A stretch of DNA of 64,000 nt from Bacteroidota bacterium (GCA_013289475.1 JABCZW010000005.1:18081-82080); one strand, 5' to 3'. Positions 1 through 64,000 are shown, counted from the stretch's first letter. A program made the numbers and translations. Notes: generated from the sequence alone by a model not told the origin.

Positions 1-2
1 AT

Positions 3-143
3 AGAATAGGTATACGCATTATGGTAGACTTTGCAGTTAAAATTATGGGAGTGCCTTCGCCCGTAAAAATGTTTGCCAATGAGGAAAAAGCTATGAAATG
101 GCTGCTTACTTTCAAGAAAATAAATGAACATGTGACAATATGA
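3..143 (+). CDS. 3' end of a STAS/SEC14 (SpoIIAA-like) small protein, truncated by the window edge
   Basis: Manual translation RIGIRIMVDFAVKIMGVPSPVKMFANEEKAMKWLLTFKKINEHVTI*. It has the same F-x-x-E/Q-x-x-A-x-K-W-L-L ending as the next two ORFs, and its stop overlaps the next start (ATGA at 140-143). Confidence 0.75.
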   Translation, partial: RIGIRIMVDFAVKIMGVPSPVKMFANEEKAMKWLLTFKKINEHVTI

Positions 144-547
144 CGGCATCCCGTAAAATAATACCATCTCAGCAAATTGTAACCAGTGCCCATAAAATAA
201 GCCGCGAAGCAAATGGTATTATAAAGCGCCAGGTAATTGAAGATGCCCATGTTGACGTAAATGAAATTGATGAATGTGAGAAGATGTCGTTAAAGCTTAA
301 TAACGGTAAAAAGATGCTGGTGCTTGTTGATGCCAGCAAATTCCACACACTTACACCCGAGGCTACCAATTTCCTGAGAAAGATCCAATCCAAATCGCGT
401 ATTGCAACTGCTATTGTATCGAGCAACCTGAGCCAGAAAATTATTGCAAATTTCATGAATGATAAGTCAGGAAAAACGCCTATAAAAACATTTTCTACTG
501 AAAATGAAGCCGTTAAGTGGCTGCTTTCACTCAAACGCAAGGTTTAA
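140..547 (+). CDS. STAS/SEC14 (SpoIIAA-like, probably DUF7793-type) small protein
   Basis: 135 aa with LVLVDAS, RIATAIV and C-terminal TFSTENEAVKWLL; paralog of 589..969. Confidence 0.75.
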   Translation: MTASRKIIPSQQIVTSAHKISREANGIIKRQVIEDAHVDVNEIDECEKMSLKLNNGKKMLVLVDASKFHTLTPEATNFLRKIQSKSRIATAIVSSNLSQKIIANFMNDKSGKTPIKTFSTENEAVKWLLSLKRKV

Positions 548-588
548 TCTAACCCGTTTTAGAAGAAATATTACCTTCGCGTATCTTT

Positions 589-969
589 ATGAAGAAAATA
601 CGCACGAAGACCGATGAGGTATCTATTGACGAACATGGAATTATACATAAAAAAGTAATAGAAGGCGTACACATTTGCCGCGAAGAGGTACTGGAAACAG
701 AAGAAGCATGTGCAAAACTCAGCGGACAAGATAAATACCTGGTACTGGTAGATGCTACCGCACTGCATACCATGACACCAGAAGGTGCAGAAGCACTAAA
801 GAATACACTCGATACAAAACGCATTGCAACTGCCATACTTTCTGATAAACTTGGCATACGTATACTGTTCAGCTACCTGTCGAACCGCGAAAATGCAAGC
901 GCCCCGCTTGAGTTATTTAACGACCAGGATGAAGCTATAAAATGGTTGCTGCAGTTTAAAAAGAACTGA
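589..969 (+). CDS. STAS/SEC14 (SpoIIAA-like, probably DUF7793-type) small protein
   Basis: 126 aa with LVLVDAT, RIATAIL and LFNDQDEAIKWLL; paralog of 140..547. Confidence 0.75.
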   Translation: MKKIRTKTDEVSIDEHGIIHKKVIEGVHICREEVLETEEACAKLSGQDKYLVLVDATALHTMTPEGAEALKNTLDTKRIATAILSDKLGIRILFSYLSNRENASAPLELFNDQDEAIKWLLQFKKN

Positions 970-980
970 ATTACGTGAAT

Positions 981-1008
981 AAAAAAAGTCCCGCATTTCT
1001 GCAGGACT
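981..1008 (-). terminator. Intrinsic terminator between convergent genes
   Basis: Minus strand reads AGTCCTGCA-GAAA-TGCGGGACT followed by a T run. Confidence 0.8.
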
Positions 1009-1030
1009 CTTACAATAATTAAAAATTTTA

Positions 1031-1318
1031 TTACTTAACTGCCTTTTCGGTTTTGCCTTTGGTTGCAGTCTTTTTAGCAGGTGCAGCTTTAGGTGTACTT
1101 TCTGTTTTAGCAGCCTTGGTTTCGGTTTTCTTTTCACCGGCAGGCTTATTCTCTTTGTAACGCTTATCAGGTGTGCCATCTTTTTTCAGGTGCTGGGTAG
1201 ATGCAGGGGCCTGTTTTGCAGGAGCCTCTTTCTTGGCAGCCTTATCTTGTGCGTTAACTAAACCGGCGCCAAAGCCCATCATTAATAATGCAATAAATGC
1301 AACTTTAATCTTTTTCAT
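1031..1318 (-). CDS. Small secreted Lys/Ala-rich protein with LKKDGTPDKRYK motif
   Basis: Signal peptide MKKIKVAFIALLMMGFGAGLVNA-Q and a basic low-complexity mature part; TATTTTTG -7 motif upstream on the minus strand near 1354-1361. Confidence 0.8.
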   Translation of the reverse strand: MKKIKVAFIALLMMGFGAGLVNAQDKAAKKEAPAKQAPASTQHLKKDGTPDKRYKENKPAGEKKTETKAAKTESTPKAAPAKKTATKGKTEKAVK

Positions 1319-1558
1319 GTTGGTTATAATTGTTGGTTATTTGTTTAATAGTACAAAAATACTATGTTTTTACTTACCACTATTCTGTAAGTATGCATAA
1401 TAATACCGATTATTGGATCAAACACCAAAATATTTAGCCTGCCCACCTATTATTTAACAGTGTTAACCGAATAATGGTAAAAGTCGCATCGGGCAAGGTT
1501 TAGCTTTGTTTCCAGATAGTAATGTATCAGGCCCGATAACAATCTAAATCTGAATAAC

Positions 1559-2188
1559 ATGAAAACCAATTTGAAAATATCAGCAATAGCCTTTCTGGGA
1601 GCAATTGCACTTTCTATTCTTCCAAAAGATCAAAAGGCACAATCGTCTACTACCGGTATTACTTTAGGTGCAACCACCACATCGGTAAATATTTCAAACA
1701 CTGGCAATGCGTTTACCAACACTATTAAAGGGAACAATATTACCGGGTTTGAAGCGGGCTTATTTGAAAGGTTCAATTTAGGCCCCGTTTTTATAAAACC
1801 AACATTACTGGTTGGCTATAAAGGCGGAACTGCTACCTATTATAATAATGATGGTAGCGTTAACAGCTCAAAATTCGATTATGGAAACATCGAATTCCCT
1901 CTCCTCTTCGGATTAAGGATACTTGGCCCGATTCGTATAGAAGCAGGCCCGGTTTATAACTGGATTTATATGACCCAATATAACGAAGATAACTCGATAA
2001 AGGTCGATCCTTCGGGATTGGGCTACCGGGTTGGTGCCAACGTAGAACTTGGCCCAATAAACCTGGGCATGGCTTACCAGGGTCTCACTTATAATCCCGA
2101 TGGAAGCACTTCTACTACATTTAAGTCTCCTAACGAGTTAATATTTAGTGTGGCACTTTGCTTTCCGAACGGAGGAAGCGATAAATAG
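1559..2188 (+). CDS. Outer-membrane beta-barrel protein (OMP_b-brl_2 / PorT-like porin family)
   Basis: Signal peptide and alternating beta-strand motifs GFEAGLF, IEFPLLFG, IEAGP, GYRVGANV; TAGCTTTG -7 motif at 1501. Confidence 0.75.
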   Translation: MKTNLKISAIAFLGAIALSILPKDQKAQSSTTGITLGATTTSVNISNTGNAFTNTIKGNNITGFEAGLFERFNLGPVFIKPTLLVGYKGGTATYYNNDGSVNSSKFDYGNIEFPLLFGLRILGPIRIEAGPVYNWIYMTQYNEDNSIKVDPSGLGYRVGANVELGPINLGMAYQGLTYNPDGSTSTTFKSPNELIFSVALCFPNGGSDK

Positions 2189-2207
2189 CGAACTTGCTCT
2201 TTTCAGT

Positions 2208-2242
2208 AAAAAGCATCCTGCAGAATTGCGGGGTGCTTTTTT
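2208..2242. terminator. Bidirectional intrinsic terminator
   Basis: AAAAAGCATCCTGCA-GAAT-TGCGGGGTGCTTTTT between convergent genes. Confidence 0.8.
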
Positions 2243-3554
2243 ATAATACAATAAACTTACCTGTGGCTATTTTTTCATTTGCGGGGCCAAGTACACGGTA
2301 AAAATATACACCCTGTGCGCAACCGTTAATGGCAATTTCGGTGCTGTGGCCATTCAACCCAAATTCATAAACATTTTGCCCCATTACATTATATATTTCA
2401 ATTTTACTATTGGCATTTATACTTTCCGACGTAACCATAAAGGTGCCATAATTGGGATTGGGAGTTATTTGTACATTATAGCCATACGTAACATCGGGTA
2501 TAATGGTAGAATTATATTTAGCAACATAATTACCCGGGCTGGTAAAGCCACCACCTACGTACAAATCTCCTTTAAAAGGAGCCAGTGCAAAAACTTCGTT
2601 ATTTACTCCACTGCCTAATGCTGACCAATTGGTATCGTTCCAGCAAGCAATATTATTCGCCGGCTTCCCTCCTGCACTATCAAATAATCCGCCAATATAT
2701 AATGCACCCCTATAAACAGTTAGGGCATTTACCGGCCCACTTGTGCCTATCCCTACTGCATCTATAATACTATCTCCGTCACACACGGCAATATTATTAG
2801 CGGGCTTGTGATTCGCCGAATCGAATGTGCCGCCTATATATAAATTGTTATTATAAATTGCCAGGCATTCCGCATTTGTTATATTATAATTATCAGGAAA
2901 CACGGCAATTTGCTTCCATTTCTTGGTAGAAGCAATATATTCATATAAATATCCTACCACAGTACCGCTCATAAAAACAGAACCCCGTTTTAAGTTACCA
3001 CTTGCAGCCACGTACAAATTTCCTTTGAATACTGTCATTGCATTTACTGAATACAAACTAAACGGTGCGCCAATTCCTGGAGACCACTTTTTACCTGTCC
3101 ATAAGCCTATTCCTCCTAAATAATTATTTTCAACGCATAGGCTATTGTGAAATGTATCAATTGCGTAAACACTGTTTTTCATGCCTTGCTGCAGAGGAAA
3201 CCATTGCTTACCGCTCCATCCTGCAATATTGGCTGCAGAATACCCTCCGGCGTTGCTAAAATAACCTCCGGCATACAAACTATCTTTATAAACACTCATT
3301 GCATAAACATCACCATTAATACCACTCCCAAGTGCCTTCCAAGTATTCCCATCCCATTGTGCAATATGGTTACCGGGGCCAATAAAAGTACCTCCTGCAT
3401 AAAGCACCGAATCGAATGGACATAATGAATACACATACCCGCCATAGGCCCCGTCTCCGACTGACGACCATGTTTGTGCATTAAGTTTATTAAAAGAAAA
3501 AAATAATGTAAGCGGAAGAATTAGGTAAAGCAGTCTTCTAAATAACCTAATCAT
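2241..3554 (-). CDS. Secreted beta-propeller repeat protein with T9SS type-A C-terminal domain
   Basis: Signal peptide; repeats of W-x3-W-x2-LGSG-x-NG-x-V-x-A and LY-x-GG-x-F; C-terminal TPNPNYG...IYNVMGQ...GVYFYRV...KFIVL. Confidence 0.85.
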   Translation of the reverse strand: MIRLFRRLLYLILPLTLFFSFNKLNAQTWSSVGDGAYGGYVYSLCPFDSVLYAGGTFIGPGNHIAQWDGNTWKALGSGINGDVYAMSVYKDSLYAGGYFSNAGGYSAANIAGWSGKQWFPLQQGMKNSVYAIDTFHNSLCVENNYLGGIGLWTGKKWSPGIGAPFSLYSVNAMTVFKGNLYVAASGNLKRGSVFMSGTVVGYLYEYIASTKKWKQIAVFPDNYNITNAECLAIYNNNLYIGGTFDSANHKPANNIAVCDGDSIIDAVGIGTSGPVNALTVYRGALYIGGLFDSAGGKPANNIACWNDTNWSALGSGVNNEVFALAPFKGDLYVGGGFTSPGNYVAKYNSTIIPDVTYGYNVQITPNPNYGTFMVTSESINANSKIEIYNVMGQNVYEFGLNGHSTEIAINGCAQGVYFYRVLGPANEKIATGKFIVL

Positions 3555-3650
3555 ATAGCGGTTTTAATGAAACGTAAATCTACTAATAATCTTTACATAA
3601 AAGAAATTCACAGGGTTTTGCTTATGTTTGTGCATAGAAATTACTCTTCT

Positions 3651-5006
3651 ATGACAAAGCTACAACTGTTATTAGTTGTGATGATTATCTCCTCACTGGC
3701 ATCTTCGGCACAGTTTGATTGGCAGGCATTGCCATCAGCACCCACATCACCTTATCGTTTTGATGACATTTATTTTTTAAATCCTAAAATAGGATGGGCT
3801 GTTAAACCCATTGCTGCGCCGGTTATTAATTTAGGCCAAATATGGGAAACCAGAGACGGCGGCATGAACTGGAAACTGAATCACGATAGCTCACAAACTT
3901 ATTATCGTTGCGTAGGCTTTGCCGATTCGCTCAATGGCTGGATTGGAAACCTTGCTGATACTACAATATCTAATGATACTATTCCACTTTACTCAACACA
4001 CGACGGGGGTAAAACACTACAACCCATTAACCTGCCATATCCAAGGCCAAAAGGTATTTGTGGTATTTCGGTAGTAACAGATTCGGTGGTATATGCTTAC
4101 GGGAGATATTACGGTCCGCCGGTTTTAGCCATGACTAAAGATAAAGGCAAAACCTGGGTAACTAAAGACATGAGCCCTTATGCCTCAGTAGGATTGATTG
4201 ACGGTTGGTTCTGGAGTAAAGATACCGGCTTTATAACCGGGCAAAACGGAGCCAACTCAGTTATACTGCATACGGTTGACGGAGGTAATACATGGCAAAC
4301 AGTTTACCAGGCTACACGCGGTGATACTGACCATGTGTGGAAAATATTTTTCCCGAGCCGAAATATTGGCTACGGAAGTATTGAATACACAGGTAAATTG
4401 CAAGGGTATCAAACAACTTATAAAACTTACTTTACATGTACTACCGATGGCGGCAAAACCTGGGTCGAAAAGCCTTTTATTACCGGGTACGATGAAGAAG
4501 GCTGTGGCTTTATAAATGATTCTACCGGCTGGATCGGTGGCTGGTCGGGTATGAATTACATAACAACTAACTGGGGAAATACATGGAAAATTGACAGTAG
4601 TTTTGCATTTCAAACACTGGGCCAATATTCCCCAGAACCTTATGTTAACCGCTTCAGGCGCTTTGGTGATACAATTATGTATGCAGGCGGAAATACAATT
4701 TATAAACTTGATACACGCATTACAGGTATTAGTGAACTAAAAAACACAAATGCATTTGTAAGCAATTACCCAAACCCATTTACCGATAAAACTACCATTA
4801 CCTATATTTTACAGCGCCCCTGCCGCAATGTGATGATTGATATATACAACGCACAAGGGCAAAAAGTATCATCAAAAAACCTGGGCTTTAAAAATGTAGG
4901 GCAGAACAATTATGTTTTTAACGAAGACCTTCCTGCTGGTATCTACTATTACACCATTACAACTTCCGACATAAAAATGAGCAAAAAAATGATCATTATA
5001 AAATAA
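3651..5006 (+). CDS. YCF48/BNR-repeat (Asp-box) beta-propeller with T9SS type-A CTD
   Basis: Repeated T-x-DGG-x-TW boxes and CTD YPNPF...IYNAQGQ...GIYYY...KKMIIIK. Start moved from 3567 to ATG 3651 because a signal peptide begins there and a TATGTTTG -7 motif lies at 3623-3630. Confidence 0.85.
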   Translation: MTKLQLLLVVMIISSLASSAQFDWQALPSAPTSPYRFDDIYFLNPKIGWAVKPIAAPVINLGQIWETRDGGMNWKLNHDSSQTYYRCVGFADSLNGWIGNLADTTISNDTIPLYSTHDGGKTLQPINLPYPRPKGICGISVVTDSVVYAYGRYYGPPVLAMTKDKGKTWVTKDMSPYASVGLIDGWFWSKDTGFITGQNGANSVILHTVDGGNTWQTVYQATRGDTDHVWKIFFPSRNIGYGSIEYTGKLQGYQTTYKTYFTCTTDGGKTWVEKPFITGYDEEGCGFINDSTGWIGGWSGMNYITTNWGNTWKIDSSFAFQTLGQYSPEPYVNRFRRFGDTIMYAGGNTIYKLDTRITGISELKNTNAFVSNYPNPFTDKTTITYILQRPCRNVMIDIYNAQGQKVSSKNLGFKNVGQNNYVFNEDLPAGIYYYTITTSDIKMSKKMIIIK

Positions 5007-5017
5007 AAACCATAAGT

Positions 5018-5488
5018 ATGAAAACACTTTGCCTTACCTTTTTATTTAGCCTGAGTTTTATATATACAAATGCTCAGGAACAACTGCAGACTGTACCTCA
5101 TCGTAATGACGAAACGGCCCATTATGCAAAGCCACGCATCTATTCTTCAAGACCATACCAGGCCTCCGACAGCAATTACATTTTTACTGTTGCAGAGCAA
5201 ATGCCCAAATACCCCGGCGACCTTTATAAGTTTTTAGCAGACAGCATAAAATATCCTGAAAAAGAAAGAGAAAAGAACATAACCGGCACTGTTTACGCAA
5301 CTTTTGTAATTGAAAAAGACGGTAGTGTTAGCGGCATAAAGGTATTACGCGGTGTTCCGGGAGGGCCCGGGCTCGATGCAGAAGCTGTGCGTGTATTATC
5401 CATGATGAAAAAATGGACTCCGGGAATGCAAAACGGGGTACCGGTAAGGGTGCAGTATACTATTCCTATAAGGTTCCAGTTGCAATAA
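5018..5488 (+). CDS. tonB: Energy transducer TonB C-terminal domain protein
   Basis: EQMPKYPG...IKYP...GTVYATFVIEKDGSV...LDAEAVRVL...WTPGMQNGVPVRVQYTIPIRF, typical of Bacteroidota TonB_C. Confidence 0.85.
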   Translation: MKTLCLTFLFSLSFIYTNAQEQLQTVPHRNDETAHYAKPRIYSSRPYQASDSNYIFTVAEQMPKYPGDLYKFLADSIKYPEKEREKNITGTVYATFVIEKDGSVSGIKVLRGVPGGPGLDAEAVRVLSMMKKWTPGMQNGVPVRVQYTIPIRFQLQ

Positions 5489-5489
5489 T

Positions 5490-5681
5490 TTATTTCAATT
5501 CGCTTTTTAGTTCCGCCACTTCTTCCTCTACCCTTTTTATTTCCATTTTAAAACGCCTGTTCCAATAGGCTTTATTGTAAAATAGTTTAATGCCTTTTTT
5601 ATCGTACACAAACTTGGCTACGTTAAATTGCTCATAGGCGGTATATAACCATTGCAAATAGCTTTCTGAATCCTTCCACAT
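5490..5681 (-). CDS. Hypothetical phage-module protein
   Basis: 63 aa, last ORF of the leftward run, with a charged coiled-coil-like C-terminus. Confidence 0.5.
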   Translation of the reverse strand: MWKDSESYLQWLYTAYEQFNVAKFVYDKKGIKLFYNKAYWNRRFKMEIKRVEEEVAELKSELK

Positions 5682-5742
5682 TTCTAACCTTTTTAAAAAT
5701 CACCTTGTTTATCATTTCCACCCCCAATTATGGACTCTTTAA

Positions 5743-6384
5743 TTATTTACTTAACACCTGTAGTATAGCTTTCGGGTATTTTTCCCTGAAATACTTTATA
5801 ACCGCTTCCTTTTTTTCTCCGGCAGAAGCCTGTAACTTCATACCTGCCACTACCTGGCACAAATAATCATACACTTCATCCCATGCCCAAAAGGCCGGAA
5901 TTACACTACATTCCTCAATAACTTTCACCAATCTTTTATAATATGCTTCAGGCGTGCATTTAGGAACATCCTCAACACGCTTTTTTAATTCGTATCGGTG
6001 CTTAACACCATTTAACTTTTGCAGGTACGCACGAATTACGTTGCTCAAATACATGGGCGAAATATTATTATAATGCTCCTGTGCATCTGTTCCCAGCTCA
6101 CCGGCTGCAACAAGTTCAAATGCCTGCCCCACCTGCTTATTGGTTAGCGCGCCGTGATCTTTACGAAGGAAGGAAATGAGCACCATCTTCTTATCTTCGC
6201 CCGGCGGCCGTTCAATGCCCACCATTAGACAGCAATAGGCAAGCATTTGTTTTAGCTCGCTGTCGTTGCAATCATATATCTTCTTCCCTTCAGTATTCTG
6301 CAAAAGAGACCGCTCTGTGGTGCTGAACCTTTTAAGTATGCTGCTATCAGCAAGTTGAATCAGCATTTGTGCTATTCCAGCCAT
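5743..6384 (-). CDS. Phage protein downstream of the replication initiator (possible helicase loader, by position only)
   Basis: 213 aa; start overlaps the initiator stop by 13 nt, an O-P-like arrangement; contains LTNKQVGQAFEL..GEL..EHY. Confidence 0.6.
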   Translation of the reverse strand: MAGIAQMLIQLADSSILKRFSTTERSLLQNTEGKKIYDCNDSELKQMLAYCCLMVGIERPPGEDKKMVLISFLRKDHGALTNKQVGQAFELVAAGELGTDAQEHYNNISPMYLSNVIRAYLQKLNGVKHRYELKKRVEDVPKCTPEAYYKRLVKVIEECSVIPAFWAWDEVYDYLCQVVAGMKLQASAGEKKEAVIKYFREKYPKAILQVLSK

Positions 6385-7013
6385 TGTTCAGTTAGTGTTT
6401 TATATTGTTTATTTTTCGAGAACTTATTTCTATTTAAAAACCAGTTGGTAACCGATGCTTTCCAATTCACCACTTTATTGCCCCGGCTGGTGGTCCAGTT
6501 TGTACCGGTATAGAATGCCATAAACTTCAGTGTCTCATATTCGGCTTCTATAGCAGGCAACCCGCACTCTATAAACTTTGCCTTTACATGTTCAGGTAAA
6601 GGAGGAATTGAGGCCCCTCGAACGTCCGTCATTGCGAGCGGAGCGTGGCAGTCTCCGTTTTTCTCAATACTGAGATTGCTTCGTTCCTCGCAATGACGAA
6701 TGGATTGCTGTTGTTTCTTCCTCCCACCTTTGCCGCCATTATTGCGCCTCGACTTTACAAACTTTTCTCTGTCATTTACTTCTTTCTCCAGTCGGACATT
6801 ATACCAAAAACCATTTTCATCTAACTTAAATTTCGCGCGTAAGGGGTTTGATATATCGCCAACCAACTGCTTTACCATTTCCTCATTAAGCCGTCCATGG
6901 CCATGCATGTAACATAACAGGGTAATATATTTACCCCTGTCATCCATAGGGAGAGTAAGCGTGCCTAAAAGGAAATCTTGCGAATAAAAAAGAAAGGCAG
7001 AAGTCTCTGACAT
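6372..7013 (-). CDS. Phage replication initiator-like protein, DUF1376/YdaU type
   Basis: N-terminal AFLFYSQDFLLGT...RGKYITLLCY, then RLEKEV, a basic RRNNGGKGGRKK segment and C-terminal F..FY...NW...NWKASVTNW. Start placed at ATG 7013 because the upstream extension runs through an intergenic repeat. Confidence 0.75.
   Translation of the reverse strand: MSETSAFLFYSQDFLLGTLTLPMDDRGKYITLLCYMHGHGRLNEEMVKQLVGDISNPLRAKFKLDENGFWYNVRLEKEVNDREKFVKSRRNNGGKGGRKKQQQSIRHCEERSNLSIEKNGDCHAPLAMTDVRGASIPPLPEHVKAKFIECGLPAIEAEYETLKFMAFYTGTNWTTSRGNKVVNWKASVTNWFLNRNKFSKNKQYKTLTEQWLE
6627..6698. repeat. 72-bp palindromic (REP/MITE-like) element inside a CDS
   Basis: Perfect 12-bp terminal inverted repeats CGTCATTGCGAG / CTCGCAATGACG that extend imperfectly inward; encodes RHCEERSNL...DCHAPLAMT in frame. 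Confidence 0.85.
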
Positions 7014-7028
7014 AATTATGAATAGATT

Positions 7029-7144
7029 AATTTGATAATTCGACCATTTGATGATTTGATAATGGCAGAAAACACCGTAGGTTCTAAGCAATAATAGAAT
7101 TCACAAATAATTATCATATTATCAAATCTGCACATCATCAAATT
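7029..7144. repeat. Imperfect inverted repeat built from 8-nt units
   Basis: Arm 7029-7063 (units ATTTGATA, ATTCGACC, ATTTGATG, ATTTGATA) matches the reverse complement of 7110-7144 at 27 of 35 positions by hand alignment. Confidence 0.7.
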
Positions 7145-7598
7145 AATTTAGTTGTACCTGGCACAAAAAATCCTGTATTCCCTGGCGGTAACCTTCATCC
7201 TTTCCTTCCTCAAGCCCCTGCATATAGCCTTCGCCAAAGCCTTTATTATATGATTCCTTAATATCAATTTCAATAACCATTTTTTTAGACTGTGGCAAAC
7301 AGCTTTCCCACCATTTCTGTTCCTTTGTAGTATCCTCTATATTCTCATTTACGTAAAAGAAGCCTTCCGGCAACTTACATTCCATGTCACCCTGGCGCCA
7401 AACAATTAAACCGTTGCGGCTGTCCTTTAATATCTTCTCAGTATCGCCATTCTCAGATAAAGCGTCGTCGAAGAAACTAACAGGATAATGCCTGAACAGG
7501 TAAAGAGCCAACTGCCTCGATGCGTCTTCCTTCCTGCATTCGTATCCTGTTACTTTATAAGTACCATCGGCCTTTTTCAAAAAAACACTGTATTTCAT
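7143..7598 (-). CDS. Hypothetical phage-module protein with C-terminal GxxxG repeats
   Basis: 151 aa ending KGFGEGYMQGLEEGKDEGYRQG. Confidence 0.65.
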   Translation of the reverse strand: MKYSVFLKKADGTYKVTGYECRKEDASRQLALYLFRHYPVSFFDDALSENGDTEKILKDSRNGLIVWRQGDMECKLPEGFFYVNENIEDTTKEQKWWESCLPQSKKMVIEIDIKESYNKGFGEGYMQGLEEGKDEGYRQGIQDFLCQVQLN

Positions 7599-7625
7599 TT
7601 TTAACTTATTTAAATAATTTGTTTA

Positions 7626-7823
7626 CTAATTTGTTTCAATCGATTCTATTATCTCCCTTTCCCAAATGCTGTTGCCACCCGATTTTTTTGCAGCTTCATA
7701 CATTCGTTTTGCAGCTTCTTCGTTTATGGTCAGGGTGCCATCTACAAACTGCCCGTCTTTTTCTATCGAAAAGCGTACCTTCCTGCTTTCGGGGTGTATT
7801 TCTTTTATTAATGATATTGTCAT
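7626..7823 (-). CDS. Hypothetical phage-module protein
   Basis: 65 aa, co-oriented and evenly spaced within the leftward run. Confidence 0.6.
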   Translation of the reverse strand: MTISLIKEIHPESRKVRFSIEKDGQFVDGTLTINEEAAKRMYEAAKKSGGNSIWEREIIESIETN

Positions 7824-7833
7824 AGTGGTGTGG

Positions 7834-7926
7834 TTAAAATTTATTCTTAATGAATAAGGCTATACCCTCTGCTAACAGAGGCAGCAAGAGCATAGCTGCT
7901 ATTATCATAAGCGCTTTTAGTATCAT
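7834..7926 (-). CDS. Small hydrophobic peptide (30 aa), below the ORF-track cut-off
   Basis: Manual translation MILKALMIIAAMLLLPLLAEGIALFIKNKF*; ends 10 nt before the next ATG. Confidence 0.45.
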   Translation of the reverse strand: MILKALMIIAAMLLLPLLAEGIALFIKNKF

Positions 7927-8091
7927 GTTAGTGTTTTGTGGTTTCCGTCCCCTTTTATTGAACTAAATCTGTCAGGCAGAAGCCTGTTGCTTTATAGCAG
8001 CCTGCCGGAACAGTAAAGGGTATATGGTGGTATTGATTTTATTTTTTTTTGCGTACCTGTAATCCGCTAATGTTAATTTTTTATTTAGTGG

Positions 8092-8148
8092 TTTGTTATT
8101 TAATAATATATTTTATATTTGTGCAATAAATTGTTGAATGCAAACATA
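8092..8148. promoter_or_regulatory. Opposed Bacteroidota sigma-A-type promoters for the repressor and the leftward operon
   Basis: TTTG at 8092-8095 plus TATATTTG at 8114-8121 on +; CAAACATA at 8141-8148 reads TATGTTTG on -. Confidence 0.5.
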
Positions 8149-8207
8149 AACATAATATTAAATACTAATAAACATTTTAACTAAATACTTATCAACAACC
8201 CAACTCT

Positions 8208-8900
8208 ATGAAAACAGCACCGGACACAAAAAGGCTCATTGAAGCCCTTGACACACTAAAGAAGCAGAAAGGCATAAGCATGTACCAGGTTGCAAAAAAG
8301 ATCAACTATGCGCCGCAATCATTCAGCCGTATACGCTCGGGCGGGCAGAACGCCCCGCTTAAGTGGATACACAAGATCTGCGATACTTATGGTATAAACA
8401 AAAACTACATATTCAACAATGAGCCACCTATGTTTATGGATGAGAAGCAGGGCAAGATCATTGAACAGGCTCAGAACAAGAACAAGGGAATTAAAATGAA
8501 CGTGGCCCAGAAAATACCTTACTATGATGCACATCTAAGTGCAGGCATGATTAAGAAATTCGGCGATAACGTAGTTAACCCGGCTTATTTTATCACTATT
8601 CCATATTTTGTTGATTGTACACTTGCATTGCGTGTTTCGGGTGACAGTATGTACCCGCGCTACCGCAGCGGTGATATAGTAGTATGTAAACACATACAGG
8701 ACAAGAACCTTATTATGCATGGTGAACCTTATGTGGTTATTACCCCTGATTATTGCGTGGTAAAGTACATAGCCCCTCACCCTTCGGATAATAACAAACT
8801 GGTGTTAAAGAGCGAAAACCCAAAGTTTGCTCCGTCCAACATCCATAAAAAAGAGATCCTTCAGATGTACCTTGTAAGAGGTAAAATAGAGGTATTGTAA
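8208..8900 (+). CDS. CI/LexA-like repressor: XRE HTH plus S24 peptidase domain
   Basis: HTH SMYQVAKKINYAPQSFSRIRSG; Ala-Gly cleavage site LSAG; catalytic Ser in VSGDSMYP; catalytic Lys in CVVKYI; LKSENP. Confidence 0.9.
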   Translation: MKTAPDTKRLIEALDTLKKQKGISMYQVAKKINYAPQSFSRIRSGGQNAPLKWIHKICDTYGINKNYIFNNEPPMFMDEKQGKIIEQAQNKNKGIKMNVAQKIPYYDAHLSAGMIKKFGDNVVNPAYFITIPYFVDCTLALRVSGDSMYPRYRSGDIVVCKHIQDKNLIMHGEPYVVITPDYCVVKYIAPHPSDNNKLVLKSENPKFAPSNIHKKEILQMYLVRGKIEVL

Positions 8901-8932
8901 CAAATCACCACATTGTTTATTATTTAACATTT

Positions 8933-8965
8933 AAACCAGGTAGCTTACCATAACTACCTGGTTTT
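8933..8965 (+). terminator. Intrinsic terminator after the repressor
   Basis: AAACCAGGTAG-N10-CTACCTGGTTTT. Confidence 0.75.
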
Positions 8966-9087
8966 CTTATCTATTGCCTCCATTAACATGAGTAAAATCA
9001 TAGCTCAAAAGTTCTTGTTTTTCAGCTCATTAACTACTACCCGCATATCTATTTAACATTTCTTTACATAAAATGGCTGTAAAGGGT

Positions 9088-9114
9088 AACTTTTACCGAT
9101 TTAGGTGCGTATAA
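9088..9114 (+). promoter_or_regulatory. Putative ECF-sigma promoter
   Basis: AAC-N17-CGTATAA ending 19 nt before the ATG at 9134; the same motif recurs upstream of the giant genes. Confidence 0.5.
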
Positions 9115-9133
9115 TATATAGATCTCAAATGTT

Positions 9134-10465
9134 ATGAAAACGCTCTATTTAAGACTAATTACCACTCTAACAATTACGGCAGCATTTTTTCTGCTATCGG
9201 CAGTAACCTATGCTCAAACATGGGATTCAGTAGGCAGTGGTACCGATAAAACCATCAACTCATTGTACGTATCGGGCGGTAGCCTGTACGCAGGTGGTTC
9301 ATTTTCTAATGCGGGCGGTGCACCGGCAGGCCGTGTAGCCCAATGGGATGGTAATATATGGCAAAGTGTTGGCGGTGGCATTTCAAATGCCGGCGTTTGG
9401 TCAATTACATCATTTAGTTCAACTTTATATGCAGGTGGCTTATTCAGCCAGGCAAATGGTAATCCTGCTAATAATGTTGCTGCGCTTAGCGGAGCCGACT
9501 GGAGCGCATTAGGCAGCGGTACTAACCTTATTGTTTATGCCATGGCGAGCTACAAAGGCAATCTATATGTTGGTGGTGGATTTGATAGTGCAGGTGGCAA
9601 ACAGGTAGGGTATATTGCAAAATGGAACGGAACAAAATGGTCTACTGTAGGTACCGGAGTTAATGGCTATGTACAATCTATGGTGGTTTTTAATAGTAAC
9701 CTGTATGTAGGAGGCTCGTTTGATAGTGCCGGAGGTATTGCCGCTAATGGTATTGCCGAATGGACCGGAGGAAAATGGCAGGCCCTGGGTAAGGGAATCA
9801 ACGGGTTTGTAAGTTCATTGGTTGTTTACAACAGCACTCTTTTTGCGGGTGGAAACTTTACACAGGCAGGTGGCAGCCTTGCTAATAATATTGCCGAATG
9901 GGATGGTGCCGCATGGTCGGCTGTTGGTACAGGTACTGATAATAATGTAGCTGCTATGACAAGTTTCAACGGATCATTATATATTGGTGGCCAGTTTTTA
10001 AATGCAGGCGGAAGCCCTGCAAACCACATTGCCAAATGGGATGGAACCACATGGTCGGCTTTAGGGCTTGGCATGAATGATAACGTACTTGCATTGGTAG
10101 TTTATAATTCTGCTTTATATGCAGGTGGCCAGTTCGACAGTGCAGGTGGCGCTCCGGCAAACCATATTGCATCACTTTCAAATTTACCCACGGCTGTCAA
10201 TGCAATCTCTACCTCAGCCGGCAGCGTATCTGTATTCCCAAATCCTAACAATGGCTTATTTACAATAGAGTTATCAGGTACTAGCCCAAAGTCAACAGTA
10301 GAAATTTATAATGTATTAGGAGAAAAGGTGTATTCATCTCAATTCACAATTAATAATTCACAATTAATAATTGATCTTAGCGGCCACCCTGCCGGAATAT
10401 ACATTTACAAAGTAATGAGCCCATCGGGCAATTTCATTTCCTGCGGAAGGGTAATTATACACTAA
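9134..10465 (+). CDS. Secreted beta-propeller repeat protein with T9SS type-A CTD
   Basis: Signal peptide; about six WDGxxWSALGxG / LYxGGxFDSAGG repeats; CTD FPNPNNG...YNVLGEKVY...GIYIYKV; paralog of 2241..3554. Confidence 0.85.
   Translation: MKTLYLRLITTLTITAAFFLLSAVTYAQTWDSVGSGTDKTINSLYVSGGSLYAGGSFSNAGGAPAGRVAQWDGNIWQSVGGGISNAGVWSITSFSSTLYAGGLFSQANGNPANNVAALSGADWSALGSGTNLIVYAMASYKGNLYVGGGFDSAGGKQVGYIAKWNGTKWSTVGTGVNGYVQSMVVFNSNLYVGGSFDSAGGIAANGIAEWTGGKWQALGKGINGFVSSLVVYNSTLFAGGNFTQAGGSLANNIAEWDGAAWSAVGTGTDNNVAAMTSFNGSLYIGGQFLNAGGSPANHIAKWDGTTWSALGLGMNDNVLALVVYNSALYAGGQFDSAGGAPANHIASLSNLPTAVNAISTSAGSVSVFPNPNNGLFTIELSGTSPKSTVEIYNVLGEKVYSSQFTINNSQLIIDLSGHPAGIYIYKVMSPSGNFISCGRVIIH
10341..10375 (+). 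repeat. Heptamer tandem repeat inside CTD coding sequence
   Basis: AATTCAC AATTAAT AATTCAC AATTAAT AATTGAT. Confidence 0.8.
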
Positions 10466-10618
10466 ATCGTATAGATTCTGAGAAGCAAAACTTCACATTA
10501 AAATCACATTAAATTTCCCAGGTAACAATTTGGTTTTCAATATATTATTGCTATCTTCGTACTAAGTTATACTCTACAGGTATATCGGTGATATAATAAC
10601 TTTTAAACCTCTCAACCA

Positions 10619-11395
10619 ATGGCTGAAATTAACTTAACCAGCTCGTATCAGTTCGATGCAATTACTATGGGCTTTACCGACGACAAGCAACTTTATACCA
10701 AAGTATTGTTTGTAAAAAAGACCGCGCCACTTATAGATGTAAGCAGCATTATTTTAAAAGAGGCTGCCTTGAGCGATAAGCTGCAATTGAACATTAAAAT
10801 TACCAAGAATGGTAAAGAAGGTATGTTCCAGGTGGTACAGTTCGACAGGACCGATGATAACGGGAAGAAGTTCCTGGAAGAATTAAAATTGAAGGTTCCG
10901 TCGCCATTGGTGTGGAGCAATAAAACTGAAGAAGCAGAGCCGGCAACACAAGGCATTGGAGGTAAGCGTACCTACCCCATTCAGTTTTGGATGTTTATTA
11001 CCAAAACCATGGCAGGCATGTCTCGGGGTATGCAAATTGCAATGAACTACGGGCTTTTCTGTTTGTTTATTATACCCATACCGCTCTTCATATATGTAAT
11101 AGCGGCTGGTTGCTACCGCATAACCACTACCGATGATGGTATAACTATTAAAAAACTATTCGGCAGTTTTTTTAGCTGGAACGATGTTGACAGGATAGAT
11201 GTGGTACGCTACAATATTGTTATTACCAGTTACGGCGTAAAATCGAATGAAGCTTTTTTATTGGCCTGCACACTATATAGCAGCGGCGGAAAAACCAAAA
11301 ACTTTATAATACGCACCAAAGAAGGTAAAGCTTTTGTACATGATATGGTGGAGCGCAAAAAAATGTCGGCCGAAGTAGAGAAGATATTTATTTAA
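10619..11395 (+). CDS. Hypothetical membrane protein
   Basis: 258 aa with one strongly hydrophobic segment YGLFCLFIIPIPLFIYVIAAG, followed by a bacterial PH-like beta-rich region (ITTTDDGITIKK..FSWNDVDRI). Confidence 0.7.
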   Translation: MAEINLTSSYQFDAITMGFTDDKQLYTKVLFVKKTAPLIDVSSIILKEAALSDKLQLNIKITKNGKEGMFQVVQFDRTDDNGKKFLEELKLKVPSPLVWSNKTEEAEPATQGIGGKRTYPIQFWMFITKTMAGMSRGMQIAMNYGLFCLFIIPIPLFIYVIAAGCYRITTTDDGITIKKLFGSFFSWNDVDRIDVVRYNIVITSYGVKSNEAFLLACTLYSSGGKTKNFIIRTKEGKAFVHDMVERKKMSAEVEKIFI

Positions 11396-12008
11396 CAGTA
11401 GCCGCATATTCTGACCATAGTCCGAATAAAATAATTACTGCACCCGATGCCCTGTTTATCCATAACAGGGCATTGTTATTTATTTTGTAGCGCAACATAC
11501 CAACAACAGTACTAAGTATTAACCACCATGCCGATGAGCCCAGAAAAACTCCGGCTACAACAGCAGTAGCAGGCATATATCCCGTTTGCCCCACTCCTGC
11601 CCCAATGGCAGAGAATATGGCTATGAAAGAAAGTATGGTAGTGGGATTAGATACGGTTAACAATAATGTAGATATGAAATTACCAAACAAGCTTTTGCTT
11701 TCTGCCTTTGCAGCCTCATCGGCAGGCTTGCTAATAAGTATGCGTATACCCAGGTAAAGCAATATCATACCGCCAATGGTGCGTATTAAAGCTTGCTGAG
11801 ACATTAACAAACTTGAAATTACAGTTAAGCCAAAGCCGGCAACAACGCCATAAAAAGTATCGGCTACGGCAGCACCCATACCAGTAACAAGGCCCGATAT
11901 TCTGCCTTCGGTCAGGGTGCGCTTAATGCACAACACACCAATTGGCCCAACGGGAGCAGCTACCGAAAAGCCAATTATAATTCCTTTAATAAAATAAGAA
12001 AGAAGCAT
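11388..12008 (-). CDS. LysE-family translocator
   Basis: GFSVAAPVGPIGVLCIKRTL, GAAVAD, NPTTILSF and GVFLGSSAWW; several transmembrane segments. Confidence 0.9.
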   Translation of the reverse strand: MLLSYFIKGIIIGFSVAAPVGPIGVLCIKRTLTEGRISGLVTGMGAAVADTFYGVVAGFGLTVISSLLMSQQALIRTIGGMILLYLGIRILISKPADEAAKAESKSLFGNFISTLLLTVSNPTTILSFIAIFSAIGAGVGQTGYMPATAVVAGVFLGSSAWWLILSTVVGMLRYKINNNALLWINRASGAVIILFGLWSEYAATVK

Positions 12009-12066
12009 ACTTATTATTTATGATTCAAATTTAATAATAGTGCAACTACTATAATTTTTCGTTATT

Positions 12067-13386
12067 CTATTTGAAAGAATAGAGAAAACTTAAACGATAG
12101 ATAATATAATTGTCGTTTTTCAAAAAATCAGATCCGTAACCATTCTTAATTCCATAATACCATATGTTGGGCATGAAATGAACTTTTTTATCATTCACAG
12201 GTGTCCAATCAAGCCCTGCACTTATAAATGTTTCACTCCAGGTTGCACCCGGCTGCAGCCAGCTGGTGTATATTTCACCTGGAGTATATTGGTATATAGC
12301 ATCTGGTTTATACATATCGTACCGCGCAAAAACATTTAGTTTATCTGCTATAATAGTTGCATGCGCAAATACAGATATTCCGGCCTGGCTTGCGGTTACC
12401 GTATCATTTTTTACCGGGGCCGATGCATAGGTTTCTATTTCGCCATTGGTATTATTCTGCATAAAGCATTCAATACCAAACCCGAATGTTATTGTGTTAT
12501 ACGCTGCGTAAACTTTAAATGTAGATGTAGCGTTTTGGTATAGCTTGCTTGTTTTATATGCTACACCGCCATAGTTAATATAGTCGGCATAAGCACCCAC
12601 CGTAAGCGAGCCATTCAATGTATTTAAGAATGCATTCAATCTGAATTTTTTATCCTTATCGGTTGTACTATTTGGCGGTGTTCTTGCCCCGGTAAATACA
12701 GGCACAGGCACATTGCCCGAATTATCGCCTATCATGGCGCTATACCCTATAAAAGAAGGTACCCGGGCAGAATCATCATGTTTATTTGTCCATAGCTTAC
12801 CATCCAGTGCTATTCCCATATCTGCCGACACGTCAACTTTATGCATATCCATTATTGTTTTTTCAATGCACCTGTAGCCCATTAGGGCCTCAGTATTATA
12901 AGCATTTGCCCATGAGTTGGTGGCTTGCTGCCCTATTTTAAGGTCACTACCTTTGAAAATGTTCTTCCATTTAAAATAAATAAACTTCAAATAAACGGTT
13001 CGGTTATTATTTACATCATAATCACCCTGGTAATCTAACACAGCGTAGGCTGAAAATTTTTCGTTAATAGTATAATTAAAGCCTAAATAGGCTCGTCTTA
13101 TTTCAATTGCATTTTGATATTTGGTACCCGTTTGCGCACCTAGCCCTTTATATTGCATTGAGGTTCCTCTGCCTGCTGAATCGCCGTGGTATACAAAAGC
13201 GTAATCTCCAAATGCATATCCCCAAACATTGGCTCCGGTTGCCGGGCCACCACCGCCATTTGTTATTAGTGAAATAGAATTAGTTTGGTTTAATACCGGC
13301 ACTATGCTCTGTGATTGTACCTCGCCGGCAATAGTCAGCATAAGAGCAACTTTTATAAAACCATTTCTGTTCATAGCTATTCGCAT
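12067..13386 (-). CDS. Outer-membrane porin-like protein (OprO/OprP-like superfamily)
   Basis: EIRRAYLGFNY, YLKFIYFKW, IGQQ, VFARYDMY and terminal YRLSFLYSFK. Start likely at ATG 13386 or 13374 because a TAACTTTG -7 motif overlaps the TTG at 13395. Confidence 0.7.
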   Translation of the reverse strand: MRIAMNRNGFIKVALMLTIAGEVQSQSIVPVLNQTNSISLITNGGGGPATGANVWGYAFGDYAFVYHGDSAGRGTSMQYKGLGAQTGTKYQNAIEIRRAYLGFNYTINEKFSAYAVLDYQGDYDVNNNRTVYLKFIYFKWKNIFKGSDLKIGQQATNSWANAYNTEALMGYRCIEKTIMDMHKVDVSADMGIALDGKLWTNKHDDSARVPSFIGYSAMIGDNSGNVPVPVFTGARTPPNSTTDKDKKFRLNAFLNTLNGSLTVGAYADYINYGGVAYKTSKLYQNATSTFKVYAAYNTITFGFGIECFMQNNTNGEIETYASAPVKNDTVTASQAGISVFAHATIIADKLNVFARYDMYKPDAIYQYTPGEIYTSWLQPGATWSETFISAGLDWTPVNDKKVHFMPNIWYYGIKNGYGSDFLKNDNYIIYRLSFLYSFK

Positions 13387-13461
13387 GGCTTTCAAAGTTA
13401 AAAGTTAAATCATACCCATTAGCTTGTTTTGTATATTTACCATTCATGTTTTATACATACA

Positions 13462-13992
13462 ATGCAATTTGACAATTATATACTGCGTACGCCTGAACTT
13501 AACGACGCAACTTTATTACTCAAAATGGTTTTGCGGGATAAAGAAAGACTCGTTGATTATTTCCCTGTGTCGGTAGGTTCTATGGTTGATATTAGCTCCA
13601 CAAAAAAATACATTTTAGAGAAAATACAACAAACCGAAAGAAAAGAAACATTTACTTTTATACTACACGATACTAAAACTTCAAAACCCATTGGCATAGT
13701 ATTTATTAAAAGCATTGACTGGAGAACCCCCAAAGCCGAGCTTGCTTATTTTATTGACAAGGAACAGGAAGGAAAGGGAATTACGAGTAAAGCACTGAAA
13801 CATATAATCGACTACAGCTTTAACAAATTAAAAATGAATAAACTGTTTTTACGCGTAGCGCCCGAAAATATTGCCAGCCAGCGCGTAGCGTTAAAAAACG
13901 GTTTTGTAAAAGAAGGCGTACTGAGAAAAGACTTTAAAAGAGCCAACGGAAAGCTTACCGATGTATATTATTACGGACTGGTAAAAGAATAG
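13462..13992 (+). CDS. GNAT acetyltransferase, RimJ/RimL type
   Basis: KAELAYFID...GKGITSKAL...NIASQRVALKNGFVKEGVLR; ATG 13462 preferred over TTG 13429. Confidence 0.9.
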   Translation: MQFDNYILRTPELNDATLLLKMVLRDKERLVDYFPVSVGSMVDISSTKKYILEKIQQTERKETFTFILHDTKTSKPIGIVFIKSIDWRTPKAELAYFIDKEQEGKGITSKALKHIIDYSFNKLKMNKLFLRVAPENIASQRVALKNGFVKEGVLRKDFKRANGKLTDVYYYGLVKE

Positions 13993-14012
13993 AGTTTGTA
14001 TATTTACATACC

Positions 14013-14267
14013 ATGGCAAAGCACGAACCAAATAAGGTCATTAAAAGAATATCGCCCTTCTGGAGGGCAATATTGGAGGTTGGTTTTATCATCTTTCTCT
14101 TCTATTCAAACCTGTTGATGGGTGAGTATACGCATTCAGGTATGGGCCAAACTAAAGGGCTTTGGTGGGCAGTACAGGACATTTTCACCTTCACAAATTT
14201 CTCTATTGCTCTTGTGTTATCACTCATTGGCTATATAGTGGTTGAGTTTTTAAGGCGCAGGTTATAA
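14013..14267 (+). CDS. Small membrane protein
   Basis: 84 aa with two hydrophobic segments; stops 2 nt before the next ATG. Confidence 0.7.
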   Translation: MAKHEPNKVIKRISPFWRAILEVGFIIFLFYSNLLMGEYTHSGMGQTKGLWWAVQDIFTFTNFSIALVLSLIGYIVVEFLRRRL

Positions 14268-14269
14268 AA

Positions 14270-15310
14270 ATGTATCATAGCCAGGGAAAATACTTCATTA
14301 TTACTATTGTTTTGCTGTTCCTGGTAAGCTGCAAGCATTCCGGAGACAAAACCACCCTTGCATTTTATTACTGGAAAAGCAATTTCAACATTGACAAAAC
14401 CGATATATCCTATTTAAAAGATGCAGGCGTGCAAAAACTATACCTGCATTTTTTTGATGTGTCGTGGGATGAAACATATAACAGGGCACTGCCTGTAGCT
14501 GAAATGAAATTTGAAGCTGAACCAACTGATAAGTTTCAATATGTGCCTGTAGTATATATAACCACCAGATCGCTCAATAATACCGATGGCGATAGTATTA
14601 ACAAGCTGGCAGAACACATATATGATGAAGTGGAGCACATAGTCACTACCAATAAAATAGCCTATAAAGAACTGCAATTCGATTGTGACTGGACCGATGC
14701 AACACGCAGCAAATACTTTGCTCTGTTATCTTTCTTTCGCAATAAATTCAAATCTACCGGGCAATTGGTTTCAGCAACCATACGCCTGCACCAAATAAAA
14801 TATGCCGACAAAACAGGCGTACCACCTGTAGACAGGGGTATGCTTATGTTCTATAATATGGGTTCAATTAATTCGGTGCCGGGCTACAATTCCATTTACA
14901 ATGATAAAGATGCCGACAAGTATGTAACTTATGTATCAGCCTATACCCTACCTTTAGATGTTGCATTACCTGTATACTCGTGGGCAATCTGGGCGAGGAA
15001 TGGGAAAGTGCAGGATATTATAGAGAAAGCCCTTAACAAAGACTTTGCCGATACCGCCATGTTTCTCTCGGCAGGAAACAATATATTTGTTTCACGCGGT
15101 TCGTTCTTTTTCAGAGGGAAATATTTTATGAAAAGTGATACCGTTAAAACAGAAGAAGTAACACCCGAAATTTGTGAAGATGCTGCCACCAATGTGGCTA
15201 AATACTTGAAGAACGAACCCCGCACGATAAGCTTATTTGAATATGATTCGTTATACCTTTCAACCTATAATAAAAAAGACCTTGAAAAAATCTACACTCT
15301 TTCCCGTTAG
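14270..15310 (+). CDS. Lipoprotein of unknown function, DUF3142-like / TIM-barrel-like
   Basis: Lipobox LVSC; motifs FYYWK, LYLHFFDV, ELQFDCDWT, SATIRLHQ, LMFYNMG and LDVALPVYSW. Confidence 0.7.
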   Translation: MYHSQGKYFIITIVLLFLVSCKHSGDKTTLAFYYWKSNFNIDKTDISYLKDAGVQKLYLHFFDVSWDETYNRALPVAEMKFEAEPTDKFQYVPVVYITTRSLNNTDGDSINKLAEHIYDEVEHIVTTNKIAYKELQFDCDWTDATRSKYFALLSFFRNKFKSTGQLVSATIRLHQIKYADKTGVPPVDRGMLMFYNMGSINSVPGYNSIYNDKDADKYVTYVSAYTLPLDVALPVYSWAIWARNGKVQDIIEKALNKDFADTAMFLSAGNNIFVSRGSFFFRGKYFMKSDTVKTEEVTPEICEDAATNVAKYLKNEPRTISLFEYDSLYLSTYNKKDLEKIYTLSR

Positions 15311-17537
15311 CCTTATAGTACTTGTTGCGGGCATTATGTTTGCCTGTGCCGATGTGGAGATGACTTATTATCCCACCTCTTTTTTTGCACCCGAAATAAC
15401 ACACAATAAATCAGCATATGTATTCTTTCGTGCCTTTTACCCTTTATATGAGGATTCCTACAAGGAAAATTACCTTGCAGATTTTAAGGCCACAAATATT
15501 ATTGAATGGGAAAACTACTTTAAGCAGCAAATTAAGAAGAATGACCTGAGCTATATATTATATGATGCCAGGCTGGGAGAAATTGACACACTTATACTTT
15601 CTATTAAAAAAGCGGACTATCCTATAAGTGATGAACTAAAAGGGAATTCAATTTTAAAGGCAGCAGATACAAAGTCTGTGCTCGACTTTTTATTCTATAC
15701 AGGTTTTGCGAGGCGTTGCGAAAAATATGCGGCGTATAATGTGGGCTGGTGGGATGAGGACAGAAAAAACGACAACCCGCTTGATGATAAGGAAGGTATG
15801 GCAAAACTTGCCGATGGCGGTATTAAACAAATAGGTAATGCCAACAGCGATTTTGTGCGCCAGCGTTATGCATTCCAGGTATTAAGGCTATACTACATGA
15901 GCGGTGAGAATGATAAATGCATTCAGTTTTATACTGACAGGAAGAAGATAATTGAATCAACTAACAATAGCATTAAATACCGATCTATTGGTTACCTGGC
16001 CGGAGCCTATAACAGGAACAAACAATATGGTACTGCCAACTATTTCTATTCCTTAGCTTATGATGGCTGTGATACCATGAAGATATCGGCATACTTTAGT
16101 TTTCATCCGCAGGAAGAGGAGGACTGGCAACAAACCCTTAATATGGCAAAAAACACCAGGCAAAAAGCTGTGTTGTGGCAAATGTTAGGCATTTACAGGG
16201 ATCCGTTCCGTGCCATGAAAGAAGTCTATGCCCTTGATCCGAAATCTGACCTGCTGGACCTGTTACTTGCCCGAACCATAAATGTTGAAGAAGAACATTT
16301 TCTGCACCAATACGGGCCTTATGGCGAAGGAGAAACAGACAGCCTGGACTATATTAACACAGGCAATATAAATAAAGAACTGGTTGCTTTTTTAAAAACA
16401 ACGGCAGGCAAAGAAAACACGGCAAAGCCATACGAATGGAATCTTGCCGCCGGTTATTTATGCTGGGTTATCGGAGATAAGGATTTTCAGAAATACATTG
16501 ACAAAGCAAAACAGGAAGCTGCAAAAGACACCCTTGTACAAGAGCAGATAAGGTTAATAGAATTGCTCGACCTAGTGAAACTGGGCAAAGCCGGAGATAA
16601 AAAATTTGAAGAAAAAGTTGCGCCGGAACTCGAATGGCTGAGAGGGGAAGAGCATCCCAGGGAATTCAGACGGGGCGATGCTTACAGGTGGGTAACAAAA
16701 ATTCTGGAAACCAAATATGCCAAAGATATTGTTAAATCAACCTGCTTTAAGCATGAACTTAGTGATGGTGAAATGCATAACGATGATTTGCTCAATACCT
16801 TAAAGGCTTTCATGGACAAAAAAGACAAATCTGCTTTTGAAACATACGCATGGCGTGAACTTCAATATAGTAAAACTGACTTGATAGAAATTCAGGCAGT
16901 TAATTCGATATATAGCTATAAACTTAAAAATGCGATGGCGCATTTTAATGAAGATGCAGCGGCAGGAAAAGAAAAACTTACAGCCAACCCTTTCATGATA
17001 CATATAAACGATTGTCACGATTGCGACCACCAGGACAGTGAGAAAACTATTTATACTAAAAAAGAGTTCGTTCAGAAAATGATAGATATGGAAGATATAG
17101 TTCAGAAGAACCCTAAAGATGCACAGACATATTTCCAATTGGCCAATGGTTATTATAATATGAGTTATTTTGGTAACAGCAGGGACATTTATGACGCTAA
17201 GGGGTATTACATAGGTAGTTCATTCTTTGAGTTTTGGGAATATTCCAATACATCGGGGACAGATTCATTGCCTGTTTATGTAAATTGCAGCAAAGCACTT
17301 GAATATTACAAGAAAGCCATAGATGCATCAAAAGATCCTGAGTTTAAGGCCCAGTGCTGTTTTATGGCTGCCAAGTGCGAACAGAATTACTTCTTTTGCC
17401 ATAAACCTAAAGGCTATATAGGCGATTTTAAAGCAGGTGATTATTTTGCCATGATGAAAAGCACTTACTCCAACACGAAATATTACCAGGAAGTAATTAA
17501 GGAGTGCGGTTACTTTAAAACCTATGTAAACAAGTAG
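15282..17537 (+). CDS. Large exported TPR/alpha-helical protein, partner of the upstream lipoprotein
   Basis: Signal with FAC; TPR-like helices; DCHDCDH motif; MAAKCEQN; C-terminal TKYYQEVIKECGYF. TTG 15282 preferred as start, overlapping the upstream gene. Confidence 0.75.
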   Translation: MKKSTLFPVSLIVLVAGIMFACADVEMTYYPTSFFAPEITHNKSAYVFFRAFYPLYEDSYKENYLADFKATNIIEWENYFKQQIKKNDLSYILYDARLGEIDTLILSIKKADYPISDELKGNSILKAADTKSVLDFLFYTGFARRCEKYAAYNVGWWDEDRKNDNPLDDKEGMAKLADGGIKQIGNANSDFVRQRYAFQVLRLYYMSGENDKCIQFYTDRKKIIESTNNSIKYRSIGYLAGAYNRNKQYGTANYFYSLAYDGCDTMKISAYFSFHPQEEEDWQQTLNMAKNTRQKAVLWQMLGIYRDPFRAMKEVYALDPKSDLLDLLLARTINVEEEHFLHQYGPYGEGETDSLDYINTGNINKELVAFLKTTAGKENTAKPYEWNLAAGYLCWVIGDKDFQKYIDKAKQEAAKDTLVQEQIRLIELLDLVKLGKAGDKKFEEKVAPELEWLRGEEHPREFRRGDAYRWVTKILETKYAKDIVKSTCFKHELSDGEMHNDDLLNTLKAFMDKKDKSAFETYAWRELQYSKTDLIEIQAVNSIYSYKLKNAMAHFNEDAAAGKEKLTANPFMIHINDCHDCDHQDSEKTIYTKKEFVQKMIDMEDIVQKNPKDAQTYFQLANGYYNMSYFGNSRDIYDAKGYYIGSSFFEFWEYSNTSGTDSLPVYVNCSKALEYYKKAIDASKDPEFKAQCCFMAAKCEQNYFFCHKPKGYIGDFKAGDYFAMMKSTYSNTKYYQEVIKECGYFKTYVNK

Positions 17538-17578
17538 TTTACATTTCTATTTCGTATATTTGATATATACGATTAAAC

Positions 17579-19462
17579 ATGAAAAAATATTTACTCCTCT
17601 TTGTTTGCAGCTTACCACTTTGGCTAAATGCACAGCTTACTGCTACACTCACTATTAACACCAACAAGGAGCGCCAGGCTATAAGCCCATATATATACAG
17701 TACCAACGGGCAAAGCAATGACAGGCCCGAAAATATTACCGGCCGCCGCTTAGGTGGTAACCGCATGACTTCATACAACTGGGAAGACAATTTCTCGAAC
17801 GGTGGTAATGATTATATAAATGATAACGACAACTACTTACCATGGAACGCCGGTTTACCATCTGGCCAATATTTAACACCCAATATTGTAAACTCTGCTT
17901 TTCATGATACTTCATTGGTTATGAATTGCAGTTCGCTTATTACATTGCCTATGGCCGGTTATGTGGCGCGCGATGGCAACGGAGTGGTGAGCAGTGCACA
18001 ACAGGCTCCATCTCCGCGCTGGAGACAGGTAGTAAACAAAAAAGGCTCTGCTTTTTCTTTTAAGCCCGATACTGCCGATGGTTTTATTTATGTTGATGAA
18101 TGCATGAACAACCTTATTACACAGTTTGGTAAATCATACACTGCTAAAGGCATTAAGAATTACGAAATGGATAATGAATGGTCGATATGGAACGGCTCGG
18201 ACCCATTGATGCACCCTAACCAGCCTACCATAGCAGAGGCCATAAGCAAATCAACCTCACTGGCTGCAACTATTAAACGCATGGACTCTGTTGCCTATGT
18301 TTTCGGCCCGGTAGATTATGGTTATAACTCCTACCTCACTTTCCAAAATGCAACCGACTGGAGCAGTTATTCATCATACAGCAATTTCGCTTATGCCTAT
18401 TTGCATTTTATGAAGCATGCTTCCGATTCTATCGGGCACCGTTTGTTAGATGTTTATGATATACATTATTATTCATCGGCACAAGGGTTAGATAATAGCA
18501 GCACGCTTGAAGTAGTTGATGGTGGCAATAACGATAAGGGCGTTGCCATAGCACGTATGGAAGCTCCACGCACCTTATGGGATTCAACGTATGTCGAAAA
18601 TAGTTGGATAGGCCAGTATTATAGCCCTGTTGCATACATACCCGCAGTTCAATATGGTATAAACAAATATTACCCCGGCACAAAAATTGCCTTTACTGAA
18701 TACAGCTTCGGAGGAGAAAATGATATTTCGGGTGGCATTGCTTTGGCAGATATGCTTGGTATTTCAGGCCGCTATGGTATTTACTGGTGTTCGGTATGGG
18801 GGCCTGTTAACCAATACTGGGGCTCAGGGTTTAAAATATTCAGGAACTATAACGGAAAGAAAGGAAGTTTTGGCGATTGGCACGTATATGGCAACACCAA
18901 CAACTGGCGTACGTCATCGGTGTATGCTTCATTGCAAAGTACCGATACGGCTATGATGAACATTGTTGTAATGAACAAGGATTATGATTCTACTTTAAAA
19001 GCAACCGTTAACATTACCGCTAATACCAAATTCAACAAAGCCGATATCTATGCCCTCACCAAAACTGATACGCTTATTCATCATATTGGCAGCATTACCA
19101 TTACAGGTAACAAGTTTACATATACTCTCCCTACCCAAACTGTTTACCACTTTATACTAACAGACACAACTTCGGTAACCGGGTTCAACATTATAAACAA
19201 TGACGATGGCATTGCTATTTATCCGAATCCAAGTAACAACGGTGTATTCACCGTTCAAATTACGAATTACGAATTAGGAATTACGAATACCATTGAAGTT
19301 TATAATATGCTGGGAGAAAAAGTTTATTCTACCCCATTTACAATTTACAACTCACCATTTACAATTAATTTAAACAATCAGCCAAACGGCGTTTACTTTA
19401 TCAGAATACTGAATAAAGACAACTCTTTGATAAGCCAAAAAAAGATCATTAAAGTTCAATAA
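17579..19462 (+). CDS. Glycoside hydrolase family 44 (endoglucanase/xyloglucanase-like) with T9SS type-A CTD
   Basis: ISPYIY, RLGGNRMTSYNWE..SNGGNDY, DNE, RLLDVYDIHYY, RTLWD.TY.ENSWI, YPGTKIAFTEY and FRNYNG; CTD YPNPS...KKIIKVQ. Confidence 0.9.
   Translation: MKKYLLLFVCSLPLWLNAQLTATLTINTNKERQAISPYIYSTNGQSNDRPENITGRRLGGNRMTSYNWEDNFSNGGNDYINDNDNYLPWNAGLPSGQYLTPNIVNSAFHDTSLVMNCSSLITLPMAGYVARDGNGVVSSAQQAPSPRWRQVVNKKGSAFSFKPDTADGFIYVDECMNNLITQFGKSYTAKGIKNYEMDNEWSIWNGSDPLMHPNQPTIAEAISKSTSLAATIKRMDSVAYVFGPVDYGYNSYLTFQNATDWSSYSSYSNFAYAYLHFMKHASDSIGHRLLDVYDIHYYSSAQGLDNSSTLEVVDGGNNDKGVAIARMEAPRTLWDSTYVENSWIGQYYSPVAYIPAVQYGINKYYPGTKIAFTEYSFGGENDISGGIALADMLGISGRYGIYWCSVWGPVNQYWGSGFKIFRNYNGKKGSFGDWHVYGNTNNWRTSSVYASLQSTDTAMMNIVVMNKDYDSTLKATVNITANTKFNKADIYALTKTDTLIHHIGSITITGNKFTYTLPTQTVYHFILTDTTSVTGFNIINNDDGIAIYPNPSNNGVFTVQITNYELGITNTIEVYNMLGEKVYSTPFTIYNSPFTINLNNQPNGVYFIRILNKDNSLISQKKIIKVQ
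19258..19285 (+). repeat. Heptamer tandem repeat inside CTD coding sequence
   Basis: AATTACG AATTACG AATTAGG AATTACG, encoding ITNYELGIT. Confidence 0.85.
19335..19369 (+). repeat. Heptamer tandem repeat inside CTD coding sequence
   Basis: CATTTAC AATTTAC AACTCAC CATTTAC AATTAAT, encoding FTIYNSPFTIN. Confidence 0.75.
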
Positions 19463-19483
19463 AATTATCAACCACTTTCTTTT

Positions 19484-20872
19484 ATGAAAAAAATATTTTT
19501 ACCGCTCATTTTATTGACAAGCCCTTTTATGGCATTATCGCAACAAGACATTAAGGAAATAAGTACTCCATTAATTACCAGTGAACAATACGATAGTGCC
19601 AATAAAGTGATTGACAGATTCATAAAAGCAAACCCTAAAAATCCTGACGGTTATGTAATGAAAGGCAATGTTATTTTTTACCGTTACTCCAAATCGCAGC
19701 CCGGGATAGCACTCAACAGTAATATAGATGAATCGATATATGAGGAATCAGGAGAAGTGGCAATAGAAGAAAGTAAGTTAATACTGCCTGCAGATACAGC
19801 TAACGCAGTAACGGCTTATTTAGAAAAAGCTTTATTACTTGATAAAACAAGGCAAGACATTTACGCAGGATGCTGTTATATTTATTCCATGTCGTTACAG
19901 GTTGATAAACTATCGGATATGCTGGACAGGGCAAAGAAAAATCTAAAAACTGACTCTACCACGGCTTATAGCTGGTCAGATTATGCCCGTAATATGCTCG
20001 ACAGAAATGCATTTGATGAAGGCATGAAAGTGTACCGTAAAATTGCCGACCTGTTTCCTGACCAGGGTGGCACATGGAGCGATATATCGGCGGAATATTA
20101 CAGGCATGGAGATTTAAAGGAAGCCAAAGAGTGTGCCGATAAGGCATCGCATAAACCATATGTTGATGCAGTGAGCTATAGGAATGTATCGTTTATATAT
20201 GGCGTATTGGAAGACTATACAGAGGCTATTGAAACCAACCATAAAGCGTGGCAAATGGCCGGCACCAAAGATTACCTGGTGTATGAAGGGTTGTTGGCAT
20301 TTATGCAGGGTAAAGACTGGAAGACACCCTTTAAAGAATATGCTGCATCAGTACAGGATAGTGGATTCGGAACACAAATTACCGGTTATATGCTCAGCAG
20401 CCAGTTCGATAATAGTATGACATCATACAACCACCTCACCCACCTTGAACTCAGCGATGCCTATAAAATATTAATACATAAATATTACAAGGAGCATACC
20501 CCTTACTTCGGGCCTGCATTTAACTATGCAGAATGCCTTACCTATAATTTCCGTTATAATGATGCCGTAAAAGCATTCGATGAAATTAAAACTGACACCA
20601 TTACTAAAAGCGAAAAAGAAGATCTTCTGTTTTATTCTGCCTGGGCATGTTATAAAGCCGATAAGCAGGAAGAAGCAAATAAAAAATGGGAGCAATTACT
20701 GAATTCTGATAACTTCTTCCATAAAAGCGCCGCAGCTTATTTCCTGGGCATGTATTACTACCGTAAGGATAAGAACTCAACGAAGGCCAACGATTACTTT
20801 AGACTTGTTGCCGACGACAGCGATAAATCAAAATACGCAGGCTGGAGCAAAGAGATGCTGGATAGAAAGTAA
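19484..20872 (+). CDS. Exported tetratricopeptide-repeat protein
   Basis: Signal peptide and TPR-like segments (NPKNPDGYVMKGNV, AAAYFLGMYY). Confidence 0.75.
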   Translation: MKKIFLPLILLTSPFMALSQQDIKEISTPLITSEQYDSANKVIDRFIKANPKNPDGYVMKGNVIFYRYSKSQPGIALNSNIDESIYEESGEVAIEESKLILPADTANAVTAYLEKALLLDKTRQDIYAGCCYIYSMSLQVDKLSDMLDRAKKNLKTDSTTAYSWSDYARNMLDRNAFDEGMKVYRKIADLFPDQGGTWSDISAEYYRHGDLKEAKECADKASHKPYVDAVSYRNVSFIYGVLEDYTEAIETNHKAWQMAGTKDYLVYEGLLAFMQGKDWKTPFKEYAASVQDSGFGTQITGYMLSSQFDNSMTSYNHLTHLELSDAYKILIHKYYKEHTPYFGPAFNYAECLTYNFRYNDAVKAFDEIKTDTITKSEKEDLLFYSAWACYKADKQEEANKKWEQLLNSDNFFHKSAAAYFLGMYYYRKDKNSTKANDYFRLVADDSDKSKYAGWSKEMLDRK

Positions 20873-20899
20873 TTCCGCCCACTAACAACTACAGATTAC

Positions 20900-21334
20900 T
20901 TAATGCTTATTCGTCTGCACTATGCCTAAAAACACCCAGGTGCCCCAGCCATCGGGATTGGCAGAAAAGTAGAGAAACATTTTATGGTTGCGCATCATTT
21001 GCCTGAAAGTCTTACCAGGAAAGCGGAATGGGTTGCCTGAACCAAAACCTTTTTTCTCTAATGTTGCCATTGCTTTACCATCTTCATCCCTGAACTGTAA
21101 ACGACTCTGGCATTTTTCACAGGGCTGTTCGGTGTAATAATCAACCGTAATCCAACTACTATCAGCTATAGTATCAATCAGGTATGTTTGCACACTATTT
21201 ATTTTAAAAGCTAAAATCTCTTTACCATTATAAGTTACCGACCATGAATCAGTAATACTGTCGTGTTTCACAACACCCGCCTTTGCTCCTGCAAATAGCA
21301 TTACAAGTAATATTAATAAATAAGCCTTTTTCAT
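20900..21334 (-). CDS. Hypothetical secreted protein
   Basis: Signal peptide; CxxC (CEKC); TATCTTCG -7-like motif upstream. Confidence 0.7.
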   Translation of the reverse strand: MKKAYLLILLVMLFAGAKAGVVKHDSITDSWSVTYNGKEILAFKINSVQTYLIDTIADSSWITVDYYTEQPCEKCQSRLQFRDEDGKAMATLEKKGFGSGNPFRFPGKTFRQMMRNHKMFLYFSANPDGWGTWVFLGIVQTNKH

Positions 21335-21393
21335 TTTTATAGGTGCTGCGAAGATACTGGTTTTAATGTACTTTTGTACTGATTAGTAGAGGG

Positions 21394-22119
21394 ATGAAAA
21401 GACTGTGCATTTTACTTTTGGTAATCTATTCGCTTTCAGGTTGTAAAGGACCCAAAGGCCTGCAACAAAGCCAACAGGATAAAGCGGTACAGGTAACCCT
21501 ATCCGGCGATACAGCCAAAATAAAGCAGATAGTTAAACTACCAGTATTCATACCCGCTACCGAATTACAAAACCAGCTTTACCAGCAATTCTTTGCACCT
21601 ACTTACGGCAAATACTATCCCTGCCAGGACCACGATTGCGGTGATGCTTATAAGGACCTGTATGTAGAAAGCCCTTTTATACATATAAAGGATAGCATGA
21701 TAACTATTAAAATGCATCTTGCGGGCCAGGCACACATGCTGTTCAGTTTTGGTGTTTCGGGCGATATAACACTTACAGCTAACCCTATGGTGCGGAACGA
21801 TACCTTATATTTTAAGAATGTGCAAATGCAACCATCATCGCAAAGCATTTTAATGGCTATTACTACATCCCTGTTCGGGCAAAAAATTGTAGATAAGATA
21901 CAGGAGAAAGCATGGTATTCCTTCCGTCCAAAGCTCGATGCTACTGCGGCAGATATGAGAAAAAAATTCCCGCTTAAATGGGGTAATATTTGTCTGCTGC
22001 TGAATCTTAGCCGTATTTACCTGAACGATGTAACCACACGCACTAAGCCGGTTGAGGGCATTATTGCCAACTTTGCAGCCGAAATGACCATAGAAAGCGG
22101 AGATTTTTGCGGTAACTAA
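21394..22119 (+). CDS. Lipoprotein, possibly DUF4403-like
   Basis: Lipobox LSGC; VKLPVFIP..EL and SGDITLTANP; TACTTTTG -7 motif at 21369. Confidence 0.6.
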   Translation: MKRLCILLLVIYSLSGCKGPKGLQQSQQDKAVQVTLSGDTAKIKQIVKLPVFIPATELQNQLYQQFFAPTYGKYYPCQDHDCGDAYKDLYVESPFIHIKDSMITIKMHLAGQAHMLFSFGVSGDITLTANPMVRNDTLYFKNVQMQPSSQSILMAITTSLFGQKIVDKIQEKAWYSFRPKLDATAADMRKKFPLKWGNICLLLNLSRIYLNDVTTRTKPVEGIIANFAAEMTIESGDFCGN

Positions 22120-22124
22120 ACGCC

Positions 22125-23384
22125 ATGATTGAAAATGCAAGCGTAATAGACAAGCTGAAGAACAAGTATGTTATTCTTGTTGCCGTTTTGGTTGTGCTTG
22201 CCTATTTAGTTTATGCGGCAATTCCCAAACACGATTTTTACATTTACCTGCTTGCGGCGCAAGATATGTTTGCAGGTAAAAATATGTACCAGGCAACTTA
22301 TGTTGATGGTTATCATTATTTCTATTCCACGCTCTTCACCTGCATTATATACCCCTTTTCTTTCCTGCCATTTTTTGCTGCGGCACTCATTTGGCTTTTG
22401 TTGAACATCGTTTGCCTTATACGCATTATAAAAATTGCAAGTAATTACTTTAACATACGCGTATTGCCTGCAAAGCAGCAATGGATATTTTTAGCCATGT
22501 GCACCCTTGCCTGCATAAAGTTTGTAATGTCGAATATAGAGGCCCAACAGATAACCATTATTATCCTCTGGATGGTGTTGGAAGGATTAGAAAAAATATG
22601 GAAAGGGAAAATTGTATTGGGCGCACTGCTTATTGCATTGGCAATAAACTTTAAGCTGTTACCTATCCTGCTTCTACCCTATTTAATTTATCGCAGAGAG
22701 TTTCTTGCAACACTTCTCATCGTTCTCTTTTATGGAATATCACTCGAGCTTCCAGTACTGATAATAGGAACAGAAAGAAATAAATTCCTGTTATCGGAAT
22801 GGTGGAATCTCATAAATCCTACTAACCAGCGCCATGTAGTCGATACCGATGAGGGTGGCTTTGCCAGCATTACTACATGGCTCTCTACCTTATTGGTTTA
22901 TCAGGCGCCTAAAGCGAACGAATTGCAAATGAAACGAAACATTGCTGACATAAGCATTACCCAATTAGGATACGTAATAAATATTACCCGGCTATTATTC
23001 CTTGCTTTCTCTCTCTACTTCCTGCGTACCATGCCTTTTGTAAAAAAGGCTGGCAAAACACATAGGTTTTGGGAGCTATCATACTTCCTGCTCATTACTC
23101 CCCTGCTCTTTCCGCATCAGCAATACTATTCGTTTTTATTCGCTGCACCTGCTTTGTGTTATATCTATTACCGGTTTATGACGCATTACACAACCATGTC
23201 GAAATTGAGATACAGGTTAATGATAATATTCATGACCCTGTCGTTCATTGTCTGCAACCTAAGTTTCCTTTTGGGAGAATTCAATGCCTATTACGGATAT
23301 TTTAAAACACTTACCTATGGCGTACTTATGATAGTACCATTGTTAGCGGTAAGTATACCGGAGGAAGTGAAAAGTGAGGCATAA
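22125..23384 (+). CDS. Glycosyltransferase family 87 (DUF2029) membrane protein
   Basis: DFYIYLLAA, YFYSTLF, Q-I-T and GALLIALAINFKLLP; many transmembrane segments. Confidence 0.8.
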   Translation: MIENASVIDKLKNKYVILVAVLVVLAYLVYAAIPKHDFYIYLLAAQDMFAGKNMYQATYVDGYHYFYSTLFTCIIYPFSFLPFFAAALIWLLLNIVCLIRIIKIASNYFNIRVLPAKQQWIFLAMCTLACIKFVMSNIEAQQITIIILWMVLEGLEKIWKGKIVLGALLIALAINFKLLPILLLPYLIYRREFLATLLIVLFYGISLELPVLIIGTERNKFLLSEWWNLINPTNQRHVVDTDEGGFASITTWLSTLLVYQAPKANELQMKRNIADISITQLGYVINITRLLFLAFSLYFLRTMPFVKKAGKTHRFWELSYFLLITPLLFPHQQYYSFLFAAPALCYIYYRFMTHYTTMSKLRYRLMIIFMTLSFIVCNLSFLLGEFNAYYGYFKTLTYGVLMIVPLLAVSIPEEVKSEA

Positions 23385-23446
23385 TTCATCTGTTTAAAAA
23401 ACATTTCCTTGTTTTTGTGCAAATCCCAAGGGTTCATTTGAAATTA

Positions 23447-23613
23447 CAAGAAGCGATTAAGGAAGCTGAGAAACTTCAGTTAAACAACAATCATTATTAT
23501 TTTACACTGGGATAGGCACTAATAAAGTCTATAAGAATTTAGAGTTGGCTTTATCATTTGCCAGAACAAAAACAGATAAGCAGACATTAAAGAAGAAGAT
23601 TGAGCGATTATAA
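23447..23613 (+). pseudogene. Remnant of the C-terminal TPR tail of a DUF6596/ECF42-type sigma factor
   Basis: Two out-of-frame pieces, QEAIKEAEKLQLNNNHYYFTLG* (23447-23515) and NKVYKNLELALSFARTKTDKQTLKKKIERL* (23521-23613). They resemble the C-terminus of this Bacteroidota family as I recall it. Confidence 0.5.
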
Positions 23614-23631
23614 TGCCTATCTTTATTGGGC

Positions 23632-24141
23632 ATGAAAACAAAAATGACAATTCTTGTTCTCTCTATTGGTATAATAATCTCATCTTGTCATAAATATACA
23701 ATAGCAGGTTTTTGGTTAGATTATAATAATAAGAACATAACAGATAAAATAAGTGATCAAGGGCCCAGGGGCGGCTACAGAGCAATTCACTGGAAGTTTT
23801 CAAACCCAAATGAGCTAAATACGAATTCAACTTTACAGTTCGCTTCATTAAATGGATGGAAGCTTGTAGACAGTATAAAATACTCAACCGATAGTATTAT
23901 CAAATTAAGTATCAACGATGGCTATGTTTTTTCTTCACCAAAAAACCTCTCTGATAGTATTATAAAGACATTCTTCAAAGAGCCTATTTGGATAAAATCA
24001 GACCTAACTTTATATCGCTTCAAAACAGCGTGGGAACTTATGCAACCAGGTGATGACACCAAAAGCACCGAGATAAATGGCTTTATAATAGTTAGCCATG
24101 ATAATACAGAAATGTGCATCTATCATTATTGGGGAGAATAA
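23632..24141 (+). CDS. Hypothetical lipoprotein
   Basis: Lipobox ISSC; AT-rich; ATG 23632 preferred as start. Confidence 0.7.
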   Translation: MKTKMTILVLSIGIIISSCHKYTIAGFWLDYNNKNITDKISDQGPRGGYRAIHWKFSNPNELNTNSTLQFASLNGWKLVDSIKYSTDSIIKLSINDGYVFSSPKNLSDSIIKTFFKEPIWIKSDLTLYRFKTAWELMQPGDDTKSTEINGFIIVSHDNTEMCIYHYWGE

Positions 24142-24155
24142 TACCCTTTGGCATG

Positions 24156-25208
24156 CTATCTCAAGCCTGCATTAACGTCCTTCAGTTTTTCAGAACCGGG
24201 ACATAATACAGATTCAGGAAGTGTGTTCAGTGGAATATTGGTGCTGCCCATCAGGTCATGCAAATTTTTTGACTCTTCGTTGATATAGAGTAAGCCTGTA
24301 AGTATCTCACCTTTTGCTTTGGCATGTTGCACTGCGTTAATAGCCGAGAGCCTGTCCTGCGGATCCCATTCCGGTGCAAGTTTATGTAATTGTATTACCG
24401 AGCCATCATGCATTTTAACACCTTTCACTGTACCTTCCTCGTAGCTTGTGGTAATGGTTTTCATTTCAGGTACAAAGTCTACCGTTGAGGTGGCTTCCAC
24501 GTGCTCGCGAACGTAGTCGTATGATTTGGTTGAGCCCACATTATTATTAAAAGTAACGCAAGGCGAAATAACATTAATGAATGCAAAGCCATTATGCTTC
24601 ATAGCAGCTTTAATAAGCGGAACTAATTGTGTTTTATCGCCCGAGAAACTCTGAGCCACAAATGTTGCGCCCAGTTCAATCGCTAAACTCGAAAGATCAA
24701 TAGCGCCAAAATGATTTACCGAACCGGCCTTGTTCTTAGACCCCTCATCAGCAGTTGCAGAATCTTGTCCTTTTGTTAAACCGTAGCAACCGTTATTCAT
24801 AACTATATAAACCATTTTCAGGTTACGGCGGATAACGTGCACAAACTGTCCCATTCCTATGGAAGCGCTGTCGCCATCACCCGAAACACCGAAGTACATC
24901 AAATCTCTGTTTGCCAAATTAGCGCCCGTAGCAACCGATGGCATACGTCCGTGTACGGAATTAAAGCCATGCGAGTTAACCAAAAAGTAAGCCGGTGTTT
25001 TTGATGAACAACCAATACCCGAAAGCTTGGCAACCTTATGCGGTTCAATGTTCAGCTCATAACAAGCTTGTACAATACCGGCGCTTATAGAATCATGGCC
25101 ACAGCCTGCACACAAGGTAGACAAGCTACCCTCGTAATGATCGATAGTATAACCTAATTCATTTTTAGGCAGACCTGGGTGGCGGAATTTTGGGCGTATG
25201 TATGACAT
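24156..25208 (-). CDS. korB: 2-oxoacid:ferredoxin oxidoreductase beta subunit
   Basis: STLCAGCGH, SGIGCSSK, HGRMPS, TPP-binding GDGD...NNGCYGLTKGQ and SPCVTFN. Confidence 0.95.
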   Translation of the reverse strand: MSYIRPKFRHPGLPKNELGYTIDHYEGSLSTLCAGCGHDSISAGIVQACYELNIEPHKVAKLSGIGCSSKTPAYFLVNSHGFNSVHGRMPSVATGANLANRDLMYFGVSGDGDSASIGMGQFVHVIRRNLKMVYIVMNNGCYGLTKGQDSATADEGSKNKAGSVNHFGAIDLSSLAIELGATFVAQSFSGDKTQLVPLIKAAMKHNGFAFINVISPCVTFNNNVGSTKSYDYVREHVEATSTVDFVPEMKTITTSYEEGTVKGVKMHDGSVIQLHKLAPEWDPQDRLSAINAVQHAKAKGEILTGLLYINEESKNLHDLMGSTNIPLNTLPESVLCPGSEKLKDVNAGLR

Positions 25209-25209
25209 A

Positions 25210-27048
25210 TTAACTTACCTTTTTAAGTTGGGGTGCAGGTGATAAAACTCCTAACACTTGTTTAATAATATTATCTGCTGTTATAGGCATTCCGTTGTAA
25301 TTAAGAACAGGGATAAGTTTGTTGGCATCTGTCCCTAATTCAATCATCATTAGGCTGCGTAATTGTGCATCACGGTTTTGCTCTACTACAAATATCCTGT
25401 CGTGCGAATTGATAAATGCTTCAACCGTTTTGTTGAAAGGGAAAGATTTCAGGCGAAGTGCATCAACCGATACTTTCTTTTCTTTCAATATATCCATTGC
25501 TTCTTCAGCAGCATACGTTGATGTGCCAAAGAAAATAATACCCGACGATGATTCATTCTTCTTCTGGTATATCTGCGGTGCAGGAACCATATCTTTTGCG
25601 GTATGCCATTTCTTAATCAGCCTGTCCATATTGCGGGCGTACGCATCTCCGTCTTCGGTATATACTGCATATTCATCGCGCGATGTGCCACGTGTAACAA
25701 ATGCACCCTTAGTTGGATGTGTACCCGGCAATGTACGGTAAGGTATACCATCACCATCCTTATCCAAGTAACGGCCAAATCTTTCAATCTTGTCAAGTTC
25801 TTCAGCGTTCAATACTTTACCTCTTTTATACACACGCTTGTCATCCCATTCAAAAGGAGGAGAAACGTGATCGTTCATGCCAAGGTCAAGGTCGGTCATA
25901 AGCATTATCGGTGTCTGAAGCTCTTCTGCAAGGTCAAAAGCATCGGCAGTCATATCAAAACATTCCTTAGGAGTGCTTGGGAACAATAACACATGCTTGG
26001 TATCGCCATGCGAAGCATAAGCTGCTTCCATAATATCAGATTGCTGTGTGCGTGTCGGCATACCTGTCGAAGGGCCTGTACGCTGTACATCAATCAACAC
26101 AGCAGGTATCTCTGCAAAATAAGCCAGGCCTAAAAATTCATTCATTAAGGAAACACCAGGGCCGCTGGTAGCAGTAAATGAACGTGCACCGTTCCAGCCT
26201 GCGCCAATAACCATACCCATAGCAGCAAGCTCATCTTCGGCCTGTACAATAGCATAGTTCTTTTTGCCTGTTTCTTTATCTATTCTAAATTCAGATGCAT
26301 AATTATCAAAAGCTTCGGCAACTGATGTAGATGGTGTAATTGGGTACCATGCCACAACTGTTGCACCTGCATATACTGCACCTAAACCACAAGCTGAATT
26401 GCCATCAACCAAAATTGCATCCTTAAGTAAGTCTCGTCTTTCTAAACGAATATCGAGCGGGCATTTAAAATTGGCTTTTACATAATCAACACCCATGTTC
26501 AGGGCTTTCATATTTGGTGCCACCAGTTTTTCTTTGCCTGCAAACTGTTCTTTAAAAAGCTGTTCGAATACGCCCAGTTCAATATCTAACAATGCAGCAA
26601 GCGCACCTACATAAACAATGTTCTTAAATAACTGGCGCTGGCGCGGATCAGTAAATTCCTTGTTGCACATTTCCATTAATGGAATGCCAATGTAATTTAT
26701 ATCGCTACGGATATATTCGGCATGGAGCATTTTACTGCTGTCGTATAAAAAGTAACCGCCCGGCATTACACTTGCAACATCGCCCTTCATACTTTGCGGA
26801 TTAACTGCCACCACTAAATCAATTCCTTCCCTGCGACCCAGATATCCTTTTTCGCTCACACGCACTTCGTACCATGTAGGCAAGCCCTGTATGTTCGATG
26901 GGAAAATGTTCTTGGGGGTAACGGGTATCCCCATGCGGAAAATGGATTTGGTGAACAAAAAATTGGCGCTGGCAGAGCCTGTGCCGTTTACGTTCGCAAA
27001 ACGTACTACAAAGTCGTTTACTTTACTATTACCAGTTCTTCCTGCCAT
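25210..27048 (-). CDS. korA: 2-oxoacid:acceptor oxidoreductase alpha subunit (gamma-alpha fusion)
   Basis: NVNGTGSAS, YPITPSTS, QAEDELAA, TATSGPG, QRTGPSTGMPT and VVEQN. Confidence 0.95.
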   Translation of the reverse strand: MAGRTGNSKVNDFVVRFANVNGTGSASANFLFTKSIFRMGIPVTPKNIFPSNIQGLPTWYEVRVSEKGYLGRREGIDLVVAVNPQSMKGDVASVMPGGYFLYDSSKMLHAEYIRSDINYIGIPLMEMCNKEFTDPRQRQLFKNIVYVGALAALLDIELGVFEQLFKEQFAGKEKLVAPNMKALNMGVDYVKANFKCPLDIRLERRDLLKDAILVDGNSACGLGAVYAGATVVAWYPITPSTSVAEAFDNYASEFRIDKETGKKNYAIVQAEDELAAMGMVIGAGWNGARSFTATSGPGVSLMNEFLGLAYFAEIPAVLIDVQRTGPSTGMPTRTQQSDIMEAAYASHGDTKHVLLFPSTPKECFDMTADAFDLAEELQTPIMLMTDLDLGMNDHVSPPFEWDDKRVYKRGKVLNAEELDKIERFGRYLDKDGDGIPYRTLPGTHPTKGAFVTRGTSRDEYAVYTEDGDAYARNMDRLIKKWHTAKDMVPAPQIYQKKNESSSGIIFFGTSTYAAEEAMDILKEKKVSVDALRLKSFPFNKTVEAFINSHDRIFVVEQNRDAQLRSLMMIELGTDANKLIPVLNYNGMPITADNIIKQVLGVLSPAPQLKKVS

Positions 27049-28823
27049 ATCTTTCCGGCTTTTGTTACGTTATAAAAGAATTGTTGCATATCCCAGGCCG
27101 ATGTAGGGCAGCGCTCTGCGCAAAGGCCGCAGTGCAGGCATACATCTTCGTCCTTTGCCATTATACGCCCGGTAGGCAATATATCTGACACATATATATC
27201 TTGTGTTTTATTTGTTGCAGGCGCTTTTAAGCGTTCGCGCAAATCGGTTTCTTCGCCATTGCTTGTAAATGTAATACACGATGTAGGGCAAACATCTACG
27301 CAGGCATCACACTCAATGCACTTGCTTTCCGAGAATACTGTTTGTATATCGCAGTTAAGACAGCGTTCAGCTTCTTTAAATCCGGTAGCTATATCAAAAC
27401 CAAGTTCTACTTCTTTCTTACGGTTGGTAAGCGTTACCTTTTTATCGGCTTGCGGAACAACATAACGTAAGTCATCTACAACAGCGCTATCGTAACCCCA
27501 TTCGTGAATACCCATTTTCATACTGTGCAGGTTCACCATTGGGTCAGGGCGGTCGTTCATAATATCTTTACCTATGCAACTTAAGTGCATTGATATGGCA
27601 GCCTGGTGCCCATGCGCAACTGCTGTAATTACGTTCTTAGGGCCGAATGCAGCATCACCACCAAAGAATACTTTTTTATTGCTCGATACAAAACTCCTGT
27701 CGTTAACTACCGGCATGTTCCATTTGTCGAATTCAAGCAAATCGCGCTCAATCCATGGGAAGCTATTTTCCTGCCCCACTGCAATCAATACATCATCGGC
27801 TTCAATAAACACATCGGGTTCTCCGGTAGGCACTAACGTACGCTTTCCTTTATCATCTTTTACTGCCTTAACTTTCTGAAAGGTCATACCGGTTAACTTG
27901 CCATTCTCCACTACAAAAGATACAGGTACATGGTTATCGATAATTGGAATATCTTCATGTTGTGCGTCTTCCTTTTCCCAAGGCGAAGCTTTCATTTCAG
28001 CAAAAGGGCTGCGCACTATTACCTTTACCTGTTCACCACCCAGGCGGCGCGAAGTACGGCAGCAGTCCATAGCGGTGTTACCACCACCCAAAACAATTAC
28101 CTTTTTACCAATTTTGCTGGTATGCTCAAATGCCACGCTGGAAAGCCAGTCGATACCAATATGGATATTTGCAGCACCTTCCTTACGGCCTTTTAAGTCA
28201 GGCAGATCACGGCCACGGGGTGCGCCTGTACCGACAAATACAGCATCGTAATGTTTATCTAATATTTCTTTTAAGCTCTTAACATAAGTATTAAAGTGCT
28301 GGTGTATGCCAAGGTCGAGGATATAATCTACTTCTTCGTTCAATACACTTTCCGGCAAGCGGAAAGAAGGAATCTGGCTGCGCATAAAACCGCCGCCAAG
28401 TTTCTGTTCGTCGTATAAATGAATTTCGTAACCCAATGGTGCAAGATCTCGTGCAACAGCCAATGAAGCAGGGCCTGCACCTATTAAGGCAACCTTTTTA
28501 CCGTTTGGTTTAAAAGGGCCTTTGGGCATAAACTTGGTTACATCGCCTTTGTTATCGGCAGCTACACGCTTCAGGCGGCAAATAGCCACCGGTTCTTTCT
28601 CAACACGGCCACGGCGGCATGCAGGCTCACAAGGGCGGTCGCAAGTACGGCCCAATACTCCCGGAAACACATTCGAATCCCAGTTTATCATATAGGCCTC
28701 GTCGTACTTTTGTTCGGCTATAAGCCTGATGTATTCGGGTACCGGGGTATGCGCAGGACAAGCGTACTGGCAATCTACTACCTTATGGAAGTATTCCGGG
28801 TTTTTAATATCTGTTGGTTTCAC
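27018..28823 (-). CDS. GltD/SudA-like FAD/NAD(P) oxidoreductase with C-terminal 2x[4Fe-4S] domain (KorC-like)
   Basis: CQYACPAH, GRTCDRPCEPAC, GAGPA, GGGNTAMD, CIECDACVDVCP and CLHCGLCAERCP; GTG 28823 preferred as start. Confidence 0.9.
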   Translation of the reverse strand: MKPTDIKNPEYFHKVVDCQYACPAHTPVPEYIRLIAEQKYDEAYMINWDSNVFPGVLGRTCDRPCEPACRRGRVEKEPVAICRLKRVAADNKGDVTKFMPKGPFKPNGKKVALIGAGPASLAVARDLAPLGYEIHLYDEQKLGGGFMRSQIPSFRLPESVLNEEVDYILDLGIHQHFNTYVKSLKEILDKHYDAVFVGTGAPRGRDLPDLKGRKEGAANIHIGIDWLSSVAFEHTSKIGKKVIVLGGGNTAMDCCRTSRRLGGEQVKVIVRSPFAEMKASPWEKEDAQHEDIPIIDNHVPVSFVVENGKLTGMTFQKVKAVKDDKGKRTLVPTGEPDVFIEADDVLIAVGQENSFPWIERDLLEFDKWNMPVVNDRSFVSSNKKVFFGGDAAFGPKNVITAVAHGHQAAISMHLSCIGKDIMNDRPDPMVNLHSMKMGIHEWGYDSAVVDDLRYVVPQADKKVTLTNRKKEVELGFDIATGFKEAERCLNCDIQTVFSESKCIECDACVDVCPTSCITFTSNGEETDLRERLKAPATNKTQDIYVSDILPTGRIMAKDEDVCLHCGLCAERCPTSAWDMQQFFYNVTKAGKIWQEELVIVK

Positions 28824-28949
28824 GCGCTGGGATTCTTTCGTTAATTGTTTATCCTCCAAAAAATGATAGTGGCAAATGTAGTAATTTGTACATAGTATTA
28901 CCTATTGAATAAGGGGAAATTGCAAACAGGATATTGACCGTACTCCTTG

Positions 28950-29028
28950 TTTGCCCGAAACCCCTAAAGGGGCTTGGAAACAATAACACTAAAACTAAAC
29001 AGTTAAAGCCCCTTTAGGGGTTTGGGGC
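28950..29028. repeat. Intergenic REP-like doublet (inverted repeat with spacer)
   Basis: GCCCGAAACCCCTAAAGGGGCTT (28953-28975) and AAGCCCCTTTAGGGGTTTGGGGC (29006-29028); each arm contains its own CCCC-N4-GGGG hairpin. Confidence 0.85.
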
Positions 29029-29093
29029 TGAATTGAGTAATAACTGGTAGTATTATTTTTTTACTAAATTCGTCACTCTAAAATTCATCTGTC

Positions 29094-29600
29094 ATGGAAG
29101 AAACAGTAAGGATACGACTGGAAAGCATGTTCCAGGAAGCTGACCGCCTCTTGAACGAGAAGGCTATTGCCGAAGGGTTTAACATGTTACAATCTATTAT
29201 ACAGGAAGCCCCTGGATTTGGTAAAGCGTACAACCACCTCGGGTGGATATATGAATCACAGTACAAGGATTATGTAAATGCTGAAAAGCAATACAAACTG
29301 GCATTAGAAAATGCACCCGAATACCATGCTACTTATTATAACTATGCCATTGTATTGTCTATACTCCAGCGTTGGGATGACCTTACAAACCTGTTGAATA
29401 AAGGACTCACCGTACCCGGTGTAAACAAAGGCACATTGCACAATGAGTTTGGTATTATGTACGAAACACAGGGCAAGTTCCAGCAAGCTATTGAAGCTTA
29501 TAAGAAATACGCCCAAACTACTTTAGTAAATAAGCAGTTAGATACAGCCAAGGAATCTATTGAGCGCTGCAAGAAGAAGCTGGAGATACAGAACCTGTAG
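29094..29600 (+). CDS. Tetratricopeptide-repeat protein
   Basis: PGFGKAYNHLGWIY, AEKQYKLALENAPEY and GIMYETQGKFQQAIEAYKK. Confidence 0.85.
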   Translation: MEETVRIRLESMFQEADRLLNEKAIAEGFNMLQSIIQEAPGFGKAYNHLGWIYESQYKDYVNAEKQYKLALENAPEYHATYYNYAIVLSILQRWDDLTNLLNKGLTVPGVNKGTLHNEFGIMYETQGKFQQAIEAYKKYAQTTLVNKQLDTAKESIERCKKKLEIQNL

Positions 29601-29638
29601 TATTCACTTTGGCCCAAATTTTGCTTACATTTACCACT

Positions 29639-30985
29639 ATGAAGCAAGTAAACAAAGTCTGTTTAAGCCTATTAGTTTTACTTCCTTTATCTATTGCCGC
29701 TAATGCGCAGTGGTATAGGTTAAAAAACTATCCTAATCTCAATTCGGGTGGTGATACTAATATTTATACAAGTTCCCCCTACTTACCTTATGTGGCAGGT
29801 AATGGAGTTATTTTATATGGAGCCATTGCGCATTCCGTTTACTTTGGTCATAGTGGTGATGAAACACTTATGGAATCAAAGAATGATTTGGATTCTTGTA
29901 AATATGTTTATAGTAATGGAGGTATAGGTCCTGGCAATATTTATTCTATAGCTTCAAAAAACGATTCAACCATCTGTTTTGTTTATACCAATTCCGATTA
30001 TATAGGGACTTTGCTTGTACACTCAAACACAAATTTCCACCCCACTCCTAAACGTATTGAAATAAATCAACCTGCCGGTGGTTACGGTAGTACAATGCCT
30101 TCTTGTTTTTCAGATAATTATATATACATGTCAACCTTAATTAGTTACTTACCTATTGATAGTATCGTTCTATACCGTATCACTATAGCAAATGATTCTA
30201 TTAAAAGATATGTAACAATGAAATATAGAAGCCCTGTTCAATTACATTTCACGTCTGATAGTACCGGTTTTATGCTTTGCACTTATGTAACTGACTCAGC
30301 CAAAAGTGCTTTAGTCAAAACATCAGATTCAGGAAAAACATGGAGAAATAGTTTTTTAGATTCTTCGCACATTATTAAAGGATTCTGTTTCCCTACCCCA
30401 AGTATTGGCTACCTGACCGAGAATAATGGCAATATTTATAAGACTATAGATGCAGGGAATACCTGGATTCAACTAACAAGTCCAACTACTATGACTTTAA
30501 ACTGTGTAAGCTTTAGCAATGGTACAAATGGGTACATAGGTGGGAAAGCCGGTATACTATATAAAACTACTGATGGCGGTACCAGTTGGACCAAGGAAAT
30601 AAGTGGCGACCCAAACTCCATTACTTCGCTTTATACATTTGATACTGTTGCCTATTTTATAGATACCAATTACAATATCTATAAAAATGAGAAGCCAATG
30701 AGCATTGAAAGTATACAAGCAAATAGAATTGAGGCAAGGGCTTTCCCGAATCCGAACAACAATGGAGTATTCTCCATTGAGTTAAAAGTGAATAGTGAAA
30801 AGTTTAAAGTGGAGGTGTATACTGTATTAGGGGAAGAAGTTTATTCAGCCTCTTTGCCCCAAACCCCTAAAGAGGCTTTGCGCAAGATTGATTTAGGCAG
30901 TCAGCCTACAGGCATTTATTTGTACAGAATTATTTCAGAAAAAGGAGATTTTATTGCAAGCGGCAAGCTGATAATTCAGAAATAG
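29639..30985 (+). CDS. YCF48/BNR-repeat protein with T9SS type-A CTD
   Basis: KTSDSGKTW, KTIDAGNTW and KTTDGGTSW boxes; CTD FPNPNNNG...GIYLYRI...GKLIIQK; signal peptide starts at ATG 29639. Confidence 0.85.
   Translation: MKQVNKVCLSLLVLLPLSIAANAQWYRLKNYPNLNSGGDTNIYTSSPYLPYVAGNGVILYGAIAHSVYFGHSGDETLMESKNDLDSCKYVYSNGGIGPGNIYSIASKNDSTICFVYTNSDYIGTLLVHSNTNFHPTPKRIEINQPAGGYGSTMPSCFSDNYIYMSTLISYLPIDSIVLYRITIANDSIKRYVTMKYRSPVQLHFTSDSTGFMLCTYVTDSAKSALVKTSDSGKTWRNSFLDSSHIIKGFCFPTPSIGYLTENNGNIYKTIDAGNTWIQLTSPTTMTLNCVSFSNGTNGYIGGKAGILYKTTDGGTSWTKEISGDPNSITSLYTFDTVAYFIDTNYNIYKNEKPMSIESIQANRIEARAFPNPNNNGVFSIELKVNSEKFKVEVYTVLGEEVYSASLPQTPKEALRKIDLGSQPTGIYLYRIISEKGDFIASGKLIIQK
30780..30814 (+). repeat. Heptamer tandem repeat inside CTD coding sequence
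   Basis: AGTTAAA AGTGAAT AGTGAAA AGTTTAA AGTGGAG, encoding LKVNSEKFKVE. Confidence 0.7.
30856..30879 (+). repeat. Single REP-like arm inside CTD coding sequence
   Basis: GCCCCAAACCCCTAAAGAGGCTTT is 23/24 identical to the reverse complement of 29005-29028; encodes PQTPKEAL. Confidence 0.85.
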
Positions 30986-31079
30986 CCGCATAAGTACACA
31001 CCCAATTAACGTAACCTTAACACTGGGGTTCCTTATTTTCAGGGCATTGAAGGGATATTTGCAGCAAAAATAATTCCCT

Positions 31080-32093
31080 ATGAAAAAAATTTACTTATTA
31101 CTTTCCTTTACTGCATTTACGCTAGCAGCTAATGCACAGGCACCTACACCTTATGTATTGTCAGGTACCACTTACACACAAAATTTCGACACCATTGGAA
31201 CTGCCCTACCTAAAGGATGGGCTTGTTACTATAGTGCAACAAGCGCAAGCCTTGGAACTGCCTTTACCTGGTCAGGCTCGCCCAATTTTGGCGCTTATTT
31301 CGATACTACAGATTGTCCTTCGGATGTTTTCGGCCATGGCTTTAAAAACAGCGCTTCCGCCGATAACGGTATTGCAAACGCTACCGCTACCTGTACAGCA
31401 CAAGCTGCTTTAACAAACAGGGCATTTGGTGTTCGCCAGTCTTCTGCCGCCGGTTATGATCCTGGCATTTCGTTTGTATTTGAATTAGCCAATACAACAA
31501 ACATATCTAACATTGCTTTGGGTTTTAAACTGCAGGGCTTAGATATAAGAAGTACCCGTACTACTGCATGGACAGTAGATTATGGAATTGGTGCTTCTCC
31601 CACATCTTTCATTGTTCAAGCCCCTGTTACAGGTTATATGTCTACCGGTAATGCCAAGTTTACCGATACTACCGTTGCTTTTCTTTTAGATGCAGGTGCA
31701 AGCAACCAAAGCCAACCGGTTTGGATACGCATTTCGAGCCTTGCCAAAACATCGGGCTCGGGCAGCCGCACAACATCTGCGATTGATGATTTTAACATGA
31801 CATATACCAATGTAAACAGTGTTCTTTCCGTTAACGGACCAGTATTGGGACTTAAGGTTATGGGTGCTGCAACATCTAATAATATTACTTTAGCCTACAA
31901 TGTTGCAAAAGAAGGCCAATACAGTTTAAACATTTGCGATATTACCGGCCGTATAGTGCTCAGCAAACAAGTTGAACTTGCACCCGGTGGCAGTAATATT
32001 GTTTTAAATGGATTGAACCTTAATTCAGGTATTTATATTGCCAGGATAACAAACAATTCTTCTTCAGGTACTGCTAAGGTTGTAGTTCAATAA
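31080..32093 (+). CDS. Secreted protein with uncharacterised beta-rich domain and T9SS type-A CTD
   Basis: Signal peptide; YTQNFD...RAFGVRQ...SAIDDF domain; CTD DITGRIV...GIYIARI...KVVVQ. Confidence 0.8.
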   Translation: MKKIYLLLSFTAFTLAANAQAPTPYVLSGTTYTQNFDTIGTALPKGWACYYSATSASLGTAFTWSGSPNFGAYFDTTDCPSDVFGHGFKNSASADNGIANATATCTAQAALTNRAFGVRQSSAAGYDPGISFVFELANTTNISNIALGFKLQGLDIRSTRTTAWTVDYGIGASPTSFIVQAPVTGYMSTGNAKFTDTTVAFLLDAGASNQSQPVWIRISSLAKTSGSGSRTTSAIDDFNMTYTNVNSVLSVNGPVLGLKVMGAATSNNITLAYNVAKEGQYSLNICDITGRIVLSKQVELAPGGSNIVLNGLNLNSGIYIARITNNSSSGTAKVVVQ

Positions 32094-32121
32094 AACTATT
32101 TTTATAGATAGTGTACTTTTG

Positions 32122-32152
32122 ACAAAAGCGGGTTTAGGCCCGCTTTTGTTTT
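32122..32152 (+). terminator. Intrinsic terminator
   Basis: ACAAAAGCGGG-TTTAGG-CCCGCTTTTGTTTT. Confidence 0.8.
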
Positions 32153-32293
32153 AAACAATTGCATCAATAGTAATGATACAATGCATTGGTTTTCAAAACA
32201 ATTAACCATACAGCATTTTAATTTAACACTCTGTTAATATTGCTTTGGATTGATTTTCCAATCTTAGTAGGAAGAAACCCTAAAACCTGCAGC

Positions 32294-32491
32294 ATGAAAA
32301 CTCACGAATTCATAGACAAGCTTTCTACTATGCCATTAGAAACAGATAAAAACCGGGTTTACGTAGAAAGAGGCATACAATTAATAGAATGGGAAAAGCC
32401 TGAGTTGTCGGCAGAAGAAAAAAACAAACTAGAGCAACTTAAAACATCCATTGCTAATAGTGGCAAAAGTGGTACGCCCCTGAAGAGCTAA
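32294..32491 (+). CDS. Small hypothetical protein
   Basis: 65 aa from ATG 32294 with a protein-like charged composition. Confidence 0.5.
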   Translation: MKTHEFIDKLSTMPLETDKNRVYVERGIQLIEWEKPELSAEEKNKLEQLKTSIANSGKSGTPLKS

Positions 32492-32503
32492 TCTCCTCCC
32501 AAA

Positions 32504-34006
32504 TTACTGTTTTATAAATTTACCGGTAAACTCCCTGTTATTATTAGTAGTAACACGAATTAAATATATACCGGAAGGTAAAGTATTAAGATCAATTGTA
32601 TTAACATACTGCGCATCGAGCATGCCCGATAAAAGCATTTGTCCCATTGCACTATAAATGCCATACTTTTCTTCGGTACCGGGTGTATTAAGTATAACTT
32701 TCAAACTATTACTTGCAGGATTAGGGAATAAGGTCACCTGTTCTTTACTTACTGCTTCGTTTATTCCCAAGGGGGCCGATTTACAAACCTGTGTAAGATT
32801 AATAGCCGAACCGGCCGCAGTAGACACTGCTAAAAAATCGGCATGAAATGCCTGGTAATACTGGTTGGCAACAGATGAGTCGTGAACAATTACAGTGTTT
32901 TCATCGTTTACAGTTTCAGCAGAAGAGCTCCAGTTATGTGAACCCGTTAAAACAATAGGATCGGCTGCCATATCACAAGGGTCAACAAGCATGTATTTAC
33001 TGTGGCATATACCATTAGAGTAATACCCGGGCAGGCCTTTATAAACTAAAAGATTAGAACCCATAGTGCCGCTTAATGTAGTATAGGGCGAATAGCTTGT
33101 GCTTGCCTGGTCCATTATGCCATATACTTTAATGCTTCCACTTTTTGCATCGGTAGATAATTGGGCATCATCGGTTGCGTAAGTAAAAGTGAACATTTCA
33201 AAATCAATCTCTGTTTTTGCCAGTTTTTCAACTGAAACTATATGATTACTTGTTGAATCATCTGCCTGCGGGCTAAACCACAACTCAACCAAATGCCCAT
33301 CTATAAGAAAGCCATGTTTTGACTTATTATGTTTCTTAGCTCCAAATACTGCTTTAGATGAATTGGCCGAACCACCCTCAACTGTATCACCCCACATCTG
33401 GTTAAACTCTGCAAGGTAACCATGTGCCAATGCAGAGTCCTGGAAAATAATTACGTTGTTAATGTCTTTATCAATCTGGCCGGGCTCCCAGTTCATACAC
33501 CCTGTCCATACAATAGGGTCGCTTACTTTTGTAGAACGCCCATCAATAACCATAAATTTATCATGCATAATACCACTAACATCGGTTCTGGCAAAAGTTG
33601 GTATAGCTTTATTTATCAATGCCAATCCATAGTTTGGTGTAATGGCATTTACAAATCCTTTCGATGAGTCGGTAGGGTTACTTAGCCACCTTATTTTTAC
33701 GCCACGGGTATGCGCATTATTAATTGCAGTGTGTATTGGAGGAACGTAACCGCCTTCATACCAAGTGCTATCTTCAACATAGTCATATAAAGCTATATCA
33801 ATACTGTATTTTGCCCTGTTAATGTAAGCAATCAGGGTATCGCCTGCAGCACGTATAAGTGCCTTTGCCTTGTTGTTCGGCCTTGCAAAAGTAGTATCTA
33901 CCGGGTGGGTAGAATATACTACAATATGATGATTGGGGCCAAAGACCTGTGCGCCGGCAACCAGGTAAATAAAAAACGCCAGAAGGAGTGTAACTGTTTT
34001 TTTCAT
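32504..34006 (-). CDS. Phospholipase D-superfamily (HKD) nuclease/phosphodiesterase with T9SS type-A CTD
   Basis: Two HxK-x4-D motifs (HDKFMVID...VWTGCMNW and HSKYMLVD...VLTGSHNW...NDEN); CTD FPNPAS...KFIKQ. Confidence 0.9.
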   Translation of the reverse strand: MKKTVTLLLAFFIYLVAGAQVFGPNHHIVVYSTHPVDTTFARPNNKAKALIRAAGDTLIAYINRAKYSIDIALYDYVEDSTWYEGGYVPPIHTAINNAHTRGVKIRWLSNPTDSSKGFVNAITPNYGLALINKAIPTFARTDVSGIMHDKFMVIDGRSTKVSDPIVWTGCMNWEPGQIDKDINNVIIFQDSALAHGYLAEFNQMWGDTVEGGSANSSKAVFGAKKHNKSKHGFLIDGHLVELWFSPQADDSTSNHIVSVEKLAKTEIDFEMFTFTYATDDAQLSTDAKSGSIKVYGIMDQASTSYSPYTTLSGTMGSNLLVYKGLPGYYSNGICHSKYMLVDPCDMAADPIVLTGSHNWSSSAETVNDENTVIVHDSSVANQYYQAFHADFLAVSTAAGSAINLTQVCKSAPLGINEAVSKEQVTLFPNPASNSLKVILNTPGTEEKYGIYSAMGQMLLSGMLDAQYVNTIDLNTLPSGIYLIRVTTNNNREFTGKFIKQ

Positions 34007-34189
34007 AAAAGTAGAATTAATGTTACCCTTTACTATGCAACAAATTCAGAGCAGGGGCTACAATTTTACTTAGAAAAAAACAAAGAAATCGTTTTCCAAC
34101 TTTACTAAATTATTAATTATACGGAGGGAAAAGCATACCCCCTGGCCATTCTATATTGCAGGGCTTACATTATCTTCAATGCCAGTCAC

Positions 34190-37100
34190 TTAGTTCCTGA
34201 TCAACTGCACATAACCATTCTGGTTGAATGGCTTACCTTTATAATCGGTTGCTCTGATAATATAATAGTAATCACCATCCGATTCCTGAACACCTGTAGT
34301 GCTTCTTCCGTCCCAATCAATATCAGGAGAATTAGAAATAAACACTCTTTCTCCCCAACGGTTAAATATCTCTATGCTGAATGTCTTTAATCCTGCTGCG
34401 CTTACATGGAACCCGTCGTTCATACCATCACCATTGGGTGTAAATACATTGGGTACAAACAGGCCCTCGGTAACATAAACGGTATCACGGGAAGTATCTG
34501 AGCATCCCAAAGCATTCGATACAACCAGTGTTACCAGGTAATTACCCTGTTCGAGGTATTGATAAAAAGGAAACGCATTAGTTGAATTGCCGCCATCACC
34601 AAATGTCCAGTACCACGATGTGGCATTTTTACTGCTATCAACAAACGCTACATACTGCCCACCCAATACACTATCAGGAGTTGGGTAAAATATAGCTTTA
34701 GGAGAAGGGAATACAATTACAGGTATGCTGCCCGTAGCAATACTTCCGCAACCATCGGTTACCTGGCAACTATAAGTAGTCGAGCTTGCAGGGTTCACCA
34801 CGTAAGGTCCGGGACCACTGCCCAATGAAGGTATCCAACTATAAGCATATCCCTGTTTACCGCCACTTGCACTTACACTAACTGAAGCAATCCTTCCTGC
34901 ACATATTGTATCGGGGGTAGCAATAACCACAAGTGGTTGATAGAGATAGATGGTTTGTTTTGCACTGTCAGAACATGTTCCGTTTGAACCCACTACGGTA
35001 TATACAACAGGACTGGTTGTAGGGCTAACAGTAACTGATGCCCCATTGGTTGAGCTCAGGCCAGTTGCAGGAGACCATGCATAAGTCGTAGCACCATTGC
35101 CAGTCATAATAACCGTTTGGCCGGGGCAAAGCGTATCGCCACCCGATAAATTAATACTTACCGAAGGGCTTGAATTAACATGTATTGTTACCTGCGCTGT
35201 ACTTGAACAGCCAGTGGCACTGGTTCCGGTTACGGTATAAGTTTGAGTAGATGGCGGATTAGCAACCACTACTGCACCTGTTGATGGGGTAAGGCCGGTT
35301 GCAGGAAGCCACGTATAGGTGCTTGCTCCGCTGGCTGTTATAGTAGCTGAATTGCCTGTACATAAATTGGTATCAGTTGCACTGACACTTACCACCGGTA
35401 AAGAGTTAACGGTTACAATAACTTTTATGGTATCGGTACAGCCTGCAACTGAAGCGCCCACCAGTGTATAGGTTGTTGTTGTTGCAGGAATCGCAGTTAC
35501 CGAAGAACCGGTAGTTGCACTGAGGCCCGTAGAAGGGAACCATGTGTAGCTTGCACCGCCCGATGCATTAATAACAGTAGAATCGCCGGTACAAAGTGCA
35601 GGCTTAACAGGAGTGCCGGTTACATTTATATTGCCCACTGTTACAGTTACCATTGATATTGAACTGCAACCACCGGTTAAGCCACTTACGGTATATGTCG
35701 TAGTACTGCCTGGCGAAGCATTCGGGTTCGGGCAAGAAGTGCATGATAAACCTGTCGTGGGTGTCCATGAATAAGTAGTTGCACCACCAGCTGATAGCGC
35801 AATAGAATCGCCTGCACATAATAAAGGGCTTATTGGTGAAATGGATACTGTTGGTGTTGGATTTACAGTAATGTTTACTGTATTACTATCAGCACAACCT
35901 CCACCCGATGAACCCACAACAGTATATGTAACACTGGTTGTTGGAGTTGCTGTTACTGAGGTGCCTGTAGTTGCGCTTAATCCGGTAGCAGGTTTCCACA
36001 CATAGGTCACAGCTCCGCTTGCAGTAAGTGTTGATGAATTACCTGAACAAATTGTTGTACTACTCGCATTTACTGTTACTGTTAACGTACCCACACTTAT
36101 TGAAACAGATGTATTCGAAATACAACCATTTATATCAGTTCCGGTAACACTATAGGTAGATGTTCCGGCTGGTTTTGCTGTTACGTTTGCGCCGGTTGTA
36201 CTGCTTAAACCTGTTGATGGCGACCAAACGTAAGTAGCGCCGCCACCGGCAGCAAGCATAATTGAATCACCACTGCATATGGCAGGTGTGGGAGGCGTAA
36301 CAGTTATAACCGGCAATGGGTTTACAGTTACGGTTGTTGTTATAGTATCGTTACATCCGCCTGCGCTTTTGCCTATTACAGTGTAAGTAGACGTTGCGCC
36401 CGGGAATGCGGTAGTGGCACTTCCGGCAGTATTAGTTAAGCCTGTTGAAGGAGACCATGTGTAGCTTGCTGCACCATTGGCAGTAAGCACAACCGAGTCG
36501 CCTTTGCAGACCGCAGGTATTGGCGGCGTTACCGTAACATTTGGTTTAGGTAATACGGTTATAACGACACTATCCTTTGCAGGGCAGCCGCCTACTCCTT
36601 TAGCATTTACTGTATATGTTGCAGTAATTGAAGGATTGGCAATTACTATTGCCCCTATAGTTGTATTCAATCCCGTGCCTGGTGCCCATGTATACGTCGC
36701 TCCCCCACTTGCGTTGAGTTGCACCGTATCGCCCTGGCAAATGGTTGATTTAGCCAGGCTTATACTTATTACAGGTTGAGGATAAACTGTAATCACCATT
36801 GTTGCAATAGAACTACATCCGCCGGCAGAATTTCCCGTAACGGTATATGTTGTTGTAACAGCAGGTGACGCAATTACATGAACACCAGTTGTTACATTCA
36901 GCCCTGCCGAAGGGCTCCATGTGTAACTTGTGGCTCCACTGGCAACCATTCCCATTGTATCAGTTGGGCATATAGATGAAGATATACCTGTAATTGATAT
37001 GGACACCGTCGGTGTTGGGTTAACCACAAGTGTTACATTGGCAGAATCGGTACAAGCACCGCTGGCTCCGTTAACAGTATATGTTACAGTAGTACCGGGC

Positions 37101-40100
37101 AAAGCTGTTGGGTTAGGGCAATTGGTACAGCTTAACCCCGTGCCGGGTTTCCAGGTATAAGTTGCTGCACCCGATGCATTTAGTATTATACTATCGCCCG
37201 AACATATGCTTGGCGTACCGGGCGTTACTGATACATTTAATGTAGAAGCTACTTTAACAACAACCGTTTGCGGTGCACTTGGGCAACCTGCGGCCGAAGT
37301 ACCTGTTACTGTATAAGTAGCAGTAATGGTTGGCGTAGCATTAACTGTGGCTCCGGTTGTTGCACTCAAATCGGTTGCCGGAGACCATGTATACGTAGTT
37401 GCACCTATGACAGTAAGGTTAACATTGCCACCGGGACATATTGTAGGTGCCAAAGGCGATATACTGATAGTTGGCGTAGGGTTTACCGTTACTATAACCG
37501 TTTGCGGTGTGCTCGGGCAACCTGCAGATGTACCTGTTACTGTATAAGTAGTTGTGCCACCGGGATTCACAGTTATAGCTGACGTAGTTGCACCTGTGTT
37601 CCATAAATATGTTGTTGCACCATTGGCAGTTAATGTGCTTGAACTACCCGAACAAATAGTTGGAGGCAAAGCCGACGCTGTTACAGTTGGTGTTGGATTT
37701 ACTGTTACCACAATGGTCTTGGGCGCACTTGGGCAACCTGTTGTAGTTCCGGTTACGGTATAGGTAGTTGTTACACCCGGGTTTACAAGTATACTCGATG
37801 TGGTTGCACCCGTACTCCACGAATAAGTCGTTCCGCCACTGGCGGTAATTGTTGTTGAATTACCCGAACATATTGTTGGCGGAGCCGATGTTGTAACTGT
37901 TGGTGTAGGGTTTACAGTAACCACTACCATTTGCGGTGCACTGGTACAAGCTCCCGTACTTCCTGTTACAGTATAAGTAGTGGTTACAGGCGGGCTTGCT
38001 GTTACACTTGCACCCGTAGTGGCACTAAGATTTGCATTTGGCGACCAATTATATGTAGTTGCTCCGCTTGCATTTAATGATGTTGAGTTACCTGAACAAA
38101 TAGTAGGCGAAGAAGCCGATGCACTGATTGTTGGTGTTGGGTTTACTGTTACTACTACAGGAACAGTATCCTTACACCCTGATCCGTTTTTACCTACAAC
38201 AGAATAAGTTTGAGTTACGCCGGGGTTTGCATTTACAGTAGCGCCTGTTGTAGCACTAAGCCCTCCGCCGGGTGCCCATGTATACGATATTCCCCCGCTG
38301 GCAGTCAATGAAGTTGAATTGCCTGAACATATGGTTGCCGACGAAGGGGTAACGGTAACTGAAGGAACAGGGTTAACCGTTATCTGCTGTGAGGCATTTC
38401 CCGTGCAGCCTCCCGCAGCGGTTCCTGTTACAGTATATGTTTGTGTTGTACCTGGCTTTGCAATAACATATGCACCGGTAGTAATATTCAAGCCTGTTGA
38501 AGGGCTCCAGGTGTATGTAGTAGCGCCACTGGCTATCATTCCAATAGTATCACCCGCGCATATTGTAGGCGATATTCCGGTAAGCGCAATTGAAACAGTG
38601 GGTGTAGTATTTACAGTTACCACCACAGTTTGTGGTGCACTCGGGCAAGCTAGTGTTGTTCCTGTTACAGTATACGTTATAGTACTCCCAGGATTTGCCG
38701 TTACCGGAGAGCCTGTAGTAGCGCTCAAGTTTGTATTCGGCGACCAGGTATATGATGCTGCACCACTGGCTGTTAATGTGGTGGAATTGCCGGAACATAT
38801 TGCAGGCGGTGCTGCTGAAGCTATTACAGTGGGCGTTGCATTAACTGTTACAATAACCGTTTGTGCAGCACTTGTGCAGCCTGTTGTTGTTCCGGTTACT
38901 GTATAGGTTATAGTGCTGCCCGGACTCGCCGTTACACTCGCACCGGTAGTAGCGCTAAGGTTGGTATTTGGTGACCAGTTATAGGTTGTGGCTCCGCTTG
39001 CATTTAAAGAAGTTGAATTACCGGAACAAATGGTTGGCGATGCTGCTGAGGCCGATATAGTTGGTGTTGGATTTACGTTTACAACAACAGTTTGCGGTGC
39101 ACTCGGGCACCCGAGTGTTGTTCCGGTTACTGTATAAGTTGTTGTTGAATTAGGGCTGGCAGTTACACTTACCCCGGTTGTAGCACTCAGGTTGGTATTG
39201 GGTGACCAGGTATATGTTGCTGCCCCACTTGAACTCAAGGTTGTGGAAGTACCCGAACAAATAGTTGGCGGTACTGCTGATGCAGTTACAGTGGGAGTTG
39301 TATTTACTGTTACAGAAACAGTAAAGGGCGGACTTGTACATCCTGCTGTAGTTCCGGTTATTGTATAGGTAATATTGGCAGTAGGGCTGGCGGTTATGCT
39401 TGCACCTGTAGTTGCGCTTAATGCAGTTCCGGGCGACCAAGCATAGGTAGTTGCACCGCTGGCATTCAACGTAGTGGAATTGCCTGAACATATAGTTGGC
39501 GAAGATGCTGATGCAGACACTGTAGGTGTTGTGTTTACAGTAATTACAAGAGTTTGTGGTGCGCTGGTACAGCCTGCCGTCGTTCCGGTTACTGTATATG
39601 TAATAGTAGAAGAAGGAGTTGCTGTTACACCGGCACCGGTTGTAGCACTTAAATTAGTATTAGGTGACCAGGTGTATGATGTTGCACCTATTGCATTTAA
39701 TCCATCAGAATTACCCGAACATATTGCCGGAGACGTAGACGATGCAGTAATGGATGGCGTTGGATTAACCGTTACAACTACTGTTTGCGGTGCGCTGGTA
39801 CACCCACCTGCATCACCCGTAACTGTATAAGTAATAGTTGAAGATGGATTAGCTGTTACACTTGAGCCTGTGGTAGCACTTAGATTAGTATTAGGAGACC
39901 AGGTATATGTGGTTGCTCCACTTGCATTTAAAGATGTTGAGTTGCTCGAACAAATTGTGGGCGATGCAGCCGAAGCACTTACCGTAGGAGTAGCATTAAC
40001 AGTAACAACAACTGTTTGCGTGGCATTGCAACCACCGGGGAATGCACCGGTTATAGTATAGGTGGTACTGGCAGCAGGGCTTGCAGTAACCGAAGAGCCT

Positions 40101-40972
40101 GTAGTTGCGCTTAATCCGGTACCGGGTGCCCATGTATAACTTGTTGCACCGCCACTTGCTGTAAGCGTAGTTGAATTACCTGAACAAATAGTTGGAGAAG
40201 AACTTAATATGGACACAGTATTAACGGTAACCGATACATTATCTATGGCCATGTGCGGATCGTTGTGGTCATTATTGGGGTCTGTCCAGCGCAGCATTAT
40301 CTCCTGGCCGGGCAGTATGGGTGTGCCGCTTAAATCAATACAAGTTGAATTATTTCCGGTCATGTTACAGGGGTCGCCCTGTATTTGCGCACAGCAACCC
40401 GAACCATATACATCAGGGCCTGTAAAATCGAGTGCAGCCACGTGGGTCCACCCGGCAGCAGCGGCAACATTGTTTTCCACTGCTCCCACCTGGTATTCAA
40501 AAAAATTGGTATTGATTACGCCGCCGTCCTCAGATTCAGAAAGCTGGAACCAGTCGAAACTAACTGTAATACTGTTTATAGTTGTACCCGTATTATTCTG
40601 CAACTCCAAACCAAAGAAGAAACAATCGGCGGGTGGTGGTGGGTAATTGCATGGTGGAGGACAAAATGTACCGCTTGTTACCTTTGAATCAGAAGGACGC
40701 GTTCCAAGTTTTATATCATTATTGCCATTGCACATATAGGTATAAATACCGCCCGTATTTGTTGGCGCAGCAGCCGTTATATTTACCGTATTATTTACAA
40801 AAACACTTGTGGGATATATATACCATCCGGTGTATGTCGAATTATCTGTCCACGAAGGAATATTAGCAGTTCCAAAATCCTGGGTATAAACACCTGCAGA
40901 AAATGTTGCCTGGGCAAACAGATTGTTGCCAAGCAAAATAATACATATTATAGTGTATAAATATCTCTTCAC
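34190..40972 (-). CDS. Giant surface protein A: YTQDF...AIDN head, Ig/PKD-like repeat stalk, PKD, T9SS type-B (gliding motility-associated) CTD
   Basis: Signal peptide; over 20 repeats of about 78 aa (IC.G.S..L.ASGATTY.WSP...TTYTVTG...GC); PKD WYWTFGDG; CTD PNVFTPNGDGMND...IFNRWG...WDG...YYYII...VQLIRN. Confidence 0.9.
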   Translation of the reverse strand: MKRYLYTIICIILLGNNLFAQATFSAGVYTQDFGTANIPSWTDNSTYTGWYIYPTSVFVNNTVNITAAAPTNTGGIYTYMCNGNNDIKLGTRPSDSKVTSGTFCPPPCNYPPPPADCFFFGLELQNNTGTTINSITVSFDWFQLSESEDGGVINTNFFEYQVGAVENNVAAAAGWTHVAALDFTGPDVYGSGCCAQIQGDPCNMTGNNSTCIDLSGTPILPGQEIMLRWTDPNNDHNDPHMAIDNVSVTVNTVSILSSSPTICSGNSTTLTASGGATSYTWAPGTGLSATTGSSVTASPAASTTYTITGAFPGGCNATQTVVVTVNATPTVSASAASPTICSSNSTSLNASGATTYTWSPNTNLSATTGSSVTANPSSTITYTVTGDAGGCTSAPQTVVVTVNPTPSITASSTSPAICSGNSDGLNAIGATSYTWSPNTNLSATTGAGVTATPSSTITYTVTGTTAGCTSAPQTLVITVNTTPTVSASASSPTICSGNSTTLNASGATTYAWSPGTALSATTGASITASPTANITYTITGTTAGCTSPPFTVSVTVNTTPTVTASAVPPTICSGTSTTLSSSGAATYTWSPNTNLSATTGVSVTASPNSTTTYTVTGTTLGCPSAPQTVVVNVNPTPTISASAASPTICSGNSTSLNASGATTYNWSPNTNLSATTGASVTASPGSTITYTVTGTTTGCTSAAQTVIVTVNATPTVIASAAPPAICSGNSTTLTASGAASYTWSPNTNLSATTGSPVTANPGSTITYTVTGTTLACPSAPQTVVVTVNTTPTVSIALTGISPTICAGDTIGMIASGATTYTWSPSTGLNITTGAYVIAKPGTTQTYTVTGTAAGGCTGNASQQITVNPVPSVTVTPSSATICSGNSTSLTASGGISYTWAPGGGLSATTGATVNANPGVTQTYSVVGKNGSGCKDTVPVVVTVNPTPTISASASSPTICSGNSTSLNASGATTYNWSPNANLSATTGASVTASPPVTTTYTVTGSTGACTSAPQMVVVTVNPTPTVTTSAPPTICSGNSTTITASGGTTYSWSTGATTSSILVNPGVTTTYTVTGTTTGCPSAPKTIVVTVNPTPTVTASALPPTICSGSSSTLTANGATTYLWNTGATTSAITVNPGGTTTYTVTGTSAGCPSTPQTVIVTVNPTPTISISPLAPTICPGGNVNLTVIGATTYTWSPATDLSATTGATVNATPTITATYTVTGTSAAGCPSAPQTVVVKVASTLNVSVTPGTPSICSGDSIILNASGAATYTWKPGTGLSCTNCPNPTALPGTTVTYTVNGASGACTDSANVTLVVNPTPTVSISITGISSSICPTDTMGMVASGATSYTWSPSAGLNVTTGVHVIASPAVTTTYTVTGNSAGGCSSIATMVITVYPQPVISISLAKSTICQGDTVQLNASGGATYTWAPGTGLNTTIGAIVIANPSITATYTVNAKGVGGCPAKDSVVITVLPKPNVTVTPPIPAVCKGDSVVLTANGAASYTWSPSTGLTNTAGSATTAFPGATSTYTVIGKSAGGCNDTITTTVTVNPLPVITVTPPTPAICSGDSIMLAAGGGATYVWSPSTGLSSTTGANVTAKPAGTSTYSVTGTDINGCISNTSVSISVGTLTVTVNASSTTICSGNSSTLTASGAVTYVWKPATGLSATTGTSVTATPTTSVTYTVVGSSGGGCADSNTVNITVNPTPTVSISPISPLLCAGDSIALSAGGATTYSWTPTTGLSCTSCPNPNASPGSTTTYTVSGLTGGCSSISMVTVTVGNINVTGTPVKPALCTGDSTVINASGGASYTWFPSTGLSATTGSSVTAIPATTTTYTLVGASVAGCTDTIKVIVTVNSLPVVSVSATDTNLCTGNSATITASGASTYTWLPATGLTPSTGAVVVANPPSTQTYTVTGTSATGCSSTAQVTIHVNSSPSVSINLSGGDTLCPGQTVIMTGNGATTYAWSPATGLSSTNGASVTVSPTTSPVVYTVVGSNGTCSDSAKQTIYLYQPLVVIATPDTICAGRIASVSVSASGGKQGYAYSWIPSLGSGPGPYVVNPASSTTYSCQVTDGCGSIATGSIPVIVFPSPKAIFYPTPDSVLGGQYVAFVDSSKNATSWYWTFGDGGNSTNAFPFYQYLEQGNYLVTLVVSNALGCSDTSRDTVYVTEGLFVPNVFTPNGDGMNDGFHVSAAGLKTFSIEIFNRWGERVFISNSPDIDWDGRSTTGVQESDGDYYYIIRATDYKGKPFNQNGYVQLIRN

Positions 40973-41115
40973 AGGGTTATTAAATATTATACCAGTTCAT
41001 TTCAATCAAATATACTTAAACACAACTATAACTAAATACAAACCGGGCAACAATTTATTATTCGCATAATAAAGAAAGCATCTGATTTTTAAATACATAT
41101 TACGCGTATATTAAA

Positions 41116-41142
41116 TATAACGCGGTGAATAGAAATTATGTT
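41116..41142 (-). promoter_or_regulatory. Putative ECF-sigma promoter for giant protein A
   Basis: Minus strand reads AAC-N17-CGTTATA. Confidence 0.5.
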
Positions 41143-41164
41143 TCAAAAACATTTCAACCAAAAT

Positions 41165-41189
41165 AAAAATCCCGCATTACTGCGGGATT
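41165..41189 (-). terminator. Intrinsic terminator after giant protein B
   Basis: Minus strand AATCCCGCA-GTAA-TGCGGGATT followed by T-rich sequence. Confidence 0.8.
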
Positions 41190-41216
41190 ATTATTTGATC
41201 TTATTGAGGTTGTGTT

Positions 41217-44200
41217 TTAGTTTCTTATCAATTGTACGTAACCGTTTTGGTTGAATGGCTTGCCTTTATAATCAGAAGCCCTTATAATGTAGTAGTAATC
41301 ACCATCCGATTCCTGAACACCCGTCATACTTCTTCCGTCCCAATCAATTTCAGGAGAATCAGCCTGGAACACCTTCTCGCCCCAACGGTTAAATATTTCT
41401 ATATGATATTCCTTCATACCACCCGCTTTAACATGGAACACATCATTTTGTCCATCATTATTAGGAGTAAATACGTTGGGAATAAATATGCCTTCTGTTA
41501 CATATACTGTATCCGATGCAGTATCCCAGCAACCAAATCCATTTGATGTTACCAATGTTACCAGGTATTTTCCGGTAGCCAAATACTGGTATAATGGATA
41601 TACTGTAGTTGAGTTGCCACCATCACCAAATGTCCAGTACCACGATGTAGCATTTGTACTGCTATCAACAAACGAAACATATTGTCCGCCCGCAATTGTA
41701 TCCGGCGTTGGGAAGAATATTGACTTAGGTGAAGGCTTGGTGTATACCAACGCTGAGCCTGTTGCTGTGCTTCCGCAACCATCAGTTACTATGCAGGAAT
41801 AGGTTGTTGTAGTACCCGGATTTACTACATAAGGGCCCGAGCCTGTACCAACAGGAGGTGTCCATGCATATGTATAACCCGGATTACCACCTGAAGCTGT
41901 AACACTTACAGTAGTATTTCTGCTGGCGCAAATTGTATCAGTGCTTGAAGTTGCTGTTAATGCAGGATACAAGGTTAATGTTTGGGTTGCACTGTCAGAA
42001 CATGCTCCGTTTACACCAACCACCTTATATGTCATTGGGCTTGTAGGCGGAGTAGCTGAAACCGATGCACCTGTTGTAGTACTTAATCCGGTAGAAGGTG
42101 ACCAAGTATATACCGCAGCACCACTGGCTGTCATAGTAACCGACTGGCCAGGGCATAAAACACTTCCACCCGAAAGCAAAATACTTATTACAGGGCTTGA
42201 ATTTACTGTTATTGTAATTGGAGCAGAGCTTGAACAGCCGGCAGCACTTGTACCGGTTACAGTATATGTTACCGTACCTGAAGGTGTTGCAGTTACCACG
42301 GCACCTGTTGAAGGCACAAGACCCGTTACAGGCAACCATGTATAATTATTTGCACCGCCTGCTGTAATAATAGCCGAGTTACCGGTACATAAACTGGTAT
42401 CGTTAGCAGAAACCGTTATAACAGGTAAAGAGTTTACAGTTATGGCAACATTGGCAGAATCGGCACAACCCAGTGCATCAACACCAACTACTTTGTATGA
42501 TAATGATGAATCAGGGTTTGCAGTTACGGAAGAGCCTGTTGTTGCACTTAATCCTACAGCAGGTGTCCATATATAATTGCTGGCGCCCGATGCATTAATA
42601 CTTGTTCCGGTGCTGCCAAAGCATATGGAAGGAGAAGATGCAGATGCGGTAACTTTAGGCTGATCGACAGCTATAGTAACCGTTGAACTCGAAGGGCAGC
42701 CCAACGATGAAGTTCCTGTAACAGTATATGTTTGCGTACTGCCTGCATTGGCATTTACAATTGAATCGGTAGTAGAGCTTAACCCGGTACCAGGGCTCCA
42801 ACTATATGTGGTAGCGCCACTTGCCGTAATTGTTGTTCCGCTTGCACCAAAACATATTGTAGGTGAGCCTGCCATAACTGACAGTGTAGGTGTAGCATTT
42901 ACTGTAATGGCAACTGTATTACTATCCGAACAACCGCCACCTGATGAACCGATTACTGTATAAGTAATACTGGTTACAGGATTCGCAGTTACCGAAGTAC
43001 CTGTAGTCGCACTTAATCCTGTACCGGGTTTCCATGTATATGTTACGGCTCCGCTTGCTGTTAATGTTGAAGAGGTACCCGAACATATTGTTGAACTGCT
43101 TGCATTTGCAGTTACTGTTAATGTACCTACACTAATAGCTACTGAACCAGATGAAGTACATCCGTTGCCATCAGTACCCGTTACGGTATATGTTGATGTG
43201 CTTCCGGGAGATGCATTTACCGATGTACCCACTGTTGTATTCAATCCTATTGAAGGTGACCACACATATGTTGTGGCGCCAAAGGCAGTAAGTGTAACAG
43301 AATCACTCTTACATATAGCTGGTGTTGGAGGATTAACACTTATAACCGGTAATGGATTTACTTTTACTATTGTAGTTATAGTGTCATTACATCCGCCTGC
43401 ACTTGTTCCAATTACTGTGTAGGTTGAAGTAGATCCGGGGAATGCCGTTGTTATATTTCCTGTAGTAACAGTAAGTCCTGTTGAAGGTGACCATACATAA
43501 TTTGCTGCTCCGTTAGCCGTAAGCGCAATTGAATCGCCCTTACATACTGCCGGTGTTGGCGGTGTAACTGTAACAACCGGTTTAGGCAAAACGGTTATTA
43601 TAACGCTGTCCTTTGCCGGGCAGCCTCCTACTCCTTTTGCACTTACCGTATAGGTTGCAGTTGTTGAAGGATTAGCAATTACTGATGCACCCACTGTAGT
43701 ATTTAAACCAGTGCCCGGAGCCCATGTATAAGATGCGCCTCCGCTTGCATTCAGGTAGACAGTATCGCCCGCGCAAATAGTTGGCTTGGTTAAACTTACC
43801 GATATTACCGGTTTCGGATATACGGTTACTACTTGCGTTGCAGTTGAAGAACAACCGCCTGCATTTGTTCCGGTAAGTGTATAGGTAGTTGTTACAGCAG
43901 GGCTCACATTTGTAGTAGCGCAACTGGTACATGCTACACCTGTGGCAGGTGTCCATGCATACGTTGAAGCTCCGCTACCTATTAATCCAAGGCTATCGCC
44001 CGGGCATATAGCAGCCGAAATACCCGTAATATTTATATTTACTGTAGGAGTTGGGTTTACTGTTACGGTAACTTTTGCAGAGTCAGAACAGCCTCCGCTG
44101 GCACCATATACGGTATAGGTTGTTGTGGTTAACGGGTTAGCTATAGTGCTTGCACAATTAGTACAACTCAAGCCTGCTGATGCTTTCCATGTATAAGTTG

Positions 44201-47200
44201 CAGCTCCGTTTCCATTAAGTGTTACACCTGCGCCACCGGTACAAATACTTGGCGTTATGGGATTAATAGTTACAGCTAATGAAGCGGCTACGTTTACCAC
44301 AACACTTACAGGAGCACTTGGGCAACCTGCTGATGTACCGGTAACTGTATATGTAGTAGTAGAACCAGGGCTTGCGTTAACCACTGCTCCTGTAGTTGCA
44401 CTTAAATTAGTTGCAGGACTCCATGTATAAGTACTCGCACCCGAGCCGGTTAGGTTTACATTACCACCCGGACATATTGTAGGTGATGCAGGGCTTACCG
44501 TTAATGTTGGTATTGGGTTGACAACTACCGTTATCGTTCCTACAGGGCTGGTACAACCTGCCGCTTTTGCAGTTACAGTATATGTACCCGATGCAGCCGT
44601 TGTTGCACCTGCTATAGAAGGATTTTGCACAGCCGAGACAAAGGCATTCGGGCCTGTCCAGCTATAACTGGTAGCGCCCGCTGATGTGGCTGTTAAGTTT
44701 AATGTTGAGCCAGCGCATATTGGGCTGTTGCTACCTGTTGTTGGTGCTGCTGGTATAGGGTTCACAGTTACTACTATTGTCGCTATAGCACTACTACATC
44801 CGCCCGGGCCGGTTGCAGTACAAGTATATGTACCCGATGCTGCTGTAGTTGCTCCCGGTATAGATGGGTTTTGCGCAGCCGATACAAAAGCATTCGGGCC
44901 TGTCCAGCTATAACCGGTTGCTCCTGCTGATGTGGCAGTTAAATTCAATGTTGAACCTGCGCATATTGGGCTGTTGCTGCCTAATGTTGGTGCAGGTGGC
45001 ACAGGGTTTACCACTACTGTTATAGTAGCCTGCGGACTGGTACAACCTGCTTTGTTTGCTGTTACTGTATATGTTCCTGAAGCTGCTGTTGTTGCACCCA
45101 CTATACTTGGATTTTGTACACCCGATGCGAAGGCATTAGGGCCTGTCCAACTGTAACCTGTTGCACCGGCTGATGTAGCAGTTAAATTTAATGTTGCACC
45201 AGCACATATAGGACTATTGCTGCCCGTTGTAGGAGCAGCAGGTATTGCGTTAACAGTTATCGCTATTGTTGCTATGGCACTGGTACATCCACCCGGACCC
45301 GTTGCAGTACAAGTATAAGTACCCGTAGCTGCTGTTGTTGCTCCGGCAATACTTGGGTTTTGTGAACCCGATACAAATGCGTTAGGGCCTGTCCAGCTAT
45401 AACTGGTTGCACCCGCTGATGTGGCTGTAAGATTTAATGTTGAACCTGCACATATTGGACTATTACTACCCAATGTTGGCGCAGGCGGTGTAGCGTTAAC
45501 TACAACCGCTATTGTAGCTTGCGAACTGGTACAACCTGCCGCTGATGCTGTTACTGTATATGTTCCTGAAGCTGCTGTTGTAGCACCAACTATACTTGGA
45601 TTTTGTACACCCGATGCAAACGCATTAGGGCCTGTCCAGCTATAACCTGTTGCGCCTGCTGATGTGGCTGTAAGATTTAATGTTGCACCGGCGCATATTG
45701 GGCTGTTACTACCCACTGTAGGGGCAGGTGGCACAGGGTTTACAACTACTGTTATGGTAGCTTGCGGACTGGTACAACCGGCTTTGGTTGCTGTTACCGA
45801 ATAGGTACCAGAGGCTGCTGTTGTGGCGCCAATTATGCTTGGATTTTGAACACCTGATGCAAATGCATTCGGGCCTGTCCAGGTATAACCCGTTGCTCCA
45901 GCTGATGTAGCAGTTAAGTTTAATGTTGCTCCTGCGCATATCGGGCTGTTGCTGCCTAATGTTGGCGCTGCAGGTATGGCGTTAACAGTTACTGCTATTG
46001 TTGCTATGGTACTGGTACATCCACCGGGGCCTGTTGCTGTACAAGAATATGTTCCTGAGGCTGCTGTGGTTGCTCCAACTATGCTTGGGTTTTGAGAGCC
46101 TGATGCAAATGCATTCGGGCCTGTCCAGCTATAACTGGTAGCACCTGCCGAACTTGCTGTAAGGTTTAATGTAGAACCGGCACATATGGGGCTATTACTC
46201 CCTAATGTTGGTGTAGCCGGTGAAGCATTAACAGTTACTGAAATAGTTGATGGGCCGCTGGTACAACCTGCTGCTGATGCTGTACACGTATATGTACCCG
46301 AAGCCGCTGTTGTAGCACCTGCTATACTAGGATTCTGTGCCCCCGATGAAAAAGCATTAGGGCCTGTCCAATTATAACTGGTTGCACCTGCTGAACTTGA
46401 AGTAAGATTTAATGTTTGTCCTGCACATATAGGACTGTTACTGCCAAGAGATGGCGCAACAGGTGGAGAAGAAGCGCCTATTACAGCAGTAGCAGTAAAG
46501 CTCTCACCACAACCAAATGACATTGTAACAGTATATGTACCTGCTGCCAAACCTGTTGCAGTCTGGGTAGCTTGTCCACCGGGGCTCCATGAATAGGATA
46601 CACCTCCAGGGGCACTACCACAAATCGTCAGGTTTGCAGTTGCCGAACCATTACTTAAACCACACGTAGTAGGACTAACAACTGTACTTGCATTTACTGT
46701 AATATTTGTATTATTAATAGCCTCCACAAACCCGTTACCACAACTAAATATAACGGCATCATTGGCACCAAGTACGATATCATAAATATTATTCGGCATA
46801 CCAAATGAGGTCCCGGTATAAGCAAGAGAAGTATTATAGACAAGGATATTTGTACCAGAGCCTACATATAAGTTATCACATGCATCGGCATCAAGGCCAC
46901 CCCAGTAAACATCAGTTTCGCCTGCGCCAAAATAGTTTGAATTATAACCGGAAACAAGTACAGAGGAGTTATATGCTCCCGAAGCTTTAGCATGCCTTGT
47001 AAGCCTGTAACCGTCATACATATAGAGCCAGCTGCTGGTAGCAGCCATGCCATTCATACCATTTGTTGTAGCAGATCCTCCATAAACACCGGGCCCCATA
47101 TAGAGTATGCTATTTACCTCAAAAAGATTATCGTAACCACCACCTGAATTTTGCGAAGGCTGATTGATATAACTTGCAGGGTTAAGCGCAGGGACAGGTA

Positions 47201-48812
47201 CACTCATTAAAATATTTAACTGGCTTGGAGTCCAGCCATAATTGTATACTAAATCAGATGATGCAGATATAGCCATATAAGCAGGGCTTCCCGCAGGGTC
47301 AACCACTAAACGGTCAACGTCCCAATATGCTTGCGGTGTACCTAATGGGTTAACAGGTACAATAGCCGACATATTAGTGTCTAACATGGCAGCCTGGCCA
47401 CTGGGAGCATTTGTTCCGCCACCGCCAATAACCACCTGGCCGGTACACCTGTTATAACAGGCTCTCCACATTTCACGCATGCTATTACTGCCGGGGAAAG
47501 TAGCCATCAACGTATTGTTACTTACTTTCAACGCTTTGGCACCAATACCTACATAATAGTTACCCTCGGTAATATAACATGTGCCTGTAGCCTTATCTGT
47601 TGCAAAGTCGCCATAATAAAAAGGGTCAAAAGTTGCTGAGTTTGTTGTGTATGTCCACTGCCACGTTCCCGAACTGTTGAACTTTGAAAGCTGAAAAGGA
47701 TTATATCCGCCATATACATATACATTACCTTTATTATCAAAATCACAATCATAAGCAGCATCATATCCGCCTGCGGTTAATAAAGGGTCAACGCTGAATG
47801 TAGGATCAATTACTAATGTCTTGGTATTATCATAAGACTTAGGAAATGTAAAAGATTCTTCATTGCCATTTATTGTGGCATTCACTTCAACTTTGCCATT
47901 ATTATCCTGGTAAAAACCTATAGGCGCAGTTTCTCTGAAAGTGCCCATTTTTTCTGTGTTTACATGTAAAATGGAACTATCGCCAATACTCAAATCCTTC
48001 AGGCCATCATATACTATTTTAAGCTTTGAAATATCAGCACCTGGATGAGCAATTACCGTATATTCTATAGCTATTTTATCTTTAGGTATAGTATACTCTA
48101 TGTCAATTCCGGGGTAAATATCATGGTAAACAAGCTTACCATAAGTATTGGCTTTTATAGAGATATTGTTTTTTATTGTATAGCCATACTGCCCTATGTT
48201 TGGGTTTTCTGCAGTAATTGTTGCATTAGGATTGCATCCGGCCCAGGTTACATTTAAACAATGCAGAGTATGCTTAATATCTTTTGCCTTATCATCCTCG
48301 TCTTCCTTACCTTTTCCCTTTTCAGGCATCATAACCTCATCAAAGGTGTACACAATACCACTTTGAGTGAAATATGTTTTTACGCCGCTAAGTAATGCCT
48401 GGTATAATATTTTTTTACTACCCTTTATATTTCCATCAAATTGTCCCTGGTTTTCAATAAATACCTTTTGATCAAAAGGATTAGCCCCCCACTTTTTTGA
48501 TAAATGAGGTACGCCATCACCCTGACCTTGGGTTCCGCCCTGACCTTGCTTATTATTTTTTGTCCAATCAGGCTCCGATGAAACCGTACCTTTTACAGTG
48601 TTTTCATTCTGCTTTACCTCATTTGCAGGTGTAGTAATTTGCTGGTTTGAAGAACCTTGCGCAGATTTATACGCAGGGGCAAAAGTAGCTTTGGTCTGGC
48701 CGTTCACATGTGGTGCAAAGAACGTAACTACTACAATAAGGAGAGAATAAATAACCAATGTAAGGTTAAATGACTTCCTATAAAAAAAGAGTGCAGGGTA
48801 CTTTTTTTTCAT
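41217..48812 (-). CDS. Giant surface protein B: FIENQGQ (SBBP-associated, DUF7948-like) plus propeller head, SprB repeat, eight SNSPIC Ig repeats, further Ig repeats, PKD, type-B CTD
   Basis: FIENQGQFD, YHDIYPGID, YDNTKTLVIDP; SprB-like TTCGLSNGSATA...YSWSPGG...GLAAGTYTVT; CTD PNVFTPNNDGQND...VQLIRN. Confidence 0.9.
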   Translation of the reverse strand: MKKKYPALFFYRKSFNLTLVIYSLLIVVVTFFAPHVNGQTKATFAPAYKSAQGSSNQQITTPANEVKQNENTVKGTVSSEPDWTKNNKQGQGGTQGQGDGVPHLSKKWGANPFDQKVFIENQGQFDGNIKGSKKILYQALLSGVKTYFTQSGIVYTFDEVMMPEKGKGKEDEDDKAKDIKHTLHCLNVTWAGCNPNATITAENPNIGQYGYTIKNNISIKANTYGKLVYHDIYPGIDIEYTIPKDKIAIEYTVIAHPGADISKLKIVYDGLKDLSIGDSSILHVNTEKMGTFRETAPIGFYQDNNGKVEVNATINGNEESFTFPKSYDNTKTLVIDPTFSVDPLLTAGGYDAAYDCDFDNKGNVYVYGGYNPFQLSKFNSSGTWQWTYTTNSATFDPFYYGDFATDKATGTCYITEGNYYVGIGAKALKVSNNTLMATFPGSNSMREMWRACYNRCTGQVVIGGGGTNAPSGQAAMLDTNMSAIVPVNPLGTPQAYWDVDRLVVDPAGSPAYMAISASSDLVYNYGWTPSQLNILMSVPVPALNPASYINQPSQNSGGGYDNLFEVNSILYMGPGVYGGSATTNGMNGMAATSSWLYMYDGYRLTRHAKASGAYNSSVLVSGYNSNYFGAGETDVYWGGLDADACDNLYVGSGTNILVYNTSLAYTGTSFGMPNNIYDIVLGANDAVIFSCGNGFVEAINNTNITVNASTVVSPTTCGLSNGSATANLTICGSAPGGVSYSWSPGGQATQTATGLAAGTYTVTMSFGCGESFTATAVIGASSPPVAPSLGSNSPICAGQTLNLTSSSAGATSYNWTGPNAFSSGAQNPSIAGATTAASGTYTCTASAAGCTSGPSTISVTVNASPATPTLGSNSPICAGSTLNLTASSAGATSYSWTGPNAFASGSQNPSIVGATTAASGTYSCTATGPGGCTSTIATIAVTVNAIPAAPTLGSNSPICAGATLNLTATSAGATGYTWTGPNAFASGVQNPSIIGATTAASGTYSVTATKAGCTSPQATITVVVNPVPPAPTVGSNSPICAGATLNLTATSAGATGYSWTGPNAFASGVQNPSIVGATTAASGTYTVTASAAGCTSSQATIAVVVNATPPAPTLGSNSPICAGSTLNLTATSAGATSYSWTGPNAFVSGSQNPSIAGATTAATGTYTCTATGPGGCTSAIATIAITVNAIPAAPTTGSNSPICAGATLNLTATSAGATGYSWTGPNAFASGVQNPSIVGATTAASGTYTVTANKAGCTSPQATITVVVNPVPPAPTLGSNSPICAGSTLNLTATSAGATGYSWTGPNAFVSAAQNPSIPGATTAASGTYTCTATGPGGCSSAIATIVVTVNPIPAAPTTGSNSPICAGSTLNLTATSAGATSYSWTGPNAFVSAVQNPSIAGATTAASGTYTVTAKAAGCTSPVGTITVVVNPIPTLTVSPASPTICPGGNVNLTGSGASTYTWSPATNLSATTGAVVNASPGSTTTYTVTGTSAGCPSAPVSVVVNVAASLAVTINPITPSICTGGAGVTLNGNGAATYTWKASAGLSCTNCASTIANPLTTTTYTVYGASGGCSDSAKVTVTVNPTPTVNINITGISAAICPGDSLGLIGSGASTYAWTPATGVACTSCATTNVSPAVTTTYTLTGTNAGGCSSTATQVVTVYPKPVISVSLTKPTICAGDTVYLNASGGASYTWAPGTGLNTTVGASVIANPSTTATYTVSAKGVGGCPAKDSVIITVLPKPVVTVTPPTPAVCKGDSIALTANGAANYVWSPSTGLTVTTGNITTAFPGSTSTYTVIGTSAGGCNDTITTIVKVNPLPVISVNPPTPAICKSDSVTLTAFGATTYVWSPSIGLNTTVGTSVNASPGSTSTYTVTGTDGNGCTSSGSVAISVGTLTVTANASSSTICSGTSSTLTASGAVTYTWKPGTGLSATTGTSVTANPVTSITYTVIGSSGGGCSDSNTVAITVNATPTLSVMAGSPTICFGASGTTITASGATTYSWSPGTGLSSTTDSIVNANAGSTQTYTVTGTSSLGCPSSSTVTIAVDQPKVTASASSPSICFGSTGTSINASGASNYIWTPAVGLSATTGSSVTANPDSSLSYKVVGVDALGCADSANVAITVNSLPVITVSANDTSLCTGNSAIITAGGANNYTWLPVTGLVPSTGAVVTATPSGTVTYTVTGTSAAGCSSSAPITITVNSSPVISILLSGGSVLCPGQSVTMTASGAAVYTWSPSTGLSTTTGASVSATPPTSPMTYKVVGVNGACSDSATQTLTLYPALTATSSTDTICASRNTTVSVTASGGNPGYTYAWTPPVGTGSGPYVVNPGTTTTYSCIVTDGCGSTATGSALVYTKPSPKSIFFPTPDTIAGGQYVSFVDSSTNATSWYWTFGDGGNSTTVYPLYQYLATGKYLVTLVTSNGFGCWDTASDTVYVTEGIFIPNVFTPNNDGQNDVFHVKAGGMKEYHIEIFNRWGEKVFQADSPEIDWDGRSMTGVQESDGDYYYIIRASDYKGKPFNQNGYVQLIRN
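44515..46465 (-). repeat. Eight tandem 243/246-bp intragenic repeats (GSNSPICAG..LNLT...WTGPNAF...)
   Basis: Counted in the translation; boundaries approximate. Confidence 0.85.
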
Positions 48813-48846
48813 TCTGTCGACGAAATTTAGTGCCTAATTTATACAT

Positions 48847-48872
48847 TTATACGACATAAATGCATTTAGGTT
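48847..48872 (-). promoter_or_regulatory. Putative ECF-sigma promoter for giant protein B
   Basis: Minus strand reads AAC-N16-CGTATAA. Confidence 0.5.
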
Positions 48873-48922
48873 ATATAAAGTTATGCATATTTGATTGTAC
48901 AGCTAAACCGAAAAATCGAAAT

Positions 48923-48959
48923 AAAAGCACGAAAACCCTATATTCCTATAGGGTTTTCG
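48923..48959 (-). terminator. Hairpin/terminator after giant protein C
   Basis: Perfect 13-bp stem CGAAAACCCTATA / TATAGGGTTTTCG with a 4-nt loop. Confidence 0.75.
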
Positions 48960-48979
48960 GTTGATCATCAACTTATAAT

Positions 48980-51900
48980 CTAATTTCTGATTAATTGTAA
49001 ATATCCCTGGAAATTATACTCTTTCGCAGTATAATCTGTTGCCTTTATAATGTAATAGTATATTCCGTCCGACTCATCAATACCTGCCGAACTTCTTCCA
49101 TCCCAATCAATATTTGCCGAATTAGCCATAAATAACCTCTCTCCCCAACGGTTAAATATCTCTATATAATATGTTTTCATACCCCCCATAGTTACGTGAA
49201 ATACATCATTTACACCGTCATTATTCGGGGTAAACACGTTGGGTATGAATATGGTTTGCAATACATATACTGTATCCGATACAGAGTCTTTGCAGCCACC
49301 GTTAGAAGCAGTAAGCGTAACTATATAACTGCCAGGTGAAACATACTGGTAATAAGGATTAGGATCTGTAGAAGTACCTTCATTGCCAAATGTCCAATAG
49401 TAATTGGTTGTACCTGTACTCTTATTGACAAATGAAACATATTGCCCTGCCTGTATAGTATCGGGGGTAGGAACAAATGATGCTTTAGGTGTAGGGAATG
49501 TATATACCATAGCTGAATCTTTATTTACATCACCACAACCATCGGTTACAGTACATTCATAATACGTGCTGCCGGCAGGAGTTACTGAAATACTGGTTGT
49601 TCCAATGGTTCCATTCCAACTATAAACATAGCCGGGTTTACCACCACTTGCATTTACAGTTACAGCGGCATTATTTCCAATACATATTGAATCTCCGCGC
49701 ATGGTCATTACAAATGGCGGATAAACAAATACAGATTGGCTCGCAGCGCCGGCACATACTCCGTTGCTGTCCACCACACTATATACTGTAGTGCCCGATG
49801 GACTAACCGTTATACTGCTTGTAGTTGCACCATTGCTCCACAGGTAACTACCCGCAACACCATTTGCAGTAAGCGTTATACTTTGCCCCTGGCAAATACT
49901 GTCGCTTCCCGATGAACTTATAGTTACAGTTGGTGTAGTATTTACGGTAATGGTTATCATGGCACTGTCAGAGCAACCGCCTGCATTGCTTCCATATACT
50001 GTATAAGTTAATGTAGTACCCGGAGTTGCCGTAACCGTTGCACCTGTGGTGGCACTCAAGCCTGTACCCGGATTCCAGGTATAACTTGTCGCACCCGTAG
50101 CAGTAAGTGTAGTAGAATTACCTGCACAAATAGAGGGCTGCCCTGCATTTACATTAATAGTTGGCATTGAGTCGACAGTTATGGTAACATTAGCTGAATC
50201 GGCACATGAGCCGCTTGAACCCACTACTTTATATGTTGTAGTAACTGTAGGTGTTGCTATTGGATTAGGACATGTAGCACAGCTCAGGCCTGTTGCCGGA
50301 GTCCATGTAAAGCTTGCAGCGCCATTAGCGCTCAGGCTCACACTTCCACCTGTACATAATATTGGGGCCGATGGTGTTACTGTAACATTTAGTGAACTTG
50401 AAACAGTTATTACCACTGATTGTGTATCGCTGCAGCCGCCGGCTGTTCCGGTTACGGTATAAGTTGTTGTAACGGTTGGCGTTGCATTTACCGATGCACC
50501 CGTGGTGGCGCTTAGTCCAGTTCCCGGTGACCATGTATATGTTGTACCTCCGCTGGCAATAAGGGTTACATTACCACCCGCGCATATTGCAGGTGAAGCA
50601 GGAGCCACACTAACCACAGGGTTTGCGGTAACTGTGATAACTGCTTTGGCACTATCAGGACATCCGCTCGCATTTTTCCCTGTTACCGTATAGGTTGTGG
50701 TAACCGTTGGTGTAGCAGTTACCGATGCACCCGTTGTAGCGCTTAAGCCCGTTGCAGGTGACCATGTATAACTTACGCCACCACTGGCATTAATTACTGT
50801 CGAGTTTCCTGTGCAAATATTAGGTGTTACCGGAACCACTGTTACTGTAGGTGTCGGATAGATAGTTATTACCTGTGTTGCAGTTCCAATACAACCGCCT
50901 GCTGTTGTGCCTGTAACCGTATAGGTTGTTGTTACAGCCGGTTGGGATATTACATAGGCACCCGTGGAAGTATTTAAACCTGCCGCAGGAGACCAGGTAT
51001 ATGTTCCGCCTGCTCCTGCCCCGTTCGCTATCATACCTACTGTATCGCTTGCGCATACGGCGGGAGAAATTCCGGTAATGTTAATAGTAATAACAGGTGG
51101 CGGAGAAACGGTAACTGTCGCCATTGCTGAATCTTTACAACCGTTGCCGTTGGTTCCTATTACTGTGTATGTTGTAGTTGAGCCGGGCGTTGCTGTTACA
51201 TTTGTTCCGGTTGAAGAACTTAGGCTGCCAGCAGGCGACCATGTGTAGCTTACTCCCCCACCTCCTGTTAATATTACATTTCCGCCTGGGCAGATTGTTG
51301 GCGCCGGAGGATTTGCTGTTATTACAGGCAAGGCATTTACTTTAATAACTACTGTGGCAGAATCAGAACATGCTCCACTGCTTCCTACAACAGTATATGT
51401 TGTTGCTACCGATGGGTTAGCCCAGGGATTGGAGCAACTAACGCAACTGAGTCCGCCTGCGGGTTTCCATGTGTAGGTTGCCGCACCGCCTGCCAATAGT
51501 TGTACACTATCGCCTTTACATATAGCAGGATTGAGCGGGCTAATAGTTACAGCCAATGCGCCGGATACTTTAACAACCACCGTAGTCGGAGCACCCGGGC
51601 ATCCTCCTGAAGTTCCCGTTACCGTGTACGTTGTTGTACTTCCCGGGCTCACATTTATGCTTGAAGTAGTTGCACCTGTATTCCATGAATATGTTGTGGC
51701 ACCACTGGCTGTGAGAGTTACATTACCACCCGGGCAAATGGTAGGATTTGCAGGGCTTACGGTCACTGTCGGAATTGGCTTTATGGTAACACTTACCGTT
51801 TGTGTTGCTGTACAGCCTGCAGCCGAAGTACCGGTTACCGTATATGTTTGTGAAGTTCCGGGGTTAGCGGTTACACTTGTACCTATTGTGGCACTGAGGC

Positions 51901-54139
51901 CTGTATTCGGCGCCCATGTATATGTGCTTGCTCCGCCGGCATTTAATGTGCTGCTACCACCGGGGCATATAGCTGGCGGAGTTGCAGACGCGGTTACTAC
52001 CGGTGGCGGTGTAATTGTAATAGCAACTGTTTGTGTATTAGAACAACCACCTGCAGTTGTGCCTGTAACCGTATATGTTTGTGAAGATGCGGGGTTTGCA
52101 GTAACAGTAGCACCGGTAGTGGCACTTAATCCGGTCGAAGGGCTCCAGGTATATGTGCCTCCTCCTCCCGCGCCACTGGCTGTGAGGTTAACAGTACCAC
52201 CATTACAAAATGTTGTTGCACCTGATGGTGTAATTATAATAGTTGGAGGCGGAGTAATTGTTACAACAATACTGGCAGTTGCAGGTAAACAGGCACCTGC
52301 CGCAGTACCGGTTACTGTATATGTTGTTGTAGATGGAGGGCTTGCCACAACAGATGCACCGGTGGTAGCACTCAAGCCTGTTGCGGGAGACCAGGTAAAT
52401 GTAGTTGCAGTACCAGAAGCATTTAATGTTACGTTTCCTCCGGCACAAAAAGTTGTTGAACCACTTGCACCTACTGATACAGTTGGTGCACTTCCGTAAC
52501 CGGACGCAGTAACTGAAGGCGATATGTTTGACATGGTTGGAGTCAAGACCTGAACAACCGTTTTAAGAGAATATCCTCCACCGGCCGAACCCACACGTGT
52601 TACAAGATTATTGGGAGCAGTTGTATAATTGTTTCCGGGTACCCAGGTTCTTTCCTGAAGATGGTTAACACCAAATCCCGGTGTTACATCGGTTACAGTT
52701 ATGGTAGGTTTTACGCTGCATAATCCTCCGTTCGAAGCTCCTGAACTGAATTTAGCCACCATTAACCCATAATTACCACCTGCACCTAAAGAAGCGTTCC
52801 CAAGTAATAAATATGAATCAGAACTTAACTCTGCCACACCCGGGCCATACCATGCACTGTTATCAGTTCCGTCAAGGCCCGAAGTACCTATTTGCATATC
52901 ATTAACAACAGCACCGCTGATTGGGTTAACTTCCATTGATATTAGATCGGTTGAGCCATACCCGGCTGGGTCCTGTGTCCAAGCACCCACCAGCACATTT
53001 CCATTAGAAAGTGTAGTAATAGTACGTGCGGCAAACCCACTGCTTCCTGCAATAGTATATTCTTTAGCATAGCTTACAAAACCTGTAGTGCCTATCCTCA
53101 CTATTAATACTCCACCATTATCCTGTGCCAAACCTGCAACCATAAAATCTCCAGAACCATCATTTAACTGGGTAATACTATGTCCGGCTTCCCATGCGGT
53201 AGTTGTACTGGGGTTTCCTGTGCCCATGTAAAAAGTCTTTGCCCATTGCGGGTTTCCAAGGGTGTCGGTTTTCATAATGAACATCTGCACACGCCATACA
53301 CCACCGCCCGGGCTATATTGATCTACTGTAAGGCCGGTAATATATAAACCATTTGTAGCTTTATCGTACCAAAAATCTTCCGGTGCATCATTACGTGTTG
53401 AATCAGCACTTACAATATTGAAAAAGTTATATGCTAATCCGATAGTCTTTGTAAATACAGTATCATTTGGTGCGCCTGTATTTATTTTGGCAATAAAAAT
53501 ATCACCTGAAGGCGTGTATCCTCCCGTACCTCCGCCCACCTGGTATCCTCCGTCAAAAGTAGCAGGGCTTCCACCCGCTTCTGAAAGAGTACCCATATAA
53601 TAATAATTCCCACCGGGTGTAGATTTAGCCACATTACCAACCGACCATGCCCCATCGCCAAAAGCAGTTTCCGAAGTAAAATCTAATGAAAGAACAGGAT
53701 TTCCTGTACTATCTATTTTGGTAAAATTACCCCATTGGCCAAATGTTACAGGGTTTGCATTCTGGTCAAGGCCCCCGATAACCATATCGGTTGGAACACT
53801 TCCGTATGTATCAGGCCAAATGCTGTATGGCTCATTACCGTTACCGGGATTAACAAAGTTTACCTGGTGTGCCCAGTTAAGTTTTCCGTTAGTATCGGTT
53901 TTAAAAATCACATAATCAACCGGAGCAGAACCACCGGCCCATACATCGCCAATACCATAAATGTGCCCTCCATTAACCACATTTGAATTGGCACGGTTAC
54001 AATTAACACTGAATTGCGAACCTGCGCCGGGCAGATAATACTGATCGAGGTAATACTGCGCCATTACAGACTTGCCTGCAAATAGTAATAAGGAAATAAA
54101 AATTATTAACCTGGTTTTCATTTTGCCGTTCTCTTTCAT
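48980..54139 (-). CDS. Giant surface protein C: beta-propeller head, Ig repeat stalk, PKD, type-B CTD
   Basis: Blade motifs KTDTNGKLNWA, KIDSTGNPV and KTDTLGNPQWAKT; stalk repeats; CTD PNVFTPNNDGVND...LQLIRN. Start may be the second Met at 54121. Confidence 0.9.
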   Translation of the reverse strand: MKENGKMKTRLIIFISLLLFAGKSVMAQYYLDQYYLPGAGSQFSVNCNRANSNVVNGGHIYGIGDVWAGGSAPVDYVIFKTDTNGKLNWAHQVNFVNPGNGNEPYSIWPDTYGSVPTDMVIGGLDQNANPVTFGQWGNFTKIDSTGNPVLSLDFTSETAFGDGAWSVGNVAKSTPGGNYYYMGTLSEAGGSPATFDGGYQVGGGTGGYTPSGDIFIAKINTGAPNDTVFTKTIGLAYNFFNIVSADSTRNDAPEDFWYDKATNGLYITGLTVDQYSPGGGVWRVQMFIMKTDTLGNPQWAKTFYMGTGNPSTTTAWEAGHSITQLNDGSGDFMVAGLAQDNGGVLIVRIGTTGFVSYAKEYTIAGSSGFAARTITTLSNGNVLVGAWTQDPAGYGSTDLISMEVNPISGAVVNDMQIGTSGLDGTDNSAWYGPGVAELSSDSYLLLGNASLGAGGNYGLMVAKFSSGASNGGLCSVKPTITVTDVTPGFGVNHLQERTWVPGNNYTTAPNNLVTRVGSAGGGYSLKTVVQVLTPTMSNISPSVTASGYGSAPTVSVGASGSTTFCAGGNVTLNASGTATTFTWSPATGLSATTGASVVASPPSTTTYTVTGTAAGACLPATASIVVTITPPPTIIITPSGATTFCNGGTVNLTASGAGGGGTYTWSPSTGLSATTGATVTANPASSQTYTVTGTTAGGCSNTQTVAITITPPPVVTASATPPAICPGGSSTLNAGGASTYTWAPNTGLSATIGTSVTANPGTSQTYTVTGTSAAGCTATQTVSVTIKPIPTVTVSPANPTICPGGNVTLTASGATTYSWNTGATTSSINVSPGSTTTYTVTGTSGGCPGAPTTVVVKVSGALAVTISPLNPAICKGDSVQLLAGGAATYTWKPAGGLSCVSCSNPWANPSVATTYTVVGSSGACSDSATVVIKVNALPVITANPPAPTICPGGNVILTGGGGVSYTWSPAGSLSSSTGTNVTATPGSTTTYTVIGTNGNGCKDSAMATVTVSPPPVITINITGISPAVCASDTVGMIANGAGAGGTYTWSPAAGLNTSTGAYVISQPAVTTTYTVTGTTAGGCIGTATQVITIYPTPTVTVVPVTPNICTGNSTVINASGGVSYTWSPATGLSATTGASVTATPTVTTTYTVTGKNASGCPDSAKAVITVTANPVVSVAPASPAICAGGNVTLIASGGTTYTWSPGTGLSATTGASVNATPTVTTTYTVTGTAGGCSDTQSVVITVSSSLNVTVTPSAPILCTGGSVSLSANGAASFTWTPATGLSCATCPNPIATPTVTTTYKVVGSSGSCADSANVTITVDSMPTINVNAGQPSICAGNSTTLTATGATSYTWNPGTGLSATTGATVTATPGTTLTYTVYGSNAGGCSDSAMITITVNTTPTVTISSSGSDSICQGQSITLTANGVAGSYLWSNGATTSSITVSPSGTTVYSVVDSNGVCAGAASQSVFVYPPFVMTMRGDSICIGNNAAVTVNASGGKPGYVYSWNGTIGTTSISVTPAGSTYYECTVTDGCGDVNKDSAMVYTFPTPKASFVPTPDTIQAGQYVSFVNKSTGTTNYYWTFGNEGTSTDPNPYYQYVSPGSYIVTLTASNGGCKDSVSDTVYVLQTIFIPNVFTPNNDGVNDVFHVTMGGMKTYYIEIFNRWGERLFMANSANIDWDGRSSAGIDESDGIYYYIIKATDYTAKEYNFQGYLQLIRN

Positions 54140-54191
54140 AGTAGTTTTAATTACTCTAACGAATTCGAATTACGGCTCTCAGCTTTTATGA

Positions 54192-54218
54192 ATAAACGCA
54201 CCAGGTGTGGCATTCATT
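54192..54218 (-). promoter_or_regulatory. Weaker match to the ECF-like promoter motif for giant protein C
   Basis: Minus strand reads AAT-N17-CGTTTAT; a TACCTTTG -7 motif also lies at 54322-54329. Confidence 0.3.
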
Positions 54219-54473
54219 CAATAGATATTTTGTTTTATACTTTATTTATTCATTTAAATAAGTTTAACAAAGAACCCGCCAGAGAGTATCGTTTTTCTCA
54301 ATCTATAAGTTGTAGCTGTATCAAAGGTAAGTATTTTCATTAAACATACAAAGCTTTTTCTGTTATTTTTTTCAACGGCTGTTTAAAAGATAAATGCATT
54401 TATTCTACATAGAAAACAGCATAATAATAATCACTTATTAAGAAGCTTTTTCTAAAAGAATAAGTCTGCTTTA

Positions 54474-57400
54474 TCAATTCCTTATAAGCTGAATAGCGCC
54501 CTGGAAATTATAGGTTTTACCAGTGAAATCGGTAGCTTTTATAATGTAATAATACGTTCCATCTGATTCGGCAACACCCGTCATACTTCTTCCATCCCAA
54601 TCAATTTGAGGAGAGTCTGCAATAAATAGTTTTTCGCCCCAGCGGTTAAATATTTCAATATTATATGTTTTCATGCCGCCGATAGTTACATGGAATACAT
54701 CATTATTTCCGTCATTATTAGGCGTAAATACGTTTGGTATAAAAATATTCTGGGTTACAAACACTGTGTCTGATGCTGAATCGCGGCAACCACCGTTAGA
54801 TGCTGTAAGTGTTACCACATAAGCCCCGGGAGTATTGTATTCATAATATGGTATCCTGGCAGTATCTGTGCCCCCGTCTCCAAATGTCCAGAAATAATTA
54901 GTTGTGCCTGTACTTGTATTTATAAAGCCTACAAACTGGCCCGCCTGAACAGTATCGGGTGAAGGCATGAACGAAACCTTAGGTGTAGGATAAGTAAACA
55001 CCATAGCAGAATCGCTAGTTACATCGCCGCAACCATCAGTTACCGTGCAAGCATAATAAGGGTTAACCGATGAAGTAGTAACCATTTTAGGGCCGGGGCC
55101 TGTTCCTAGTCCACTACCCCATACATAATTATAACCGGGTTTACCACCTGTAGCATTAACACTTATTACCGCCTGGCCTCCTACACACACCGAATCAGCT
55201 TTCATGCTTACTACAAACGGAGGATATACAAATACAGATTGTGTTGCACTATCAGCACAAGAACCATTGCTTTCCGTTACACTATATGTTCCGGTGCCTG
55301 AAGGAGAGATGGTTATACTGCTGGTTGAAGCTCCGTTACTCCACAAATAACTTCCCGCACCACCTGTCGCCGTAAGTGTTATACTTTGACCGGTACAAAT
55401 ACTATCGCTGCCCGATGACGTAATGGTAACTGTAGGGGTAATGTTTACCGCAATGCTCACCATAGCGCTGTCAGCGCATCCACCGGCTGTGCTGCCATAT
55501 ACAGTATATGTAGTACCTACCAAAGGTGTCGCTGTTATACTCGCACCGGTAGAGGGATTTAAGCTTGTTGCAGGCACCCATGTATAATTGGTTGCTCCAC
55601 CTGCATTTAATATAGTTGAAGAGCCACTGCATATAGAATTGCTTGAAGCAGAAACTGTAACTGTTGGTAAAGGAGTAACTATTATAGCTATCGTAATACT
55701 ATCGGAACAGCTTGCTCCCGAAGTTCCAGTCATAGTATATGTAGTAGTAACAGCCGGGTTAGCTGTTACACTTGCACCTGTTGTTGCACTTAAACCTGTT
55801 GAAGGAGACCATGTGTAATTCACTGCACCTGTTCCGGTAATTATAGTTGAACCACCTGAACATATTGCCGGTGGAGCAGCACTGACACCTACTGTAAGAC
55901 TTCCCACAGTAATTGCAGCAGAAGCCGTTGAATTACAACCGCCATTTATTCCGGTAACCGTATATGTAGTATTAGATACAGGTACGGCTGTAACTGTTGT
56001 GCCTGTTGTTACATTCAAGCCTGTTGAAGGAGACCATGTATAATTGGTGGCTCCGCTCGCATTTAATTTAACGGAATCGCCATTGCAAATACCGGCTGTA
56101 GGCGGAGTAACAATAACGGTTGGAGTTGGTGTAACTGTAATAACAATACTATCGGTCGCTGTGCATCCGCTGGCCGATCTACCGGTAACAGTATATGTAA
56201 TAGTTGAGCCCGGTTTTGCAGTAATATTTGCTCCGGTTGTTGCACTTAATCCTGTTGACGGGCTCCATGTATATACACTTGCACCACCCGCACTGAGTGT
56301 AACACTGTCGGCAGAACACATAGTTGTTGCAGACGGAGTAATTGTTACCGTCGGTGTTGGATATATTGTTATTATTTGTGTTGCCGTTCCGGTACATCCG
56401 CCCGCATCGGTACCTGTAACGGTATATGTAGTAGTTATTCCAGGGCTTGCAACTACATGCACACCTGTTGTGGCGTTCAGTCCTGTTGCAGGAGACCAGG
56501 TATACGTTGAAGCTCCTGAAGCAATCATTCCAATTGTATCTCCTCCGCAAACGGCCGGTGATATTCCGGTTATGGCAATACTTACCGATGGGCCAGGGCC
56601 AACAGCTACGGTTATGTTTGTCGTATCTGTACATCCGCTTGCATTAATACCTACCACCGTATATGTTTGTGTAGTTGCAAGCGTTGCGTTAACTACTGAA
56701 CCTGTTGTAGCACTTAAACCCGTAGATGGTGACCATGTATAATTTGCTGTACCACTTGCAGTAAGTGTAACATTACCGCCAGCACAAACTGTTGGCGTTG
56801 GAGGAGTAACCGATATAGTTGGTGTCGGGTTAACTGTAATAGTAACCGTTGCCGAATCGGCACAACTGCCGCTCGCACCTAATACTGTATATGTTGTTGT
56901 CGCACCCGGGCCTGCAGCAGGATTGGAACATGTCGTGCAGCTCAGCCCGGTAGCAGGTTTCCAGGAATATGTTGCTGCTCCGTTTGCACTTAATGTTATA
57001 CTGTCACCTTTACATACAGAAGGCGCAGGAGGCGTTACCGTTACATTTAATGACGATGCAACCGTTACTACTACAGTAGCGTTTCCATTACATGCACCTG
57101 TTGTTCCGGTTACCGAATAAGTTGTAGTTGAAACAGGGTTAGCATTTACTGTTGATCCTGTAGTCGCACTCAATGCTGTAGATGGTGTCCATGCATATGA
57201 CGTCGCTCCGGTGGCCGTAAGGTTTACATTTCCACCCGGACAAATAGTTGGTGAACCCGGCGCCACATTTACCGTTGGCGTAGGTGTTACATTAACAACT
57301 GCAGTAGCACTATCCTTACAACCATTTATACTCTTACCCATTACAGAATATGTAACTGTACTTCCGGGCGCAGCCGTTATTGATGCTCCTGTTGTTGCAC

Positions 57401-60400
57401 TCAGGCCTGTTGAAGGGCTCCATGTGTATGTGTTTCCGCCACTTGCAGTTAAACCAACTGAGTTACCCGAGCAAATAGATGAAGAAGGAGGTGCAACCGT
57501 TACCGTTGGTGTTGGATAAATAGTAATTACCATAGTAGAAGTAGCTGTACATCCGCCTGCAATAGTACCTGTAACAGTATACGTGGTTGTTATTCCCGGG
57601 CTTGCAATTACGTGCGTGCCGGTTGTAGCATTTAATCCTGTTCCCGGTGCCCATGTATATGTTGTTGCACCTGATCCTATCATTCCTACTGTATCTCCGC
57701 CGCATACCGCAGGCGATATTCCTGTAATACCTATAGATACTGTTGGTGTTGGATTAACAGTAACAGCAACAGTTTGTGTACCAATACATCCGCCTGCACC
57801 TGTTCCGGTAACTGTATAAGTTGTACTGCTGGTTGCGCTTGCAGTTACTGCTGCGCCTGTTGTAGCGCTTAATCCTGCCGAAGGGCCCCACGTATATGTT
57901 ACCGCTCCCGAAGCTGTTAATCCAACTGAACTTCCTGAACAATATGTTGTAGGGCCCGATGGGGTAATACTAACCGTAGGAGTTGCATTAATAGTTATTG
58001 CAATATTTTTTGTAGCCGTACAGCCTGCAGCACTTGTTCCTGTAACAGTATATGTTTGTGTGGTAGTCGGGTTAGCTGTAACTATGGTACCCGTTGTTGC
58101 ACTCAGGCCTGTTGATGGGCCCCAGGTATAAGTTGCTGCACCGCTTGCTGTAAGATTAACTGTTCCGCCCGAGCAGAATGTTGTAGGCCCTGATGGGGTT
58201 ATTGATACTGTTGGTGTTGCATTTATAGTAACCACAACAGTTTGAGTTGCTATACATCCGCTTGCATTGGTTCCGCTAACGGTATATGTTTTGGTAGTAG
58301 TTGGATTAGCAGTAACCGTAGCGCCTGTGGTTGCACTAAGCCCTGCTGCCGGGCTCCAGGTATATGTAACAGCACCCGAAGCGGTTAAGTTTACAGTACC
58401 ACCTGAACAGAATGTTGTTGCACCCGATGGAGTTATAGAAACAGTCGGAGTTGCATTTACAGTTATTGGTACATAAGCAGAATCGGAACAAGATCCACTG
58501 ACACCAACTACGGTATATGTAACTGTTGAACCCGGGTTAGCTGTCGGGTTTGAGCAATTAGTGCAGCTTAATCCCGGGGCAGGTTTCCATGAATAGGTTG
58601 CCGCGCCATTTGCGCTGAGTGCAACACCAGTGCCACCTGCACATATGGCCGATGAAGGCGGTGTTACTGTTACATTTAATGTTCCTGCCACTGTTACCAC
58701 AACTGTAGTATTACCAGAACATGCACCGGTTAGCCCGGTTACAGAATATGTTGTTGTTATTGTTGGAGTGGCAATTACTGAAGTACCCGTTGTTGCACTC
58801 AACGCAGTAGAAGGTGTCCATGTATATGAAGTTCCGCCACCGGCTGTAAGTGTAACACTATTACCAGGGCATATTGCCGGAGCGGCAGGGCCCACCGTAA
58901 CTGTTGGCGTTGCATTTACAGTTATTATTGCAGGTACAGTATCCTTACATCCCGATGCGCTCCTTCCCACAACAGAATATGTTGTTGTAACCGAAGGAGT
59001 AGCATTAACACTTGTTCCTGTTGTTGCGCTAAGTCCCGCTGAAGGGCTCCATGTATAAATTGTGGCTGTTCCGCTTGCAGTCATTCCTACTGTAGCACCC
59101 GAGCATATTGTAGCTGATGAAGGCGTTACCGTTACTGTTGGTAAAGGATATATAGTAATGACCTGCGTGGCATTCGCTGTACATCCGCCCGCAACGGTGC
59201 CTGTAACAGTATATGTAGTAGTTGTAGTTGGCGTGGCAATTACGTGGGTTCCGGTAGTTGCGTTCAATCCGGTTGAAGGGCTCCATGCATAAGTTGTTGC
59301 GCCCGCGGCTATCATTCCAACAGTATCTCCTGAGCATACTGCGGGAGATATTCCGGTAATAGAAACAGAAACAGTTGGTGTCGGGTTAACCGTTACCGCT
59401 ATAGTTGATTGTGAACTGGTGCAACCCGCTGCTGATGCTGTTACTGTATATGTACCTGATGCTGCAGTAGTTGCTCCTACTATTGAAGGATTTTGTACTC
59501 CCGATGCAAATGCATTAGGGCCTGTCCAGCTATAACTTGTTGCTCCAGCCGATGTGGCTGTAAGATTTAATGTTGAGCCTGAGCATATAGGGCTGTTACT
59601 ACCGGTTGTCGGTGCCGCTGGTATCGCATTTACAGTTACCACTATTGTTGCCTGTGAACTTGTACATCCCGCCGCTGATGCCGTTACTGTATAAGTTCCC
59701 GATGCTGCAGTTGTTGCTCCTACTATTGAAGGATTTTGCACACCTGATGCAAATGCATTCGGGCCGGTCCAACTATAACCGGTTGCTCCTGCTGATGTCG
59801 CTGTAAGATTTAATGTTGAACCGGCGCATATAGGGCTATTACTACCCAGGGTCGGTGCAGGTGGAGCAGCATTTACCGTTACTGCTATTGTTGCCTGTGA
59901 ACTTGTACATCCTGCTGCTGATGCGGTTACTGAATATGTGCCTGAGGCAGCTGTAGTTGCACCTACTATACTTGGATTCTGAACACCTGATGCAAATGCG
60001 TTAGGGCCTGTCCAGCTATAACCGGTTGCTCCGGCTGATGTGGCTGTTAAATTCAATGTTGAGCCGGCACATATTGGACTGTTACTGCCTAATGTTGGTG
60101 CGGCGGGTACAGGGTTAACTGTTACTGCTATGGTTGCTTGTGAACTGGTGCAACCTGCTGCCGATGCGGTTACTGAATATGTACCCGATGCTGCTGTAGT
60201 TGCACCTACTATACTTGGATTCTGAACACCTGATGCAAAAGCATTCGGGCCTGTCCAACTATAACCGGTTGCTCCTGCTGAGGTGGCTGTAAGATTTAAT
60301 GTTGAGCCGGCGCATATAGGGCTATTACTGCCTAATGTTGGTGCGGCGGGTACAGGATTAACTGTTACTGCTATGGTTGCTTGTGAACTGGTGCAACCTG

Positions 60401-63400
60401 CTGCCGATGCAGTTACTGAATATGTACCCGATGCTGCAGTAGTTGCTCCTACTATTGAAGGATTTTGAACACCTGACGCAAATGCATTAGGGCCTGTCCA
60501 ACTATAACCGGTTGCTCCGGCCGAACTGGCTGTAAGATTTAATGTGGCACCGGCACAAATTGGGCTATTGCTACCTAATGTTGGTGCAGGTGGAACTGCA
60601 TTTACGGTTACTGAAATTGTTGCTTGGGAGCTTGCACAACCACCCGGACCCGTTGCAGTACATGAATATGTACCCGATGCTGCTGTTGTTGCCCCTATTA
60701 TATTCGGGTTCTGCGAACCAGATGCAAATGCATTAGGGCCGGTCCAGCTGTAACTAGTTGCTCCGGCTGAACTTGCAGTTAAGTTTAATGTAGCTCCTGC
60801 ACAAATCGGACTATTGCTACCCAACGTTGGTGCAGGTGGCACTGCGTTCACTGTTACTGCTATAGTTGCTTGTGAACTGGTGCAACCTGCTGCTGATGCA
60901 GTTACTGAATATGTTCCTGAGGCTGCTACAGTTGCTCCTACTATACTTGGATTCTGAACTCCCGATGCAAATGCATTAGGCCCCGTCCAGCTATAACCGG
61001 TTGCTCCTGCTGATGTTGCCGTAAGATTCAATGTTGCACCGGCACAAATTGGGCTATTGCTACCTAATGTTGGTGCAGGTGGAACTGCATTTACGGTTAC
61101 TGAAATTGTTGCCTGCGAACTTGCACAACCACCCGGGCCCGTTGCAGTACATGAATATGTACCAGATGCGGCTGTGGTTGCTCCTACTATATTCGGGTTC
61201 TGCGAACCGGATGCGAATGCGTTAGGGCCTGTCCAGCTATAACTCGTTGCTCCTGCTGAACTTGCAGTTAAGTTTAATGTTGCTCCGGCACATATCGGGC
61301 TATTGCTACCCAACGTTGGTGCAGGTGGTACGGCGTTTACTGTTACTGAAATTGTTGCCTGCGAACTGGTACATCCTCCTGCCGAAGTTGCAGTTACAGT
61401 ATATGTTCCTGATGCAGCAGTTGTTGCTCCTACTATACTTGGATTTTGTGATCCTGATGAAAACCCATTAGGGCCCGACCAGCTATAACTGGTTGCACCG
61501 GCTGAACTGGCTGTAAGATTTAATGTTGCACCGGCACAAATTGGGCCATTGCTACCTACTGTTGGTGCAGGCGGTGCAGCACTTACAGTTACTACCACAG
61601 TACCCGTTGCAGGCGCACAGCCTCCAGGGTCGGAACCGGTAACCGTATATGTAATTGTAGAACCCGGAGCAGCGTTAACCGTTGTTCCTGTTGTAGCGCT
61701 TAAGCCGGTTGAAGGAGACCATGTATACGTAGATGCGCCACTCGCAGTAATATTGGTGTTTCCACCCGAACAAATTGAAGGCGTATTAGCCGATGCTGAT
61801 ACAGTAAGGTTTGCACAAGTACAATTAATAGCCGGAGAAAAAGGAGTAACTGAAGCTACAGTAACTGCAAGTGCATGCTCAGTGGCACCACCCCTCGTTT
61901 CATATATCACCGGTGCTCTGCAACGCATTTGGTTTGCACCACCTATTATCCTTGGTGTTACAGTTGGGGTTGCTGCAAATTGATATGTTGCGCAGCCTGT
62001 AGTATTATATTGCCTGTTTATTTTTGCCACCAGCGAGCCATTTGTAGTTCCACCTGTATAAGGTGTATTGCTCGACATAAAATAAGAACCTGTGCTGGCC
62101 TGGTCAACATCGGGGCTCCAATTTGCACCATCTTGCGGTGACATTCCTTCGCCAATTGAACTTAAAAGATTTCCATGATCGTCAATTATCATCATAGCCA
62201 TATCATAACTACCCGGTGCTCCCGGAAAATTAACACCAATAACGCCTATAAGATATTCGTTGTACCCAGTGCCTGCTGTTTTATTGGTAGTTAAGTGAAT
62301 ACCAAAGGGCCAGGTTTGGGTACTGAAATTAAATGAGTTCGACCAAACAATATTTCCGGTAGCATTTGATATCCGCATTATTTCAGTGTTATCGCTCTGG
62401 AAAGATTCCATGGTACAGATAATATCATTGCTTCCGTCCTGGGTAACAAAAGCCATATTCTCAATATATTCATAGGCAGTGGCAGTGGCGTTAAGGTAAA
62501 AAGTATGGCACCATTGCGTAGCGCCTGCAGAATTCACTTTTAAAACAAATCCTTCGTAATCATTATTACTGCTGTAATTGTATGTGTAACCGCAAATAAA
62601 AATATTATGATTAACATCCTCTACCACAGAAACAGGTATGTCCTGCCTTGTTGAATCAGCTACTAAACTCGGGCTGAAAACATAATTAAAAGTCCCCGTA
62701 CTATGCCCGATTGGAGTTGGCTGGGCTGGATTAGTGTAACCACATCCCGCTCCACCTGAATAGGCCAAACTGTATTTTTTCACAAACCCGTCACCCCCGC
62801 TTGCAGTGGCAGTATCTCCGTTAGCTCCGGTTCGTATAAGGCAAATATCGTTTCCTCTTTCGTAATTATTAGTACCGAAAAAACCGTCCAAATATCCATT
62901 CCCACCTGTAAAGAGCGTACCTACACCGCAATTATACTGCCCGTAAGATGAGGCACCAAGACAACATGCAACAGTTTGATCCATCTCACCCACACAGGCT
63001 AAGTCGCCATTGGCAAGTCCAATTCCGTCCTCCATGGTAGATAAGCCATTACAAAAACCACCTAATTGTGCGCCGCAGTCATATGCATAGCCACCGTTCC
63101 ATGTACCTGTGGAGTAGTTAAAAGACCCTATGAAACCGTAACCGCTTACACCACATGAACTTTGCATTGTACCTGTTATTACACAGTTGTTTGTACTTTG
63201 CTTACGGCATCTGAACATTTCAATGCTCGGAGCAGTAAGCGTCCACATATTTTTAAAATTGCCGTTGGTATCTGTTTGCAACACCGTTGAAGACTGTGTT
63301 ACCACAGCAAACATATTGCCGCCAATTATCATATTGGGGCCGTCAATATACATTGTCTGCTGGCTATATTGCTGCAGATTGGGAATATATTCGTTGAAAA

Positions 63401-63476
63401 AGCCCGTGTTTTGCGATAAGGCAGCAAAACCTGAGAGACAATAAAACAAAATCAGCGTAATTTTCTTCATCATCAA
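54474..63476 (-). CDS. Giant surface protein D: beta-propeller head, nine SNSPIC Ig repeats, further Ig repeats, PKD, type-B CTD
   Basis: Blade motifs QTDTNGNF, KVNSAGATQWC and ATGNIVWSNS; CTD PNVFTPNNDGNND...IQLIRN. Confidence 0.9.
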   Translation of the reverse strand: MMMKKITLILFYCLSGFAALSQNTGFFNEYIPNLQQYSQQTMYIDGPNMIIGGNMFAVVTQSSTVLQTDTNGNFKNMWTLTAPSIEMFRCRKQSTNNCVITGTMQSSCGVSGYGFIGSFNYSTGTWNGGYAYDCGAQLGGFCNGLSTMEDGIGLANGDLACVGEMDQTVACCLGASSYGQYNCGVGTLFTGGNGYLDGFFGTNNYERGNDICLIRTGANGDTATASGGDGFVKKYSLAYSGGAGCGYTNPAQPTPIGHSTGTFNYVFSPSLVADSTRQDIPVSVVEDVNHNIFICGYTYNYSSNNDYEGFVLKVNSAGATQWCHTFYLNATATAYEYIENMAFVTQDGSNDIICTMESFQSDNTEIMRISNATGNIVWSNSFNFSTQTWPFGIHLTTNKTAGTGYNEYLIGVIGVNFPGAPGSYDMAMMIIDDHGNLLSSIGEGMSPQDGANWSPDVDQASTGSYFMSSNTPYTGGTTNGSLVAKINRQYNTTGCATYQFAATPTVTPRIIGGANQMRCRAPVIYETRGGATEHALAVTVASVTPFSPAINCTCANLTVSASANTPSICSGGNTNITASGASTYTWSPSTGLSATTGTTVNAAPGSTITYTVTGSDPGGCAPATGTVVVTVSAAPPAPTVGSNGPICAGATLNLTASSAGATSYSWSGPNGFSSGSQNPSIVGATTAASGTYTVTATSAGGCTSSQATISVTVNAVPPAPTLGSNSPICAGATLNLTASSAGATSYSWTGPNAFASGSQNPNIVGATTAASGTYSCTATGPGGCASSQATISVTVNAVPPAPTLGSNSPICAGATLNLTATSAGATGYSWTGPNAFASGVQNPSIVGATVAASGTYSVTASAAGCTSSQATIAVTVNAVPPAPTLGSNSPICAGATLNLTASSAGATSYSWTGPNAFASGSQNPNIIGATTAASGTYSCTATGPGGCASSQATISVTVNAVPPAPTLGSNSPICAGATLNLTASSAGATGYSWTGPNAFASGVQNPSIVGATTAASGTYSVTASAAGCTSSQATIAVTVNPVPAAPTLGSNSPICAGSTLNLTATSAGATGYSWTGPNAFASGVQNPSIVGATTAASGTYSVTASAAGCTSSQATIAVTVNPVPAAPTLGSNSPICAGSTLNLTATSAGATGYSWTGPNAFASGVQNPSIVGATTAASGTYSVTASAAGCTSSQATIAVTVNAAPPAPTLGSNSPICAGSTLNLTATSAGATGYSWTGPNAFASGVQNPSIVGATTAASGTYTVTASAAGCTSSQATIVVTVNAIPAAPTTGSNSPICSGSTLNLTATSAGATSYSWTGPNAFASGVQNPSIVGATTAASGTYTVTASAAGCTSSQSTIAVTVNPTPTVSVSITGISPAVCSGDTVGMIAAGATTYAWSPSTGLNATTGTHVIATPTTTTTYTVTGTVAGGCTANATQVITIYPLPTVTVTPSSATICSGATVGMTASGTATIYTWSPSAGLSATTGTSVNATPSVTTTYSVVGRSASGCKDTVPAIITVNATPTVTVGPAAPAICPGNSVTLTAGGGTSYTWTPSTALSATTGTSVIATPTITTTYSVTGLTGACSGNTTVVVTVAGTLNVTVTPPSSAICAGGTGVALSANGAATYSWKPAPGLSCTNCSNPTANPGSTVTYTVVGVSGSCSDSAYVPITVNATPTVSITPSGATTFCSGGTVNLTASGAVTYTWSPAAGLSATTGATVTANPTTTKTYTVSGTNASGCIATQTVVVTINATPTVSITPSGPTTFCSGGTVNLTASGAATYTWGPSTGLSATTGTIVTANPTTTQTYTVTGTSAAGCTATKNIAITINATPTVSITPSGPTTYCSGSSVGLTASGAVTYTWGPSAGLSATTGAAVTASATSSTTYTVTGTGAGGCIGTQTVAVTVNPTPTVSIGITGISPAVCGGDTVGMIGSGATTYTWAPGTGLNATTGTHVIASPGITTTYTVTGTIAGGCTATSTMVITIYPTPTVTVAPPSSSICSGNSVGLTASGGNTYTWSPSTGLSATTGASITAAPGSTVTYSVMGKSINGCKDSATAVVNVTPTPTVNVAPGSPTICPGGNVNLTATGATSYAWTPSTALSATTGSTVNANPVSTTTYSVTGTTGACNGNATVVVTVASSLNVTVTPPAPSVCKGDSITLSANGAATYSWKPATGLSCTTCSNPAAGPGATTTYTVLGASGSCADSATVTITVNPTPTISVTPPTPTVCAGGNVTLTASGTANYTWSPSTGLSATTGSVVNATLATTQTYTVVGINASGCTDTTNITVAVGPGPSVSIAITGISPAVCGGDTIGMIASGASTYTWSPATGLNATTGVHVVASPGITTTYTVTGTDAGGCTGTATQIITIYPTPTVTITPSATTMCSADSVTLSAGGASVYTWSPSTGLSATTGANITAKPGSTITYTVTGRSASGCTATDSIVITVTPTPTVIVTPPTAGICNGDSVKLNASGATNYTWSPSTGLNVTTGTTVTAVPVSNTTYTVTGINGGCNSTASAAITVGSLTVGVSAAPPAICSGGSTIITGTGAVNYTWSPSTGLSATTGASVTANPAVTTTYTMTGTSGASCSDSITIAIIVTPLPTVTVSASSNSICSGSSTILNAGGATNYTWVPATSLNPSTGASITATPLVGTTYTVYGSTAGGCADSAMVSIAVNITPTVTITSSGSDSICTGQSITLTATGGAGSYLWSNGASTSSITISPSGTGTYSVTESNGSCADSATQSVFVYPPFVVSMKADSVCVGGQAVISVNATGGKPGYNYVWGSGLGTGPGPKMVTTSSVNPYYACTVTDGCGDVTSDSAMVFTYPTPKVSFMPSPDTVQAGQFVGFINTSTGTTNYFWTFGDGGTDTARIPYYEYNTPGAYVVTLTASNGGCRDSASDTVFVTQNIFIPNVFTPNNDGNNDVFHVTIGGMKTYNIEIFNRWGEKLFIADSPQIDWDGRSMTGVAESDGTYYYIIKATDFTGKTYNFQGAIQLIRN
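59385..61580 (-). repeat. Nine tandem 243/246-bp intragenic repeats, same family as 44515-46465
   Basis: Counted in the translation; boundaries approximate. Confidence 0.85.
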
Positions 63477-63688
63477 CTATTTCCAGTCTAAATATTATTC
63501 CCTAAATTTATCTAATATCCATGCATTGTACAGGTTAAACAATAAACATTATTTTGCAATAATCTCTTTTCTGATTACGCAAAAATCAAAATTCAACCTG
63601 TTTTATTAATAATCGAGCAGTAATAAACATATAATAATATCCCCTTTCTGATTAATAAAACCAATATAACTCCTGTATAACCAGAATC

Positions 63689-63714
63689 TTATACGAAGGT
63701 TATGGCAAACAGTT
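63689..63714 (-). promoter_or_regulatory. Putative ECF-sigma promoter for giant protein D
   Basis: Minus strand reads AAC-N16-CGTATAA. Confidence 0.5.
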
Positions 63715-63754
63715 TCATAAAAATAAAATATACATAAGCCATGGGAATAGAAAC

Positions 63755-63784
63755 AAAAAAGCCCCGCAATACTGCGGGGCTTTT
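63755..63784 (-). terminator. Intrinsic terminator after the fifth type-B CTD gene
   Basis: AAAAAAGCCCCGCA-ATAC-TGCGGGGCTTTT. Confidence 0.85.
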
Positions 63785-63803
63785 ACTAAAATATTTGATT
63801 TGC

Positions 63804-64000
63804 TTATTGTGTTCCGCCACCGCCTATCAGCTGCACGTAACCATCATATTTAAAGTTCTTGCCGGCAAAGTCAGTTGCTAATATTATGTAATAATATATT
63901 CCATCCGATTCTTTTACTCCGCCTTCACTTCTTCCATCCCAGTCTACATTTGGCGAACTAGCTGTAAATACCCTTTCGCCCCAGCGGTTAAATATTTCTA
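63804..64000 (-). CDS. 3' end of a fifth type-B CTD protein, truncated by the window edge
   Basis: Manual translation EIFNRWGERVFTASSPNVDWDGRSEGGVKESDGIYYYIILATDFAGKNFKYDGYVQLIGGGGTQ*. Confidence 0.9.
   Translation of the reverse strand, partial: EIFNRWGERVFTASSPNVDWDGRSEGGVKESDGIYYYIILATDFAGKNFKYDGYVQLIGGGGTQ

Follow-up and report, generated by a model that had tools for sequence, protein, structure and literature searches.

The genome analysed here represents an uncultured soil Bacteroidia genus that is rich in dispersed short repeats of two kinds, heptamer arrays and REP-like palindromes. Copies of either kind are found in frame within one amplified subfamily of type-A T9SS C-terminal sorting domains (CTDs), at two segments of the domain. 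The observation itself, made initially in the window (the whole 64-kb stretch of DNA that was analysed), is confirmed and extends well beyond it. It is rather probable that the dispersed repeats are passengers in two weakly constrained CTD segments, where they turn over at the DNA level, and on the best reading part of this conserved protein domain is determined by selfish repeat DNA and not by protein selection. The literature search found no paper describing heptamer repeats in these CTD slots.

Membership in the type-A T9SS C-terminal sorting domains agrees with the profile, with the C-terminal position and with the presence of a translocon gene, and a seven-stranded beta-sandwich fold, with export and removal by PorU, would be expected of the domain. 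Profile searches (PF18962 / TIGR04183) gave 144 type-A CTD matches over the whole genome, with 140 above the curated cut-off, and SprA (TIGR04189), the translocon component searched for, was found with 480 bits as a partial match at a contig end. Slot 1 is delimited by PNPxNGxF(T/S)x and (V/I)E(V/I)YN and slot 2 by LGEKVYS and I(D/N)L, and the two flank a conserved YNxLGEKV block. Slots were mapped to strands by motif likeness to published structures, and the block is taken to be the equivalent of L-β3-β4. In the available portions of the respective reports, the L-β3-β4 motif is described as essential in P. gingivalis (Mizgalska et al.), and CTDs are said to accept wide variation except in L-β3-β4 and at the C-terminus (PMC11285876).

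In the window, the PF18962 profile search located type-A CTDs at exactly seven places, and hmmscan confirmed the domain in four of the window proteins. Repeats are present in three of the seven, each of which terminates at a stop codon (10465, 19462 and 30985), i.e., stands at the extreme C-terminus, and the five repeat blocks that the first-pass annotation had placed in them all lie at the stated positions, the four heptamer blocks being recovered by Tandem Repeats Finder (TRF). In a gene with a beta-propeller cargo (9134-10465), the CTD (10232..10465, plus strand; PF18962, E 3e-13), whose span 10232-10438 is the genome match C5:28312-28518, holds a slot-2 array (10341..10375, plus strand) that encodes QFTINNSQLII. 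This array is a perfect 14-nt unit of two heptamers repeated 2.3 times; TRF gives period 14, 2.3 copies, 100% match and a score of 64 at 10341-10372, and period 7 with 3.6 copies at 10348-10372. The ortholog of this gene in the same-genus genome G003 has a different array at the equivalent position.

Both slots are occupied in the CTD (19217..19462, plus strand; profile match 19217-19450) of a GH44 glycoside hydrolase gene (17579-19462; PF12891 and PF18962). Slot 1 contains 4.4 units of AATTACG type (19258..19288, plus strand; TRF 91% match) that encode QITNYELGITN; intergenic copies differ from this array by 3-4 mismatches over 31 nt, and an IVP cassette (C32:15422/15847) has arms of the same family. 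The slot-2 array (19335..19369, plus strand), of ATTTACA/ACTCACC type, encodes PFTIYNSPFTI, has period 7 and 4.4 copies according to TRF (75% match at 19336-19366) and has no match in the genome beyond CTDs at up to 4 mismatches. The heptamer fillers at 10341 and 19335, described earlier as different, proved to be one family with the two peptides given above. In the BNR/sortilin-like cargo gene (29609-30985), slot 1 of the CTD (30743..30985, plus strand; PF18962, E 3.4e-9; profile match 30743-30976) holds an AGTTAAA/AGTGAAT-type array (30780..30811, plus strand; TRF period 7, 4.6 copies, 76%) that encodes ELKVNSEKFKV and differs by 1 mismatch from the array in the CTD C32:13356 and by 3 mismatches from intergenic copies. 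Its slot 2 is filled by an in-frame arm of a dispersed GC-rich REP-like palindrome (30852..30881, plus strand), which encodes LPQTPKEAL and lengthens the slot by 3 residues. The earlier naming of this segment as a REP arm was correct in that it is a member of a genuine family of dispersed palindromes (two 17-mers as queries gave 25-26 matches, with 3 mismatches allowed), which frequently form inverted doublets; one such doublet is intergenic at 28949..29031 (no strand assigned). The other four CTDs (2250..2462 and 32516..32731, minus strand; 4767..4997 and 31875..32087, plus strand; all PF18962) show no lag-7 signal at 17/24 matches or more and are free of repeats, as had been stated. Over the 64 kb, 4/5 of the TRF period-7 rows lie inside CTDs.

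Genome-wide, segments with 7-base periodicity number 19 in CTDs (0.61/kb) and 16 in the remaining coding DNA (0.007/kb), a difference in density of about 90-fold, and the comparison proposed in the first-pass annotation came out in favour of the CTDs. Among the 16 other segments one is a run of N, seven lie at most 154 nt from an over-called ORF start and one is located in a CTD linker. CTDs make up 1.19% of the bases of the genome, yet hold 20/193 period-7 and 5/58 period-14 TRF rows; of the other period-7 rows, 88 are intergenic and 85 fall in crude ORFs, and many of the lag-7 segments inside crude ORFs stand at over-called 5′ ends. At a threshold of at least 20/24 matches, lag 7 was detected in 6/141 CTDs, compared with 0.04 on average (maximum 1 in 200) after synonymous-codon shuffles and 0 after shuffling the codon order of the CTDs; all other lags between 1 and 21 gave 0 at this threshold, except lag 14 with 3. 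It was thus shown that the pattern is of the DNA level, as proposed, and specific to lags 7 and 14. The positions of the repeats within CTDs form two tight clusters.

Intergenic arrays of the A[AG]TTANN type, about 31 nt or 4.4 heptamer units long, are scattered in the genome and have copies in the slot-1 arrays; the dispersed arrays occur singly, as hairpin pairs or as inverted arms of IVP genes. Most arrays comprise about 4 units plus 3 nt, with exceptions in the CTD L078 (9 units) and in long arrays of families elsewhere in the class. One slot-1 array is identical to an intergenic copy in 31/31 bases, and there are four more intergenic copies at 1 mismatch. All slot-1 arrays detected (7/7) are in sense orientation, and in CTD copies TTA stands in units where an in-frame TGA would occur. 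Among paralogs the similarity of slot-1 DNA equals or exceeds that of the conserved middle block. The slot flanks showed no target-site motif. In slot 2, 9/10 full-length arrays have no non-CTD match in the genome at up to 4 mismatches, and this heptamer family may have originated in situ or been remodelled there.

The slots had been described as loops, but the heptamer slots are no additional loops: CTDs with arrays are not longer than array-free ones, and the arrays encode ordinary parts of the domain. Palindrome arms add from 3 to about 10 residues in slot 2, and heptamer arrays leave the length unchanged; because of this conserved length, the latter look like replacement or conversion. Such length-neutral replacement is not explained by simple insertion, which counts against the passenger interpretation. 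The proposal that the slots are hotspots capturing mobile repeats stands in part: they are recurrent homes of repeats, given the intergenic copies at 0-1 mismatch, the many families, the ortholog that has arrays where four others have none, and the empty genome G010. Capture by insertion is conjectural, given the preserved length of the heptamer arrays, and so is the mobility of the slot-2 heptamer family, most of whose full-length arrays have no non-CTD match.

In related CTDs of other uncultured Bacteroidia MAGs, arrays of many unit families occupy both slots in 41/76 cases (a share inflated by selection, see below), and in the same set lags 5, 6 and 9 gave 0 and lag 8 gave 2. Slot 1 in related genomes contains at least 8 unit families and slot 2 several heptamer and palindrome families, and peptides of the type PQ[TN]PKGAL are found in slot 2 of CTDs of other MAGs (L049, L101, L060). 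CTD stretches of other Bacteroidota genomes, which are AT-rich (mean GC 35%), contained arrays in 0/88 cases. Within the genus, G003 has 162 arrays and 20/30 array-bearing CTDs, a fraction that, like 41/76, is inflated by selection, since profile A1 was built from array-bearing CTDs; G010, which is 99% complete, has 0 arrays genome-wide and 0/30 array-bearing CTDs, and these zeros are not affected by the choice of profile. The CTD subfamily therefore exists independently of arrays. One group of orthologs has arrays in G000 and G003 but not in four other species, and the slot length is equal in G000, G003, G008 and G012.

A mechanism can be proposed in which both slots would be weakly constrained, because the CTD is presumably only an export tag that is cleaved off, and would be bracketed by DNA whose sequence is conserved in the more than 100 paralogs of each genome, so that a repeat entering there would be tolerated. 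It could then spread from one CTD to another via the conserved flanks, through recombination or conversion, be exchanged for other arrays and change through unit slippage, with selection removing only versions that carry a stop or a frameshift. The repeats would not be needed for secretion; they would make both segments hypervariable and now and then break a CTD. Tolerance alone is not enough for the 90-fold excess, for which we infer an amplifying conversion among paralogs. The perfect 14-nt duplication at 10341 is counted among the signs of turnover, as are one frameshifted CTD that has lost 7 nt, the 9-unit array of L078 with its 7 added residues, the high similarity of slot-1 DNA among paralogs, and a chimeric array, IKSEELGITN, found in L035 and L286, which are possibly one locus.

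Other explanations of these arrays were considered. It is most improbable that no DNA-level process exists and that the pattern arises secondarily from protein selection on a repeated peptide, from paralog ancestry or from AT-rich low complexity. Although the CTDs concerned form one recently expanded subfamily with slot-2 peptides that are alike between genes, this explanation is contradicted by the shuffles, which preserve the peptide and remove the signal, by the specificity for two lags, by identical arrays in non-coding DNA and by the array-free controls, both the AT-rich CTD stretches and G010. A contingency switch, in which gain or loss of a heptamer frameshifts the CTD and reversibly toggles the export of a single cargo, seems unlikely. 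It would agree with a unit length that is not a multiple of 3, with the CTD C54:10030-10262, which is frameshifted in slot 1 and has a slot exactly 7 nt shorter than its intact paralogs, with L078, where the array is longer by three units in frame and 7 extra residues are present, and with the 2 vs 3 heptamer units seen between strains in the Coxiella IVS (PMC4990558, available text). However, the arrays are short, nearly fixed at about 4.4 units and imperfect, which makes them a poor substrate for slippage, only 1/144 CTD matches is frameshifted, and in orthologs the array decays and the gene is kept. Assembled contigs of 4 runs showed no 7-nt indel at arrays, a result that, coming from contigs only, is uninformative either way.

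It is doubtful whether the arrays serve as a nucleic-acid signal, read by a factor that would tie secreted proteins into a post-transcriptional regulon; the candidates are the pentameric IVP/S23p-type protein whose genes the arrays border, or, with subsequent cutting by RNase III, a complementary arm on a different transcript. Inverted arms of arrays do border the IVP genes, which encode a 23S-rRNA-IVS-type four-helix bundle (PF05635, E 1e-29), with an array within 250 nt at 19/22 loci and on both sides at 14/22, and the numbers of IVP copies and arrays co-vary over 18 genomes (rho 0.62; G010 lacks both), but the correlation is weak per megabase (rho 0.38, p 0.12) and the related genomes are not independent. 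The slot-1 DNA, whose conservation among paralogs is no lower than that of the essential protein block, and the IVS stems, which are RNase III substrates in Coxiella according to the available text of PMC4990558, would also suit such a role; against it stand the many unit families per slot, the free decay in orthologs, the retention of the array-free CTD subfamily in G010 and the fact that slots 1 and 2 are not complementary in general. That arrays are recombination seeds, i.e., short homologies for swapping CTD modules or halves between cargo genes, is improbable, even though exchange of CTDs between cargoes is real: the GH44 gene has an array-type CTD and four orthologs another CTD type, with an identity of 59-92% over most of the length that drops to 17-27% inside the CTD, in the final window scored. 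Across CTDs, the family in slot 1 is independent of that in slot 2, the FTIxNSxFTI array of slot 2 is present in two CTD subfamilies, G003 contains a pair of orphan CTD 3′ fragments, L281 and L282, that are truncated at slot 2, and L286 is a cargo-less CTD ORF with the chimeric array. Yet no junction of an exchange was traced to an array, the conserved flanks of the CTD offer better homology than the arrays do, and CTD genes are bracketed by arrays no more frequently than others, an array lying within 300 nt downstream of 6/144 CTD genes vs 46/1986 other genes. From the three roles named in the first-pass annotation, that of tolerated passengers fits best, slippage has one supporting 7-nt case, and exchange of CTDs occurs, with a role of the repeats in it being conjectural; its interpretation as a whole is partly supported.

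Heptanucleotide tandem repeats are known in bacteria, the cyanobacterial STRR being one example. According to the available text of MacGregor 2015 (PMC4679880), TAACTGA arrays occur in Beggiatoaceae, cyanobacteria and some Bacteroidetes, and the arrays described here resemble them in their tandem, head-to-tail 7-nt units, mostly intergenic location, sporadic phylogenetic distribution and rare in-ORF copies at the protein periphery; the TCAGTYA units that relatives carry in slot 1 correspond to TAACTGA as its reverse complement. They differ in having a fixed size of about 4.4 units, not a variable and long copy number, in the many unit families within one genome, and in showing no bias just upstream of start codons (12/56 sense vs 12/56 antisense). 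The systematic in-frame occupation of a secretion domain is absent from that part of the MacGregor 2015 account.

The 23S IVS of Coxiella burnetii with S23p, as described in the available text of PMC4990558, likewise places a four-helix-bundle gene within inverted repeats of tandem heptamers, an arrangement shared by the IVP loci with arrays on both sides. The IVP cassettes, unlike the IVS, stand between ordinary genes and not in rRNA, and the CTD fillers are single arms with no gene and no partner arm. The idea that the fillers are themselves IVS-like cassettes was rejected, as they are solo arms without an ORF and the two slots lack general complementarity. Dispersed palindromes in inverted doublets and a RAYT gene in the genome (NF047646, 105 bits) recall REP/REPIN systems; however, RAYT presence does not track the array load, being above the cut-off in 6/18 genomes of the genus, including the array-free G010, and below it in the array-richest G003 and G002, and in G000 arrays lie on only one side of the RAYT gene, so that this explanation of the array load was also discarded. 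Simple-sequence contingency loci share an in-ORF unit that is not a multiple of 3 and, in one copy here, a frameshift by one unit, but the present arrays are short, imperfect and of fixed copy number. A further likeness is to Rickettsia palindromic elements (RPEs; PMC10969869, available text), in which a dispersed intergenic repeat also lies in frame inside ORFs and encodes part of the protein in tolerated places; the CTD fillers, too, are found both outside genes and in frame within them. RPEs are palindromes of about 150 bp that add residues to many unrelated genes, whereas the fillers described here are 31-nt length-keeping arrays or single palindrome arms, are confined to two fixed places of one domain family, and belong to many unit families that alternate at one place of the CTD.

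The genome studied here is a 2.62-Mb assembly of 114 contigs (39% G+C, 57% complete), and the public runs that contain its DNA are soil metagenomes. It encodes a SprA translocon gene together with 144 matches to PF18962 (Por_Secre_tail), 140 of them over the curated cut-off. Seven type-A T9SS C-terminal secretion domains (CTDs) are found in the window, and the C-terminal PF18962 was confirmed by hmmscan in four genes: 9134-10465 (beta-propeller-like cargo), 17579-19462 (GH44 glycoside hydrolase cargo), 29609-30985 (BNR/sortilin-like cargo) and 31080-32093. The gene immediately before the first CTD gene with an array encodes a LexA-like repressor (HTH and Peptidase_S24; 8208-8900). Four giant proteins of 1719-3000 aa, with Ig_7, PKD and type-B CHU_C secretion domains, are encoded on the minus strand at 34190-63476, and their genes contain internal tandem DNA repeats of 231-489 nt.

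In three of the seven CTDs the first-pass annotation had placed repeat DNA in two slots. Slot 1 is delimited here by PNPxNGxF(T/S)x and (V/I)E(V/I)YN, and slot 2 by LGEKVYS and I(D/N)L. Each of the heptamer blocks that it named was recovered by Tandem Repeats Finder, namely a period-7 block at 10348-10372 and a perfect 14-nt unit in 2.3 copies at 10341-10372, followed by period-7 arrays at 19258-19288 (4.4 copies, 91%), 19336-19366 (4.4 copies) and 30780-30811 (4.6 copies); CTDs account for four of the five period-7 rows of the 64-kb window. The supposed REP arm also proved to be repeat DNA, since 30852-30881 is a member of a dispersed family of GC-rich palindromes: two 17-mers taken from it gave 25-26 matches at no more than three mismatches, and inverted doublets are frequent in this family, one being intergenic in the window (28949-29031). 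The window contains no Rfam match at gathering score.

The tests by which the annotation itself could have been refuted were run across the whole genome. CTDs make up 1.19% of its bases, yet they hold 20 of the 193 period-7 rows and 5 of the 58 period-14 rows, with a share of 0-4% at the remaining periods. When identity at a given lag was scored over 24 positions in 141 CTDs, six reached at least 20/24 at lag 7 and three at lag 14, and no CTD did so at the remaining lags between 1 and 21; at least 17/24 was reached by 15 CTDs at lag 7 and by 14 at lag 14. After 200 synonymous-codon shuffles that preserved every amino acid, the number of CTDs at or above 20/24 at lag 7 was 0.04 on average and 1 at maximum, and codon-order shuffles left 0 CTDs at lag 7. 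Segments scoring at least 18/24 amounted to 19 in CTDs (0.61/kb), 63 in intergenic DNA (0.31/kb) and 16 in other coding DNA (0.007/kb), the last count being an overstated background from crudely called ORFs: one is a run of N, seven lie within 154 nt of a crude ORF 5′ end and one is situated in a CTD linker, immediately ahead of PNP. At lags 5, 6, 8, 10 and 11 no such segment occurs in CTDs, and the arrays form two tight clusters, approximately 20-76 and 91-147 nt past the first P of PNP. Repeats are thus commoner in CTDs than in other coding DNA and the periodicity is lost on shuffling; being lag-specific, shuffle-sensitive and clustered in CTDs, the pattern is therefore real, DNA-level and CTD-specific. 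Among the very few in-frame arrays outside CTDs is an AATTGAT run (peptide QQLIIDNCQL) common to two PP2C/SpoIIE-like paralogs, located approximately 95 nt before the stop (C16:6546-6564 and C101:1932-1968; C numbers denote contigs of this assembly).

Similar arrays are abundant outside genes. After orientation by a common core, 66 of them follow the pattern (A[AG]T[TG]ANN)x4 with three further bases, one of the units frequently being a variant. Three forms were seen: solo arrays, inverted pairs folding into long hairpins, and inverted pairs approximately 400 nt apart. The slot-1 arrays of CTDs are members of these intergenic families. That of the CTD at C84:6056 is identical in 31 of 31 bases to an intergenic array at C76:6090 and differs by one mismatch from four further intergenic copies, and arrays of the AGTTAAA/AGTGAAA type have intergenic copies at 2-3 mismatches. 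All seven detected slot-1 arrays lie in gene-sense orientation, and in CTD copies TTA replaces TGA in those units where TGA would be in frame, which is a mark of selection on imported sequence. For slot-2 heptamer arrays (ATTCACA-like, peptide FTIxNSxFTI), 9 of 10 full-length copies were without a non-CTD match at up to four mismatches. A search of the array flanks for a shared target-site motif gave no clear one.

The idea that the repeats are added loops had to be given up for heptamers: CTDs with and without arrays can be aligned with no additional length, and the heptamer slots are not insertions in length. Lengthening of slot 2 is true of the palindrome arms only, whereas heptamer arrays keep the length. 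The block between the slots, (V/I)E(V/I)YNxLGEKVYS, by motif likeness probably corresponds to the beta3-L-beta4 strand-loop-strand motif, which in P. gingivalis is reported to be conserved and essential for export, with wide variation elsewhere in the CTD (Mizgalska et al., PMC11285876). A third array position was noticed at C31:20276-20308, where an AGTTAAA-type array occupies the linker immediately before PNP; both slots of this CTD are filled by arrays as well.

Related genomes show how widely the slots are filled. In the array-rich congener G003 the ortholog of gene 9134-10465 (65% identical) carries a TCAGTCA/TCAGTTA array in slot 1 (peptide QSSVISHQSSV) and an array of its own in slot 2, while slot 1 of the gene in the window is equal in length and holds array remnants only. 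Orthologs in four other species (G015, G007, G008, G012) have no arrays, and in a G013 paralog two GC-rich hairpins enlarge slot 2. When 185,579 species genomes were scanned with a profile of 13 array-type CTDs, 80 loci were obtained; 79 have titles naming Bacteroidia, Bacteroidetes, Chitinophagales or Sphingobacteriaceae MAGs, and that of the unparsed L104 names Bifidobacterium. At least one of the two slots contains a lag-7 array in 41 of the 76 parseable loci, a fraction inflated by a profile that favours array types; lags 5, 6 and 9 gave none and lag 8 gave two. Slot 1 of these 76 loci holds at least eight unit families, the peptides in relatives including KSEKLKV, ITNYELGI, INNYQLGI, SSVVSGQLSV, KSEELRGKS, ANSQQLLANS, ENGELKM and the nine-unit QVTGYRLQVTDYRLQITD, and in slot 2 several heptamer families occur alongside three types of peptide derived from palindromes, PQ[TN]PKGAL (the type of the window), SSNSSKGGEFxSLPSGGEGWA and LRQAQGD. 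In a phylum-wide sample of other Bacteroidota CTD stretches (mean G+C 35%), 0 of 88 attained as much as 16/24 at lag 7.

In the genome studied the array pattern was counted 55 times vs. 3 times for a reversed-pattern control. Of 17 same-genus genomes, 16 have 10-162 occurrences each; the exception is G010, 99% complete, with 0 occurrences. Among the 30 best CTD matches of each genome, 20 in G003 (162 arrays) reached at least 17/24 at lag 7 and 0 in G010, where the highest score was 14; because the profile favours array-type peptides, positive fractions are inflated and the zero is unaffected. It follows that the CTD subfamily functions without arrays and that CTD arrays go with genome arrays. 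G010 also has no PF05635 gene, yet RAYT is encoded and the CTD subfamily persists; this genome can be regarded as a natural array-free control.

Several changes inside genes are signs that arrays are altered at the DNA level. The ortholog lacks the perfect 14-nt duplication seen at 10341, a nine-unit array at L078 (L numbers denote loci from other genomes) adds exactly seven residues, a chimeric array of two families (IKSEELGITN) was found at L035 and L286, possibly one locus, and the CTD at C54:10030-10262 has a frameshift in slot 1, being 7 nt shorter there than its intact paralogs. In eight paralogs with AGTGAAA-type arrays (28 pairs) the slot-1 DNA is at least as similar as the conserved middle block, and slot 2 of the CTD at L093, a locus of another MAG, is interrupted by two in-frame stops. 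A perfect TTTTCAC array of 3.4 copies lies approximately 10 nt past the stop codon of the frameshifted gene, and L286, from G007, is a cargo-less CTD-only ORF of 105 aa that carries the chimeric slot-1 array. Two orphan CTD 3′ fragments of G003 (L281, L282) are truncated so that they start at slot 2, preceded by non-coding DNA rich in repeats. Exchange of CTDs between cargoes, suggested in the first-pass annotation, does occur: the GH44 protein (17579-19462) is 59-92% identical to its orthologs L002, L004 and L005 over most of its length, and in the last two scored windows, which span the CTD, identity is 31-42% and then 17-27%, the orthologs having in common another, array-free CTD type. In the ortholog alignment the junction of this swap could not be placed at an array.

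The evidence is best fitted by a passenger model. The pattern is DNA-level in nature, shares its identity with intergenic arrays, recurs with many unit families and depends on the genome-wide repeat load, and the arrays are dispensable. Dispersed repeats of the lineage would occupy two weakly constrained CTD segments, where they would be filtered for open frames, and would spread and turn over by DNA-level processes, perhaps aided by conserved sequence on either side of each slot in over 100 paralogs; we infer the first entry of a repeat into a slot, conversion among paralogs and neutrality. Frame switching by slippage, also proposed earlier, is a candidate role with one supporting case, the CTD frameshifted by 7 nt; assembled Logan contigs (not reads) from four soil-metagenome runs, one of which is probably the source, showed no 7-nt indel at arrays and are uninformative on unit-number variants. 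Pairing of slots 1 and 2 as hairpin arms was not supported: near mirror images are seen in some AGTGAAT/ATTCACA slot pairs and are not general, and the duplex energy of two-array CTDs (mean z -0.67, n=6) did not differ from that of array-free ones (-0.27, n=118); the independent assortment of slot-1 and slot-2 families in relatives also opposes it. A mobilising role of RAYT was likewise not supported: both Y1-transposase genes of the genome, a RAYT gene (NF047646, 105 bits) and an IS200-like gene at C46:16400-17801 and C18:23200-24559, are within approximately 600 nt of clusters of different heptamer arrays, but within the genus the number of arrays does not follow the presence of RAYT. Nor was a bracketing of CTD cassettes by arrays supported, with arrays within 300 nt downstream of 6 of 144 CTD genes vs. 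46 of 1986 others. A leader role at start codons, as in Beggiatoaceae, is not supported by the equal numbers of sense and antisense arrays upstream of starts (12/56 each).

Small ORFs between inverted arrays gave no sign of being transposases: one is a PF05635 protein (23S_rRNA_IVP, four-helix-bundle) and the other is without a Pfam match. The PF05635 gene is enclosed by an inverted array pair at C32:15422-15877. Among 22 such genes inspected, 2 from this genome and 20 (L261-L280) from seven same-genus genomes, all located between ordinary genes, a lag-7 array lies within 250 nt in 19 loci and on both sides in 14. The arms of the pairs inspected are reverse-complementary to each other, and their unit families vary among loci (AATTAGT, TAAGGAG, TCAGTTA, AGCCAAT, TAGTCGT, AATTAGG, AATTACG), several of them recurring in slot 1. 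Over 18 genomes, related and so not independent, IVP copy number correlates with array count (Spearman 0.62), G010 having neither; when both are expressed per megabase, only a weak correlation is seen (0.38, p 0.12). Since CTD arrays use the same words as IVP-cassette arms, they could expose T9SS cargo genes or mRNAs to whatever reads the arms, whether this is the IVP protein, which forms rings, or a trans-acting complementary arm together with RNase III. A recognition system of selfish elements could then be wired into dozens of secreted-protein genes, the arrays being not mere passengers, and could offer a common handle for control or diversification, one-unit frameshift switching included. 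This whole reading we consider unlikely, the passenger model being preferred.

Dispersed repeat DNA can thus write part of a conserved, functionally defined domain, recurrently, at fixed places and lineage-wide. For T9SS, two CTD segments flanking a conserved block are marked as freely replaceable, which is useful in the design of secretion tags, and caution is needed as DNA repeats shape CTD alignments and trees in such genomes. For repeat biology, bacterial heptamer repeats, IVS-type four-helix-bundle cassettes and in-frame selfish DNA, formerly separate, are now linked, and array-free and array-rich species of one genus provide natural contrasts on what spreads arrays.

No literature linking T9SS or CTDs with heptanucleotide or REP repeats was found, and the supplementary in-ORF list of MacGregor (PMC4679880) may hold an example. 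The TAACTGA repeat of MacGregor is the reverse complement of the TCAGTCA/TCAGTTA-type slot-1 array in G003. Heptanucleotide repeats as such are described in PMC4679880, where they are given as the commonest long simple repeats (Mrazek, 2007, as cited therein), and in-frame selfish repeats are known, e.g., the RPEs of Rickettsia (reviewed in PMC10969869). The finding is of a known kind, selfish repeat DNA inside coding sequence, and what the present analysis adds is the quantitative test, the array-free sister genome and the link between CTD fillers and cassette arms. The IVP cassette, a PF05635 gene with inverted array arms, matches in design the ORF-bearing intervening sequence described for Coxiella 23S rRNA, in which the inverted repeats around an S23p gene include tandem heptamers, are RNase III substrates and differ among strains in their number of units (PMC4990558).
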